The translations under genes were made by a program, and so were the position numbers. Shown here piece by piece: positions 1 through 64,000 of a stretch of 64,000 nt of DNA. The stretch covers positions 1,860,001 to 1,924,000 of the forward strand of contig NC_081334.1 in the NCBI RefSeq assembly GCF_022539665.2. Reading direction: 5' to 3'. How positions within the stretch are numbered: the first letter of the stretch is position 1; each line of letters starts with the position of its first letter. The DNA is from Daphnia carinata (lineage: Eukaryota). The notes beneath the pieces are model-generated. The model was not told where the DNA came from, made no database searches, and saw only the letters and a list, made by a program, of their open reading frames with translations.

Positions 1-87
1 AAATATTTAATTTGTTTTTTTTAATTTTTTAGTTTCAGCAAAAATGCAACATTGCTAAATGCCAGCAAATTAGGAGTTAGTTCCACG

Positions 88-438
88 CATGGCCTACTAT
101 AATAACGGCCAGCAAGCACGCAATACCCCCTGCGCCTAAAACTAAATTGCCAGAGGGGCCTAATACCCCAAATCGAAGTCCATTTTCTACAGCTTCATCC
201 CACCCATTCCAATTTCTTTTACTTTTTCCACTGATTGGCAATGGTGGAGAGGTACTACTGCCGTAGTACCTCAAACAGAATTCCACTTTCCACTGGTTTT
301 TTCCACTCATTCCAATCTGTATTAGTTACCAAACAGTGGAAAATGGAGCTCGGTTTGGGGTATTAGACCCCTCTGGCAATTGAGTTTTAGGCGCAGGGGG
401 TATTGCGTGCTTGCTGGCCGTTATTATAGTAGGCCATG
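88..438. mobile_element. 351-bp MITE with ~100-bp terminal inverted repeats and 8-bp TSD (P-element or hAT type)
   Basis: 88-190 (CATGGCCTACTATAATAACGGCC...) is the near-perfect reverse complement of 337-438. The 8-bp duplication GTTCCACG flanks it at 80-87 and 439-446. No transposase is present. Confidence 0.9.
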
Positions 439-649
439 GTTCCACGTCACTGGTACATTCAGCGCTCTAGTTCCAAGATGGCGGACAATATGTTCAGAGC
501 TTTAGAGTTCAGACACATCTTTAAGCTTACGCCACGCTCTTGTTCATCACCATTTCACATTTTCTTTGAACCATTGTGTGAAGGTAAATGATAAGATTCT
601 AAGGTAAGCAAAAAAATCGTTTATAATACCAGAAATTGAAATTTAAATG

Positions 650-2985
650 AAAGCAACTTTTAATTTTTCTGGCATCTACATTCACGCAAATATTGGATGA
701 AATTTCTTATTTAATAAAGTAACATTTATTTTAGCTCTTCATTCCAGGTTACTGACAATCTGCAAGCTGATCAACAAAGATGTTTTGTTACTACAGAGCT
801 TGATTTGCTTGTTGCAACAATTGATAACAGAAAATGACGATGAGGATGACGTTTTGGTGAATGTGATGCACTTGAAAGGTGACAGACAATTATGTCCCTG
901 TAACTAGTATGGCTTGGAATTTAGTTTTTTTCCCCCGATGGTTAGTACATCTATAGTTTCAAGATAATGAATAGATAGGTAAAAGGCTTTTATTACTTGA
1001 AATGCCTTATAATTAAAAATTACCATTTTCATACAAAATTAAGGCTACCTGTTCCAGGGATTGATAGTAGAAAGTGATGGTGAGGTTTTGGGGAGAGCAA
1101 CTTCCTTCAAAAGTTATTTTAAAAAATCAAGGTATAAAATATAGATATGAGTGTCTCACAAGCTATTGAATGTTTAACGGAAAAGGGATTTCTATTACTT
1201 GAAATGGTGATTCTAACAAAATACAATTTTTGTGCAGAAAGGTTTTCATGGAACAACACGCTGGTGAACGACTGACGAACTTGTCAACAAGTAAAAATAT
1301 TGGGTGCTACTAACGAATGAGTTTGCACAGTCAAAATGGGCTTGTAAAGAATGGATTGTTGAAGAAGACGATGGACTGTGGTGCCTTGGCGCTAAACACA
1401 CTGGTAGCCAGTAGATGGCGTGAAAATCCAATGACTGAAAGGCTAAGAGATGGCGTAGCAAGTCGGACGTGACCCTGAAAACCCAATAGATGGCGTAGCA
1501 AGCCGGACGTGACCCTGAAAACCCAATAGATGGCGTAGTAAGTCGGACGTCACCCTGAAAACCCAATAGATGGCGTTGCAATTTGGACGTGATCCTGAAA
1601 ACCCAATAGATGGCGTTGCAAGTCTGACCTGAAGCCGTAGCGCTATAAATGGCGTTACGAGTGTGCCCTGAATCCGTCACCCAACGGATGACGTTGCAAG
1701 TCTGACCTGAATCCGCCACCCAATGGATGACTTTGCAAGTCTGACCTGAATCCGCCACCCAATGGATGACGTTGCAAGTCTGACCTGAATCCGCCACCCA
1801 ATGGATGACGTTGCAAGTCTGACCTGAATCCGCCACCCAATGGATGACGTTGCAAGTCTGATCTGAACCCGAAGCCCAATGGAGTTTCAAGGCTGGCCTG
1901 TAGTCCGGCGCGGCGTTGCGTGCTGCCTTGAACCAAACTGAAATTCTTGGCCTTCGATGAATTTTCGGGTACTTCTTCACTTTGACAAGCTCAAGTTTTC
2001 TAGACTGATCTTATTTAATTTTCTTGACATAGGTTAGATGAAGAAAAGTAGTGAAATGGAAAATGTTCTGCGGAAATGTTGAATGTTCAGATTTGTAACA
2101 GCTGTGAGATGGATAATTTCACTGTCACACATCTTGGTATATCTTTTATCAATTGACTTAGTGTTGAACTTCTTGCAAACTCATTTCCTCTTGACTCATG
2201 TAGTAAAAGAAAGTGACACCGCATATGTAAATACCTTACATAGGAAAAGTCATCTGCGCTGTAGGATACAACCCTTTGTCTGTCTTGTAGATTTTTAGGT
2301 GCAGTTAGTTAAATGCTGTGGTAATGATAACTTACGCTGGCTGCCTAACATTCCTTAAGTTGAGTTTTATACTAATAGAAATCTCATGGTAACTAAATGA
2401 AACACTATTTCTTACGCCTACCATAGTTTTGCAGATACATCTGAAATGTCAAGTTTTGTTGAGGTCATCAATTGATACAATACCAACAAATTTATTTCAC
2501 AGTCGTGAAATGAGTAATGGCTAACATATCAATTATACCAGGTAAAGTGAAAACACTTGTAATCTTTACTTCGACGTAGCATTACAAGTAAAATTCACTT
2601 TGGGCTGTTAGAATGCAAATAATTTTTAATCTGTTGATGGGTGCTTAAAGAAATTTTCTTTGTGGTTTTTAGATATGGTGGAACTGATACTACAGTGACT
2701 GTTGGAAGGTGTTTCTGAGCATCATTTATCCCTTATGAAGTCATGACCCTGTATTGGCGTACCAATTCAATTGACAATGTCTTATATGTGAAAATAATGG
2801 ATAATTTTAACCAGTGGATGTGTGCCCAATGGTATTACTTGAAAGTAATTTGTAATTTATTTTTACAAGAACGGATAACTGTAAAATTTTTGCATTAATG
2901 CTTTTTGGCTTTGTAGGAAATGTAATTCCCTCAAACATGTGTGATCTACTGTATAGGTAATCAAAGCAATTTTTCTTCAGAGTGC
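650..2985 (+). repeat. Repeat module B, left copy (decayed spliced gene-like sequence with internal minisatellites)
   Basis: Colinear by-eye homology to the reverse complement of 61465-63600, e.g. 2918-2960 GGAAATGTAATTCCCTCAAACATGTG versus 61495-61540. AG/GT-bounded exon-like blocks are shared. Confidence 0.8.
1408..1880 (+). repeat. Tandem minisatellites: about 4 x 40-bp then about 5 x 39-bp units, each with a CTCF-like core
   Basis: Unit GACCCTGAAAACCCAATAGATGGCGTAGCAAGCCGGACGT recurs at 1471/1511/1551/1591. Unit GTTGCAAGTCTGACCTGAATCCGCCACCCAATGGATGAC recurs with a 39-bp period to ~1865. Confidence 0.95.
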
Positions 2986-3154
2986 TGAATTAAGTTCGTG
3001 TCATGAAAATGACTATGGAAAAATTTTTAAGTAACTTGAATTGGTGATTAACATGGTACTTTTTTTAAGGATTTTTTTTAGGAATGTTTTCAACAAAGGC
3101 AAAATATTTTTCAAGGGGTTACCCTTGGTTAATGTCACATAGTAGACAGAATAG

Positions 3155-3900
3155 GAATTTAATGTCACGTCAATGGTACATAACAGTATTTTAGTTCTAA
3201 AATGGCGGGCAAAAATTTCTTTGGGCCGTGTATTAAGTTATCTTATCAATGTTTAAATTAACGACAAACAAACGCTTAGGATTGAATTAATTCATTATGT
3301 TCGTATGTATAATTTTATTTTTAAAATATTTTGTGAGATAACTTCTGTTAAAGGAATATTTCAGACAGTGTAGAGGCAAAACATTGAATTTTCCATATAA
3401 TAGTAGTTTAGGAGGGTTCAATTGATACTGCATATGCCTTTCTTTTTGTAGACAACGAAGTTTTGTTTTACACTGCTAAAAAAATGAGTTATGCATCCCT
3501 TCACATTAATGTTAAAGTAGAATAACATTTACTTTCATATTTTATTCTAGGTTGCTGCCAATCTTTGCTAGCTGATCATAAAATGTAGTGTGGTTACATA
3601 GGTAGGTTCATCTTTCTGTTTTCCTGACAGAATGGTTCTCATTAGGTAAAGAAAAAAACATTTACTTATGAATTTTATTTCATAAGTTGTGGTCAATCTG
3701 CTAGCTGATTTATTAAGATTATTGTGACTACATAGCTTTGTTTGCCTGTTTCACGAACCGAAGAAACACGAAGTACGCTCAAAAGATGGCGTGGCAATCC
3801 AATGGATGGCGGCGCAAGCTTCGTCCGAAAACCAATAGATGGCGGAGCAAGCTTCGTCCGAAATCCAATAGATGGACTAGCCAACCATCCTGCAATTAAT
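3155..3900 (+). repeat. Second, partial module-B-related unit with a 33-bp minisatellite (3799-3880)
   Basis: 3165-3210 resembles 441-490 (CACGTCA..GGTACAT..TAGTTC.AA.ATGGCGG). 3370-3600 matches the reverse complement of 63660-63990. CCAAT(A/G)GATGG recurs with a 33-bp period. Confidence 0.7.
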
Positions 3901-4220
3901 GGCGTTGGAAGCTGCACTTGAAATCGAATAGCTAGAGTTGCATGCTAGGTTAGCAGGCAATTTACTGCTTAGTTGTCTACCAAACAAGGGTAAATACCTT
4001 CTTGGTGGCTGTTATACGCAGATTTATTATTCGTTGACGATAGATTCTAGGTATATCAGACAAGAACACTTAAACAGGAGCAAAATATTTTTCCAGTGAC
4101 TACCACTGGTTTTCTTCTCAAATGCTGTGGGGAAGCCAATTAGGAATTGTTGGCTTTTGATGAATGTTACAGGTACATGTTTATTTTCACAATCAAAAGT
4201 TGTCTGCATTAATAAGCCTG

Positions 4221-4455
4221 CTTCACTTTGTTAAGATTGCGTATCAAACTGAATGTAGCCTATCATTTCTCTGCTTAAATCTAGTCTTTCGTACGCAGTG
4301 TACAGCAGAGAGAATTCGTAACGAGAATTCTCCAGTTCCGCCAATGGGGTGAATCGAGACTAATCCACCATACTATTTCGGCTATTTTGTTCTACACCAA
4401 TGATAGATGGCGTTTAGGTGATGTTTCGTTGTTTGTTCATAGATGGTGTTGTAAG
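4221..4455 (+). repeat. Module C, left arm of a degenerate inverted repeat pair
   Basis: Aligns by eye to the reverse complement of 9930-10215 (TTCACTTTGTT; TGAATGTAGC..TCATTT..ATCTAGTCTTT; TGGGGTG; TCCACCAT; two ATAGATGG motifs). Confidence 0.65.
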
Positions 4456-6127
4456 CTGCGTTTCCGCTTGTAATTCAAAGATCATGAGGCAATTCAGTAA
4501 CGACAACTGTTTTGGAATTGGTATGATGGAACTCTGGTAGGAAACTGCAAGTTGTTTTCTTGCAGGAGTATTAAAATAACAAAAAACTTTTGAAACAGTG
4601 TCCAAAAAATGTTTGTGATTTACTTGTTTGTGATTTACTTTTTTGAATTACAAAGATGCTGAATTGCAAGAAAGTGCTTATATTGGAAGAGGAGACTATA
4701 AGGCACATACGTCGAATATTGATCGATTACTCAGGAAGGAACGATTTTAGTCTTACTCTTCTGCTGGATTATGGCATGCTACCAACATTTTCAGCTCACA
4801 CAGGTATCTGCTTAGCCTACTTAATAAGATGATCTTACTTAAAATTTTCATTCGTTACTGTAAATGCTACTACCATATCACTCCACAAACAAAACTGATT
4901 TGTGGTGTGATGAAATAAGCTGTTACTGTAGACTTTGGTCTTGGAAGTTTTCCAGACCTTACATCAGCTGTATAAGTGTGTTGGGTATTGGTGATAGGAG
5001 ATATTGAGTTTTGGAATGATATGAATGACAGGACAATCATTATAGAATCTTTAGACCAGCAAGCCATACTTTCAAACTAAAATTTTCTCCTTTGGCTTTA
5101 GATTTCTGTAATGGCTTTGCCTCTGATGATGTTCAATTAGGGCACCTTCCATTGACTAGTGCATGACAAATGAGCCTACACCTAACAACTTTGCATATTC
5201 TGCATGTCATTTTGCACTAGTCATTGGTGCATTCTTGTTGAACCTCATTTGTTGAAACTGTTGTTGAAACTGTTAGGATCAGCTGGTTGCGATTACATGA
5301 TATAGTTCATCGTCTGATAACAAGATCAGTTAATTAATTGAAATTGGAATGCAGTATATTTTTAATGGATCCCCTGTTTGTTATTAGATTTCGCAAGTCA
5401 TTGCAGCCGTTTCGGTGTTTGCGCTGCGTTCCACTTGCAGGATTTGTCGAGTTGCATTCAACAGCCGTCTTGTGAATGACGATGAGAACGTAAGCATCAG
5501 TGAATCTGATTACAGTCTGGCATTCGCTACTGATCTTTTACGAGTTAACAATCAATTGTTGATAACTTACGCCAATTAAGTATTTTCCCATATCAAAAGC
5601 AAGACATTCAGCTGTACTGGAAGGGATATCCAATTATTTTTTGCCTTCCGGCCGACCTGTAGCCCACCGTAGCTCATGCAGCAATTAATGGTAGGTTTTG
5701 GTGAAAGTTCGCCGGTCGTCAGATAAACTTATATAGTAGGTACATTTACTATTTCTCGTTCTTTGTCACGTTATACGGCTGCAAATTGATTCTCAGGTAT
5801 GACGTGTCTCTTGGTCTCATCTCGTTGCCTTGTATTTTTGCTTTTTATCGACAAAGGAAAAGAGAAGTTTGATTCTCGGGGCTGTGATGTACATGTAGAA
5901 AAACCAGGTAAGATAAGTCCCATTTTAAACAAAAATATGTAGAACACTTTTATGCTAGAAGAACTGTTTGATGTTGGTTGGATACGCGCATATGGAACAG
6001 CAGTGAAATCTTTCTTAAATGTTGAATCCAAATAATGTATTTTCCTCAATACTTAAATTTGTGAATAAACACCTTGTTCTGAAATTCCTGTTAGATTTAC
6101 CTTTATTTTAGTAATAAATAAAAAACC

Positions 6128-7014
6128 AGATGTCGCTGGTGCGCAACCTTATTTGTTTACTAATGATGTGTGACAGTGGTGTGACAAGTGAAACTTGTTT
6201 GAAAGCTTTGGTTAATTGTGTTATATTCCAACGGGCAGTTATGTAAAACTAACTACAATTATGTGACTTACTCCATGTATAGTTTTTGGAAGTTAAGCAT
6301 ACCAAATGGTTGATTTTTTATGTAACAGGTAATCTTGTAAGCTATGCAGGCTGCCAATTCCAAACAGTCATTGATTACCCTGTTAAATTACCTTAGCATT
6401 CCATCATGCTATTGTGTTGTTCATCGAGAGGTATCTAACTTGTATGTTTGCCATTTGTTAACCAATTGACATGATTCTACCTTTAAGATCTTGCTCGTGG
6501 AACTTGCAACGCAAAGGATGATAACCTGGAGGAAGGTTACCAATGTTGTGCATTCGTGGAATCAATATGCCACTGTCTCCTTCTGCCACACCTTACCCAG
6601 ATATAAGAATCAGTTTTGATCTGATAGATGCATTGTGTTTCACTTTGTTTTGTTAAAAACGGTTAGCCACCAGCACCTGCCAACACACATTGACATTGAT
6701 GTCAAACCAATCTCTTTTGGTATTTTAAGTTTTAGGCTAGCCTAGTATTGCTTTTCTTCAAATTTAGTATTCCATCGTAGGACTGCCAAGCCTCAGCCTT
6801 CTTCAGCAAAATTGGTTGCTCTACAATTCTTGCAGTCTTCACCAACAGTTGTAAGTAGAATGGCTGTCTTCGTTATAATTAAGCCAATAATCCTAAAACC
6901 CCATGCAGTGACATGTTTTCTTCAACTTTATCATTTAGAACCATTTCATCTTCTCCTTCAGTCCCACGCAAAATTGGAAATTGAAATCCTAAGTTTTGCC
7001 TGTCTTCGCTTCAT
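6128..7014 (-). pseudogene. Decayed ORF of unknown family in module A
   Basis: Both copies start ATGAAGCGAAGA. Stretch DSGILIPRMHNIGNLPPGYHPLRCKFHEQDLK versus DSGVLIPRIHFVGELPPGWHLFRCKFHKLDLK in the right copy shows several synonymous differences. Stops and frameshifts occur elsewhere. Confidence 0.4.
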
Positions 7015-7047
7015 GGTCCGTCTGCGCCTCGCTCGTCGCATTATCTT

Positions 7048-7335
7048 CGCCTCGCCCGTCACCCCGTCGTCGCCTCGCCCGTCGCCCCGTCGTCGCCTCG
7101 CCCGTCGCCCCGTCGTCGCCTCGCCCGTCGCCCCGTCGTCGCCTCGCCCGTCGTCGCCTCGCCCGTCGCCCCGTCGTCGCCTCGCCCGTCGCCCCGTCGT
7201 CGCCTCGCCCGTCGCCCCGTCGTCGCCTCGCCCGTCGCCCCGTCGTCGCCTCGCCCGTCGCCCCGTCGTCGCCTCGCCCGTCGCCCCGTCGTCGCCTCGC
7301 CCGTCGCCCCGTCGTCGCCTCGCCCGTCGTCCCGT
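7048..7335 (+). repeat. CpG-rich 23-bp minisatellite (CGTCGTCGCCTCGCCCGTCGCCC)n
   Basis: 23-bp period (7065, 7088, ...), about 12 units, essentially no A on the + strand. A degenerate counterpart lies at ~59760-59920. Confidence 0.95.
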
Positions 7336-7462
7336 CTACGCCTCACCGGTCATCCCTTCTTCGCCTCATGGTTGCCTCGCCCGCCATCCCGTCATCGTTT
7401 CGTGGTCGCCGTGTCTTCGCCTCGTTTTTTGGTATTGTGTGTGTTTTGTAATGTTAAGTATT

Positions 7463-7783
7463 AACTAACCCGTTGGCTGCCACCCCACCTTTTATCCCCT
7501 TTTTTTTTGTAGCTTGACAGGGACGGGCCGCGCTGTTCTGCGCCATGGTCTATCTGCCATGGGGTGGAGCAGCGCCACTGCCCAAAATTGGCCGAATGGC
7601 CCCAGGCAAGGCACCATAGGGAATCCCTTGTTCGAGACGGCGATGTAGACCTGGGATGTGCCTTTCCGGAAAGGTCTCATCGCCGTTTCAGCCCGGACTG
7701 TCCTCAGTCCCACTTGGTCGCTATCCCTATGATAGCGACGTAGCGACCGTAGTTTAGATGGCGTGGCAGCCAACGGGTTAGTT
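7463..7783 (+). ncRNA. Candidate structured RNA (IR-bounded, multi-helix, pseudoknot), copy 1
   Basis: Perfect 21-bp IR at 7463-7483/7763-7783. Internal helices have G-U pairs on the + strand and compensatory changes relative to copy 2. Confidence 0.6.
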
Positions 7784-7920
7784 TTAAGTGTATTTATGTA
7801 TGTATTGTATGTTGTATTATGTGGAATATGTATAGTGGTGGATTTGTGGGTGGAAGGAGGGAAAATAAAATGCTTTGTAACATTATTTACTTTTTGCATT
7901 TATTTATATAGTTGTTTTAT

Positions 7921-8353
7921 TGACTGATATGGGGATCGAACCCGAGTACTATAGTATGCTAATCAGTAGCGTTGCCATTATGCCATCTATTACTTGTTGT
8001 TTCATGATACGCATTCCATAATAACCTAATGTCGAACTTAGTTTAACATACGCATCAAAATCTAAACTAATGTTTATGAGGACAGTCTTGGCGCAATGGT
8101 AGCGCGCTGTGCTGGAATGCGATAGGTTTGTGGTTCAAATGCATCACAATTTGAAATTGTCTCACTCTTGAAAAGCGTGAGAAAAGTCTTCGTGCAGCAT
8201 CAATGTATTTTCGATTAAAATAATTTTTCATTTTTTAGGATATTCGACATTACAAGTAGGTTGTCGGAAACAATCCGTGAGTGGAACATCTGGGAATTGA
8301 ACCCTAGAAATTCAACTTCTTAAGCCGATGCTCTACCACTGAACTATATCACA
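7921..8353. promoter_or_regulatory. Three tRNA-like Pol III A/B-box units (-,+,-)
   Basis: Minus 7921-7990 (TGGCATAATGG / GGTTCGATCCC); plus 8082-8153 (TGGCGCAATGG / GGTTCAAATGC); minus 8281-8353 (TAGTTCAGTGG / GGTTCAATTCC). Acceptor stems do not pair. Confidence 0.7.
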
Positions 8354-8639
8354 TGTTTTAATACTACTATTACTAATAGCGAACGTAGGAATAAGATTTG
8401 GACTTAGAAAAAAAAAGCAAACTCCTTTTTCGTTGCCTGACCATTCACTGGCTCAGAACATCGAAGCAAAGACCCAGGCCACTTGCCTTTACGAATACCA
8501 ATACCTAATATCCTGAATACCTTTTTATTTTTCTCAGAGGGATGTCTTTCCAATGTTTCACATATTGTACATCAGTTGTAGAGAAAAATCCCTTTTTCTC
8601 TAGCGCGTACAAGTACAAGTTTTTTTTAGCATCATGCTT

Positions 8640-8644
<5 letters not shown>

Positions 8645-8674
<30 letters not shown>
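8645..8674. repeat. (AC)n microsatellite
   Basis: About 15 AC units, directly visible. Confidence 0.98.
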
Positions 8675-8678
<4 letters not shown>

Positions 8679-9929
8679 TATGTATATAACCAAACATACA
8701 ATTTAACTTAAAAATCACGTCCAATAACTTGGGACCTTACGGCGAATTAGGAATGATGAACAATACAATGAAATTGCAAATCAGCTCACCCCGCCAGTTC
8801 CAATAAATGAGGTTTGCAGAAACAATGCAGAATATGGCAGGTGTTGAGGTGTATAAGGCTCATTTGTTGTGCACTAGTCAACGGAAGGTGCCCTGATTGA
8901 ACGTCAGAGGCAAACCCATCAAAGGGGAAAATTTTAGTTCGAAAGTATGTGTTATTTGTCTATACATTCTCTGCTTACTCTAGTTTGTCCTGTCACTGAT
9001 ATTATTTTAAAACTCAATCAGTCCTATCACTAATACCTTACGTACTTTTACGGATGATTTTAAGTCTGGAAAACATCCACATCTACAGTGACTGCTATTT
9101 CATCATATCACAAACTGTTTTTGCCTGCAGAGTGATATAATCTTAGCATCTACACGAATGAAGAGAATTTTAATTAAATTACTCAATCTTATTGATAATG
9201 CTAGGCAGTTACCTATGAAATCGGAAATGTTGGCAACATGCCACATTTCAACAGAACTGCAAAGACCGTAGTCATCCATTCTTGAGCAGTCCATCAATAT
9301 TTCTACATGTACGCCTGATTTTTCTCCTTACAAGAAAAGCTTTGTATTTGCCACTGGGCAAATAAGCTATTCACACATTTGGTTTTCACTTTGCATGTGT
9401 TTAGATTTATGAAAATAATATTAACACCTAATGGCCTCTGTATAAAATGCTGTGTTATTCTTATCATTCTGTACAGAAAAACTTGCAATATCATACCTGA
9501 ATTCCAGAACAAATTGTGTTTATTGAATCAACTTGCGATTTTTGTGCTTCAAGCAGAAACATGGCCAGGTATCTTGAACCAAGTAAACGAAGATGACATC
9601 AGATACTTGCAAACACAACCGTGGAATGATACAAATGACGCAAGTGCAAGACAGAATGAGCGACTACCCCACAGGTAGTTAGACTGGCACGTGTTAGAAG
9701 AAAAGTGAAACATTCATCAAGGCGTCGCTTGAAGTATATGCCAACTGTAAAAGTTTTAGCTTTTGTTGCAAATGTATCCAATTTCTACAGAGTTTAACAC
9801 CAAGAAATCCATTGTCAGTTTTTTTAAAAATTGTGATAAAACTGAGTTCTTTCAGGGATTCCTGTGCTTCCTTTTGATGTTCAACTTTGTGCAAATCCTT
9901 TTTTTTTCTTTTTTTAATAACGTAAATAT

Positions 9930-10215
9930 ACATTACTTCGCCATCTATGAATCAAATAATTTATCATTACTTCCAATACGCACACAAAAATTCTATATTA
10001 CCTATAGCGCCATCTATGAATGGTGGAAACAACTGTGAAAGCAAAAGCAATTCAGTCGCCATGGAATGGTGGACTCACACCCCACATGGCGTAGCCGGTG
10101 ACTAGCCGGAACCAATTTCTTCCTACGCTGCACTCCTTACGAAAAAAGACTAGATATTATCGGAAAATGAAAAGCTACATTCAACTCAATACACAGTTTT
10201 CACAAACAAAGTGAA
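9930..10215 (-). repeat. Module C, right arm (inverted relative to 4221-4455)
   Basis: Counterpart of the left arm. Contains CGCCATCTATGAA twice (~9939, ~10009). Confidence 0.65.
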
Positions 10216-11177
10216 ATGACAACGTTTAGTTGTACTGGTCCCATTTCGAATGTTTAACATGCAACATGTTAATAGGCAACATATCTTTAGTCTTGATAAC
10301 ATTCCAAAACGTTATTTGTTACATAAATTTCAACTCTTTTTTTTTTTATCTTTGCTCAGGAATAAAAAAAAACAGCGTACTAACCTGAAGTAAATTGTTT
10401 TCAAACTGTTACATGATAGCTTGCACGTGACCAGAAAACCAAACTTTTGTGCTCAGGTGATTTCCAGAGAATTCGATACCATGCTGACTCCTTCACTAAA
10501 AAAAAAGGCAGGCAAGAAGCGATAGGATTTCATTTTAAACGGCTAGCTGTCCTTTAGACTTCATAGAAAGTATATCATAGCAACAAGAAGGAACAAAAAC
10601 CTAACTTACATCGTTCACCCATGACACAAATGCAACTGCCAGGAACAAAGCAAGGTGAACAGTGAAGGGGACAAGCAAGGCAACTAACAAAGGTAGCCAT
10701 CTAGCGTTGGCGGCATAGGAGGAATAAAATCGCAAGGCCTAATCAAAATTGAAAGCTGATTTTGATAAAGTTATTGGCTTTATCGTTAAACCAGCTATTT
10801 TTTAAATTAAGTACGTTTGTTTACGTTTACTAAATAACTGCCTTCCCAAATAGGATTTATAATATTATCGGTAAGACGCCACTTGAGGCAACCACATAAC
10901 AAAAAAGTCTTCAATATCAGACCTGAGATGGCCTTACTCACCGGTCGTCGTACATGGAACTAGACACCAGATGTCATCTACCGTTCAAGTTATGAAACAA
11001 GGGCATTTTTATCAAAACAACAACGAGAACTCACTACTTAACCACATGTGATAGATAGAGATCTAATCAACTGGAGTATCAGTCTTTTAATCAAAGTTCG
11101 TTATTAGACACTTAATTTCATCTGGGGCTCTTCTCTTACGCCAAACAAGAAGCCACACGCATCTAATGTAAATTTAA

Positions 11178-13632
11178 ATGGCAGCCTCATTCTATCTAAA
11201 AGGCAACAGGATGAGCTATCTTTGGTGTATCCCAAACTCTCGTTTCAGTAGGCAGTGTGCTACTGTATCCAGTGTCACGCAACACCCAATCTCATCGGTA
11301 AGAAATGAAGAAATGGTTACCATTTTCTAGTTAATGCATGATCATCTAATTGTATTATGCAATTGTGATGCTTGTTTAAAACTTTACTATTACTGTTAAT
11401 AACTCAGTCTATATTTGCAGGCAATTAGAACTTCCATTTTTGAAAATAAAAAAATACTTCCATTTTCTTCGTTTTTAACTGATTCATATGGTAGACAACA
11501 TAATTACCTTAGAATTTCCTTAACAGAGAGATGCAACCTGAGATGTGAGTAGAAATGTATGATTTCATCTACTGGTCTTATTATTATTAGTTGCAAATTT
11601 TCTTGTTTGTTTAGGCCAGTATTGCATGCCAGCTGGGGGTGTTGACTTGACTGCTAAAGATAAATTACTGTCTACTACAGAAATTGTAAAAATTGCATCA
11701 GCTTTTGTAGAAGAAGGAATAGATAAAATAAGGTTGACTGGTGGGGAGCCATCTATCCGTCCTGATATTGTTGAGCTTGTTGGTAAGCGTATTTTTTTCC
11801 CAATTAAGAAAAAAACACATTCAATTTTACAAATGCTTGCATTTTAGGGCTGCTGAAAGCATTAGATGGTTTGAAAACCTTAGCTATGACTACTAATGGA
11901 TTACTTTTAACAAGAAAATTATCTGCTATGAAAGAAGCTGGTTTAAACATGCTTAATATCAGCCTTGACACACTTATACCAGCCAAGTTTGAGTTTATTA
12001 CGCGTAGGAAGGGACTTGAAAAAGTTCTTCAAGGTATTGATCTTGCTTTGGAAATGGGCTACGATCCAGTTAAGGTAGTCTTTTTGCTTTAAGTTTTATA
12101 ATTACCGCTTTAAAAAATAACGTGATATTTAAATTTAGCTAAACTGTGTCGTGATGCGGGGACTGAACGATGACGAATTACATAGCTTTGTTGAACTAAC
12201 CCGCGAAAAACATATTGATGTACGCTTTATCGAGTACATGCCTTTTGAAGGAAATAAGTGGAACGATAAAAAAATGGTACCTTATCACGAAATGTTAGAA
12301 ATTATTAAACAAAAATACTGTGACTTACGGCGCATGGAAGATGCCGCCAATGACACATCGAAAGTAACAATATCCAAATTGTTATAAAAAAATTATTTTG
12401 ATGCTAAAATTTCTTTCACGCTATAGGCCTATTTCGTTCCTGGATACCGCGGAAAAATTGGTTTCATAACATCCATGTCAGAACACTTTTGTGGATCCTG
12501 TAATCGTTTGAGACTCACTGCTGATGGTAATCTTAAAGTGTGCCTTTTCGGAAATGCTGAGACCTCACTGAGGTATATTATTATTTTCGTACACTGTGCG
12601 TGGTATCTTGTGATACTCCTTATCTCCTAAAGAGACCTGTTGAGGAATGGGGCAACAAAAGAGGAACTGATTACTGTTATCGGCCAAGCGGTTGGACGAA
12701 AGAAAAAGCAGCACGCCGGTACCGTATTAGGGATTTCGTTTTGCACACATCACAGAACTTAACTTTTACTTATTCATTCAGGAATGTCCAATTTACCTTC
12801 GATGAAAAATCGCCCTATGATTTTGATCGGTGGGTGAAAACCGTCTTTTCTAGGTAGTTTGCATAAGCTTTTCAACATTAACTTACATTTAGGTGACTCC
12901 AATAGTGTGTTGACAGGGAGTATATTAGCCATGGGTTCCATCCGTCCTTACTGCACCGATAGAGGAGACCACTTCAGCAACCATGACGATTACCTTGATG
13001 ATCCGTGGACAACGTACAGAAAAACGCATGCATCTTTGCTTCAAGCATCTTCGTTTTTTAACGTCTCTACTCGAAGAACCAACCTATCTCAAGAAACACG
13101 TGAACACCCCACTCAAAATGCAAACGACCAAGCTAAGTTGACTCACGTCGATCTTCACGGGCAGGCTAGAATGGTCGATATAACTGAAAAGCCATGGACA
13201 ATTCGGCGGGCTACTGCGCAGGCTGTCGTCTGGATTGGGCCTGAGGCATTTCGTTTAGTAGATGAAAATCTGATTAATAAAGGAGATGTTCTTAAAGTTG
13301 CCGAAATAGCAGGCATCACCGGTGGCAAGTTGACTTCACAGTTGATCCCTCTTTGTCATCCTATCTCTCTTCATCAACTGAGTGTTCGCTTATCGCTGGA
13401 CTCAAAAAATAATTCTGTTATAATAGAAAGTAATGCTGTCACGCATGGTCCAACAGGGGTCGAAATGGAAGCTCTGACGGCCGCGTCAGTTGCAAGCTTG
13501 ACAATAATTGATATGGTGAAAGCAGTGACAAAAGAAGCAGAAATACGTAATCTCTATTTGGTCAGTAAATCGGGAGGAAGTCGAGGCGACTTTAAGCGTA
13601 CCAACAATGACAATGTGCCATTCCCCTGTTAA
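11178..13632 (+). CDS. MOCS1: Molybdenum cofactor biosynthesis protein 1: MOCS1A (GTP 3',8-cyclase, radical SAM; stop 12837) plus MOCS1B (MoaC-like; stop 13632)
   Basis: Spliced [20 protein letters not shown] (CxxxCxxC), [16 protein letters not shown], and C-terminal NRPMILIGG*. The downstream ORF has LTHVD..G.ARMVD, LIPLCHP and [12 protein letters not shown]. Confidence 0.96.
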
Positions 13633-13700
13633 GTTTAAAATGTTCTATATTTTGTTGAAACGACAGAAAATAAAATTAAAAATTTATTATTGTTTTTATC

Positions 13701-15039
13701 TTAATGAAGACGCGTCCATCTTAAACTGGTTACAAACAACTTACGCGCCGCATCGTCATCCATAGCTTGGGGTGCAACGTAACTTTCAGCACAGTTACTA
13801 AATTTCGAAGTTCCAAAGTTAAAAAAAGGTAATATTAACTAAACGTGTTACAATGGTCACCTGAAATATTTCCCGGTTACATTCGCAAGGGAGGGGTCAA
13901 GTGCTGCATAAAGAGTTGTCTGCGCTCCTCTTTCAGGCGTACGGATAAAAGGCCATGCAAGTGGCTTAAGAAAGATGCTAGCAAACCAACTATTGACAAA
14001 ATCCATGTGGCGGGCAATATTTGTATCCACGATTCCTGGATGTAAGGCGTTCACGGTCACACCGGAACCTGAAAAAAAAGCATTTCTTTACGAAATTCTT
14101 TTCCTTCAACGTTCTTGATAACTTCACCTTCGAGGCGCTTAGCTAGTTCGCGCGTGAAAAGTACATTGGCTAATTTGCTCTGTTCATAAGCTTTGGTAGG
14201 ATCGTAATTTTTTTCTGAGTTAAGATCGTTGAAATCTATTTTCCCTCTTAGGTGTGCCACACTGGAAACGTTGATGATCCGACTAGGTGCTGTTTGCTAT
14301 AGAAGAAAACATAAGTTTCATTTCATTTGTGCTGGTTATATCAGAATTAAACAACAAAGCACATACTTTAAGTTTATCCAGTAATAGGTGGGTGAGAAGG
14401 AAATGGCCAAAATGGTTTACCTGGCAAACAGGTTCTTATAATATTGCTATGGGAGAAGTCTGGTAATCTATCATACCCCTATTTGCATCTCAATTCCCTC
14501 GGAAGTTAAACTGCGAGGGCAGCGCATTACCCCAGCATTATTAATAAGAATATCCAATCTAGACTCGTCTGGGATAGAAGTTCAATCACTTTGAATAAGC
14601 ATTGTTAGAACAATCAAACAACTACCAGAATTAAATCTTGAAGCAAAACTTTTGATGGATTCTTGAGATGCAAGGTCACATTTTCTACAATAGATGAATT
14701 TGTTGCCAGTCTCAAGAACCAATTCCTTGCGCACTTCTTCACATTTCTCCATATTCCGCGATGCCAGAAATATTTTAGCTCCTCTTTTGGATAGATCTCT
14801 TGCTGTTTCCTTTCCAATTCCATCAGTTGCTCCAGTGATTACAACTGATTTGCCATCTAGTTTTTCTTTTCCTTCATATCTTGGTCCACTTAAGTATTCT
14901 CTACAAAAGCAAAAGTATTGGTATTAATATGAAAATCTTTATTGATTAAAATGTTTTCATACTTAATTAATATAACACCACCTCCAACTGCCCCAAAAGC
15001 AGAAAATAATACATATGGAGTTCGGATCTTCATTTTCAT
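13701..15039 (-). CDS. Retinol dehydrogenase 11/12/13-like short-chain dehydrogenase/reductase
   Basis: TGATDGIG cofactor motif, [15 protein letters not shown] (YxxxK), [20 protein letters not shown], and an N-terminal hydrophobic anchor. Multi-exon. Confidence 0.92.
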
Positions 15040-15546
15040 GTCATACTTTACAAATAATATGAATTTTTTCTGTAAGGTTTCCTCACAAAACAAATAACTA
15101 TTACACAAACCTAAGACTTCCTCTTTCTCTTAATTAAGATATTTAAAAAAAGAAATTTCTACCTAGATTTAACGTTCTTAATTCAAGATTATTTAAGACT
15201 TACAAATGGGCTACCAGTTACCGCTTATGTTGGTAGCACACGTGAGACTGCAGAGATTGAGAGAACTAGAATTCATGCAAATGTTTACATTGAATTCGGC
15301 TGCTTGTTCATCGATCATGGCTTCGTCGAGATTTTAGCCTCACGAAGTCACGATCGTACGAAATAAATAACTGTTGATCAATAAATTGAAAATAATATTG
15401 GTAAAAGTTAATTGAAAAAAATAACTGCATGATTGCGTTAGCCAAATCTTTATCAGGAGACTTGTTAGAATTTTTCCTCATAAAAAACTTCCCAGCTTGC
15501 CCGCATGGTGAAACTTCACCGCTGTTCGCATCATAACAGTTTGAAA

Positions 15547-16142
15547 ATGGATCTTGCAGAAGGATACGTTTTACAATATCCAATTGAAAAATGCCCGGCT
15601 AATTATGTGAATCTCGTTGGGAGCAGAGTCGAAGTTTTAACAATCAATCACACCAAATTTGTTGGACAAATCTACTCAATGGATCCAATAAGTGGAAGGT
15701 ATGTTGTAACTACTATTCACAATGCAGATAAAGCCAAAACTTTAATTTCATTTTTTAATTTTTCCTTTTAATTTACAGTCTTTTTATGATGATAGATCGT
15801 TGTAACCAAGAAGAAAGAAGTATAAAATTAATCATAGGAAATTCAATTAAGTATCTCAAAGTTATTAAGATGACAACAACTGACACAAGAACCCTTCCCG
15901 AAGAAAATGGGTTGCAAGGACCTAGTTCTCAGCATTCAGAAGATTGGAAACAGCTGAAAGATGCCTTAAAGAAATGGTTCCACGAAAGTCGTATTCCAGT
16001 AAATGAAAATAATTATGGGTGTCTTTTAGTGCTCAATGAAATAGTGGTAGGACCTCCATACAGGCCAGAAAATTGTTCTGGTACCAATGAAGTTATGTTG
16101 TGGCGAGTTCAAAAACTACTTGAGAATTTTTATCAGAAGTAA
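15547..16142 (+). CDS. GEMIN6: Gem-associated protein 6 (SMN complex)
   Basis: Sm-like N-terminus (G.IYSMDPISG) and C-terminal LKKWFHESRIPV...PPYRPENCSGTNEVMLWRVQKLL. One intron at ~15699-15778. Confidence 0.85.
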
Positions 16143-16201
16143 TTGTAAATGATGTAAACAACTGTGTGTATTTGTGTTTTTGATCAAAGTAAATTCTTTC
16201 A

Positions 16202-19088
16202 TCACTTGACTCGCTTTTGTTGTCGTTTCCGGTAAATATCGTTTGGTGGTGGTCCACCTTGAGATCCACTAATGGCGACCGGCTCCTCATCTTCAGATTC
16301 TTCTCCCATTCCTCTCTTTTTTGTGGGACGTTCAACACCCGCATCTTTCGGAAGCCAATGAACGCTACGAGCAATGTCAAATAATTTTGCGTTGTCTGTA
16401 GTATTCGCGAGCAAAGAACCTAAGTAAATAAAAACATTTTTAGTTTTATTCAAAAGGTATGTTATACTATACTTTTACTTGTTTCACTTATATTCAAATG
16501 CTTAATTAGCTCCATTACTGGATCGACTACAACAAAAGGCCCATGGAAGCAATGTGGAGGGGGTAACATTCCGCACAGCTGAGAAGCTGCAGGTGGTAAC
16601 GGAAATCCTCCTCCTGCAAACACACAAATTTAAAGGTAATTGTCAACTTAAAGTTTATAACTAGATTTAATACGAATTTTACCCGGCGCGATGTGTTCCC
16701 CTGGTGTCCACTGAATTTTGGGTTTGAAAGGTACCATTTGAGAAAAGTCGGGCTTGTACATTGTAACGTCTGCTGCCTCAGTGTTTTGTTTTCGATTTTC
16801 CTCCTCTCTGGCAAGAAGATTTTTAGCACTTTGGCTGCTGCTAAGCTCTGCTACTTCATAGTAGCCCAACGCTCTTTAATAAGCATACATTACAATGTTA
16901 AAATCAATAGCTTGAAATTTAACACTATCAGAACAAACCTTAGGTCTGCAGTTGAACAGGGAAAGAGGGTTCCAAATCTATAACGATCAATCAGGAGGGC
17001 TGTTTCTTTGCCTTCCAATTCCTTGAGCTAAAATGCAAATAAAAACAATCGAAATGAAACAAAATGCAGTTTCATGTGGAAATCTACCTTATCGAGGACC
17101 GCATTGCGTCTTTTTTCTACTTTCACTACACTAGAAAGATCGCCAATAGAAGACTCAAACTCGAGGAAGCGGTTCCAGATTTCTAATGAATTTTCAGGAG
17201 AGAGCGAGCCAGATGATAGGATCCGTTCAAAAAGAACTCGAGTGTTGTTATCTTCGTTCAGCTGCGTTAAGAACTCAACATAGGCGAGTAAATAGTCGGG
17301 CTGATGTTTAAATCGTTTGAGGCCTAGATCAAATATCTTGAAGGCGATATTTTTATCCTTGGTACAGTAATATTCCATCAAGGCAGCGGCCACAAAAACA
17401 TGGCTTGAACAGCGGGGGTCTTGACGTGATCTCTTAAACACAAGCCGGGCAGATTTGATTCCTTCTGCTCTTCTCGCAAATCGCATGTACTGAATGTAGC
17501 CCTATGAATGTTACCAAATTAACGTAAACATATTATGGTAACAAAACAAGGGAGAATTACCAAGGTTGGGTCAATGTCATGCTGCTCGAGGTATTTCGTA
17601 TAAATTTGATGAGCTTTGTCATACTTAATTCGCCCCTCTTCGTAATCGGCATAAGCGAAGTAGAGTAGGCTGTTATGGGACATAGGGCCATTAATCGAAC
17701 GCTCATAAATATTGGACACTTCCTCAGCTAGGCTCTTGGCAGCCGTCACATCCTAAATTACATTGAAATGAAACTACGATCATGAGAAGCTAAAATTTTA
17801 TCTTACCCCTTTATCTGACAAAGTTTTGGTGCTTATTTGAAGAAAGAGGGCAGCTTCGTACCAAACATGAGGGTGGTGTCCTAAACACAGAAGACACTGT
17901 TCGAAAGCAAACATAGTCCGCTTTGTAAGTAACGACTGGTCTTCGGTGCGGAGAGGATTAGATTTTTCCCAGGTCAAATATTTCTTCCACAGTTCCACTT
18001 GTTTGATTTGCTCCGGGTGGTTGGATGGAGGAGTTGAAGGCATGGCTTTGTTAAGTCCGCGTGTGCAGGCTTCTAGCTCTTTGGCAACTCTTCTGGCATT
18101 CATATAGTCACGGCTGCGTTCCTGTATAACAAAGTAAACGTGGGTAATAGGATTGGACGGCAATATAGAGCCGATTCTTGCTATTGGGAAACTTATCTTG
18201 AATTTCTACAGTGGCAACAATATGCTGAATAGTTATTTCTAAAAAATAAATAGTATGAAAAAAAAACAGTTCTTTTTTCCTAATACTATTTTACTTTTTT
18301 TTTTCATAATGACAATATGTAAAGCAATATTTTTTGAAGATTATTCTTAGCTACTTTATTTTTAAAAAATTACCTGTTGCATTTTTTCTGCAATCATGGG
18401 GTTTATGGCTAATTCATATGCAATATAGTCCTTCCATAGTTGTTCAATATTGAGCATAGGCGTAATCACACCTCTTTGGTAGACTTTTCTCACAGCTGTG
18501 ATCCTTTGATTCTCAGCATAAGAACCCACAGCTTCAACATTACGGAGAAAATGAATGTAGTCATTCCAAATGCTATAAGATTGAATATCCATTCCAACTT
18601 TGTCCAGAGTGAAATCATAGCACTGAGCAATTTTTTCTCTGAAATTATGACAGGATTAACACTAAACATATGAACCTGTATTCTGGTTAGAGCCATCATG
18701 CATTTTATACCTGTAGTTGGGTAAAGCACTTTTAGTTTCCTTAACATAGTTCACATAGAGTTTCCAGAGTTCTATATTTAAAACCTTGATCAAGCAGCGT
18801 TGAAACAACTGCAAAACAAAACATGAGTGTGAAAATTTGTGTAACAAATGAATGCATGCAAATTTTTACCTTTTCGACTTTGTCGTAATTCCTTGCACGC
18901 ATTTCTTGCTCTATATACATTTTCCAATAACGACCTGATGTTGGGAATTGCGCTACCAATCGTTCAAAGTAAACTCGGGCATCGTCAATCTTGCGTATCT
19001 GAGCCTCACGCAGAATTTGACCCCAAGCTTCTAAATCAAAAGGGTTGGTTTCTATGGCCTTTTCGGCTCTGGCTAATTTATCAGCCAT
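16202..19088 (-). CDS. CSTF3: Cleavage stimulation factor 77 kDa subunit / suppressor of forked
   Basis: HAT repeats: [62 protein letters not shown]-terminal [16 protein letters not shown]. Confidence 0.96.
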
Positions 19089-19361
19089 TATTACTATTCT
19101 TTTTTATGTACTCTAAAAAAATTGTTTATAAATTCATTAACCACGTTTTCTACAGTTCCATTCAAAATCACAAACAGTCAGGCATCTCAACCTGACAAAC
19201 AGCTTGGGGAAGCATCGTCTGCTGCTATACTTCTCCATCTAGGTTCCACCTTAGAAACTTCATTCGAAGCAGTCGACTGTTCAATATGACAGCAAGAATC
19301 CGGCAATATTACAGGCAAACGAATTCATAAGCAGTAAAAAATCCAAGTTGTTTTGCGAGAA

Positions 19362-20303
19362 ATGACGTTATATCATTTTGGAAATTGCCTAGCCTTGGTA
19401 AGACACTATATATTTTCATAATATTTAATTCAAACATGATAAAATATATTTTTCAGAGCTATATTCCATTTTGGATAGTCTACAAATACTGCGGACTGTA
19501 AGCTTCTAGTTTAACATTGTAAATCAAATTTATGGCTGAATGCAAACATATTATCATTTACACCTCAGGTCCGAATACGGAGCATTCTGGAAATGCGTCC
19601 AAGCGGGAGGAGTATATGCCTTAACACAACTGGGCAAAATGCTTTTGTTGGCTACTTTTTTCCCTACTGCTGGGGATTACTCACAGGATGATCCTGAAAA
19701 TTTTTCTCCTGTATGAACTCTCATGTGAATGTTCTTAGACAAACAATTCTTTAATTTTTTTTATAGCTCCAGGAATTGCTGAAATGCACAGTTGATTTGA
19801 TTGACCTGATTGGATTAAGTGTTGTAATGTCTAGAATAGCTGGCAAGGGTCACACAAAAGTACTCATTGCAGGACTAGGATGGGCAGGGGCTGAGTTGGT
19901 TCTAAGTCGTCTTTTAGTTCTATGGGTTGGTGCCAGAGGAACTGAATTTGATTGGAAGTACATTCAGAAAAGCTTTGAAGCCAACATTTCAATTGTAAAT
20001 TGAGCTGAGTATAATTTTGATCTTTTATGTTCTAATGATAAATTTTTTTTTCTCCAGGTTCATTTTCTTTCTGTGACTGCATTAGTTTGGCTCTATTCAC
20101 GTCATGACTTGCCAAAACAACTATTACCGGCAGTAATCATTCTGATTGGATTTCATAGCTACAAGTCGGTGATTTGCGATATGATTTCACATGTCATGCA
20201 CATGTACTCCTGGTCACTTCTCGCATTTAAAGCGGTGTTTTCTCTGACTATGGCTCTGATTGTTCTCCATATTTATGGAGGTGTGGCCACATTAGCCGCC
20301 TAA
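19362..20303 (+). CDS. TMEM147: Transmembrane protein 147 (BOS complex subunit)
   Basis: [47 protein letters not shown]. Confidence 0.95.
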
Positions 20304-20456
20304 TGTTGTAAGATTTGTCATCTAGTTCAATTACACATAACGTTGGATTTCCTTTTTTCCCTCTTTTTCAGTTTCGTATCGTTGACTACCGCTGTTAGAT
20401 CAATAAGTCTAGCAGCTTGTGCGTTTCAGAGTCAATACTGGAGGTAGAACGGCAGA

Positions 20457-23375
20457 ATGTTTCAAGAGACACACGAGTTTTCTGTAAAAGAAGTGTTACA
20501 GTTTATTCATGATTCGCTTCGATTTATGCGAGCTTCAGATACCATTCCACGCGATTGGACTACCAGAGATTCAACCGAATTGAACCTGTTTATACCCAGT
20601 TTTCGTCATCAGCCGATAGTTCGGCTTGTAGACAGTGTGGTGAGACAAGCCAAATGTGAACCTTTCGATACAGGAATCTATAACTTAAGCCAATTAAGTG
20701 AGGTTATTAAACTCCTCCAACAATCTTTACATTTGAAGCTGGAATTAATGGCTGATCAAGGAATATTTGATCCAATTGTTCCCTGGATTGGATCGATCGT
20801 TACCGAGAACAAGAACACCGTTGCCAAGCTGTTGGCAGATATAAAGCCGGTGCTCATCAAGGAAGCCATACAAACTGTAGATACCGAAGCTGATACGGCT
20901 GTTGTCGAAGAAGACGATTCCAACAAATCATTAGGTTCTAATGAAGTCGTAATCCACGTAGTTGACGATGTCAGAGGGGGCCAAAAAGACTTCTCCTTAC
21001 CAGTATACATTTGTCATTTTACATCTCTTACAAAATTTACACACGAATATTTCTTGTAGGCGAATATATTACTAGAGAAGATGCCTTACTTTGCTAAAGC
21101 TACTAGAGGTATAGATATGTCTAGACAATTGGCCCTTTATTAGTGAAAGTTCTTCGAATTAAAGAAAAATTACTTTGCAGGTCAACTGCTGTCTGACGTC
21201 GACATCACCGTCCATTGCGATGTACACATTTTTGAGTGGTTGACTAGATGGATGAATTCGACGAACCACCCTCCTGCACTTGGTTTGCCACTTATTTTCT
21301 AAGTTTCCTATGACATTCATCTCTCTATTATGCTATTACGAATGCAGAGCCATCAAATGTGGTACCAGTTTTGCTTTCCGCGGCATTCTTGGAAACGGAA
21401 ACGCTAGTGGAGGAATGCTTAAATTTTTGCCATAACCAAACTAATCAAATATTGGACGCGAAACAAAGTTTCAGCTGTCTTAGCGATCAGCTCATTGAAA
21501 AGTATTAACATGGCGGAGCATTTTAATTTAAAAAACAAAATACGGATATTTTAAACGTTTCGTTTACGCAAAATAAAGGCTTGCTGCAAAATTTACCGCT
21601 GCTGAAGTGGAGCAACTTGGTCATCAGAGATCTTCGCTTCAAGCTAGACTGTACGCATTTTTCATCATCGATCTCTGTTCTACAAAAACCAACCCAAAAA
21701 GGGGAATCTTTAAAACGGCTGCCACCCTATTTCAATGCGTTCACTGTGGCGGTTTACTTACTGAAGAAGTTCAGTCAAAAGTACCATGCGCTGCTGGCAG
21801 GGTAATTTTAACAAAGACAGGTCAACTCGTCCACCGCCATCAAAGGTAAATAGTCGTAAACGTTTTGACACTGTCTTATTACATTTTACGTTTTAATTTC
21901 TAGAGATCAGAATTGGAATCTTACCGAATATATCCAGAATCTGAAATTATCGCTGAAAACATGGCGCCGGGTTTATTGGAGACTTTGGTCTCAAACGCAT
22001 TTTCTTGAGTGCTCGAGTTGCTGCATGCCGTTTGCTGCCACCGATTTCATGAAATGTCTATTTCATCCAGAGGGCAGCCAATATATGGGGACGACGCGGA
22101 ATAAAGGAAATTTCCAACCAATCGGGAAGCATACGTGTTGCCAGCAACAAGTATTGCGGTTTTCAACTGTTCCCAATCATCACGTAACGTTGCAATTTCA
22201 CTTTTGGCTAAACTGATTCTTGATCTAAGTATAGCTTAACGCATTCTCTGAAAAACAAAAATCATTATTATAATAATTAGGGATGCCGGATGAAAGAACA
22301 CACTGTTTCATGTGTGAACCTAGAGCAAATTCAGGTGACGACTGTTTGCCGACAGTTTTCAGAGTTTATTCACTTTGCAGGGCTTCCTAAAGTTAACCAA
22401 GTTAACCAAGCTGCCAGTGGTAAGTTCTGGACCTATGAAAAGAACATTATGGTCGCCAAAAAAATGTGTAAATTTTAAAAGATAAAGAAGTACCGAAAGC
22501 ACCTCGTCTACTGGGAACAGAAGAAGATGTAGTGCCTCGTTTTACGTTGGGGTTGCAGAGCCGTCCGCGAAGACATTTAGTACCATTACCATGGCAGGCA
22601 GATCAATATACCAACAAAGATATCAGTAATTCTTTTCATCACTTAACGATGATCTTTGGGTTTCGATTTTGATTTTTTAAATCTCGGTAGATCGCCCGAA
22701 GACTGCATGCAGCTCTCAAGACAGTGTATCAACAACCGGTAGCGCCGAATCGGACGAGAAATTTCGAAAAATAGTAAACGTGCTTGATCCCCATTCTCTT
22801 TGCTACGAAGAAGACGAAGACATGAATGAAGACGAAGTTGAAGATCCGTCAGGTGCTTCTCTCAACAAGACAGCGAAAGCTTCAGGAAGGGACGGATTAA
22901 AAAGAATAAACTACCCACAAATGCTTGGACGTCGAAAATTCTCATCACGCAGAGAATACAAAATAAAACCGCAACCCCAAGTAAAGTAAGTTACGACCAA
23001 TTTTAGCGGAGGGAGAGAGAGAAAGATCTTGTTTGAAGTGAAAAACATTTTTCACTTTGATTTTCCAGGGAAATCGATTTGCGTTGGAATCCTTGTCTAT
23101 CGACCAAGACAAATCAAGACAGCCAACGTTACATGGAGGAAGAAATGTTTCGACGAATAGTCAACCAATTGGCACCACCTCAATGGCAGAAAGCTCGTTC
23201 GCCCGTAGGTGGTCTTTTTGCCAAAATTCATCGTATTCTGCAAGAGAAGGCTCAGCGGGAGGCACGACGGGCCAAGATGGCTCCGGGTGCTACATCAATC
23301 AGTGCTGCCATGACCGCTGCTCTAGCCGCTCGTAAATTTAAGGCGCATCTCCATTCAACGTCAAATCTTGCGTAG
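20457..23375 (+). CDS. SANBR: SANT and BTB domain regulator of CSR (KIAA1841-like)
   Basis: VIHVVDDVRGGQKDF..P..LLEKMPYFA, VDITVHCDVHIFEWL, WRRVYWRLW, and C-terminal RWNP..S...NQDSQR. Multi-exon; middle exon boundaries are approximate. Confidence 0.85.
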
Positions 23376-23683
23376 TTCAATCTTCCGGTTGATGTAGAGG
23401 CTCTATTACAGTTCTTCTAATGGACAACTTGATTTAGATGATCGAATTACTGTACTAATCACTTATGTGACTCATAATTAATAACAAAAACGTGCATCGA
23501 CATTTGGAACTGGCGGTGATATAAAGGAGGACTGACAGACACTTGACTAGAAAGATGGATTGCTCGTATAGGAAGTTAGAAAATTTCACCGGTTTACAAG
23601 CGATATCATCAAATCACATACTACCTGCCCATAATTCGCCCTATCAATAGACTAGAATAAAGATCTGACTTACGATATTAATT

Positions 23684-25312
23684 TTAGATTAAGCTATTCT
23701 CTTCCACATCAACTTCAGTGATGAAAGAGGACTGCGAGCAATTTAAATACGATTCGGACGACTTGCCTATTCGGCTGCAAGATTGATTTGGAGCATCACT
23801 CCATGCACCACCTACAGAATTAAAACGAGATCTTTTCTCCCTTCGAATTTGATCACCGGGATTGCTAGATTGGATTGCAGAAGGTTGAGGCTCCCTTTAC
23901 AAAGAATATGTTTTTAGCTATAGAAGATAGAATTTGTTCAATAAGGTACTCACCGACAGAGGACACAAACAATTATGTACGAACTGGCACATCCTAGGGC
24001 AGCAAATGCGATGCATATTAGTAGAAGAGTGGAAGTGCTCGCCTCTGATATAATAACCTCCGTCCAATAACGGTCACAGTGTAAGTGCCAACATACTGTA
24101 CGATTGAGTTCATCTGCAAAAGTTCGAATAACAATTTTTAAACAAATTTTGCCGTACAGATTCCAATCTTTCCACACCTCTCAGATGCAGAAATTGTTGG
24201 TTGCTCAGACGTAGAACAAGACCACTAGTACACATGCTAACCAAGCGGGCGCATTCAGAACGAAGCTGAAAGAAATCTTCGTCTCGGCAAGAGCTTTGCT
24301 TTTGCCTTATACGCTCAGACAGTTCTTCTTTTTTAGAGGTTGAAGGCAAGATCATTTCTGGATTTACGTCATTGGTAGTGTTAGTACGGCATCGAGGAAG
24401 TGTTTGGTTAGAAACCGATTTCACAATAGTGGAAGGCGCTGGCGAACAGCAATGCATCTGCGGAAGTTGCGACGGAAGGATCAACCAGCCTTTTCGTTTG
24501 CATTGTTCATCGTCCGTCAGACAAATTTCGGCTTGTTGGTTATAACGACTAAGAGGATGCGCTTGTGGGGTTGCTTTCACCAAAGCAGTGATAGTCTGTT
24601 GCTGTTCTGTAGGGTTCTGGAATTCACTGGTTTGATTTCGATTCTTTGATATTTCTGCCAAGTGGAGCACTTCACATCTTATCAAGTCACAAAAATCACC
24701 TGGGCAGACACTGTCTTCTGTCTATCAATTTCCAGTAATAAGCATCTTTTAGCTAGTGAAATGAAACATCTGAAAAATTGGTATTACCAGTTGGAGCTTG
24801 TCTTGATGTTTTTTTAACATATGGAGATCAAGGAAAGGTTCTCTGTGAAAAGATTTCCCACAAATAGAGCAGCTCCATTTTGTGGTGCTAGCTTGGAATT
24901 TCGATTGATGGATTGCATGGTAAATGTCCCGTTCTGGGTGTAGAGGGCAACTTAAGGGTACTTCAACTTTGAACTTGTTGAAAAGTGGAATCCATTTCTA
25001 TTTAAATACAAAAAAAAATTTATATTTTTCCTATATAAGGATATCTATTATACCTTGGAAACAAAATTCCTGACAAGAAAAGAGAATTCTCGTGAACACC
25101 CTATTGATGGATGACTGAACTCTGGCCATGGCAGTAACGACGAGATCATCAGCAGGATTACCTATTGATACAAATGGAATTTTCATTAGCTGTTCAGTAT
25201 CCCATGCAGAGCTAAATTAATTGGATTATCTCTGCATAGCAAAACCTTATTGTCGAACAATTTTCCCATCATAGATCAGCCATATTACCTTGAGATTTAA
25301 GAAAGATTTCAT
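23684..25312 (-). CDS. Uncharacterised Cys-rich C2H2-like zinc-finger protein with signal-like N-terminus and C-terminal TM segment
   Basis: Spliced reading gives GCSRE...CPLHPERDIY...WSCSICGKSFHREPFLDLHMLKKH...CPGDFCDLIRC...CWHLHC plus hydrophobic LLLICIAFAALG. The 3' end is uncertain. Confidence 0.75.
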
Positions 25313-25628
25313 CTCTAAACTGAAATTTACAAACTTCGGTTGTTCTGTTACATCATGTGAGCAATAAATTTTATTTCGTACAATTTTTTTGAATCACGCC
25401 CATGTTTCGATCATTTTTCACAAACATGCCATTAAAAAACATTGGATCGATCCAGCGTACTAATTTCATTCGTCAGATGGCAATTCCATCGCCACAGTAG
25501 ATGGCGTTGGTTTTGTTTTCTTTTTTGACCTTCAATCCGGTCTTTCGGAAATTTCCGATCGTTGGAATATTTCTGAAAATTTAGTAACTAGAAGTCGTAA
25601 AAGTTGATATAGGCAACGTTCGCCAAGC

Positions 25629-26564
25629 ATGCCGAAAAAGTTTGAAGGAGAAAATTCAAAGGTGGCAGTTGCCAGAGCGCGTAAGGAGGCAGCCAAACAG
25701 GCAGACCAGAAAAAGAAAGAAGAAAAGCAGGAAGAAGAGTTCTGGAAAGATGATGATAAACATGTTCAGAAAAAGTTGCAGCGCAAAGACGAGAAGGAAA
25801 AGAAAAGAGTAGAACAGTTGGTAACTGCCATCAAACCTTATTTAGCAATCTCATTTCTGAGATAGAAAGTAATAATTTAAATTGTTGGAAAAATAAGGAA
25901 AAGAAAACTGCACTTAAAAATCTGGCAGACGAAGAAATGGAAGCAATAAAGGCACCACCTAAGCAAGCATCCAGCAAAATTTCTCGCCTACAAATTCAAG
26001 TATACAAAATCTGTTGTGAGGGTGGATTCAATCAGAGTACAATATTCTTCTGCATTCAATTTCCGGTAGGCTGAATTAGAGAAGAGGGAAGCTGCTGCCA
26101 AAGGTAAAGGATCACAAACTAAAGTTGTGCCAGTGGAAGATATGGATGCACCAATTCCAGAAAATATAAATAGAGTGGTAATTGATGGAGAAGTAGCTAG
26201 CTCAGTAGATGAAGCTATCCAAGTTCTAAGGTATGCTTATTTGTCAAATTCTGTAACTGGTCTATTACTATGAAAATGGCAATTAGAATTAGTGATTCAG
26301 CTGCTGATATTGAACGACATCCCGAAAAACGAATGAAAGCTGCGTATGCAGCGTTTGAGGAAAGACATCTTCCGCGCCTCCGAGAAGAAAATCCCAACAT
26401 GCGCCTTTCGCAAGTTAAACAAATGTTGCATAGGTAAACAAAAACGAGGTGCTAAAAATGTTATTCTCTTAAATATCTGTTGATATTTGTTTTCTAGGGA
26501 ATGGCTTAAAAGCCCAGAAAATCCGCTAAATGCATCCCACTCTCAATACAATAAAAAAAAATAA
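25629..26564 (+). CDS. CCDC124: Coiled-coil domain-containing protein 124 (Lso2 homolog)
   Basis: MPKKFEGENSKVAVARARK, RHPEKRMKAAYAAFEE, ENPNMRLSQ, WLKSPENPLN. Confidence 0.95.
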
Positions 26565-27057
26565 CGTTAACATTAATATTTGCTCTGAGGTTGAGTTTGA
26601 TCAATGAAGTTAACATTTTTGTGCTCATCAAAATTTGAAAAATATTAATGTTGAAAGAATACAAACTCGAAGGGACAACACGCAATCTTTTTTACTACAA
26701 TTTTTGTACGATGCCGAAAAGTTTTATAGTTGTCAGAAAATTTGGACGAAAGCTTCCCTTAAATCAATCTTCGATTATTTTACTATTTCATTTTTGATTT
26801 TCAATTTCAGTTTTACGTATGTAGCGTTTAAATCGCTGTAGCTTTACCATGAGGTGTAACTATCGAGCGTGTAAATGATGTTTTGAATTCAAATTATACT
26901 AGATCCATCAGGCATCTAATGGCAGAACAACTGAAAATTATCTGGTGGCTTGTAATGCACCAACATTATTGGGGAATGCACTTTTATGCACTAACATTAA
27001 CAAATATAACGAAATGAAATAGTGAAATATAAAAAAAAAAATATTTTAAATATAATT

Positions 27058-27555
<498 letters not shown>

Positions 27556-28045
27556 CTAAACAATTTTCAATTTTTCAGCCTGGGTTTCTTAGATAAAAGA
27601 CAAACGATGGAATATCGGAAGGAGACAAGAGTAACCTTACTATCTATTTTCAAGTATGTGGAACTACTAAAAGAAATACAGCATGTAAACGTCCAGCATT
27701 GCCAGTTTCATTACAATAACAATTCTTGTTTTATACAAACTCAGTGCTGGTTGTTATGGAATTGTAGGATAGATCTATTCTACGACCCTGGTTTTCACTT
27801 GGCGGCTTGCGCAGACTTTTCAAATCTCATGATGACGGCATATACAAATTGCTAATTAATAAGCCACTCTTTATGGAGATGAGAACTCCTACTCATGGTT
27901 TCACCAACAAAACTATGGCGCCATCTAGCGGAACGGCGACAGTCTTTATTTAAAAGTGCAGAAGGCTTCTCTTGTTGTGTTTTCTTGTCAGTCACAGTTG
28001 TATTTAAGTCGTCATTGGGATCACGTTGTAAAGGACTCAGAGAGA

Positions 28046-29791
28046 ATGCGAGCGTCACGTTGCTTGGAGATTTGTTGCATAATATTACTGTATTCTCAGA
28101 TATGTATTGCTGCCAATGATTTACAAGGGCACCCTGTTATTTTAGGTAAACAATTTTTAAATTAACACATCTAAAAGAAAATGGAAACTAAACTGAATAA
28201 ATGTTTATTATTATAAATTAGTGCCAGGTGATGGAGGAAGTCAAATCGAAGGGAGACTTGATAAACCTACTGCTGTGCATTATGTTTGCTCAAAGAAAAC
28301 TGATTACTGGTTCAGCTTATGGCTAAATATGGAACTTCTAGTTCCGATTGTTATTGATTGTTGGGTTGACAACATGAAGTTAACCTATGACAACACTACC
28401 AGGAAAACTACTAATAATCCTGGTGTAGAGATCAGAATTCCTGATTTTGGTAACTCAACATCAGTTGAATGGATTGATCCAAGTAAAGCATCAGCAGGAA
28501 ACTATTTTGCCACAATTGCTGAATCTATACTTAAATTTGGCTATGAAAGAAATGTTTCACTGAGAGGAGCTCCATATGATTTTCGCAAAGCACCAAGTGA
28601 GGATTATCGTACTAAATCGGTTTTTATTATGTTTTTACCCATGAAATTTGTTTGGAATTTCAGACGAACTTCAAGATTATTTTGTGAACACCAAAGCACT
28701 TGTGGAAGATACTTACAGCAGAACAAATGGGCAAAAAATAATATTTATTACCCACAGCATGGGATCTCCAATGATTCTCTACTTCTTAAATCACCAGACC
28801 CAAGAATGGAAAAATAAATACATTAAATCATGGATCTCTTTAGCTGGTTGTTGGGCTGGCACTATCAAAGCCTTGAAAGTTTATGCCCAAGGTTTGTTAA
28901 AAACATTAATAGATGCTTTTTAATTTGGCTTTGAAAAACTGTTGCATTTTATTTCAGGCGATAACCTGGGCGTGCGTGTACTCAGCGAAACTGCACTGCG
29001 GGAGCAGCAAAGGTATTTCATATCAAAACTCTTTTTCTAAAAATTTATTTCAATTGTACCTTTCTTTGTATTCCAACCAACTAAAGAACTAGCCCGAGTT
29101 TATCTTGGTTGATGCCATCCGACAAACTATGGACACCGGAGGAAGTGATGGTCCAGACATCAGGACGAAATTACACAATTCGAGATTATCAGGACTTCTT
29201 CCTGTAAGATACAACGATCGCGCGATGTCTTGTATTCGTCTTGCTAACAATTCTTGTTTTCTTGTCTTTTTGGACACAGAGATATTGATTTCCCGTTGGG
29301 ATATGATATGTGGCAGGACACGCATCCTTTGGTACACGAATTGACAGCACCAGGCGTGGAGATCCATTGCATAGTATGCTAGCTTGTCTACAACTTTGTT
29401 GTATCTGTCCTGTTTTGCATTCATCTTTTATTTGTTATTTACTTTATAGTTTGGAACAGGTGTGGATACAGCTGAGCGACTAGTGTACAGTAAATCATCA
29501 CCCATTGGGAAAGCTACAATCATTATGGGTGATGGCGATGGCACCGTCAATGTTCGTAGTCTAGCCGCATGCAGCAAATGGATCAAAGAGCAGTCACAGC
29601 CTGTCTATGTCCAGGCATTCCCCAATAGAGACCACATGGCTGTGCTTTATGTAATTTTTTCTCTATCAAATTTTGCCTTCATTGCTCGTAAGTTTATTTG
29701 TCTAATATTATGACAGGATCCAGTCATTTTAGATTACATTCAACGAGTTGTCACTGCCAGCCAGGAAGAGGAGGCGGTGCGTAAAGCGTAA
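28046..29791 (+). CDS. PLA2G15: Group XV (lysosomal) phospholipase A2, LCAT family
   Basis: Signal peptide, HPVIL-VPGDGGSQ, LRGAPYDFRKAP, THSMG nucleophile, GDGDGTV, DHMAVL. Confidence 0.93.
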
Positions 29792-30369
29792 GACGCTTTT
29801 ATTTTCCTTTAAAACTCAAGACTCTCTGGTTTTCTCCTTGTATAACGTGTGCCGCCATTTTCGATTTAGTAAATGCGACACCTCATTTATATAACACGTA
29901 TCGTGTCAGCCTGTTAGTATAAATAAACATTGTACATTCATTTGTTGTCCCCACATCCCCAGTTTGCAATGAAACATTCTGTTACAATATAATTTACTGA
30001 AAATGAAAACTTCGCTATTTATTTCCATCTCATTCGTGTTTACTTCTTTTCATGTGTTTGAATTATTTGCTAGAGAGGATGACAAAATAGGTTTCTAAAA
30101 TTAAAATTAAGGGAGTGAGGAGTGGGACCACATGGTATCGCATATACCGATACAAATGCTACTCAACTGTTTAATTGTTTGTCTCCCTAACGCCAAACTA
30201 TTCCAAACGGTAAACGTTGGCGTTGAAAAGGGTTAAGAACCATTGAAAACTAACCGCGAGAAAAAACCAGCCGGAAAAGCGGTATTCAAGTCTTTTTAAA
30301 TTGGAAGTGAACAGGTAGGGGATGAACACATCAGATTTAGGTTTTTGACGACTTGGAATGGGAACTATT

Positions 30370-32989
30370 CTAGTCCGCCGACGAGTTGGCGACGGCAGCA
30401 GTTCGAGCCTGCGTAGCAGCGGGTGGAGCTACGGTGGTTGAAGATTTTTCGGCAGCTAATAAAACTGTGTGTTGACCACCTGCAGAGGCCAGAAAAACCA
30501 ATCGGTTTTCTAATTGTTTCCCCTTGATGGTTGTTGGTTCTAGCACGTCATCTTCGTGCCCAAGTCCAAGCTGGCCGTTCGTACCCATTCCCCAGGAAAA
30601 GGCCATCCCTAATCAGATGTGATTGTAAAATTCATGTCGGTTTCACTTTGCCGTGACAATTATTTTGCTTACCAGATTCCGTGACGGCTAGGGAAACAGA
30701 TTCACCGGCTGTGACGTCCACACATTTTTGTGACTGAAGTGCTGGGATTGGCGTGGGGACAGCTAAATCTTTTGCGTCAGCACCCATACCCAAACGTCCG
30801 TATTCTTTACGGCCGAGACTGTAAACGAGACCTGTAAAAGCCTTAGGTTAGCTTAGTCCGAAAGCCAAATTACTCTTCCAATTTACCATTTTCGTCCAAA
30901 GCTAGCGTGTGGTGCTGGCCACAGGAAATGCTTTGCCAACGGTGTCCCTTGAAACCATCGGAAACTTCAGGTTGGAAACGCGCGTCTTGGCTCGGGAGTC
31001 CTGTTTAGATAATAATGGATTTTCATAAGTGACACGATATTAATTATGTAAAAAGGTAAATTTAAACTTTTGCACGTACCAAGTTGATTATAGTTGTTAA
31101 GGCCGAAGACATAAATCAGGCCAGTGTCTTTGGCACGGGCAAACGTCGCATAAGACCCTGTCCACACACTGTCGATGACAACACGTTTCTTTCCCTTGCC
31201 CAATGCGACCGGCTGGGGTGTTAGTAGGTAATTCTTGCCTTTGCGGCCTCCTCGGTTGGAAAACACTTCAGCAACGCGACCCAACTGTCCCTGTTCAGCA
31301 CAACCACAAGTATAGACCTGGCCGTCGGAAGACAGGCAAACTAGATGGTCGGCACCAGAAGCAATTTGAGTCATAGGTATGCCTTCTAGAATAGGTACTG
31401 GCAACTTTTGCGAACCAGTCTCGTTAAGTCCCATAGGCCCGTGAGAATCCTACCAAAACAATAGATAAACTTCCAGTTCTCAATCTTGACTGTGTGACAA
31501 AAGTTCTTACACGGAATGTGCCCCAGATAAAACATCGTCCGTCTTCTAACAAAGCAGCAGTATGCGAATCTCCCGCCGATATTAATGTTGCTTTACCAGG
31601 CAAATTGACTAGTCCAGGTTCGAATTCGCTACCTTCTTCGCTAGTATCACGACCCAAAGCTCCCTCGTCATTACACCCAAATGTGTAAATTTCGCCTAAA
31701 TGGATGCGGGATTTTTAAAACATTAATTGGTGAATAACGGTTGATGCAATAGGTCTAAACAAAAATGAAACGAACCTTTACTAGTTAGGCAGACTGTGTG
31801 CATACCACCGGCTACTACATCTATGACATCTTTGACTTGATCTACTAAGGCCGGCCGATTCTTTTCCAAAACATCAGGGCCTAATCCTAGCTGACCCACG
31901 TCACCTTGGCCCATGCAAAGAACCATACCAGTTCCACGTTTTTGACGAAACGGAACAACTATTTCAACTGCAAAAGAATTATTAGTGGAATCATTCGAAT
32001 AATCCACACATTTGTTTTAAGATGTTCCTCACGTTTAGGTTTCTTAGCCGCGACAACTTCTTTAGCTGGCTTCGGTCGCTTTCGAGCTTCGGCGGTTTCT
32101 GTTTTTTTCGTTTCTTTATTCTTTTTTTCGTTGATTACTTCTGCAGGACTATCATCAGAAGATGTTTCCATTTCAGATGCAGCCTTCTTTGCCTTAGCTG
32201 TGGCTGGCTTTTTCTTTTCTGGTGTAGCCACTCTAGATGGATTCATACAAAAGTGTCAGTCTTGCAGTTCGCATATAAACATAAAACTAGAACTTACTTA
32301 GGAACCTTAGGAGCTTTGGCAGCTGAAATCTTTTTAGGCTTGGCTGGTGAAGGTTTAGGCTTTGGTGTCTTTACTGCTTTTACAACTGTGGTTGTTTCTT
32401 TAGCAACAGTTTTAGTAGTTCGTTTTGCTTTCGTAGGGACCTCATCATCTGCTTCTGTTGCTTTCTTTGCTTTGCCTTTTGGTGCAGGGGTTGCTTTGGA
32501 TTTCGCAGGTTCTGGTGCAGGTACTTTTGTGAGCTTAGCTGCTTTTGGAACAGCAACTTTTTTCACAGGGCTTTGCTGTGGGCTAACAGTAGCTTTGCCT
32601 TTCTTCGCAACTGCTTTTGGCTTTGCAGCTTGTTTTGCTGTTGATTTTGTTGCTGTTTTTGCTACTTCTGCAGGCTTTTCCTCAACTTCAGCAACCTAAA
32701 AAGGCAAATTTCGAAAAAAAATAGTTATTTATTTTTTAATTTGAGTATTGGCAAGATATAGCATATAGTTTTCTCATAGAACAAAAAATCATTGATAAGC
32801 GGCTTAGTTTCCGAAAAACAGAGGTAGGCTTGCAACTCTCATTTTCCCTTGGGATACATAGCTTCTCTGAATGCCTAACGGTTTCAGCATGAAAAACACA
32901 ATGCCGGTGTCTCCGAAACTGGGCCAGCTGAGAGCTTTGTGGAGCAATTACTATTCCTTTAAAAATCAACGTACCTTCCGTTTGACCAT
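30370..32989 (-). CDS. RCC1: Regulator of chromosome condensation 1 with a long basic N-terminal tail
   Basis: [63 protein letters not shown]. Short first coding exon MVKRK. Confidence 0.94.
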
Positions 32990-33486
32990 TTTAATCTTTT
33001 GATATTAATCCGCGTGACAAAAACGAACAACTGAGTTAAGTTTGGCGGGACTACGATTGTCGATGAAAGACAGTCCCACATACAGCGCACTGGAGGTTCG
33101 AGACTAGTCAAAAAACGTACAGAAAATTGGAGAGGGCGCTACGCACGCGGTTGCGAAGTTGCCATGTTTTCCCGCCACTGTACGTCGCTTGCTATTTCGA
33201 AAACTGCCATTTCCATAAATTGATTCGGCACGTAAGCATATCAGTGAATCCATATTTTCCAACGTCTCATTCTATAAATATCAAATACATTTTTTTCACA
33301 CATCTAATCTGAGTTCTGCGTTCATAAAAATGACAACGTTTTAAATTTTATATGGTTATACAGAGACGATTACGATTTTTATTCGGTAAATTTGTATTTA
33401 TTTTGTAAGGCATATTCCAGCAATCTACATTTAAAAATCAAAAATCAATAAATTGGTTCCTTTTGGGCTGGGCAGCACCACTTGCA

Positions 33487-34229
33487 TTATTCCGTCCCTT
33501 GCTTAATAGCCAACGAAGCGTCAATCAAGTAAATAATAGAATTGACCAAGCAAATCGCCTACAGAAACAATTGGTATACAGAAAGGTTCAATTACATCTG
33601 AATTTATACAAATAAATTATTGAATACGTTACCCCCAGGGCGACTCCAGGCTCACTGCCTTCCAGGGGTTTTAAATGTCCTTTGTAATGTTCCAGCACCA
33701 ATCCTCCGACCGTTAAGAAAAGCACGAATCCAATGAGGTTATAAATAACTTCGAGAAACGGCGTGTAATAATTAACAATTCCGGCTGGGTTTCGGATATA
33801 TGCAAGAAGCAACGGACCTGCATGGCAGACGATATTGAACTATGCACTCTTTTTTTTTAGAAAGATATCTTTACAGCTGGAAAGAGTTGGGATACATACC
33901 AGTGATGAGCAGCATGCCTCCAAATGTAACCATTCCAACTATAAATTTCAAAACACATTTTCTCTTAATGATTGCAATGTTCTGATCAATCTTTTAAAAA
34001 CTAAAATCATTACCAATGTAACGATCTGCTGCCGCCGTATCGGTGCCACCGAAACTCAAATTGTAATGGCGATAAACCACAAGGCAAACAACAGCTAAGG
34101 CCTGACAGCGTTCATCAAGACGAAGAATATCTGAAGTGCAAAATTTAATACAATAATTTTGATTTCACTTACCACTTCGGCTATTTTCATGGCTCCTCGG
34201 GCATGGGCTAATGCACGTGTATCGGTCAT
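33487..34229 (-). CDS. Snakeskin-like four-TM (MARVEL-like) protein, paralog 1
   Basis: MKIAEV / FIAITI..FGG / EVIYNLIGFVLFLTVGGL / ICLVNSIIYLIDA. Clear similarity to the two adjacent paralogs. Confidence 0.75.
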
Positions 34230-35238
34230 TTTTGTCACGTATAAAATTTGACTGTGGCTGTCTTCGGGTGCTCGATGTAGAATGATAAAAAGATCGGTTC
34301 CAGCTTGCTAATGATCTACACAAACCACGTACTCGTCAACGTTTCTTTCATCCATGGGTTTTCCGAAATGAAACGAGTTCCGTAGAATTTCTCAAGCGTT
34401 TTGCTAACGATTTTTTGCCCTTTTTTTTTTTAAGGAATGAACAGTAAGAAGAGAATAGTTTTTAGTCCCAAGGGAATTACACATAAATACCATTTACATT
34501 TAAAACTAAAATTGACAAGTGGTCGATTGTTATTCTTGCTAAATATTGTCACGGAGCATTGGCAATTTAGTTTCCGGAATAGATTTTCAGCGCCTGTTGG
34601 ATAGATTTATGCTTCGTCTTATTTATAACGCCATTTTTTTTTCAGCCTTAACTTCTTTTCCGTGAAAGCGGAAGTTTACCATTGTACAGGGAGGGAAGTG
34701 GTGATGGCCACGATGATTGTGGTCAGTTTGAAAAGAAACGGTTACGTTCGATGGATCGGTCGAACGCACTCGAAAAGGCTTTTTAAGAGTTAAGAATAAA
34801 ACCACACATTGTGGTTACTAATGTTTTCATCTTTGTGCTTACTAATTGGCCAGAGAAGTAATGAAGTTTCCACATGAAATGATTCAAGTGATTTGTCCAT
34901 TCTACCGATTCCTACACATGTGTTCACGCACCTTAACGTATTTCTCGTTTCTTACTGAAGCGTGAAGCTCGGTTATGGCACAATGTGCTTCGTAACTTAT
35001 TGCACCAACGGTTGTGAAATAAAAGATTTTTCCCAAAACAATTCATTACGGCTAACCATGTAATTATATATTTGGTGTTTTTTAGGTAGAACAAATATAA
35101 AAACACACACGGTTTAGGCAAACGCTAAAATGTTAGGCAAAGAAAAATAATTTTATATGTAATTTTCACGAGCTATTCCGTATTGCTGAAGCTCTACACG
35201 ACTTCATTTCGGAAATAAATGAGGTAAAAACACCCCGT

Positions 35239-35918
35239 TCAAACGGTAGAACCTTGCCGGAGAGCCAGGGCAGCATCGGTCAGGTAGAAGAAAGCGTTGA
35301 TGATGCAAAGGGACTAAATAAGAATTCACGAAATGAAGGATCAAACCAAAAATGATAAATGAAATATGTTTCATTACTCCAAGAGCCTTTCCAGCAGTAA
35401 TGTTGTCAGTGGTGTTCAAACCGAAGGCTTTGTCGATCCCGGTACCGGATTGGGTCGTGTTAGAGGGACCGAACCAATCGTTCATGTCTCCTCTTCTGTT
35501 GTCATTGCCGGTCTGAGTTACTCCAGCGTAGTTACGGTAGTGATCCAAGGCGAGAGAGCCCACCGTCAAGAAGAGAATGAATCCCAGCGTGTTGTAAATG
35601 ATCTCCAGAAACGGTTGGTAAGTTCCCGAGGTGCTCCACAGGTAGGAGATGAGCAACGGGAGAGACACCAGCAGCATACCACCAACTGTGACCAATCCGA
35701 CGTTGTAACGATCGTGGAATGCTCCCGATGCTACATCACCACCAAAGTTCAACGAATAGGTGCGGATCAAGATCAGGCAGATCAAGGCGATAATCTGTGC
35801 ATTTTAAATACAAAACTTAACCGTCATGGATGTAATAACTAATTGAAAATGAAATGGTTACAATTTCAGCTAGCTTCATGAAGCCGTGAGTGCGTGCCAA
35901 AAGTCTGAAGTCTGCCAT
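35239..35918 (-). CDS. Snakeskin-like four-TM protein, paralog 2
   Basis: MKLAEI / ICLILIRTYSLNFGG..HDRY.VGLVTVGG / EIIYNTLGFILFLTVGSLAL / KALG-SLCIINAFFYLTDA. Confidence 0.8.
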
Positions 35919-36708
35919 TGTTGAAAATGTTTGTTTTTCTTGAAATTAGAGAACTTATTCCTTGCTGGTCAGTCGGACAAGTGACTAGTGAAGAATCAAT
36001 GAATGTCACCTCATCTTTTATGTGTTCAGTGGGTCCACTCCATTTTCGCCTTTGGGCTTGGCCTTTAACGAACGTTTGCCCGACAACCCTCTTCAAGTTA
36101 TTCCAGAGCCTTTTTCACCATCAACTTCAAAGACTACCTAGAAATGTTTTTCAGTTATTTGTGACCTCATCTACTACGAATCGAGGACGACTCATCGGGG
36201 TACTATGCCGTTATCAAGGATTAAAAGCGTCCACAAATCGTTTTCTTTTTCTTTTTTCTTGTTCTTCTATTTCTGAATATAGGGTCTAAAAATGAGATAC
36301 TTTGTATTTCTTTGATGCCACGTCAACAGAACGTCACTTCGACTGTTTTCTGAGATTTTCCAGTGTCTTTGCATTGGATGGTGGTGGTAGCACTGATCGG
36401 TTCAAAGAGATCGTACAGGTAGAAGGGCATCTCTCTATCTAGTTTTGTGTCATTTGCTTACAAGTGGTGGCTTTTTAAAAACAATGGGGTTGGGATATGG
36501 TATACACAATCAAGTAAATATGTGGTCGATCCTTTGCGAAAGAATCGGGAAATATCTAATGAGAAAAGTCATTTCTGAGCTATTTGAATGAAATTATGTT
36601 TGTGTGTAAATGCTTCATAGTGGTGCTTCTTTTTTCATTGCCAGATCCAGGATGAGATGAATCAACTAAAACAGATGTGAAATTCGGTTGAACAATAATG
36701 GGTGCCTT

Positions 36709-38805
36709 TCACTTTAGGAAAATCCGAACCAAAGAAACGATTGTGTTGAGCAGGAAGAAAAAAGAATTGATGATCAGCATCGACTGAATAATAAAAAACA
36801 AAAGTTCAGCTTAATAATCAATTATTTTCATTTTTTTCTTTTTATTACCCCGAGTGATCGACCCGCATTCAAGTTTCCTGGCCGGTTGCGGTAGATGACG
36901 TAGAAATCGAGGGATAGAATTCCAGCCGTCAGAAAGAGGACGAACCCCATCAGGGAGTATATCAAATCCTTTCAACAAAAACATTTTGAAAATCAAGGGA
37001 GCAAAAAAATTGTGGTCATTTGTGTGTACCAATCCTGGGCGAATTTCCGATCCGAAGAGGTGGGCCACGAAGATGGGAATGGTGACGAGGAGCATACCAC
37101 CAATAGTCATCACGCCGAAGAGGTAACGATCGTGATAAGAGGCCTGGTTGTATTCCCCGCCGAAGGATAGGTTGTAATAGCGTAGCAAGACGATGCAAAT
37201 GATGGCCAGGAACTATATTGACGAGCGGTACCGCAGGGGTTGTATAGAGAAATATTTTTAAAATCAAAGAAAAACAGAGTTAGATTACACGCTTTAGACA
37301 AGAGGGAGAAAGACTCTCCGAATCTTTAATTTCATGGGTAATAATAACCTGCAGGGAAAATACAAGAAAACTATTTCTTTATCAGCAAGTTTTATTTCCA
37401 TACCGAAGAGTGTGGTCTCTTGTTTTTTGTTTTTTTAAAGTTATCCTTGATGCTATCGATTCCGTATTAAATGATCTCTCTCTTCGTCAAAAGAGTCTTT
37501 TTAAATGGGGTCGTAAAAAGAATCGTCGTAAATTCAAAGAAAACGGACATCGTTTTAATTTTTTTACGAACAAACTCGTTCGTGACAGATGGCCTATTCG
37601 AAACTAGCACTGAAGTTCATCGATAGTCATAACAAAACAAGCCGGAAAAGAAAAAAATTACTGATTGCACTCGCATTTATCAACTCCCCATTTTGATTTT
37701 CCTCGGTTGGTGGAATTCAATTAAAACTATCCAGGTTTTCCTGTTGTCATTCTTTGTGTCTCTTTATCTCGTTTTACAATGTATATACTAGTCCGTCACT
37801 TCCGGCAATTCCGGTTCCGGTCATCAGGTCGCTGACGAATCGTTTCTTTTTTTTTTTGTTCCGCATTTTTCGCTTATCAATTTCGAGGCCTTTTTTTCCT
37901 GTTGCATTAGAACGACCGGAACCTACCAGTCACCGTGACCGCCTTTCAACGCGGGTCGTCACACATGTACGTTCGAATTATTTGTCTAACATCAGACATA
38001 TGCCCTGTGTATCTTGGTCCTTGATTGCGTGTCTAATTGTAGACACAAACTATTTTTCCTACAACAATAGCAGCTTATTTTCCCCCGTTATTTTCTCTTT
38101 GCAGCTCGCATTGAAAATTGAATTCATGTCGCTGATCGCATGCGAGTCACGCGTTCCGACGACAATAGCCAAAAGTCTCTTGTTCCCTATTAAGGTTTCC
38201 TTTTTTTAGGGTAAATTCATGTTGTGTTTAAATGGGCAACCTACAAATCTAAGCTATACCTGTTTTGGTCGGTCTTTGCTACGTAGTCTGCATACGTCCT
38301 CACGCAAAGGCCTTGGACCCTGGGTTCCTATCGAAGCTGCCTATATACTACACACAGTTTGATATACGAAAACACGTAGCTAACGTGGAAAACAAGAGAA
38401 ACACAGTGCTTTTTTTGTTTTATTTTTTTTTTGCCCTCAGGTCACGTTCTGAGCGGGGGCATTAACATGGCTGTTACCGTATGGTAGAGAGGGGGGGGGG
38501 ATAGAGGGCGGAGGTTGAAATAGGAAATGAACGATTCTACACGACGCCCTTGTAGTAGAATGAGTAGTACTAGCGTACATGTGTGACCTTTACGTTCCTC
38601 TATGGCGTAACGGCTGTCATCAAATACCACGCAATTTTTAGAACTACATCGTTTGTTAACGTGTCAATTTCCAGCTATAGACTTTACGATAAAAAAAAAA
38701 AATGAATTGAAGTAAGAAAAAACAACTTACGATCTGGATGAATTTAAGAGCGGGGACGGCCCATTGGCCAAGAAGCGAAGAAACAACATCTTTCATTTCA
38801 GCCAT
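36709..38805 (-). CDS. Snakeskin-like four-TM protein, paralog 3 (1.5-kb first intron)
   Basis: Exon 1 MAEMKDVVSSLLGQWAVPALKFIQI (38805-38731) joins FLAIICIVLLRYYNLSFGG..HDRYLFGVMTIGG. Last exon SMLIINSFFFLLN. Confidence 0.75.
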
Positions 38806-40901
38806 ATTTTTTTGTTTAAAATTCCACGCGTGGAAATCCGAGCACGCGAAATCAGGTATCCGTCGGGGGGCACGCCCAAAAACAAAACGGACTTTTTTTT
38901 TCAAAAAAAAAAAAGGAACGGACGCGGGACGGCGTCGTCTTTCACGTTTTTGCACGATTGATGTTCAGACTACCGTAAAAACTGTCTGCTTGTTCCGCAA
39001 ATTGGCGCGCGTCCGAAACTCGAAACACGGAAACACAAAAGGTGCGTCTATTCTTTCATCAAGTTTTTACCGAAGCGCACTGCGATTCACGTAGCGTCCA
39101 CGACAGAACACGACCGACACTGCAATGCCCACCAACGAACTGAATACAAAAAAAAAAGAAAAAAGAAGTTACGACCTGCGACGGTTCTTACCAAACATAT
39201 AGGGATCCCGTTTGGCTGGAGGTTACGTGGCCAGTGGGGTCTTTCAAACCTGCCTTTTTGTCAGCGTTGTACGAGGAGGCGGAGCAACAGGTTTTTAAAG
39301 AAAAACAGAACCTACTCCGGGCGGGAGAAAAAGGTGAAGAGATGGGGGGGGGGGGAGAACCCAAAAAATAGGGATATAGAAAAAAGAGGCCAACAGCCGA
39401 ACACACGAAGGCTCAATAGAGAAGCTTGTTGCCTTCACGGGCAGTGTATCCCGAAGAAATAAGCCCTACGGTGGAATTGGCCGTACGCTGTTGGCCCGGG
39501 AACGAGGTAGAGAAGAATAAACAAAAAAAATAGCTGATTGGTCAGTTTTCCGCAGCGACGCGCAACAGGTGTTCTGTCGTACACACTTGACTCTCTATAC
39601 ATGGTATTTCTTGTTGAAACATAGCAGGAAAGGGGAGACTTTAGGACAGCAGCCAAACCGATTCAAAAGGTGTTGCAGGTGAGCGCACCTGATGCAAAGT
39701 AAGCACGTCGTGTGTTTGAATTTTTATCCCGTCATTTGTTTGAATATCGTCGTTTTCCTAATTCCGCTTCGTTGGAATTGATCAGCGCTGACGGAATTCC
39801 AGCCTGTCAGCTAGCCACATTTATGCATTCACGCAAGAGCTTGTCACGCATCACTTGCGCGCGCCAAGTAAATCGCATGACCGAAACAAGCGTTGCACGT
39901 AATTAGAAATTCGAATCCACGGCCAACTACGTTGAAAATTTGCAATCGTTACGTATTTTAGCCGCGTTTTCCAGAAGAAATGCGTCTTACACGAACGAAA
40001 CTGTTTGCCAAACAGCCGCTTTACAGCCGTCCTGGCTAAATTTGCTCCAATTGTTTGAACTGTTATCGCCTTGTTCGAATCCCAAGAAGTAATTATCCTG
40101 TAAAAAAGAAAAAGAACAAACGGCAAAAATTAATAAAGGCAAAATTTTACGACATGTCTTTATTATCATTAATTGTCCATCAGCGGCATCATCACATGTG
40201 AAGTGTACCGGAAGAGTAAACCGAAAAAAATAAAGGAAAAACAAGCGGATGAAACCGCAACACTTTTTTTTCTGGGAAAAATATAGGGGGAAGCAAAAAA
40301 GAAATAAAAAAAAAAAAAGGAAAACGATAGGAAAAAAAAAAATTGGGTGATAATTATTTCGGTTTGTAGAACAAGGAGTTGGAGTAAAGAAAATTTACAT
40401 TGGTTAAGTCATTTTTTTCTCTCTCGTATTCCTTACATTGCCCCTGTTCTTCTTTTTTTTTAGTTTTTTAAATGGCGTTTTTGTTTTCGGGAGAGAGTTA
40501 TGTGGCGTAACGCCTGGTGTTTTTCTTCCTCGAATTCTACGTCGACTGACTAGGAGAGCTAAATCATTTTAAGCATGCAATGGGATTAAAAAAAAATTAT
40601 AATAATAATAAAAAAAGAAAAATTGAGGCAGGAAGACGAGAAAAAAATAGAATCGTACTTGATTAAGTAATCTTTCCCTTGTGGAAAATAATCAATAGGA
40701 TAAAGGATCTTCACAAGTCATGAGTGTGTCATGAGGCACTTTTGAGGAAACGGAAAGAAGCTAACGTGAGTTGGAAAAGAAAGGGAGAAGGCCAGCCACA
40801 ATTTTTTTTGGAGGGGAGGAGTGATTGTAAACGGGGGGAAGTGGGGATCTTGGATGTCAGGAGTGCAAAAGAGGATGCGTTACGATTACAAGAAGGTTCG
40901 T

Positions 40902-42434
40902 TTACGACAGGATTGCTATGCTCCTGCGTGAAATGTTGACGTTGTCCATACTGGCTGAGCGCTTCATATTAGCTCGCAAAATTTCCGCTGCCAATTTATC
41001 CTCGCAGACCCGCGACATGGCCTCCAGCTACATTAATTAAAGAACACAATTACAATAAGTTGAATGACGTGGAATTTGAATTCAACGAACCTTGGTTGCC
41101 TTTTCTTTGGTTAAAGGCTCTGCAGGGAAATTCATTTCATTCGCTTCGGCAAGCGTCCTCAGGTCAAAATAATATTTGGCGTAAACGCTTGAGGGAATAT
41201 TGATGTTGAACTGAAGCATTTCCAAAAAGTGGCGCTCCAACTCGTTCCTTCAATCAGAATCAGATAGTAAACAGAAACAAAACAAAAGAGCGGTGGCATA
41301 ATGCAGTAGGGCAGTTTCATCGTGATAAGATTCGTAATCTTGAACCAAGACTTACATATCTTCCACTGTGATATCTTTGAGGATTTGGCAATAGTCAACA
41401 TTCCAAACTGCTTGATCATCCCATACTTTGGAAGCTAATAGAATGGCGCCCAGCACCACTCTTTTCCAATTTCCAGGGGTAATGTCGATTTCAGCATAAG
41501 TCAATAGCCTGTAATTTAGAACGCGAAATTGTAATCTTTGGGGGCGAGATAAAAAGAAATACTCTTGGAATAATTTCTAGATATTTATGATTTAAATATG
41601 TTCCATCCGCGTAATGACGGCCAACCTTTCCAAATAAATCAGGGTGATGATGGCACACTCGGCAGTCAGTTGAGCAGCGTTGAATAACGTTCTGACAAAC
41701 TTGTAGACTTGGCGGTGATCGGGGTTATACCGGCTATAATCATTAGATACGCCGTCCTTCTGCGATAGTTATAAAGCAAAACGCAAAACGTGAATGCTGA
41801 CGAAACTTAAACTTTTGCAGCCACTTCAAATGAAAGTAACATTCCACTGACTGATAATGGGTGTAGTTTCTCATCAAAAATGTCCATCTGTCGCTCGGAT
41901 TGCCGGTTTTTAATGTGGTAGTAGATGGCTAGTGTTACACACTTGATAGTGTTCTTCAAATTAGGCTGGCAGACTGTGCTCTCATCTACAAAGATGGTTG
42001 AGCAGGAATTGGATTTCTTCAAGGTGCCTTTATCGTGGAGCTAGAAGCAAAGCAGTGGAGTCAGAAAATCAAGATGAAATGGTAAAAAATATAACACCAC
42101 ACCTGAAGTTGACTTCTCCTCCTCTCAAGTCCCTCTGATTACAACAGAAAATGTGAGTCTTTATTCTACAATCTGTAGAAGTGTAACAATTATTACCATG
42201 AATAGCAGCTCTTGACCTCTCCATGAATATTGTTTCAGCTTTGGGGTGAAGCGAAGGATCAGATTGCCAGTCTTCTGGCTCTCTTTCACTGATGTGTTGA
42301 AGATTAGCTGTACTTTCAGCCCTGCCAGGCTCATTGGATTCCAGGACTCTTCGCTCAGAGACATCATTGACTTTTCGTTGAGGTTGAGGACTGCCACTGT
42401 AGTAGCAGCAGTTGAATGACTGCTTGTTACCCAT
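40902..42434 (-). CDS. CCNY: Cyclin Y
   Basis: [81 protein letters not shown]-terminal RRSIAILS*. Confidence 0.96.
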
Positions 42435-43352
42435 GATAATCCTTATTGATGTGGAAGATTAAAATCACAGTTCTTCAGTTCCTGTTCATAGAAAAACATA
42501 AACACAAATTAAAACATGTGAGTCGTAAAGAGAGGAAAATGCGTCCGATTCGGCGAAGAATTGACCGACAACAGACGGTGTGATATCGCCATAGATATAG
42601 AATTTCTGTTTCCCGACTTACTTGAGACAGATCTTCGTCGTCTGTTTTCTAGACATGTGTTGTTCCAATGTCGACGCCTTCATGAGAGCGGACAAATAGG
42701 TCACGCGAAAGGACCGAATATAAGGCTCAACCAAACGTCAAACTTGAATTCTGTATTAATCACTTTATTATCTTCTCCATTAGAGCCGCTGCTTAGAAAA
42801 GACAGCAAGCTGCAGAATGCCTATCAACATTGCCATATTCATTATTAGAAATACGCGCTTTGGCAGCAAAACACGGAAGCAAATTTTACCGGTAAAATTT
42901 TTGTGAATGATAAATGAAATTAGTGAAGTTTTGTTTTAAAACATTTGGGCTTTAATTTTACGTTACTTAGATAGTAATTGCATTCCCGAATCCCGACGTG
43001 CGATGGTCCGATTGGCGCGATGGCCAATTGCCAAGAAACGATAGCAAGTAGACCCAAACCCCAAAGTCCAAAATAAAATTCAGTTTATCTTTAATTACAT
43101 TATAATAAAACTATTTTCATATAATTTTATGCCACTCATGCGCCGCATTTTTCAATTATGAAACTAAATGCACTAAAACTTGACAAGTAAGCATGAAACA
43201 TTTGGCAACGTCTTTTATGTAATCGACTGAAATTTGGGTCGATACTTTAATCGGTCCTTTGCAGTTGTAGAAGTTGGGAGGGAGTTGGGAAAAAATTGTT
43301 CGAGAAGGAGAAATTTAGATCCCTAATTTCCTCCCTTGTATAGATTTCTATA

Positions 43353-46300
43353 ATGGCGGAATCGGAGGGCCGTGTTATTGAAGAAATCAATTTAACCGAC
43401 GACGATCAAAACGAAGTCGAGTGCCTGGAAGATTTAGTCACGTTAGACGGCACGGATTGCACCCATGATGACATGATGGATTCGTCCCATGGGTCACAAG
43501 ATGACATCGTCGATATCACCCCACCACCTGAAGTGTAAGATAATTTAATATTGTTCTTTGTTATGTAATAGCAATGCTTTACCAGAGTTTGCTGTTAAGC
43601 TAGCTTGTTTGGTGTCACCCTTGAAACAAATGTTTTTCTTTCCATAAACACATACCTGAAAATTTCCTCAAGCAAAAAAAGCACATGGGCTTGAGAATGA
43701 AGTAAATATTTTTGAGGGAAGCAGGTTGATCTTTGCTTGAAAGATTGATTAGTTAAATGTCAAGGATTTCTATTCGCTTCCTAAAAAGAAAAATCTATAT
43801 CACAAGTGAGAATTAAGTGTGATGTACTTGACCTGATAAAATGTTTTGGGTGTAGGTGCGCTTTTACCATATCTGGACAGCCATTTTGTAAAAATGTAGG
43901 TTACCCCCACTCGTTGGAAAGTGTTTACTCATGAAAATTCAGAAATGGTTCATTGTTGGCATCACTTCACAGGGAAATTGTGCTTACAATACATTAGTGT
44001 GTCCTTTTTTTTCAATATGCACAATTCTGGAGAAAAGTTCCAGTTAGCTGTGCATTCTCCAGTTGTTTGAGAATCCTGTTTTTTTCTTCAATACTTTGTA
44101 TATTTAATTATTTACTAATTTTTCTTTGTTTGCTGCTGAAACTTCGTGTTCAAACGTGTAAAACCCAAACAAAGAAGAAAAAGCAGCGCCCCCTTTGAAA
44201 TTCTCTGTGACCCTGAAGTCAGTCTTGTTTGGGCACGTGAATCCTTGCATCACGGTAGATTATTTTGTTTTATTATCGATCCTTTTTGAGAAGTGGCATT
44301 TAGCAAATTGAAGGTCAACGACATTTCGTTTCCTTCATGTGTCACGGTAGTATCTCCGTTGGAGAATCGTGTATGGTATATGCAGTGCAGTTGGAAGTTA
44401 GAGTCCTTAACAGTCAACAACTCGAAGAAAGAAGTAGAAGCGATCAGAGACCTTGACGCATGACGTTAAGCTGCCACATAGCAGCTGAATCGTTCAGGTT
44501 GCTTGCTGACGCATGCTTAAAGAAAACTGGCTGGCCTTGGTAATGTTGCCGAACTCTGTGAGATATTTCAGCAACCCCCAACCCTTTCCTCCCAAACACG
44601 ACACGCTATTTCAACCGGTCAGTCTTGCCAGTGAAAGGATTCAAGTAGAGAGACTTGGTTATTTGTTCGTCGTCTTCTTGTGGCGGGCTGCACACACGTC
44701 ATTAGGGGAAGGGGATTTTTATTTCCAGAACGCCGTCTGCTATATTTGGATTTGTTTTGGCTCCTCTTCCGGCGTCTTGCCTTCGTCATTGCTTCGTGAA
44801 TAGCCCCTGCGGCCGAGCTGCTCATAGTCGTTACTGTGTGTAAAAATGCGATTGGATGAAGGTATAGGGACTTACTGAAACTCTCAAAAGAGTCTGATCT
44901 TTGTCTGGCGCAATCAGTCGCTCCCAGACCGCCTCGCGGCAACCAGGGTGGGTACGAATTCGTCAAGAAGTCTATTCCCTTGTTTTTTTGTTTGTTTTTT
45001 TAAATGTCTTTTCGTGTTGTCTTGACGGACCATATTCGATCAGTCACGCTCCGTCTTTGACTTTCGCGCAGTGATTGCTACATATCGAAGTGTTCTTGTT
45101 ATTTGCCGGAAATCCTTGTTACTATCGAACAATTTCTCTCCCCTCCCTGTGACGTATAGTAGACATGAAAATGCCTTGGTATTCTTCTTATTACCCGGAG
45201 TCTTCCCAGCGAAATCGATTTCGTCAGCCGAATCGCACCAGCAATCCGGCCAGCAACGTGTCCCATCATCATACGATTCACATTGCAACGTCATCTTATG
45301 CAATGCCATCGTTTCGCCAGCACGTTTACTATCCATCGTGTCCGTCTCCGCCACCGTCATACCCCCGTCGACATTATCAAAACGAGTTTAGTCATTTTCG
45401 GCCAGAGAGCACTGGTCTACATAGCGGTGCGACGAGTTACAGGCCACGTCATTCATCTCCGAATTCAAGTGTTGGATCGAGTCCATTCAAGAGCCGAAGT
45501 GACGGATCGACTTGGTACCACCACCGCCGGACAGTTGATTCGGCCACTGAGCGCCTTTTGGCCCGTGCCGATGCGCTCACTGAGCGACTCCATCGACTGC
45601 TGGCCAAGTCGGCCGACTTACACTGGCGCCGTATGGATCACCCAGTACGGCCGGATATTTTTAACCGAATGAGTCAGTCAAATGCTCCGTCTACGACAAC
45701 TGGAACGTCGCCGACTGCTAATATGGCAACCGATACAAATGTGGATGCCTCTTCCGTTCGAGTCGATGACATCACTGTGTCTAAAACTGAACCACGTCCA
45801 ACCACTCGAACGCATGTCATCACCATTAAGCTGAGTAACAGCTACAGCAACAGAGGCAATCGTCGGTCTCAGCATTTGGTTCAAGAGCCTGCAGAGCACG
45901 AAGAGCAGCAAAAGCCTCAAGTGCCGCCGAAGCCGCAAGAGAATCAGCGGCCTCAAGAGTCACACAAGTTTGAAGAGAATCAGAAAATTCGTGAGCCAAA
46001 GGAGACGGCCGAGCGACAGGAGTCTCCAGAACCGCAGCAGCCATCAAGGGAAACGCATCGGCCAAAAGCGCACGAATCGCAGCCCAGTCATTTTTACTCG
46101 CGGACATATCGACATTCGACAACTCGTAAGCCACCTGTCGTTCGGATCATTCCGATTCATATCGAAGTGGAATCGGATGATTCCGGCATTGCGGTCGACC
46201 CCGAAAGGGACATTCAGGTTCCGGATGAGGATCCACGAGTTACGATAAATAGCAGTCCTATCCCTAGTCCTAGACACGTGTCATCCATTTTCGTGGATGA

Positions 46301-48885
46301 TCCTATCCCCGTTGTCGAAATACCTGTGATGCCAGAGTCAACTGTAGAATCAAATGTCGAACCTGAGGCGTTGGACATCGAACTGGAGGAACCAGTCCAT
46401 CCAGCTAATGGTTCAACCAACAGCCGTCGTTGGGCTCTCACTCTGAGGTAGGCATTCCCAAATAGAAGGGACCTCATCAAACACCACGTCAGCACGGATT
46501 GCTTTTTTTTTTTATAAATACTATCTGCTTAATCCCCTAACTTTCCGAGATGAAGGCGATATCTCTTCGGCTACCTTAACCAATACTGCTGTCTTCTACG
46601 TTATCTGATCTGGGGGAAAGTTGGCATTCGTCAATATATAATACTGGGAATTCCTGGTTACAGGAACCAAGCCACACAATCCTCTCGCCTAATACAAGAG
46701 AAATCGTGAATGTGTAATTTTTATCGCTTAATGAAAATCACTTAGTCGTATATCATTCCGTGTTGTTTCAGCCGCGCCCGGGCTCGCTGCCGAGAAAGTT
46801 GTTGGCTTGACGTCATGTTAAATAATCGCTTTGTTTTTGTGTCCTTGACAAAATCTCAGATTTGTGTAGGCACTTTTTTTTTTTAACACGTTTTTTTCCC
46901 TCATTTTAATTTGCAATTTTTTTCTTTTTCTCTGTTTGCAGTCTCGCCGAAGAAAAGAAGGCGGAAGGCAATGCTTACTACAAGGTGAAAGACTACAGAA
47001 AAGCTTTGGCGTGTTACACTCGCGCCATCGAACTCTGCCCGGAGAGTGTGGCCTATTATGGCAACCGCGCAGCCTGTCGCATGATGATGGGTTCGTACCA
47101 GGACGCTTTGGAAGATGCCCGCGAGAGCACCCGTCTGGATTCTAGCTTTGCTAAGGGCTACGTCCGTATCGCTAAATGCTGTTTGGCACTCGGTGATACT
47201 GCGGCTGCCCTTAATGCGATCAACAAAGCCGAAGAACTCGATCCCAATTCCGATCTGGCCAACGAAAAGCGCTCTCTTCACGTCCTTCAACAACTCAGTG
47301 AAGAGATGAGCAAAGCCAACGCCAAAGGCGATTATCGTAAAGTAATTCTTACCAAGTTGTTACATTTTATAAATGTATCTTTTCCTAAATCCGTCTTCAT
47401 TTTTCAAGGTAATCTACTGTTGCGATCGCTCTCTTGAACACGCCCCAGCTGCTCGTCGTCTGAAACTGACCAAAGCTGAATGTCTTGCTTTACTATCTCG
47501 TTACGCTGAAGCAGAAGAAATGGCCAAGTAATTTGCTTTTTATTGTAAAAGTATGTCCTAAGAATTTATTTGATTAATTTTTCCTCTTGTTACTTCCAGC
47601 GACGTTCTAAGGTTAGACCAGACAAACGCCGATGCACTTTTAGTGAGGGGTTTGTGTTTTTATTATCAAGACAACATCGATCGAGCCTTCCTTCACTTCA
47701 AACAGGTCCTTCTCATGGCTCCTGACCACGTCAAAGCTCGTGATATCTTCAGAGTTAGTGAAAGATTTTCTTTCTTTTCCTCATCTATATTTGCTTTGGC
47801 GTGTTTACTGTATCCTAATATTGTCTAAACATTTGATAGAGAGCTAAGTTGCTCAAAGCTAAGAAGGAAGAAGGCAACGAAGCTTTCAAGGCCGGGCGGT
47901 ACCAGGAGGCTCATGATTTGTACACTGCAACTTTGATTATTGACCCTAACAACAAGCTGACCAACGCTAAAGTGTATTTTAACCGTGCTGTTGTACTAGT
48001 AAAGGTATTGATGTTTTTCTTTTTTCACATTGAAAAAAAATTAAATTAAAGCTAACTCTTGTTTGCTTCGTTTTCAGCTTGGCAAATTGAAGGAGGCCTT
48101 AGGCGACTGTGACAGAGCAATTGAGTTAGACGAAACCTATATCAAAGCGTATCTACGCAGAGCTAAGATAAACATGGACCTTGAACAGTTCGAAGATGCT
48201 GTCAGAGACTACGAAAAGGTCAATAAAATGGAAAAGAATCGAGGTTTGTTACTTGACCGTTTATTGGTAAAATATTAATCGCCAATTAATGATTCGGAAA
48301 CGTGGTTTTATTCAGATTACAAGCGTTTGTTACAAGAGGCAAAATTGGCACTGAAGAAGTCCCTACGAAAAGATTACTACAAGATATTGGGCATCGATCG
48401 CAATGCCAATGATGATGAAATCAAAAAAGCCTATAAGAAAAGAGCACTCGTTCATCATCCTGGTATTTCGTTGATTTGATTTTTTTCTCTTTGTGATGCT
48501 AATGAAGTGATATTGCAATAGATCGGCACTCCAGCGCCACTGAAGAGGAAAAGAAAGAGCAAGAAAAGAAATTTAAAGAATTGGGAGAAGCTTACGGCAT
48601 CCTTTCAGACCCCAAAAAGAAGTCCCGATATGATAATGGGCACGATATCGATGATAACGATGGTGGTGGATATTCAAGTATATTTAACTAATGAATTTAA
48701 TGTACGACAGAAATTTATTCTTGGTTTTTTTTAAAGGCGAAATGGATCCTAACCAAATATTCCAAGCGTTTTTCGGTGGGCCGGGCATGTTCCGGATGGG
48801 TAATATGGGCGGAGGAATGGGTGGTATGGGTGGTGCAGGAATGGGCGGCCATTGTCCAGGCAGTTTCAACTTTCAATTTGGCTAA
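43353..48885 (+). CDS. DNAJC7: DnaJ homolog subfamily C member 7 (TPR2)
   Basis: Exon 1 43353-43534, exon 2 from 46942. TPR repeats ([33 protein letters not shown]), J domain [18 protein letters not shown], and G/F-rich tail. Confidence 0.95.
45165..46447 (+). CDS. 1.3-kb ORF in DNAJC7 intron 1; probable alternative first coding exon (disordered, IPI/IPV motifs)
   Basis: 428-codon ORF ending at AG|GTAGGC (46447/46448) in phase 2, the same phase as the exon 1 donor, so it is in frame with the acceptor at 46942. Confidence 0.7.
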
Positions 48886-49806
48886 GTGTCACTAATGCTC
48901 TTTGATACACCAACCATTAACCTATATGCATTCAATCTCGAAAAGTCCGTAATTGGCCGTAAGACATGAGCACCTTTTGTCTTACTCTTCAGTCGGCAAA
49001 ACTTTTCTTTTCGAAAGTTGAAGCATGTGGCTGTAAAAACACTTTTGCCATTTATTTGCGCTGTTTATACATTTACCCAATCCTTAGACTCACCGACCGA
49101 TCTTCTTATCATGCTATACACGGACTAAAATTTATCATCTTTCCTGATCCTTTTTTTTTTTAGATGATCGAAATGCTGACAAATAATTTTGTAACTTCTG
49201 TTCCACAACAGTCTGGTAGGATTCCGCGGAATTGTTTGTTTTATCTTTCTGCCCTCGTAGCAAAACACGCTACAATAGCATGGTCTTGCGTGAAGGTTCA
49301 CCAGCTTATTGGTATTGCAAACAGTTACCGTAAGTCAAAAAGCAGAATGTTCGGTGTAGGTAAATAAGCAGGCTTGGTCAAGTTATTGTTATGTCATTGT
49401 TGTCTGTGTTGCTGTCGCATCTGATTATGTTAAGCGTTCGTGCTTTGCAATCATAGCTCATTTTGGTGCTCGTTTATCGGATCTTAAATGGCTTTTATAT
49501 GGCCCTGCGATATTTTTGTAGCTAACTATATGGTAATGATTTTTGCAAAGTTATCAGTGGAACTCCTTTTCGTAATAAATAAGAAAGCTGTCAAATTTTC
49601 GCGGATGAACACCAACATACTGTGGTATTACGAACGCTAGGTGAAAGAAACTTTGAAGAGATGTATAAACGTTTGCCAACCGTGCTAGCTAGGAAATCCA
49701 TTGAATCCACACATCAAATCTAAAAGTAAAGACATAATATGTAGGTTTTCCCTTAGTCAAGTACATGGATAATACAAAATTATTTATTAAGAACAAAGAT
49801 TTCTAA

Positions 49807-50642
49807 TTACACACTTTTTTGGCTTGGAAATGTGTAACAGTTTGTTGGGCTTGTTAACACATCATTCTCAATTGACAGGTCATCAAAATCTGGTCCACAT
49901 GCCCATAATGTTTCAAGATCATAGATCTTTCTGAACTTACTGGAAAATATGTGAAGGGCAATGTTACCTAGATCTAAGGCAATCCAATCTTTGTTGTTTT
50001 TTCCTTCTATAACTGGCAACAAATCTGTTGTCAAACAACGTCTCTTTGATAATTTTCTTAGAAATTCTGCAACAACAATAAAAAATTGTCAACTCATCAC
50101 TTAACTGATGTCATTAATTCAATACAAGTACCAGCAACTGCAGTCATTTGTTTAGGAGACTTCCCTGTGGTAATCACCATGTAATCCACATAACTTAACT
50201 GTGAAGGAACAGCAATTACAACTATATCCTGCAGCTTCTGTTGGTTCAAAATTTCAACAAACTCCTCTATATCAAATATTCCAGTGGTTCCACGCTGTAA
50301 TGAAATTCCTTGGAATTCATCAAACTCTTCAACTATTTCTGAATCACCAATCCTTTGCCAATTGCCTTCAGCAAACATTTTTTCTTCTTCTGATTTGTTT
50401 TCTACTAGTTCTGTAGTATAGCTTCTTTGGAAATTGATATTTGTTGGTGAAGAAGACGGAAATAACAAGGCCCTTGCATGCCGGTCAGCTGTATGGCAAA
50501 GGTTTCTTTCAACGCACGTTTCATTCAAAATTTTGGAAGCTATGCAATGATTATTTTGTTGATATTGAGAAGTGCGCATGAAATGAGACTTGTTAAACAA
50601 TTGTTTTGTTAAAAGAGCTCTAAGTGAGCATTGGCGCCACAT
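49807..50642 (-). CDS. MALSU1: Mitochondrial assembly of ribosomal large subunit 1 (RsfS/Iojap family)
   Basis: RGTTGIFDIEEFV, YVDYMVITTGKS, DWIALDLGNIALHIF...YDLETLW, and a basic N-terminal presequence. Confidence 0.93.
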
Positions 50643-51144
50643 TTTTTACACAGAAGTTTGGCTGAATCACTGAAAAATAGCAGACGGAAGTTAATCTTTC
50701 CTTGTGCAGACGACATGGAAAAGAACAAAATAAAACAAATTGACTAGTCATGTCGTGTTTCGAACTCCCAGTCATGTATTTTTCATTCCTATAGCTAGTG
50801 CATAATTATAGTGAACGAAGTTCAAACTAACAATTTAGATTAGATAGTACACCCTTAAAACAAAGTAAAAAAAAAGAATTCATATAGTTTGCACCGAGTA
50901 AAATTGTTGTGACACTATCGCCCACTGTCAAGCTAACCTGCCAAACGTTAAGTTCCAACAAAACTTGGCAATCTAGATTACAATCTAATTACCAATTACC
51001 CCGAAGAACAAAACTTTTTCTCGTGTGTTACAGCGTACTATAAAGTAGTTGCTACTAATCAATTTATACAGGCATTTTGAGTTAACTCTGTTTTGAAATT
51101 TGAACCGTAAGAAGGATATAGCAAAATCAAACATCCCTCAAAGA

Positions 51145-54100
51145 ATGTCATTTCTTACCCAGTTAGCCTCAGCAGTGGCCACCAACTTAGTGAATTCATT
51201 GACATCTTCCAATATCATAGACCCAGTAAAGGTTATTGAAGTTTCTTCCACTTCACTTGTTACTAGAAATATTTGTAAAAGAGATCAATGTATAGTACTA
51301 TATGGAAAGGGTGTGGGTACGAATACTGGCTTTGAGCTGATCATGACAGGCAGTAGAGACAAAGTTTATAGGTAAAGTATGTTTCACATTCTGAAGAAAT
51401 GCAAGTACTGAAACCCCCACTTTTTAGTCTTTGCAGGTCTGCTGAAGTAACATTTGTAGAACACCATTTTGAAATGGCTAGAGACAAACTTCCATACCTT
51501 ACAAGAATATCAACCGAGGTTGGCTGTAAATCATAAAATTTTTGGCTTTCCACTATATTCATGTTTAAAAAATTTGTATAGCTTTGTGTGCTTCCCCAAC
51601 TACAAGAAGTCTGGTCTCTTATAACAACTAATCCATTCTGGACTGCTGCACACATAGTTGCCCACTATGGTTTACAAGAAGGCTTGAAAGAGCCGTCCTT
51701 TTTGGCGTATTACTTATCCCTTAGCTCTATTCTAGCACATGTTAGATAACAGAGATTATTTTTATTAGTCTGCTGTGCATCATTGACGAATCCACTGGAA
51801 TGACGCCGATGCACGTAGCAGCCAAAAACGGGAAAGCCGACTTCGTCAAGGCTGCAATTGCTGCTATGTCTGGAAATGTCCAGTTTGATGAAGGGGATGC
51901 TAAAGGAAACACTGTATACCATTACGCTGCAATGGCAAACAAAGAAACGGTCGAAGTAAATCAATTGAGTTAAATTTTTTCCTGGCTGCATTGTATTTAT
52001 ATATCATTTTCCGTTATACAAAGGCGTTAGCTTTTTGTGCTTTAGATGGGACAATTAACTCCAGGAATAAAGAAAATCTGACGCCGCTCCATCTAGCCTG
52101 TCAGGCTGATAAACCTGATTGCGTTAAAGCACTTATTGCTGCTGGGGCAAATATCAATGTGGCCAGCAACGAAGAAGGCTCTATCGTTCAAACTGCGGTC
52201 GCGAATAGTTTTGCATGTGCTAAAGAAATTCTTACTGCATTCCCCAATCAGCTTCATGTCAAAGTAAACTAGACTGCAATGGAGTTATGAAAGCCGCATT
52301 TAATTATTTCTTCTTTTTAGGACATGAAAAACGGAGGTACACCACTACATTGGGCTACTACAAAAGAAGTTGTTATGGCTCTTGTAGAATTGGGCTGTTT
52401 CATCGATGCTCGGAATTTTAGTGGCCAGACTGCTTTACATGTAATGGTACAGCGAGATCGATTTGAATGTGTTGTCGCACTGTTGAGTTGTGGTGCGGAT
52501 CCAAATTTAGTCGATTCTAATGGCAATTCACCGCTTCATTTAGCTTCTAGTTCTGCAAGCCTGTTAATAATTCAGGTACTATTATAGCTAATGTGGGATT
52601 CAAATATTGTGTAACGTATATTTTGGCAGGCTTTGTTAGTATTTGGATCGGATGTGAACATGCTGAACGATCGGGGTGAATCCCCACGCCATTTAGTCGC
52701 AGGAAGGGGTTCTAGTAGTGGTCCAGCATTACTCTACTGTCTTCATGCTGTCGGGGCAAAACGGTGTTCCCAGAAGGCGCCGAAATGTGTAGATGGATGC
52801 AGTCCTACTGGGAAAGATGACGGCCAATCATCTAGTGCAGACCAAATTCCACGTTCCCGTCACCTATTTGATGCCATGCTTCATCAGGTTTGCCAACATT
52901 CCGCAACCGCTAATCAAGCACCGTAAGTTCTAACCGAAACAGATTCCCCGTTAGCCGAATTTGAATAACAATGTGCCTCATTTTTGCATTCAGGAAATCA
53001 ATCGTTGGTGGACGTGTTTTGTGTTTAGATGGCGGAGGGATTCGTGGTTTGATCCTTATCCAAATGTTGGAAGCTTTGGAGTTAATCCTTGGTGGTCCGG
53101 TAATCCAGCATTTTGACTGGATCTCTGGAACTAGTACGGGCGGGATTCTTTCACTAGCATTAGCATGCGGTAAATAATAATTTTTCAATCTCATTATAGT
53201 CATTTTTTTTTCACTTTAGTATGGTTTTCCTGTAGGAAAATCTGTTCGTGAATGCAAATCGATGTATTTTCGGTTTAAAGACCAAGTTTTCGTCGGTAAA
53301 CGGCCTTATAACGCTGATTGTTTGGAGGGATTCCTGAAAGCCGAATTTGGCGAGCGAACTATGGCAGATATCACAGGTCCTAAGTAAGTCAAGAACCGAA
53401 GTGTAAACCCGTTAATATTCTACTATTTGCATCGCACTAGATTATTTGTCACTGCCGTGATTGCTGACATGATTCCCGCTGATCTACATATGTTTCGGAA
53501 TTATACATCGCCACAGGATCTGTTGAGTCTACCTGAAGCAACGGTATCTAAAAAACCCGAAGAACAGATGGTATGGCAGGCTGCTCGGGCTTCTGGGGCA
53601 GCACCTACTTATTTCAGGCAATTGACACACAAAACTCGATTTCTTTTTTTTTATTTTTAGCTAATTTTGGATATATTATTTACTATGACTATTTTTTTTA
53701 CTATTTTTTTATTCTCCAACTTTTTAGAGCCTTTGGTTCGTTTCTTGATGGCGGCCTGATTGCAAATAATCCGACGTTAGATGTATTGACTGAAATACAG
53801 GAGTACAACTCGGTTATGAACGCTTTAGGCGCAGGAAGTTCAATTCCACCCATGTTGGTGGTTTCCCTGGGCACAGGTTGCAAACCCACTGAGCTGGTGA
53901 TAAATTTCTAATAAGCAAACGCTGCTCATGTGTTTCTAATACAAAATATCATAGGTGACAAGTATTGATGTTTTCCGCCCAGAAGGTTTGATTGATGCTG
54001 CTCGTTTAGCATGGGGTGCGTCCGCTTTTTTAAAACTACTGGTTGAGCAGGTAAAATCGTTGATTTTTTAAAATTTAATAACATTATGCTGCAACATTGC

Positions 54101-54393
54101 CTTTATTCTCTAATTAGGTGACCTCCACTGATCGACGGGTAAATTTACTAGAAAATAAAAATAGTAAATACACGAATAATTTATTCATGCAAAAATAGGT
54201 GGTAGATCGTGCCAGAAGCTGGTGTAGTATGATTGGCTGTGCATATTTTCGGCTGTCTCCTTGCTTTACGAAAGATATCGCTCTAGACGAGACCCGCAGC
54301 GAACAATTAATCCCAATGCTTTGGGAAACTAAAGCTTTTATCCACTGTCATACTGCCGACTTCAAAAAGATTGCACAACTGCTGAAGGCCTAG
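51145..54393 (+). CDS. PLA2G6: 85/88-kDa calcium-independent phospholipase A2 (iPLA2-VIA)
   Basis: Ankyrin repeats ([22 protein letters not shown]) plus patatin motifs [25 protein letters not shown] and DGGLIANNP. 21-nt micro-exon at 54118-54138. Confidence 0.96.
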
Positions 54394-55124
54394 ATTGAAT
54401 TGAACGTTTCGTGTTCTCTCGTTATGTAACATTTAAAATTGGCAAGTAAAGCGAGGTTTGTTTTTCTGGCAAAAGTTGGATTGGCAAACGAAATACACTT
54501 TCATTGCATGAATTACTGTTGAATTTGACCAACAAACGCATATTCGTTCGTTGTGCCAGCAGAAACAGACGCATTTTACGAGATTTATGCAAAGTTAATT
54601 ATGTTTCATGAGTCCCAGTTTAAAGTAAAGTAATTTTAAGAGTTGTCGTAAACAGAGTGTTGAGTTTTGAGCACGCTGTACAGTAAATAATACTGCCAAC
54701 AAATGACAACGCAGTAGTAACTAGAGACGAAAATTCGCGTTCTCGTAGGATTTCTAGTTAAAACGGTGCTGCTATAGAAAATTACGTAATCACGTTTCAT
54801 GCAACAACCAGTGATTCATGTAGCTTTGTGGTGGCGCGCAATATTTTCGAAGTTTTGGGCGGCTCCAAGTTTGGCAACCGTTGTTTTCCGCACCCTTGAA
54901 GACAGAGAACGTCTGCTATTGGAATGTACGGTTGCCCAAACCAGTGTATAGCCCTCCTTCCAGGAACCCCACACCCATAGTGGACGTTTTGACAACCCGG
55001 ATCAGTCTTTTGGACAATGATCTTGTGAGTGTTGTTCGTGAAAAACGAAAATCTCCAATGTCGATGATATTTTCTTTTAGCTTTTGAAGTGCATTCGGAT
55101 CGGTGTTAAGTGTGGTTACTAAAA

Positions 55125-56346
55125 ATGAGTGGTTATGGCCGTAGAAGAAGTCGAAATATTAACCACATCAATGTTTGTGTCAAATATACCATTTTCTTCT
55201 TCAACTTTGTGTTTTGGGTATGCAAATGTTAGGATTTGCGGGGACGCTTTGCGTTATAAATGATGCTTTTTGTTGTTTTTTATTTACAGCTTCTTGGTGG
55301 TATATTTGTTGGAGTTGGACTTTATGCATTCTTTGAAAAATGGAAGGGCACAGGCTACAGTCTGGTCTTGAACGCTGAGCAAATGATTCTCGATATTTCT
55401 ATCATCATGCTTATTGTTGGTTTTGTCATGTTCACTGTGAGTTTTGCTGGCTGTGTTGGGGCTCTGAGAGAGAACTCCTGTCTTCTCAAATTTGTAAGAA
55501 ATCAGAAATTTATATTTTAAAATTTTTCTCATTAGTATAGTTTGTTGTGTTTTCTAGTACTCTGCTTGCCTGTTATTGTTTTTCATAGCTGAACTGGCCT
55601 TGGCTACACTTGGATTTGTTTTTCCACAGAAAGTCACAGGAGTATTAGAAAAACACTTAACTTCCAAACTCATAGAATTCTACAGGGAGGATCCTGATCT
55701 CCAGAACATAATTGATTTTACCCAGCAAGAAGTAAACTCTAAATAATTGATATTAATGATTCTTTAGTAACCAAAACTTGCATCTATCTTAGTTCAAATG
55801 TTGTGGCTTGAGCCAAAGTGGATACTTGGACTGGTCTCAGAATGAATACTTTAACTGCACAAAAACCAACCCTTCTGTTGAAAGATGTGCTGTGCCCTTT
55901 TCATGTTGCAGGAATCCTGCAGACATCAATGTAAGTATACATCATTTTATGGTAAAATAATTTATTTTCATATATACGTTCCAAAACTTTTTAGACTGGT
56001 CTGATCAACGTGATGTGCGGTTACGAGGCCCAACAACTTACAGTAATATTATATCTTTTGATCTGTCGAAATATTATAAAAATAAAAACCATTTATAGGA
56101 GCTTGAAGCCGCAAAGAAAATCCACATTAGCGGTTGTATTTCTATCATAGAAATGTGGGTGTATGGAAATCTCTATATAATAGCGGGCATAGCCACAGTC
56201 GTGGCTTTTGCGCAGGTAATTTTGCTCATAGCTTCATCATTTAGTATTTCTCTTTACGCACTGTTCTTTTTTAGCTTTTCGTGATTTTCTTGGCGAGAAC
56301 CCTTGAGGGACAGATTCAACGGCAGAAGTCATTATGGATGCGCTGA
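55125..56346 (+). CDS. TspanC8-subgroup tetraspanin (Tspan5/14/17/33-like)
   Basis: [61 protein letters not shown]. Confidence 0.92.
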
Positions 56347-59300
56347 ATTTTACGTAAGGCGCCAGTTCTCTGATTTCAAAGATCATGGTCAACAGAACAA
56401 ACACCCTATTTTCGGTCATACCTTCTATAAAATCATGTTTGCTTTATTCGCGTGTTTGTCGTGCATGTGATACTGCCTCTCTTGGCGCCAGAGAACTCCG
56501 TAGCATTCTCATGATGTAATTTTCATCGTTCAAGTTTCGTTTAGCAGAAATAAGGAAGATCACTTTTTCTAATAAAAAATATAAATAAAAAAAATTATAT
56601 CTATTTCTTGTCTGTTAAAGATGCAATGAAAACGTTTTGACGAAAAAGGGATACCCAATAGGGATATTAAAACATTTCATTTAAAGTTTCTCGTAATGAC
56701 CGTTGCGTCCACAAGAGGCGCCTTAAACCGTGGCTCATAGGGTAGTTTTTTTTTTGTCATACATTCCTAAATTTGCTTAACGCGTGCAGTCCGCTGTCTG
56801 CTTTCCTCGCTAGATTTTACCTCTTGACCTCGTGTTAGTTGCGATTTTCGGCAACAAATTTACTCATTTTTCAATGCTGTTCAAGGTACGCTAGGAGAGA
56901 AAAGATAAAAGCTATGCTTAACAACTTAAAAGCTTTAACAGGGTTTAAGTTTATTACAAAACCTAGAAGTGTCGTGAAGCACATGGGTCAGGAATATCAT
57001 CGGGATTTCGACTTACCTTGGTAGGTGTGTATTGTGTTTTTCAATTTCCACTTGCACACCGTAATCTGTGATTACTAACTAGTGAATCATTAGAGGATGT
57101 TAATTTTTGGAACCTAAAGCACCTTCGCAAGCTCCCGAGAATCAAGTCAAAACATATAAGTAATTGAAAGATTAAGATTTTAGCATGGACATTAACCATC
57201 CATCATTGTTTTGGTCTCTATAAGGTAAATTGTAGACTGTTTTGTTCTAATATGAATTTTTCTGTCCAGGGCACTTAATGTCTGACTTTCCATTACAGTG
57301 GAACAATTACAGCTAGTACTTACAGTAGTTACAACACATGAACAATATTGAAGCTTCTATAAAAAATGCAATAGCATTCACAAGGGAGTGGGTTCATAAG
57401 GACTGGCAAATGTTTTGATTTTGCCCTTGATCTAAGGAAGTTGTCTTTCAAACGGTAATGTGATGTCTTATGGGCACCATGTATAAAAAATCTTCATCAG
57501 CATTCCAGAAACTTCTTCACTGCAGCAGTTATCCTTTGGTAATAATCAAAAATTCTATGCATTTACTGAAAGATCCAGGAACGATTGCTACAGGAACATG
57601 TATGAACACTCAAAATCAGGTGTGATTTTGATCTCAACTCCTTTGGTCCTACATTATTAATGTCTTTTGGGTTAAAAAAGCTACGCCTGAGAAACTTCCT
57701 TAAGGAATAACATTAATGGTATTACTTTCTTTCATTTACAATTGGTTTCTAACTTCTAAGGTGCCACCAGCCAACTCAACAACCAGAGGAGTGCTAGACA
57801 TTTGCGGGTGAACGTGAAAATAGTTGACCGCCTGTTAATTGTAATTCCGATTTTGCTTAAATTTTTATTTTCGATGGTGCATAGACATAGTTGAGTTGCT
57901 GGTAATTGTAATAACCATCATCCTCTGTTAAGTCTTTCAAAAATCGTAAGACCTATTAAGGTATAATTTTTCTGAGAACATTAAGAACCATCTTTGTTTC
58001 CTTCTAATATTTTTTTCTCTAGGTTACTTAATGTTGGTAATTTACATTACGCCAGAAAATACACCAGCAGTCAGCCACCAGGCACTAGGTTTACGAGTAC
58101 TACCTTGCCTTGCTAAAAGTGTTAGGTTTCCCTAGGATCTGCGTAACCGTCAACGTGTTCGACTGACTGTCTCCGATTACGTATCTGCTGAAAGGTAATA
58201 TGTCGTTTTATCGGACATACAAGCTAAAGAAATAAAGTAAGATAAAACGGGGGGGGGTTATAAATTATAAAATATGCTTCTCTGTTTGGGCTGATGCGAC
58301 TTGACTTTATTCGACGGAACATGCCATTTCGATTGTGCTGATGGTTCGTGTTTATGGTAAAACTGGCGCATCTTAGCTGATTACCATTCTTCCTTAGACA
58401 ATGTCTGGTTTCTCACTCGTCCTTTATTTCTCACAATCCCTTTCGGACAGCATCTAGCATGAGAAACTTTAACAGGGGAAATAGATTATCCGCTAATTTC
58501 TCTGGGATACTTTCAACGTGTTTTATACTTTTTTATTCTATCGTTTGACTGTAAGGACTGGCGCAGAAAACTAATGTTCTTTTTTTGTCATTTTCTTTGT
58601 TAAATTGGTATAAGCACAAAGGGCACATAGGTGCAAGCGATACCGAACCGCTTAGGTTTTAAATGCAAATTACTATGTCCTGTGGTTTTGAATCATTATA
58701 TGGCCGCGTATTTGTATGTTGTACCGTGTATTTCAATGGGAATATCTATGTTTTCGAATAAACAATTTGTTCCCTAATTCATTTTTGATTCGTTTTGATT
58801 GTAGTTGTAAAAAAAAAACTAGATGTCGCTGGTGTGCTTCCAATATGGTGTTGTGAATACGTGTGACAGTGGTGTGAGCAGTGAAATCTGTGTTTGAAAG
58901 TTTTTGTTAAAAATGTTTTATTCCAGTGGAAAGTTATAAAAAACTAACTACTATTAAATGTTTTATTCCCTGTGACGTTTTTGGAAGTGAAGCACACTAA
59001 ATAGTTCATTTTTTACGTACCGGCAATCTTGAAAGCTATCAATTCCAAACAGTGACAGATTGCTCTGCTACAAAACTTTGACCGTAGCATTCCAACATGC
59101 TACTCTGTTGTTCTTTTTAGAGGTATTTTACTTGTACAAGGCGCTTAGTATACCCTTTGGCATGATTCTGACTTTAAGATCTAGCTTGTGAAACTTACAA
59201 CGGAAAAGATGCCAACCAGGAGGAAGTTCACCAACGAAGTGAATTCTTGGAATCAATACACCACTGTCCAATTCGCCTACCCTTTGCCCTAGTCATCAGA

Positions 59301-59981
59301 ATCAGTTTTATTCTGATAAATGCAGCATGTTGCTCTTTCTTTGCTTTCCAACAGTTAACCACTATCAATCAACACACACAGACATGGACATCAAAACCAA
59401 TCCCTTTTGGTATTTTAAACTTGAGATTTATCTAGTATTGCTTTTTAAAAATTTAATTTCCCATTGTAGGGCTCCCAAGCTTTCAAGTTCTTCAGCAAAA
59501 TTACCAGCCCTGCAACTTTTGCAGTCTTCAAACAACAGGCTTAGGTAATTGTTTTCCCTGTTATAATTACACCAATAATCTTATATTCCACATGTAGTGA
59601 CACTTTTTCTTCATATTTATTATTTAGTACTATGCCATCAGCTTCATTCCCATGCAAAATTGAAACAAAAATTCTAAGTTTTGCCCGTTCTTCGCTTCAT
59701 CATCTGTCGTCACCAGGCTTTTCGCCCTATCCGTCGCCCAGTCATCGCTTCACCCTTCGCCCTGTCTTCGCCTCGGCCGTCTCCCCGTCGTCGCCTCGCC
59801 TGTCGCCTCGGCCGTCTCCCCGTCGTCGCCTCGCCTGTCGCCTCGTCCGTCGCCGTTTCGTCGCCTCGTGGTCTCCCCATCTTCGTCTCGCCGGCATCCT
59901 GTCGTCGCCGTGCCAGTTGCCCCTTGGTCACCTTGTCTGCGTGGTATCGTTATTTTTTTTAATGTATGTAATGTATAATGT

Positions 59982-60301
59982 AAACTAACCCGTTGGCTGC
60001 CACCCACCTTTTATCCCCTTTTTTTTTTTTAGCTTGACAGGGACGGGCCGCGCTGTTCTGCTCCATGGTCTATCTGCCATGGGGTGGAGCAGCGCCACTG
60101 CCCAAGATTGGCCGAAAGGCCTGTAGGCAATGCACCACAGGGATTCCCTTGATCGATGCGCTTGATGAGACCTGGGGTGTGCATTCCCGTAAAGGTCTCA
60201 TCATCGTGTCAGCCCGGCCCCCTGGCCCCCTTTATCGCTATCCCTAAGATAGCGATGTAGCTACTGTAGTTAAGATGGCGTGGCAGCCAACGGGTTAGTT
60301 T
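59982..60301 (+). ncRNA. Candidate structured RNA, copy 2
   Basis: Perfect 22-bp IR at 59982-60003/60280-60301. Same helices as copy 1 with covarying pairs, plus a GGCC-GAAA-GGCC tetraloop hairpin. Confidence 0.6.
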
Positions 60302-60419
60302 TAAGTGTATGTATGTATGTATTGTATGTGTATTATGTAAAGTGGTGGATTTGAGGGTGGAAGGAGGGAAAATAAAAAGATTTTAAATTATTTATATTTG
60401 TATTTATTTTATTATATGG

Positions 60420-60814
60420 TGACTGATTTGGGGATCGAACCCAAGGAATCTCACACGCTTATCACGTGCTTTACCATCAATCTAACCACTATTCATTAAC
60501 TATGAAAAAGCTATCCCATAATAACCTTGTATAGAACTCATTTCAACATACCCATAAAAATCTAAAGTTATGTATGAAAGGAGTGATGGCACAAAGGTAG
60601 CGTGCTGGACTGTAGTGTCGAAGGTCTGGGGTTCAACTCCCAGGCCGGGTGCTATTGCTGATACGACCACCGATAAGCGCCCCAAAAGTTTCTGATCGCC
60701 GAGGAGAAAGATTTTTTACATTTAAGGGCGTTTTGTGTGTCATGGCGACTCTGAGTATTGAACCCTTGACCTTCGGCTTCTGAAGCCGATGCTCTACCAC
60801 TGAGCCATTTCACA
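60420..60814. promoter_or_regulatory. Three tRNA-like Pol III A/B-box units (-,+,-), copy 2
   Basis: Minus TAGATTGATGG / GGTTCGATCCC; plus TGGCACAAAGG (60587) / GGTTCAACTCC (60630); minus TGGCTCAGTGG / GGTTCAATACT. Confidence 0.7.
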
Positions 60815-61464
60815 TATTTTAGTACTACTATTACTAATAGCGAATGTAGGAGTAAGATTTGGACTTAGAAAAATAAAAGCAAGCTGCCCTTTCGTTCACA
60901 GACCCTTTCATACACTGGCTCACTACGCTGAACGCTTACCTTCCTTTGCCTGTACATCACTTGGCTCAGAACATCGAAGCCAGAACCCAGGCCGCTTGCC
61001 CAATATAATTTTTTTCTCTGACAGATGTTTTTCAATTTTATCAGATATTGTACATGAGTTACAGAAAAATCCTAAATTTTTCTCTAGGGTATTTTCTACA
61101 GTACCGACAGCCCTTTTTCGTTTCTTCTGTCATTCGCCTGTGACGACGCTGACAAATTTTTCGTCGACAGAAAATTTGTGCATTTGACATGAAATTACAA
61201 ATACAGCAAACAGAAAATAACCGTCTTATTCGTTATTTTCTATTTTTTACAACCAAACCCACACACATGTTGTATCTGTATATATAATTTGACTATATAC
61301 ACATGGTTTAGAATGGGAGACAACAATAAGATGTAAATATAAATAATGTGTTCTACTAAGCTCTCAATTTCAGAAGAATGGAAGAAAAGAAAAAAATTAC
61401 TGATTACTCACGCGCAAAAAAAAAGTCGTTTCCAGAGCAATTCCAGTTGTAAGCAGAGAGAAGA

Positions 61465-64000
61465 ACTTCGAAGAAAAACTTCTTCGATTGCCTATACAGC
61501 AGTTCATCCACATGTTTGAGGGAATTGCAGTTCCTGCAAAGGCAAAAAGCATTAACGTAAAATTTTGTTATCCGTTTTAGTATAAATAAATTACTTTCAA
61601 GCAACTTTTTTGGGCATACATACACTGATTAAAATCACCCACTATTTTACCAGACCATAGGCGATTTCAATTGAATTGGTATGTCAATGCAAGGATCACA
61701 AGGATTGTGACTTTACCTGGCATGCTCAGGAACACCTTGAACAGTCAATTTAGTATCAACTCCCTCATACCTAAATACCACAAAAATAGTATATCACAGC
61801 AAAAAGGCAATTCTTTAGGCATACATCTACATGTTAAAAATTATTTGCATTTTAACAACTCAAAGCCAATTTGGATTGCCAACTGGATTGCTATGTCAAT
61901 GAAAAGATCACAAGGATCTCTACTTTACCTGAAATAAACAATATGTTGGTCATTTTTCATTTCACTGCAATATAATACATGATGGTATTATAGATTGATT
62001 ACCTGCATAAAGCTTTACATTACAGATGTAGCTAGAAAACAATAACCTAAGAAATAGTATTTCATTCGAGTTACTATGAGAGTTCTACTAGCATACAACT
62101 CACCTTGATGAATTAAATACTTTAATGTTGTGCAGCCAGCACTACGTTTCAGCACCAAAATATTCAACAACTAATTGCACCTGAAAGACTACAAGACAGA
62201 CGGAAAATAGTATACTATAGTAAAGGTGATTTTTCCCACATCAGTTACTTACGTAGTGTCACGGTTTTACTACACGAGTCAATAGGAAAAGAGTTCACAA
62301 GAAGTTCAAGCATTAACTTCAATTGTTAAATAAAAATACCAAGCAGTGTCGAAGTGAAATTATCCATACCACCGCTGCTAGACCTTTAAGACCATCCAAC
62401 TTTTACACAAAACATTTTTCAATTCATTATCTTTCTTCATCTCAAATATATCAAGAAACTTAAACAAAGATCTATCTAGAAACCTTTTGCTTGTCTAAGT
62501 TAATACATACCCGTATATCCATCGAAGGCCAATAATTTCTGATGGGCTTAAGGCAGCAGGCAACGCCACGTAACAGACATCCAGTAAGGCTTACAAGGAT
62601 ATCTGTTTGGTATCAGGGCAGATGGTTTTGAACGCCATCTATCGAATCAGGCGTTTCGCGCGCCACCTGTTGGACATCAGCACAAGTAGATTCGCAACGT
62701 CATCTGTTGCAAAATAGCCTTAACAGAACTAATACCATTTATTATGCGAATAAGATTGGCACGCCATCTAGTGGGCAAAATCAGGACTTGCCACCATCTA
62801 GTAATCGAATGTGAAACTTTCTTCCGCCATCTAGTGGACCAAATGCAAAGTGGATATGCACGCCATCTAGGGGAGCAAATGCAAAGTGGCTTTTCACGCC
62901 ATCTAGTGGACAAAATGCGAAGTGGTTTGCACGCCATCTAGTGGACAAAATGGCAGGTTTGCGACGGATCAAACGGGAAGTTGGTTTGCACAGCATCTAC
63001 TGGACATCGGCGCAAGTGGCATTGCCACGATAGTATATCCCATTGTGTTCTTTGCAAAACCATACTTTACACGTCCATTTTTCACTGTCCACTATCATTC
63101 ATTAGTACTCACCTTTATTTTATACCTGCATTGTTTTTTACAATTTTTGAATGAAGTTCCTCTCCCCAAAATCTCAGCATTTTCTACCGCCAATCCCCTG
63201 AACAGACAACCTTAATTTCGTGTGAAAGTGGTAACTTGTTAATCATTCTTTCAAGTAATAAAAACCTTTTTCCTATAAACTCATTTTCTTACAACTATCG
63301 ATATTGCCACCAGTGAATTAAACTAAAAGTTAAATCATACTAGTTAAAAGAAGAATATTAGCTTGTTACCTTTCAAGTATGCCACTTCCACCAAAACCTC
63401 ACCATTTTCTGTTTGCCATTCTTGGAACAAGCAAACCAAACTATGTAGTTACAAAACATCTGTTAATCAGCTAGCAGATTGATAGTAACCTGGAATAAAA
63501 TGCTAAAATAAGTAAATGTTATTTTACCAAACGAGGTATATCATTCAATATTTGTGTGAACGTAGAACAAGCAGCAAATGTCAAGAAAAATAAGTTGGGT
63601 TCATACACCCATAATTACCTATAATTAAAGCAGTATTATTTGCTATCAATTCTTGGCATGGCACAGGCTAACAAAGCTCTACATAGCTTTGTTAGCGCAT
63701 CTACATCATATTTTATGATCAGCTAGCAAAGAGTGACAGCAATCTGAAATAAAATGTGAAAATTAATTTGATTCTACTTTAACATTAATGCAAGAGGATG
63801 TAGAACTCAGAAAAACAAATAGTTGCTTAATTGTTCCTTACTTTAATGTTTAAGCAGTAACTTGCCGTTGAATGCTGAAACTTGAAACCTACTTAAAAAA
63901 AAAAAAAATTGAATGATTAATGCACAGACTTAGACCAACTCTGCTGAACATACTTAATTACTTTGTTGAAAATTTAATGTTCTGCAACTTTATTGCCCAC
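61465..64000 (-). repeat. Repeat module B, right copy (inverted), running off the window end
   Basis: The reverse complement matches 650-2985 and 3370-3600. In-frame stops and a frameshift occur in exon-like blocks. Confidence 0.8.
62630..63006 (-). promoter_or_regulatory. Array of about 10 CTCF-like motifs (CCACTAGATGGCG and variants)
   Basis: CGCCATCTAGTGG at ~62762, 62825, 62897 and 62932, plus variants, mostly spaced ~30-36 bp. Confidence 0.65.

Follow-up and report, generated by a model that had tools for sequence, protein, structure and literature searches.

Three non-coding repeat units, here called A, B and C, border a block of about 45 kb of Daphnia-type genes on both edges of the window (the whole stretch of 64,000 nt that was analyzed). 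We favor, with about as much doubt as confidence, the reading that they are three separate lncRNA-like repeat units that were copied as plain DNA, and not one large mobile element. The flank pattern is real but probably ordinary, because the repeats likely spread by old DNA duplications and not as one element.

From 5′ to 3′, the left flank reads B(+), partial B(+), C(+), A(+), C(−), and the right flank reads an unrelated stretch, A(+), B(−). This order and orientation had been claimed in an earlier note on this DNA and is borne out exactly by self-BLAST and nhmmer, as is the claim that the same repeats lie on both sides of the gene island: nine self-BLAST alignments of at least 100 nt and E ≤ 1e-10 connect places separated by more than 1 kb, and every one of them is in the flanks; the interior has none. 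Self-BLAST, alignments and nhmmer define A1, A2, B1 and B3, alignments and nhmmer define B2, and self-BLAST and nhmmer define the C copies:

687–2986, + strand, module B copy B1, non-coding and spliced
3485–4205, + strand, partial module B copy B2, adjoining C1
4222–5205, + strand, module C copy C1
6055–8605, + strand, module A copy A1
8825–10215, − strand, inverted module C copy C2
58752–61089, + strand, module A copy A2
61462–63809, − strand, inverted module B copy B3 (body 63554–61462)

Global alignments of the A, B and C pairs are colinear with 75–78% identity (BLAST E from 1e-66 to 0), and by nhmmer every module pair is colinear along its full length. Since many substitutions and indels separate the copies, they are not assembly duplicates, and the earlier description of an old, diverged, colinear family stands. 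For A, nhmmer matches 6059–8605 to 58752–61089, and self-BLAST matches 6063–7274 to 58756–59933 (73.2%), 7186–8138 to 59731–60636 (76.6%) and 8289–8455 to 60750–60922 (83.2%). B1 matches B3 by nhmmer over 687–2985 and 63554–61463, with the tandem arrays within the match, and by self-BLAST at 675–1144 versus 63566–63113 (74.2%, E 2e-79) and 1909–2986 versus 62570–61462 (71.6%, E 6e-162). B2 is colinear with B3 (nhmmer, 3486–4205 versus 63808–62478), with self-BLAST matches at 3485–3584 versus 63809–63710 (84%) and 3652–3757 versus 63525–63419 (76.6%). C1 and C2 match overall at 4227–5205 versus 10206–8825, in two nhmmer pieces (4227–4422 versus 10206–9997; 4453–5205 versus 9567–8825) and one self-BLAST alignment (4715–5205 versus 9301–8825; 71.3%, E 2e-66).

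The copies differ in extent. B2 contains the B start, an array of 33-nt period and the first part of the B body (its 4132–4205 matches B1 1930–2001), with internal losses; the 5′ extension of B3 to 63809 is common to B2 and absent from B1; and about 430 nt of C2 are absent from C1. Each module ends sharply at limits of its own, and the DNA between the modules is unrelated. The gap between B1 and A1 is about 3 kb, versus 375 nt between A2 and B3, so that A and B are unlike in spacing, as well as in relative orientation, in the left and right flanks; C is found on the left flank only. B1 and B3 lie about 58 kb apart and are 24% diverged, with host genes between them. The enclosed block comprises about 10 conserved, ordinary host genes, and a CstF77 exon in the window has 99% identity with Daphnia magna, which marks the window as cladoceran DNA.

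We mapped the contigs of one public run (run X1) onto both flanks. A1, A2, B1 and C2 are transcribed and spliced, and the “spliced cargo” of the earlier note thus corresponds to real splicing, with X1 contigs spanning GT..AG or CT..AC introns in all four. The exon and intron features of A and B are:

436–534, + strand, upstream exon region of the B1 unit (pre1; X1 contig, nhmmer)
733–976 and 2203–2539, + strand, exon pieces of B1 (exact X1 contigs)
3159–3266, + strand, second upstream exon region, ahead of B2 (pre2; nhmmer versus 436–534, E 3e-4)
6212–6428 and then from 6486, + strand, spliced non-coding exons of A1 (exact X1 contig 6212–6428/6486–6638)
59177–59395, exon of A2 (exact X1 contig)
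59409–59468, intron of A2 (GT..AG joint 59408→59469 in three X1 contigs)

The A1 intron is 57 nt long with GT..AG ends (joint 6428→6486, three X1 contigs), and in both A introns examined (2 of 2) the two splice sites are kept between A1 and A2. An X1 contig over pre1, exact at 439–601, joins 601→733 via a GT..AG intron, and pre1 holds a YY1-like AAGATGGCGG site at 473–482. B1 and B2 lie in tandem, each behind a related upstream exon region, as if a transcription unit had been duplicated in tandem along with its upstream exon region. C2 overlaps a spliced minus-strand transcript with introns at 9150–9212, 9438–9496 and 9945–10001; its joints (9149→9213, 9437→9497, 9944→10002) are all CT..AC in X1 contigs, and 9497–9944 is an exact piece of a 907-nt contig of depth 123.

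The modules are non-coding. When left-flank ORFs were compared with the right flank by tblastn, all six frames matched about equally, and amino-acid identity outside conserved blocks (roughly 40–65%) was below nucleotide identity. A 47-codon ORF that spans the A1 intron, read by eye, is broken by an in-frame TAG in the aligned A2 copy, and the C2 transcript, with its exons joined, holds no ORF and has stops in all three frames. The units are therefore, like duplicated lncRNA-type loci, transcribed and spliced, with splice sites kept and no conserved ORF.

Kimura distances (K2P) are 0.296 for A (left), 0.270 and 0.280 for B and 0.287 for C. This equality may be partly an artefact: old repeats pile up near the detection limit because pairs much below about 70% identity would escape detection. 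Two blocks of A, the hairpin block at 7447–7872 and the tRNA-like sequence at 8289–8455, are twice as conserved as the rest (K2P 0.15), so that simple neutral duplication is insufficient for them. Many X1 contigs are only 80–95% like the flanks (200 of 264 on 1–11000; 141 of 208 on 56001–64000), and some of these fall in unique parts of A, B and C with letters that match neither window copy, for example at the joints 6408–6489, 6413–6486, 6822–6939 and 59393–59475 and in contigs at 61622–61663 and 61962–62346. Each family therefore has members outside the window that resemble one of the window copies more closely than the other window copy does. At the listed places in unique module sequence, there are one to five diverged contigs each; over the nested hairpin block, the summed contig depth is 750–900.

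The modules harbor nested tandem arrays, relics that resemble tRNA, and small foldback or hairpin elements; the following lie in or beside A and B:

88–438, foldback element whose inverted arms measure 108 nt, with a perfect 8-bp target duplication
6972–7415, 23-nt tandem array of A1 (TRF)
7463–7784, hairpin block of A1, 322 nt with a predicted fold, within the better-conserved 7447–7872
7920–7992, − strand, weaker tRNA-like piece of A1
about 8070–8140, + strand, weaker tRNA-like piece of A1
8282–8352, − strand, tRNA-like piece of A1 (Rfam tRNA, 27.6 bits; ARAGORN, 8281–8352, − strand)
59731–59869, degenerate 23-nt array of A2
59983–60301, hairpin block of A2
60743–60814, − strand, tRNA-like piece of A2 (Rfam tRNA, 30.4 bits versus a gathering score of 29)

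The hairpin block at 7463–7784 ends in perfect terminal inverted repeats of 21 nt and is predicted to fold very stably; it occupies the same site in both A copies without a clean target duplication. This block and the tRNA-like sequences in A are what the earlier note had seen as a structured RNA. The arms and 8-bp target duplication of 88–438, and the terminal repeats and stable fold of 7463–7784, are like those of hAT-type MITEs; the likeness is confined to these nested parts, small inserts inside or beside the modules that bound none of them. A sub-part of A has a tRNA-like head with A and B boxes, as in tRNA-derived SINEs; no SINE tail (A-rich or simple-repeat) or target duplication is assignable in that sub-part, and the stretch downstream of the head in A1 (8150–8280) is the least conserved of the module.

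For the modules as wholes, we examined the known transposon classes. In agreement with the earlier note, which had recognized no transposase, RT, integrase or Rep/helicase, none of these domains occurs in the 143 flank ORFs (stop-to-stop, at least 55 aa, from 1–12000 and 51000–64000). Comparison of the first 100 nt with the last 160 nt of A1, A2, B1, B3, C1 and C2 gave no head-to-tail inverted repeat of at least 10 nt (one mismatch allowed) common to both copies of A, B or C; A/T-rich chance matches of 10–11 nt appeared in A1 or A2 only, and none in B or C. The alignments contain no matching short direct repeats, as target-site duplications, at the homology limits of A, B and C, and self-comparison found no LTRs or direct repeat pairs around any module. 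An LTR retrotransposon was rejected on the lack of flanking long direct repeats and of RT or integrase in the 143 ORFs, and a TIR DNA transposon or MITE, for the whole of A, B or C, on the lack of TIRs and TSDs and of a transposase in the same ORFs.

The 3′ limit of A consists in both copies of a small hairpin, kept despite base changes, followed by CTAG, and is reminiscent of a Helitron end. Helitrons have a 5′ TC and a 3′ CTRR after a hairpin, and insert between A and T. In A, the base after CTAG is C or G, not T, and a 5′ TC is present in A2 only. A Helitron or Helentron-HINE was rejected, as these ends are incomplete in A, the B ends have no CTRR, and there are no subterminal inverted repeats and no Rep/helicase among the 143 ORFs. 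In PMC4067079, HINEs are given 12–13-bp subterminal inverted repeats and a TT target, and non-autonomous HINE/DINE-1 elements carry tandem arrays inside. The modules resemble these non-autonomous Helentrons in their lack of coding capacity, their central tandem repeats and the hairpin and CTAG of A, but differ in that they lack 12–13-bp subterminal repeats, limits rich in T and a TT target, have no partner with Rep/helicase in the window, and are 1–2.5 kb long and spliced.

Because there are no transposon ends, because an upstream exon and B form a tandem pair, and because the modules share one common divergence, we infer that they spread by DNA-level segmental duplication. An old local inverted duplication and a tandem duplication would have given rise to the window copies, with further copies elsewhere. 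The limits of the copies are not element-like (the 5′ stretch of B2 and B3 only, the losses in B2, the extra 430 nt or so of C2, the unequal A–B gaps), and diverged X1 contigs are few at any one unique site, both of which argue for duplication. The likeness to segmentally duplicated lncRNA loci (low-copy repeats) extends to non-coding, spliced units with conserved splice sites and one common divergence, and to local copies, both tandem and inverted, whose limits vary and which hold nested small transposons; unlike such loci, the modules have closer copies elsewhere in the genome, two doubly conserved internal blocks, and arrays of one protein-site-like core in every B copy. The Helitron-reminiscent 3′ limit of A speaks against duplication, as do the diverged X1 contigs, since a dispersed, decayed transposon family would look alike. 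Such an origin, in which the modules go back to two or three unrelated, unclassified families of non-autonomous repeats, now decayed and by chance nested or adjacent in gene-poor DNA to either side of the genes, with splicing and transcription incidental, is possible but in our view clearly less probable. It would explain the additional, diverged copies of each module that are transcribed elsewhere, the clear small transposons in the flanks (the 88–438 foldback and the hairpin block in A) and the multi-copy nature of the right-hand stretch at 56500–58750, and is consistent with the internal arrays of HINE/DINE-1 elements (PMC4067079). It accounts poorly for modules with no ends of a known kind and no TE proteins in the 143 ORFs, for an upstream exon region copied along with B, for conserved splice sites, and for three B copies that differ in their limits while the A, B and C pairs are equal in divergence.

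The large composite mobile element of the earlier note finds no support: there are no shared inverted repeats, LTRs or full Helitron ends, the modules have separate limits, A and B differ in spacing and orientation between the flanks, C is confined to the left, and B1 and B2 are in tandem. We consider it very improbable that the flanks derive from one such element, of foldback or long-inverted-repeat type (B-C-A-C′-B′), with inverted B copies that enclose the gene block and might at one time have mobilized it. The inverted C copies on either side of the left A, the co-occurrence of A and B on both flanks and the equal divergence of A, B and C are in its favor. The arms of foldback elements hold tandem repeats, as do B1 and B3, which are inverted relative to each other; and inverted, array-bearing copies that enclose a long run of host genes recall the foldback (FB) elements of Drosophila and the giant transposons flanked by them. 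Unlike FB arms, however, the two copies have diverged by 24%, lie 58 kb from each other and are themselves spliced transcription units; one side carries a tandem pair instead of an inverted one, and there is no terminal structure, no terminal repeat at the outer limits and no transposase in the 143 ORFs. Moreover, the full arrangement is present on neither flank (the right lacks C and the left-hand B, the left lacks the right-hand B), unrelated DNA separates the modules, and the block they enclose consists of ordinary, conserved host genes.

Each B copy carries a tandem array, and the insulator-like sites of the earlier note correspond to one conserved core repeated in all three:

1411–1883, B1 array, periods of 40 and 39 nt (TRF), 10 motif matches, all on the + strand
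3782–3948, B2 array, period of 33 nt (TRF), 3 motif matches, + strand
about 62633–62952, B3 array, period of 36 nt (TRF), 6 motif matches, all on the − strand; unit core CCACTAGATGGCG

The only part common to the arrays is a core of about 19 nt, CCA(A/C)T(A/G)GATGGCG. Around this core, the consensus units of the four arrays agree fully in 13 of 19 columns, as against 1 of the 21 remaining columns, and only the site was therefore kept while the units turned over. ATRGATGGCG (one mismatch allowed) occurs 31 times in the window versus 4.5 expected, a count reached in none of 100 shuffles, and 19 of the 31 matches sit in the three B arrays. By strand, all 13 array matches on the left are on + and all 6 on the right are on −, a convergent arrangement. 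The core resembles CTCF or YY1 sites: it presumably fits a degenerate CTCF consensus better than the strict one, and we take a YY1-type site to fit about equally well. Against the strict CTCF core consensus printed in PMC5846894, CCACNAGGTGGCAG, the core agrees at 10 of 13 specified positions in B3 and 9 of 13 in B1.

Any function of the motif arrays is one that we infer. It is rather unlikely that the B units were kept as putative CTCF-like or YY1/Pho-like site arrays serving as paired chromatin boundaries of the gene block or as anchors of a loop around it, a proposal about function that would fit a duplication or a transposon-relic origin alike. The motif excess, the retention of the core columns and the convergent strands point to it, the last by comparison with mammals, where convergent CTCF sites mark loop anchors (PMC5846894). 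Opposite strands are, however, an automatic consequence of B3 being an inverted copy, unequal exchange alone keeps tandem units alike, and the match to CCACNAGGTGGCAG is incomplete, with a similar fit to a YY1-type site. Its fuller form, in which the inverted B units, on duplicated lncRNA genes, would be a selected, paired boundary cassette with arrays about 61 kb apart (1.4–1.9 and 62.6–63.0 kb) that anchors a loop around the roughly 10 genes, is unlikely. The gypsy element carries an array of Su(Hw) insulator sites, and SINE B2 has spread copies of a CTCF site. The B units are like these in that a repeat unit carries an insulator-protein-like site and its duplication may seed boundaries, but no retroelement is present here and the factor is only putative, the core being CTCF-like or YY1-like.

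If the preferred reading of ordinary duplication holds, the flanks are one more case from the large share of “unclassified repeats” in a Daphnia-type genome, here duplicated spliced non-coding units with MITE and tRNA-like debris, and contain no new class of mobile element; for annotation, repetition alone is then insufficient reason to label such units transposons. The narrower point of interest is that each of three diverged B copies retains a tandem array whose sole conserved part is a zinc-finger-site-like core of about 19 nt, with the arrays facing each other across the gene block, which may bear on arrayed, oriented sites as domain boundaries in non-insect arthropods. Were the boundary proposal true, a duplicated non-coding unit could create a new insulated domain, here in a crustacean.

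Among the flank ORFs, Pfam matches above or near the curated cut-off were to radical SAM (two ORFs), ankyrin (three), patatin (one) and tetraspanin (four), which are adjacent host genes; matches to Lem_TRP and SPDY, both below the cut-off, look like chance. In run X1, the right-flank stretch at 56500–58750, listed as unknown in the earlier note, is multi-copy, with at most five contigs at one place.

The repeat pattern flanking the gene block is real. Self-BLAST of the window returned nine strong alignments, every one of them between or within the left (1 to ~11000) and right (~56500–64000) flanks, and more sensitive BLAST together with nhmmer found the pairs to be colinear along their full lengths. 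The resulting map of the repeat modules A, B and C, listed here with two further features, agrees exactly with the module order that an earlier note had read from the sequence alone.

Repeat modules and other features of the window (coordinates, strand, description)
88–438, separate foldback MITE upstream of B1, arms of 108 nt, 93% complementary
687–2986 (+), module B, copy B1
3485–4205 (+), module B, partial copy B2
4222–5205 (+), module C, copy C1
6055–8605 (+), module A, copy A1
10215–8825 (−), module C, copy C2
11563–13632 (+), MOCS1-like gene, radical-SAM and MoaC
58752–61089 (+), module A, copy A2
63554–61462 (−), module B, copy B3, with a 5′ extension to 63809

BLAST identity between copies is 71–77% outside conserved blocks, and the E-values of 1e-66 to 0 rule out chance similarity. 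Global alignments (A left, B and C) give 76–78% identity with many indels; the 22–25% substitutions in these alignments, together with the indels, rule out an assembly duplicate and bear out the same note's description of the copies as diverged. The DNA between the modules (2990–3484, 5211–6054 and 61091–61461) is unrelated. The stretch to the left of A2 (56500–58750), previously marked as unknown, has no relative within the window; because several diverged contigs of the public sequencing run X1 cover it (up to five at 57467), it is probably a member of a further repeat family.

The window is eukaryotic, with a G+C content of 39% and short, spliced introns, and ordinary genes fill its interior (about 11.5–56.5 kb): besides the MOCS1-like gene, these are CstF77, LCAT-like, RCC1-like, MARVEL, TPR, RsfS, ankyrin-patatin and tetraspanin genes. 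The CstF77/Suf exon at 17028–17501 (−) shares 99% identity with a Daphnia magna protein cluster, 96% with Eurycercus and at most 76% with insects, which places the organism among the cladocerans, in Daphnia or a close relative. At the MOCS1-like locus, a MoaC exon comes after the radical-SAM (MoaA-like) exons in the same orientation, an arrangement that matches the fused MOCS1 type common in animals. The longest open frame of the window (45153–46451, +, 432 codons) is without a Pfam match.

Modules A, B and C are non-coding. No protein-domain match was found in either flank, and 0 of 143 flank ORFs (≥55 aa) matched a transposase, RT, integrase or Rep/helicase; the earlier note had likewise recognised no such motif. 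Coding paralogues are ruled out: the left-flank ORFs match the right flank in six frames alike, without frame preference, the minus-strand transcript over C2 has stops in every frame once its exons are joined, and a short ORF across the A1 intron, read by eye, has an in-frame stop in the A2 alignment. Outside the conserved blocks, the amino-acid identity of the left-flank ORF matches is lower than the nucleotide identity. A 135-aa ORF across the hairpin block of A1 (7495–7899, −) has no relatives in the protein database, a result that is uninformative since such ORFs are seldom annotated.

The modules are transcribed and spliced, as seen in run X1, which contains 48% of the sampled words of 1–10000. 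This run carries the label “DNA?” but behaves as an RNA library, because its contigs skip GT..AG introns both of a coding gene and of flank transcripts. In the tetraspanin gene, exact X1 contigs join 56042 to 56099 and 56213 to 56273 (depth 428); in the flanks, exact contigs join 601 to 733 for B1 (+), 6428 to 6486 for A1 (+; a 57-nt intron, three contigs), and 9149 to 9213, 9437 to 9497 and 9944 to 10002 over C2 (−). An exact contig also covers the A2 exon 59177–59395, and three X1 contigs join 59408 to 59469. For both A introns, both splice sites are kept between A1 and A2, and the A exons are no better conserved than the A introns. Part of the first known B1 exon (436–534) is related to 3159–3266 upstream of B2, as found by nhmmer, which suggests that B1 and B2 are one transcription unit duplicated in tandem along with its upstream exon. 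From another run, X2, 0 contigs were placed on the left flank.

Nested within A are a 23-nt tandem array (15.6 copies in A1, degenerate in A2) and a 322-nt hairpin block (7463–7784 in A1), whose 21-nt terminal inverted repeats are perfect and whose fold is very stable (−167 kcal/mol, z = −11 relative to 100 shuffles). Since A1 and A2 carry the block at one and the same position, it predates the separation of the A copies. RNAalifold on its two copies kept all 93 pairs, with two compensatory changes, for a structure chosen from both copies; with structures predicted from single copies, pairing in the second copy is preserved for 8 of 24 and 6 of 20 affected pairs, which is about chance and gives no support for selection on the RNA fold. 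Exact scans of metagenome contigs with the 21-nt terminal repeat and with a 26-nt inner hairpin stretch found 0 loci each, which is uninformative on copy number, as the collection is probably without this species.

Two stretches of A1, 7447–7872 and 8289–8455, are about twice as conserved between the copies as the rest of A, B and C (K2P 0.15 versus 0.27–0.30); their A2 counterparts are 59967–60379 and 60750–60922. The former takes in the hairpin block and a further 90 nt or so, the latter a tRNA-like piece and about 100 nt upstream of the piece. A1 holds three tRNA-like sequences in alternating orientation within 450 nt, at 7920–7992 (−), about 8070–8140 (+) and 8282–8352 (−); they have A2 counterparts and are degenerate, and no more than one of them reaches roughly the Rfam tRNA threshold. 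The best pieces score 27.6 bits (8282–8352, −) and 30.4 bits (60743–60814, −) against Rfam tRNA. At gathering scores Rfam gave nothing besides the tRNA-like match, and a permissive search of both A tails gave chance-level rows only (SCARNA7 on an AC repeat, mir-645 and PAGEV). The foldback MITE sits between two identical 8-bp copies of its target site, GTTCCACG (80–87 and 439–446), and the summed X1 contig depth at 80–446 is 325. In one diverged X1 contig, 79 is followed directly by 467, so a related locus lacks the insert.

The proposal that the flanks are remnants of one large mobile element is not supported, given separate limits, differing layouts and no shared terminal repeats. No terminal or subterminal inverted repeat common to both copies was found for A, B or C, nor were LTR-like direct repeats found around the modules; the 5′ limits differ among B1, B2 and B3, A and B are spaced and oriented to each other differently in the left and right flank, and C is confined to the left. 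The 3′ limit of A resembles that of a Helitron in having a small hairpin and CTAG in both copies, but A has no flanking T, its 5′ TC is not consistent between the copies, and the B ends show no Helitron features. Of the HINE features described in the excerpted text of PMC4067079, the central tandem repeats are the sole exception to their absence from the modules. With these hallmarks missing, Helitron, HINE, TIR and LTR membership was rejected.

We favor, with middling confidence, the reading that the modules form a small family of non-coding transcription units that are spliced, were multiplied by duplication and harbor MITE-like, tRNA-like and tandem-repeat parts. The main rival, that A, B and C belong to decayed unclassified transposon families, appears to us somewhat unlikely. 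Divergence is the same for all pairs (K2P of 0.296 for A, 0.270 and 0.280 for B, and 0.287 for C), which fits one epoch of duplication, with the qualifications that pairs much more diverged escape detection, so that old repeats cluster near the observed K2P, and that equal divergence is also expected from a single transposon burst. If the copies arose by duplication, the simplest course would be that a segment with both A and B was duplicated locally in inverted orientation, that C was likewise duplicated in inverted orientation around A1, and that B was duplicated in tandem. The diverged X1 contigs are evidence against a purely local origin. Contigs only 80–95% like the flanks make up 200 of 264 on the left and, on the right, 141 of 208; many represent the high-copy hairpin and foldback elements, but several fall in unique parts of the three modules and agree with neither copy in the window. 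Those for A include two spliced at the A1 intron with other letters (6408–6489 and 6413–6486), and further ones lie at 6822–6939, 59122–59287 (depth 88) and 59393–59475; for B, they lie at 61622–61663 and 61962–62346, with four at 63483; for C, there is one (4294–4415). This implies expression, at other sites, of at least two or three more copies of A and of one to a few more of B and C; contigs indicate presence, not copy number.

One feature of this family could exceed the ordinary, namely the B arrays, which face each other and conserve a zinc-finger-site-like core. A tandem array occupies the same relative place in B1 (periods of 40 and 39 nt), B2 (33 nt) and B3 (36 nt). With one mismatch allowed, ATRGATGGCG occurs 31 times in the window versus 4.5 expected, a count reached by 0 of 100 shuffles, and the arrays of B1, B2 and B3 hold 10, 3 and 6 matches. 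When unit consensuses were aligned for four arrays (6, 4, 4 and 7 units), 13 of 19 columns around the core CCA(A/C)T(A/G)GATG(G/A)CG were identical across all four and five more in three of four, versus 1 of 21 other columns; the site has thus persisted, whereas the remainder of the repeat unit was replaced. Against the CTCF consensus CCACNAGGTGGCAG, as it stands in the excerpted text of PMC5846894, the core agrees at 10 of 13 specified positions in B3 and 9 of 13 in B1. Judged by its letters, the core resembles a CTCF site. A degenerate CTCF consensus, for which a literature search returned no paper, fits better than CCACNAGGTGGCAG, and a YY1/Pho-type site fits about equally well. With the left arrays on the + strand and the right one on the −, they face each other across the gene block; because B3 is inverted, this is not independent evidence of function. 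Literature searches on Daphnia CTCF/insulators, MITE/SINE, Helentron and Hi-C/TAD found no paper on these repeats or on Daphnia boundary sites.

Single GATGGCG-type cores occur outside the arrays at 25497–25506 (+), 27919–27928 (−), 53025–53034 (+), 9939–9948 (−), 10008–10017 (−) and 4403–4412 (+). Those of C1 and C2 are at homologous places on opposite strands, and the core at 27919–27928 (−), CCGCTAGATGGCGCC, is the best CTCF-like match in the window.

Follow-up and report, generated by a model that had tools for sequence, protein, structure and literature searches.

To our knowledge, animals have few large RNAs whose pseudoknotted fold covaries (RNase P/MRP RNA, telomerase RNA, SRP RNA, 7SK RNA and a small number of ribozymes), and animal lncRNAs seldom show convincing covariation. 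RNase P RNA is described from arthropods in a setting of particular relevance here: the Daphnia pulex genome contains ten RNase P RNA-like genes, and crustacean copies lie in different recipient genes of RNA polymerase II (Pol II) (PMC4287351, in excerpt). In Drosophila, protein protects the RNase P RNA while Rat1/Xrn2 and the exosome trim it (PMC6797745, in excerpt). A second described system consists of mobile elements: the target of piggyBac is TTAA, and mPok1 and mPok2, the Pokey MITEs of Daphnia, are about 750 bp long with 12- or 16-bp ends (PMC3849761, in excerpt).

Here we describe a structured element that occurs twice in a stretch of 64,000 nucleotides from Daphnia carinata (contig NC_081334.1, positions 1,860,001 to 1,924,000, forward strand; the window). 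Judged from sequence comparison, its fold is conserved beyond chance and under selection on the + strand. No relative of this fold is catalogued; in a model crustacean, paralogues conserve it although their host exons drift, and the core is small enough for direct transcription, probing and assay. We favour, at a little short of an even chance, the explanation that these 320 bases are a protein-bound non-coding RNA in the last exon of multicopy, spliced Pol II transcripts.

The element lies within a duplicated module, module A, both copies of which are on the same strand:

6063-8603, + strand: module A copy 1, a non-coding host unit with its flanks, in pieces 73-83% identical to 58756-61087
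58756-61087, + strand: module A copy 2, in pieces 73-83% identical to 6063-8603
7463-7783, + strand: structured core, copy 1, from folding, with its helices checked in three copies
59982-60301, + strand: structured core, copy 2, from folding, with variants from other runs

The two cores are identical at 282 of 315 aligned bases (89.5%), as against 690 of 905 (76%) upstream of them, in agreement with an earlier note on this DNA, which had called the core more conserved than the rest of module A. That note had also treated the conserved core as closed by an inverted repeat; the repeat is present, but conservation continues past it, with 96 of 103 aligned bases (93%) identical between the window copies at 7784-7900, just 3' of the core.

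The window consists of a gene-dense block (about 9.3-56.4 kb) with repeat-rich ends on either side. Host genes between the copies include MoaC (12838-13632), suppressor of forked/CstF3 (17028-19103), an LCAT-like gene (28197-28817) and an RsfS/MALSU1-like gene (50097-50645), and the conserved exon at 17031-17498 matches a Daphnia magna cluster at 99% identity, with no more than 96% to other branchiopods. The word AGATGGCG, which we take to resemble CTCF and YY1 sites, occurs 23 times in the window against 0.97 expected. Fourteen of these occurrences fall within 1413-1615, 3784-3844 and 62633-62939, mostly in 33-40-base tandem arrays of another duplicated module (675-2986 versus 63566-61462, inverted), and the arrays stand on either side of the gene-dense block in a boundary-like arrangement. 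A 350-base element with long, near-perfect inverted ends (88-438), unrelated in sequence to the core, is probably a separate MITE. A 500-base inverted duplication without a Pfam match (4715-5205 and 8825-9301; 71%) surrounds module A copy 1, and AGATGTCGC, conserved near the left end of both module copies (6128-6136 and 58821-58829), may mark a promoter or insulator.

A third copy was sought with a gapped two-arm pattern in metagenome contigs, which gave two loci. One of these, L001, is a third full copy, 67% identical over the core and 3' flank; the other, L002, was dismissed as a chance match. L001 has the core and 3' signal in common with the window copies, and its upstream sequence is unrelated to module A: the exon-intron-like sequence that precedes the core there (260-470) suggests a cassette behind different host exons. 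L001 begins, by eye, with a tRNA-like piece. The full-length set comprises three sequences (the two window copies and L001), two of which are 89% alike; the core is 320-345 bases long across them, with sequence divergence of up to a third. We found no further core copies in the window and metagenome loci using nhmmer with the three-copy profile. Pattern scans for the core gave 0, 6 and 0 loci in viral contigs, the six being chance matches of 17-22 bases, and 0 and 0 loci in prokaryote genomes; BLAST of phages and plasmids with the core gave no match. Full-text literature searches returned no description of the element by title or start of abstract; subscription journals, Repbase or Dfam entries, figures and supplements, which lay outside their scope, may list it as a repeat.

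Contigs from public runs aligned to 431 bases of the core in large numbers: 61 from run X1, 128 from X2 and 98 from X3, with none from X4. X1 derives from organism A, which may be close to the window's own source, and some of its contigs are identical to copy 1; X2 and X3 derive from organism B and belong to one study. Some loose ends of X1 contigs resemble decayed copies. Summed contig depth (about 2500-3600 over the X2 and X3 3' arm versus 25-35 for contigs of 6-8 kb) hints at tens to hundreds of copies; we set it aside, as a depth sum is no copy number. The missing X2 and X3 cover beyond 7874 was not used as evidence.

The core is closed by a long stem, P1, followed by a pyrimidine-rich tract:

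7463-7483, + strand: 5' arm of P1, 21 bp perfect with 7763-7783, holding a CUAAC that resembles the branch-point motif as generally known
7763-7783, + strand: 3' arm of P1, pairing with 7463-7483
7484-7520, + strand: pyrimidine tract and two YAG (7510-7512 and 7518-7520), resembling a 3' splice site, in all three full copies

The earlier note had reported a perfect closing repeat of 21-22 bp; we found 21 bp in copy 1, 22 bp in copy 2, and 25 bp in L001. The inner 18 pairs of P1 are invariant in the three full copies, and two outer pairs change on both sides. Changed pairs thus number 2 of 21 in P1 versus 23 of 66 in the other helices (p 0.009). This greater constancy suggests that the letters of P1 are themselves read, beyond pairing alone. 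With the inverted repeat included, copies 1 and 2 fold with z-scores of -9.6 and -11.4; the interior alone still gives -5.5 and -5.4, with 0 of 100 shuffles as stable, indicating that the fold signal is not merely that of an inverted repeat. Three other readings of the stem were rejected. A 7-codon frame filling the 3' arm (ATG at 7758, stop TAG/TAA) lacks its A in most of the contig depth of X1, X2 and X3, and loss of that A also removes the YY1-like AGATGGCG at the 7758 frame. The 3' arm holds a word like a 5' splice site, from which back-splicing might start, but L001 lacks the word and no such joint was seen. A fixed alternative fold upon loss of the 5' arm was dropped too, as the three copies then fold differently.

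Inward from P1 and the pyrimidine tract lies a domain bounded by helix P2, followed by two hairpins and a tentative third. The P2-bounded domain holds, in order, a 20-bp hairpin, a tetraloop junction, a pseudoknot strand, a 4-bp hairpin and an 18-bp helix, the loop of which supplies the partner strand:

7524-7528, + strand: 5' strand of P2, a 5-bp helix closing the pseudoknot domain (partner 7691-7695), invariant in all three copies
7530-7575, + strand: P3, a wobble-rich hairpin of 20 bp, with pair changes from copy 2 to L001
7580-7607, + strand: small junction with a 3-bp helix (7580-7582/7605-7607) and a tetraloop hairpin (7590-7601), with loop variants
7608-7614, + strand: 5' strand of the 7-bp pseudoknot (3' strand 7658-7664), with 7 of 7 pairs in all three copies
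7618-7628, + strand: 4-bp hairpin between the pseudoknot strand and the long helix, its stem invariant, its loop varying in sequence and length
7634-7689, + strand: P5, an 18-bp helix whose loop carries the 3' pseudoknot strand (7658-7664), its lower 12 pairs kept
7696-7709, + strand: P6, a hairpin variable in length and sequence, from folds, with other versions in contig loose ends
7717-7739, + strand: P7, a 9-bp hairpin with both-side changes in 4 of its first 6 pairs

All seven helices of the earlier note, along with the inverted repeat, were recovered where it had placed them, several with amendments. P2, its first helix, is present but shares G7695 (G60216 in copy 2) with its fifth, so one of the two is a pair shorter. 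P2 is the same in all three full copies and so gains no support from covariation; the same invariance is seen in the 3-bp helix of the junction and in the 4-bp hairpin, and in the copy 1 fold the 5' strand of P2 can pair alternatively with 7580-7583. For P3, the hairpin and its G.U pairs stand, but its length is 20 bp rather than about 19, with one G.G mismatch in copy 1. From copy 2 to L001, P3 has 11 unchanged pairs, 3 changed on one side, 5 changed on both and 1 broken, and among the P3 variants listed in public runs all five, taken singly, keep + strand pairing. The tetraloop is GAAU in copy 1 and GAAA in copy 2, as previously noted, and also GAAA in L001; in organism B it is UUCG closed by C-G. 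The swaps claimed for P5 were confirmed in its lower 12 pairs (G.U/U.G and C-G/U-A), but the helix requires a bulged base at 7646; its upper part is rebuilt with other letters in L001. P7 shows an extra U-A to C-G change, with both partners altered within one X1 contig.

The pseudoknot is the only 7-bp helix common to all three copies among 178 free columns, and 0 of 1000 column shuffles gave one. Its support across the three copies consists of one both-side change and one G.U change: the note's double compensatory change reduces to a single both-side pair between the window copies, although the pseudoknot itself is kept. A minority T>C variant at 60131 (51 of 198 depth in X1, 168 of 9939 in X2) may break a pseudoknot pair, and no partner change for it appears among the 40 of 70 differences listed.

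We assessed covariation across the 64 named pairs on a sequence-only alignment (MAFFT) that was not fitted to structure. These pairs were 98.4% paired, and 12 of the 64 changed on both sides, compared with a mean of 4.0 in shuffles, none of which (0 of 500) reached 12, and with 0-2 in slid controls; these shuffle nulls ignore relatedness, and the set is three sequences, two of them closely related. The covariation that the earlier note had reported between two copies therefore extends to L001, an out-of-sample third. Similarly, in hand registers from copy 2 to L001, which for L001 lean towards structure, 62 of 87 pairs were the same, 8 changed on one side, 13 changed on both and 4 were broken. 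Outside P1 there were 11 both-side changes and 4 broken pairs, versus 2.1 and 20.3 when the same 36 substitutions were placed at random. We excluded the upper P5 pairs of L001 from these counts because they are fitted, not homologous, and the variants at 60158-60166 were left out of pair counts because they may be alignment shifts, their partners lying outside the rows listed.

The earlier note had left open whether the fold, which it saw as selected and carried by a repeat family, acts as RNA or as single-stranded DNA; the fold and the repeat family stand, and + strand RNA is favoured. The helices contain 5, 7 and 10 G.U pairs in the three copies and no A.C pair, and the interior of L001 folds with a z-score of -2.3 on the + strand and -0.4 on the - strand. 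GNRA and UNCG tetraloops are stable RNA loops, and swapping among them is an RNA trait. The G.U pairs and the GAAA-to-UUCG loop swap point to + strand RNA, and L001 also contains a UACG hairpin closed by C-G. Were the fold instead a signal for replication or priming in an element with a single-stranded DNA stage, rolling-circle or otherwise, the introns kept in the copies would fit spread at the DNA level, and DNA folding is indeed stable (z -9.7 and -5.8, inverted repeat included). We nevertheless consider this role unlikely and give it a very small probability: numerous G.T pairs have been retained or newly formed, the loop exchanges are among stable tetraloops of the RNA type, the L001 DNA centroid loses most interior helices, the element precedes a conserved poly(A) signal, and the flanks scanned contain no HUH or helicase match.

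The core sits near the 3' end of what appears to be a transcript unit:

6431-6487, + strand: intron 1, GT..AG, 57 bases, absent from 3 X1 contigs, of which one has 0 differences; copy 2 retains the splice sites
6720-6780, + strand: intron 2, GT..AG, 61 bases, skipped by 1 X1 contig
6851-6938, + strand: intron 3, GT..AG, 88 bases, skipped by 1 X1 contig; the last exon starts at 6939
7018-7367, + strand: C-rich 23-nt tandem repeat of 15.6 units, in the last exon and 5' of the core (copy 2: 6 units, 59731-59868)
7784-7869, + strand: UGUA-rich tract, purine-rich stretch and AAUAAA (7864-7869; 60371-60376 in copy 2), a poly(A) signal by consensus

From the intron-less X1 contigs we infer spliced + strand RNA, although an intron-less DNA copy would look alike. 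The joined exons contain no reading frame common to both copies, and 39 of 39 frame reads from module A and its repeat-rich flanks gave no Pfam family at cut-off. Identity between the module copies is 76.6% in exons and 75.2% in introns, with 1-base gaps and no third-position bias; exons that lack a frame and diverge like introns indicate a non-coding host unit. The unit thus has the character of a Pol II lncRNA, non-coding for want of a conserved frame and spliced insofar as the X1 joints are RNA. One X1 contig joins the C-rich repeat to the 5' arm (7308-7507). The 23-base repeat is nearly free of A and differs in unit number between the paralogues; it could be a platform for proteins that bind C-rich RNA. 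On the 3' side, AATAAA follows the stem in all three full copies, and UGUA words number 6, 7 and 6 in 69-80 bases, compared with about 0.35 expected. The window copies keep their introns and no A tail follows AATAAA in any of the three, indicating that the copies multiplied as DNA; a retroposed element (SINE or retrozyme) was rejected for the same reasons. Further 3' of the poly(A) signal lie three degenerate tRNA-like pieces in alternating orientation (7931-7950, 8087-8140 and 8281-8352 in copy 1; 60431-60450, 60585-60640 and 60743-60814 in copy 2), one called tRNA-Leu by ARAGORN and another called by Rfam, which are SINE remnants or B-box sites. The last-exon setting, the poly(A) signal, the splice-site-like tract within the stem and the piggyBac-like ends of L001 were all absent from the earlier note.

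The tract within the stem raises another reading, in which the core is a portable last-exon cassette: by burying a branch point, the stem would mask a 3' splice site just inside the 5' arm and so switch splicing and poly(A)-site use. CUAAC or UUAAC, an AG-free pyrimidine tract and two YAG occur in all three full copies, with no AG from the CUAAC or UUAAC to the first YAG; the tract is conserved in character rather than in letters, the upstream exons of L001 differ, and in organism B variants two adjacent substitutions leave the second YAG in place as UAG. However, none of the joints listed falls at either YAG, the observed joints use the acceptor at 6939, and X1 contigs traverse the site (59935-60083, 59972-60060 and 59983-60160). 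In addition, the branch point would sit 38-45 bases from the first AG, and the pseudoknot domain would be left unexplained. We consider this reading quite unlikely.

The ends of the element bear on a further alternative, namely that a non-autonomous DNA transposon of piggyBac type supplied the arms as its terminal inverted repeats and that the interior is RNA cargo, serving the element or later adopted by the host. piggyBac ends start with CCC, and L001 reads TTAA then CCC at its left end and GGG then TTAA at its right. MITEs typically combine invariant arms with an interior that diverges, variant contigs are many (the 128 of X2 and 98 of X3), Daphnia does carry piggyBac MITEs (mPok), and terminal inverted repeats are present at 21, 22 and 25 bp. 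In contrast, TTAA stands at both ends in only one of the three full copies: the window copies have CTAA on the left and TTAG on the right, which are mutually complementary and no direct duplication, and pairing extends beyond that position. The expected unrelated insertion sites were not seen either. The 3' flank is common to all three copies as far as AATAAA, the 5' flank is common to the window copies, and the contigs of X1-X3 run on into the same 3' flank; flanks common between copies indicate that these are not independent insertions. The flanks scanned have no transposase match in Pfam, and a search for a decayed transposase in module A, on either strand, gave none above noise. We regard a transposon origin of this kind as unlikely.

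We compared the core with known RNA families. The earlier note had recognised none, and the Rfam 15 covariance-model search agrees, the core staying below gathering cut-offs. The one Rfam 15 hit in the window is tRNA-like and outside the core; the core itself gave matches only far below cut-off, with none for twister, pistol, hatchet and others to E 10 in the window copies or E 5 in L001, whose two weak hits both lie outside the core. A hammerhead core comprises CUGANGA and GAAA around three helices; it occurred in none of the three copies on the + strand and in one on the - strand, where it is not conserved. HDV-like ribozymes have a nested double pseudoknot (P1-P2-P3-P1.1-P4) with a catalytic C. 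Our own descriptor for these, which had no positive control, gave no match on six strands and Rfam was negative; we also rejected this class because the P5 loop is too small for an HDV-like P3 and P4. In RNase P/MRP RNA, CR-I and CR-V form helix P4, and this signature had no match on six strands, again with Rfam negative. Patterns for group I/II introns, 7SK and SRP found nothing in the core copies. An ENE is an internal loop with U-rich strands on both sides; by that measure the copies offer a single U-rich strand with nothing U-rich opposite in the folds. Both window copies have internal runs of 9-12 U, and a B box pattern occurs in only one of the three copies; together, the U runs and the lack of a shared B box exclude Pol III on the + strand, and with it Pol III RNAs such as 7SK, SRP, Y and vault, for which Rfam was negative too.

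With these classes set aside, the pseudoknot domain might still belong to a ribozyme class not yet described, excising itself from the host transcript or processing it. Self-cleaving RNAs are often carried in animal repeat families, and the domain is compact, with a pseudoknot, a GNRA or UNCG loop and short invariant junction letters. Its invariant purine-rich junction bases are few, however, a canonical poly(A) signal already provides a 3' end, and the hammerhead (+ strand), HDV-like, group I/II and Rfam ribozyme searches were negative; we think a ribozyme improbable.

Equally improbable, in our view, is a dsRNA mimic akin to adenovirus VA RNA, in which the stem would be diced to a fixed small RNA or would sequester dsRNA-binding proteins. 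Dicer products are about as long as the 21-25-bp closing duplex, whose letters are invariant. The wobble-rich 20-bp hairpin and central pseudoknot are features also of VA-I (PMC6599070, in excerpt). Against this, the core is twice the size of VA RNA (about 160 nt), Pol III is excluded as above, and the viral contigs and phages searched contain no relatives.

We return to the explanation that we favour, a protein-bound non-coding RNA in the last exon. Pol II would transcribe the unit and splicing would join its exons, as the intron-less X1 contigs suggest; the transcripts would probably be polyadenylated, the other exons likely being mere carriers. Since P1 is more invariant than pairing alone needs, a protein is predicted to bind the closing stem sequence-specifically, and the pseudoknot domain is predicted to be the binding or active core. 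Exonucleases would then trim the carrier back to the protected stem, by analogy with insect RNase P RNA, or the carrier would be tolerated, and the resulting RNP would be the functional unit. Selection across many paralogues is explained by the element's own spread as easily as by a host function. It is possible, although we hold it to be doubtful, that the element represents a new class of large animal ncRNA: a closed, pseudoknotted machine of 320-345 nt with a catalytic core or that of an unknown RNP, present in many crustacean copies behind interchangeable non-coding exons and possibly derived from piggyBac-type transposon ends. The novelty applies to fold and family, and the mechanism may prove to be of known type. 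A core that is catalytic, or that of an RNP, would add a class of RNA not seen before; should the arms derive from former transposon ends, the element would show how a structured RNA gene arises from a DNA transposon.

Compared with described systems, the core shares features with several. The mPok elements are likewise short and repeated, with inverted repeats at their ends, and L001 has TTAA at both ends; the core differs in its size (320-345 versus about 750), its 21-25-bp arms, its common flanks, the lack of a direct duplication in the window copies and its covarying fold, the comparison covering length and arrangement. The Drosophila roX lncRNAs are also Pol II non-coding transcripts of arthropods, with repeats and fast turnover around focal conserved structures, but they occur as one or two genes per genome and have repeated stem-loops in place of a pseudoknotted closed domain, and the core has no link to dosage compensation. 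VA-I RNA has a terminal stem as well as the long wobble-rich hairpin and central pseudoknot (PMC6599070, in excerpt), whereas the core is a cellular repeat in a Pol II setting, larger, with three more hairpins and a pyrimidine tract, and without a sequence or Rfam match to it.

Telomerase RNA is similar in size, pseudoknot and closing stem; the core does have a 7-bp pseudoknot, though one whose short helix lies on the 5' side of the long one. The telomere repeat of Daphnia is TTAGG (PMC4427308, in excerpt), and the core has no conserved single-stranded template for it: no 7-base template word occurs on any strand, and the 6-base CUAACC lies in P1 and is altered in L001. The full-text literature searched gave no telomerase RNA for Daphnia.

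Finally, the RNase P RNA that insects and crustaceans carry within Pol II transcripts resembles the core in its length of about 300 nt, its pseudoknot and terminal stem, its Pol II hosts and its several Daphnia copies with different host genes (PMC4287351 and PMC6797745, in excerpt). The core, in contrast, lacks CR-I, CR-V and an Rfam match, and its pseudoknot joins other parts of the fold. Arthropod RNase P RNA is intronic, whereas the core is exonic, lying downstream of the last acceptor seen and upstream of AATAAA.
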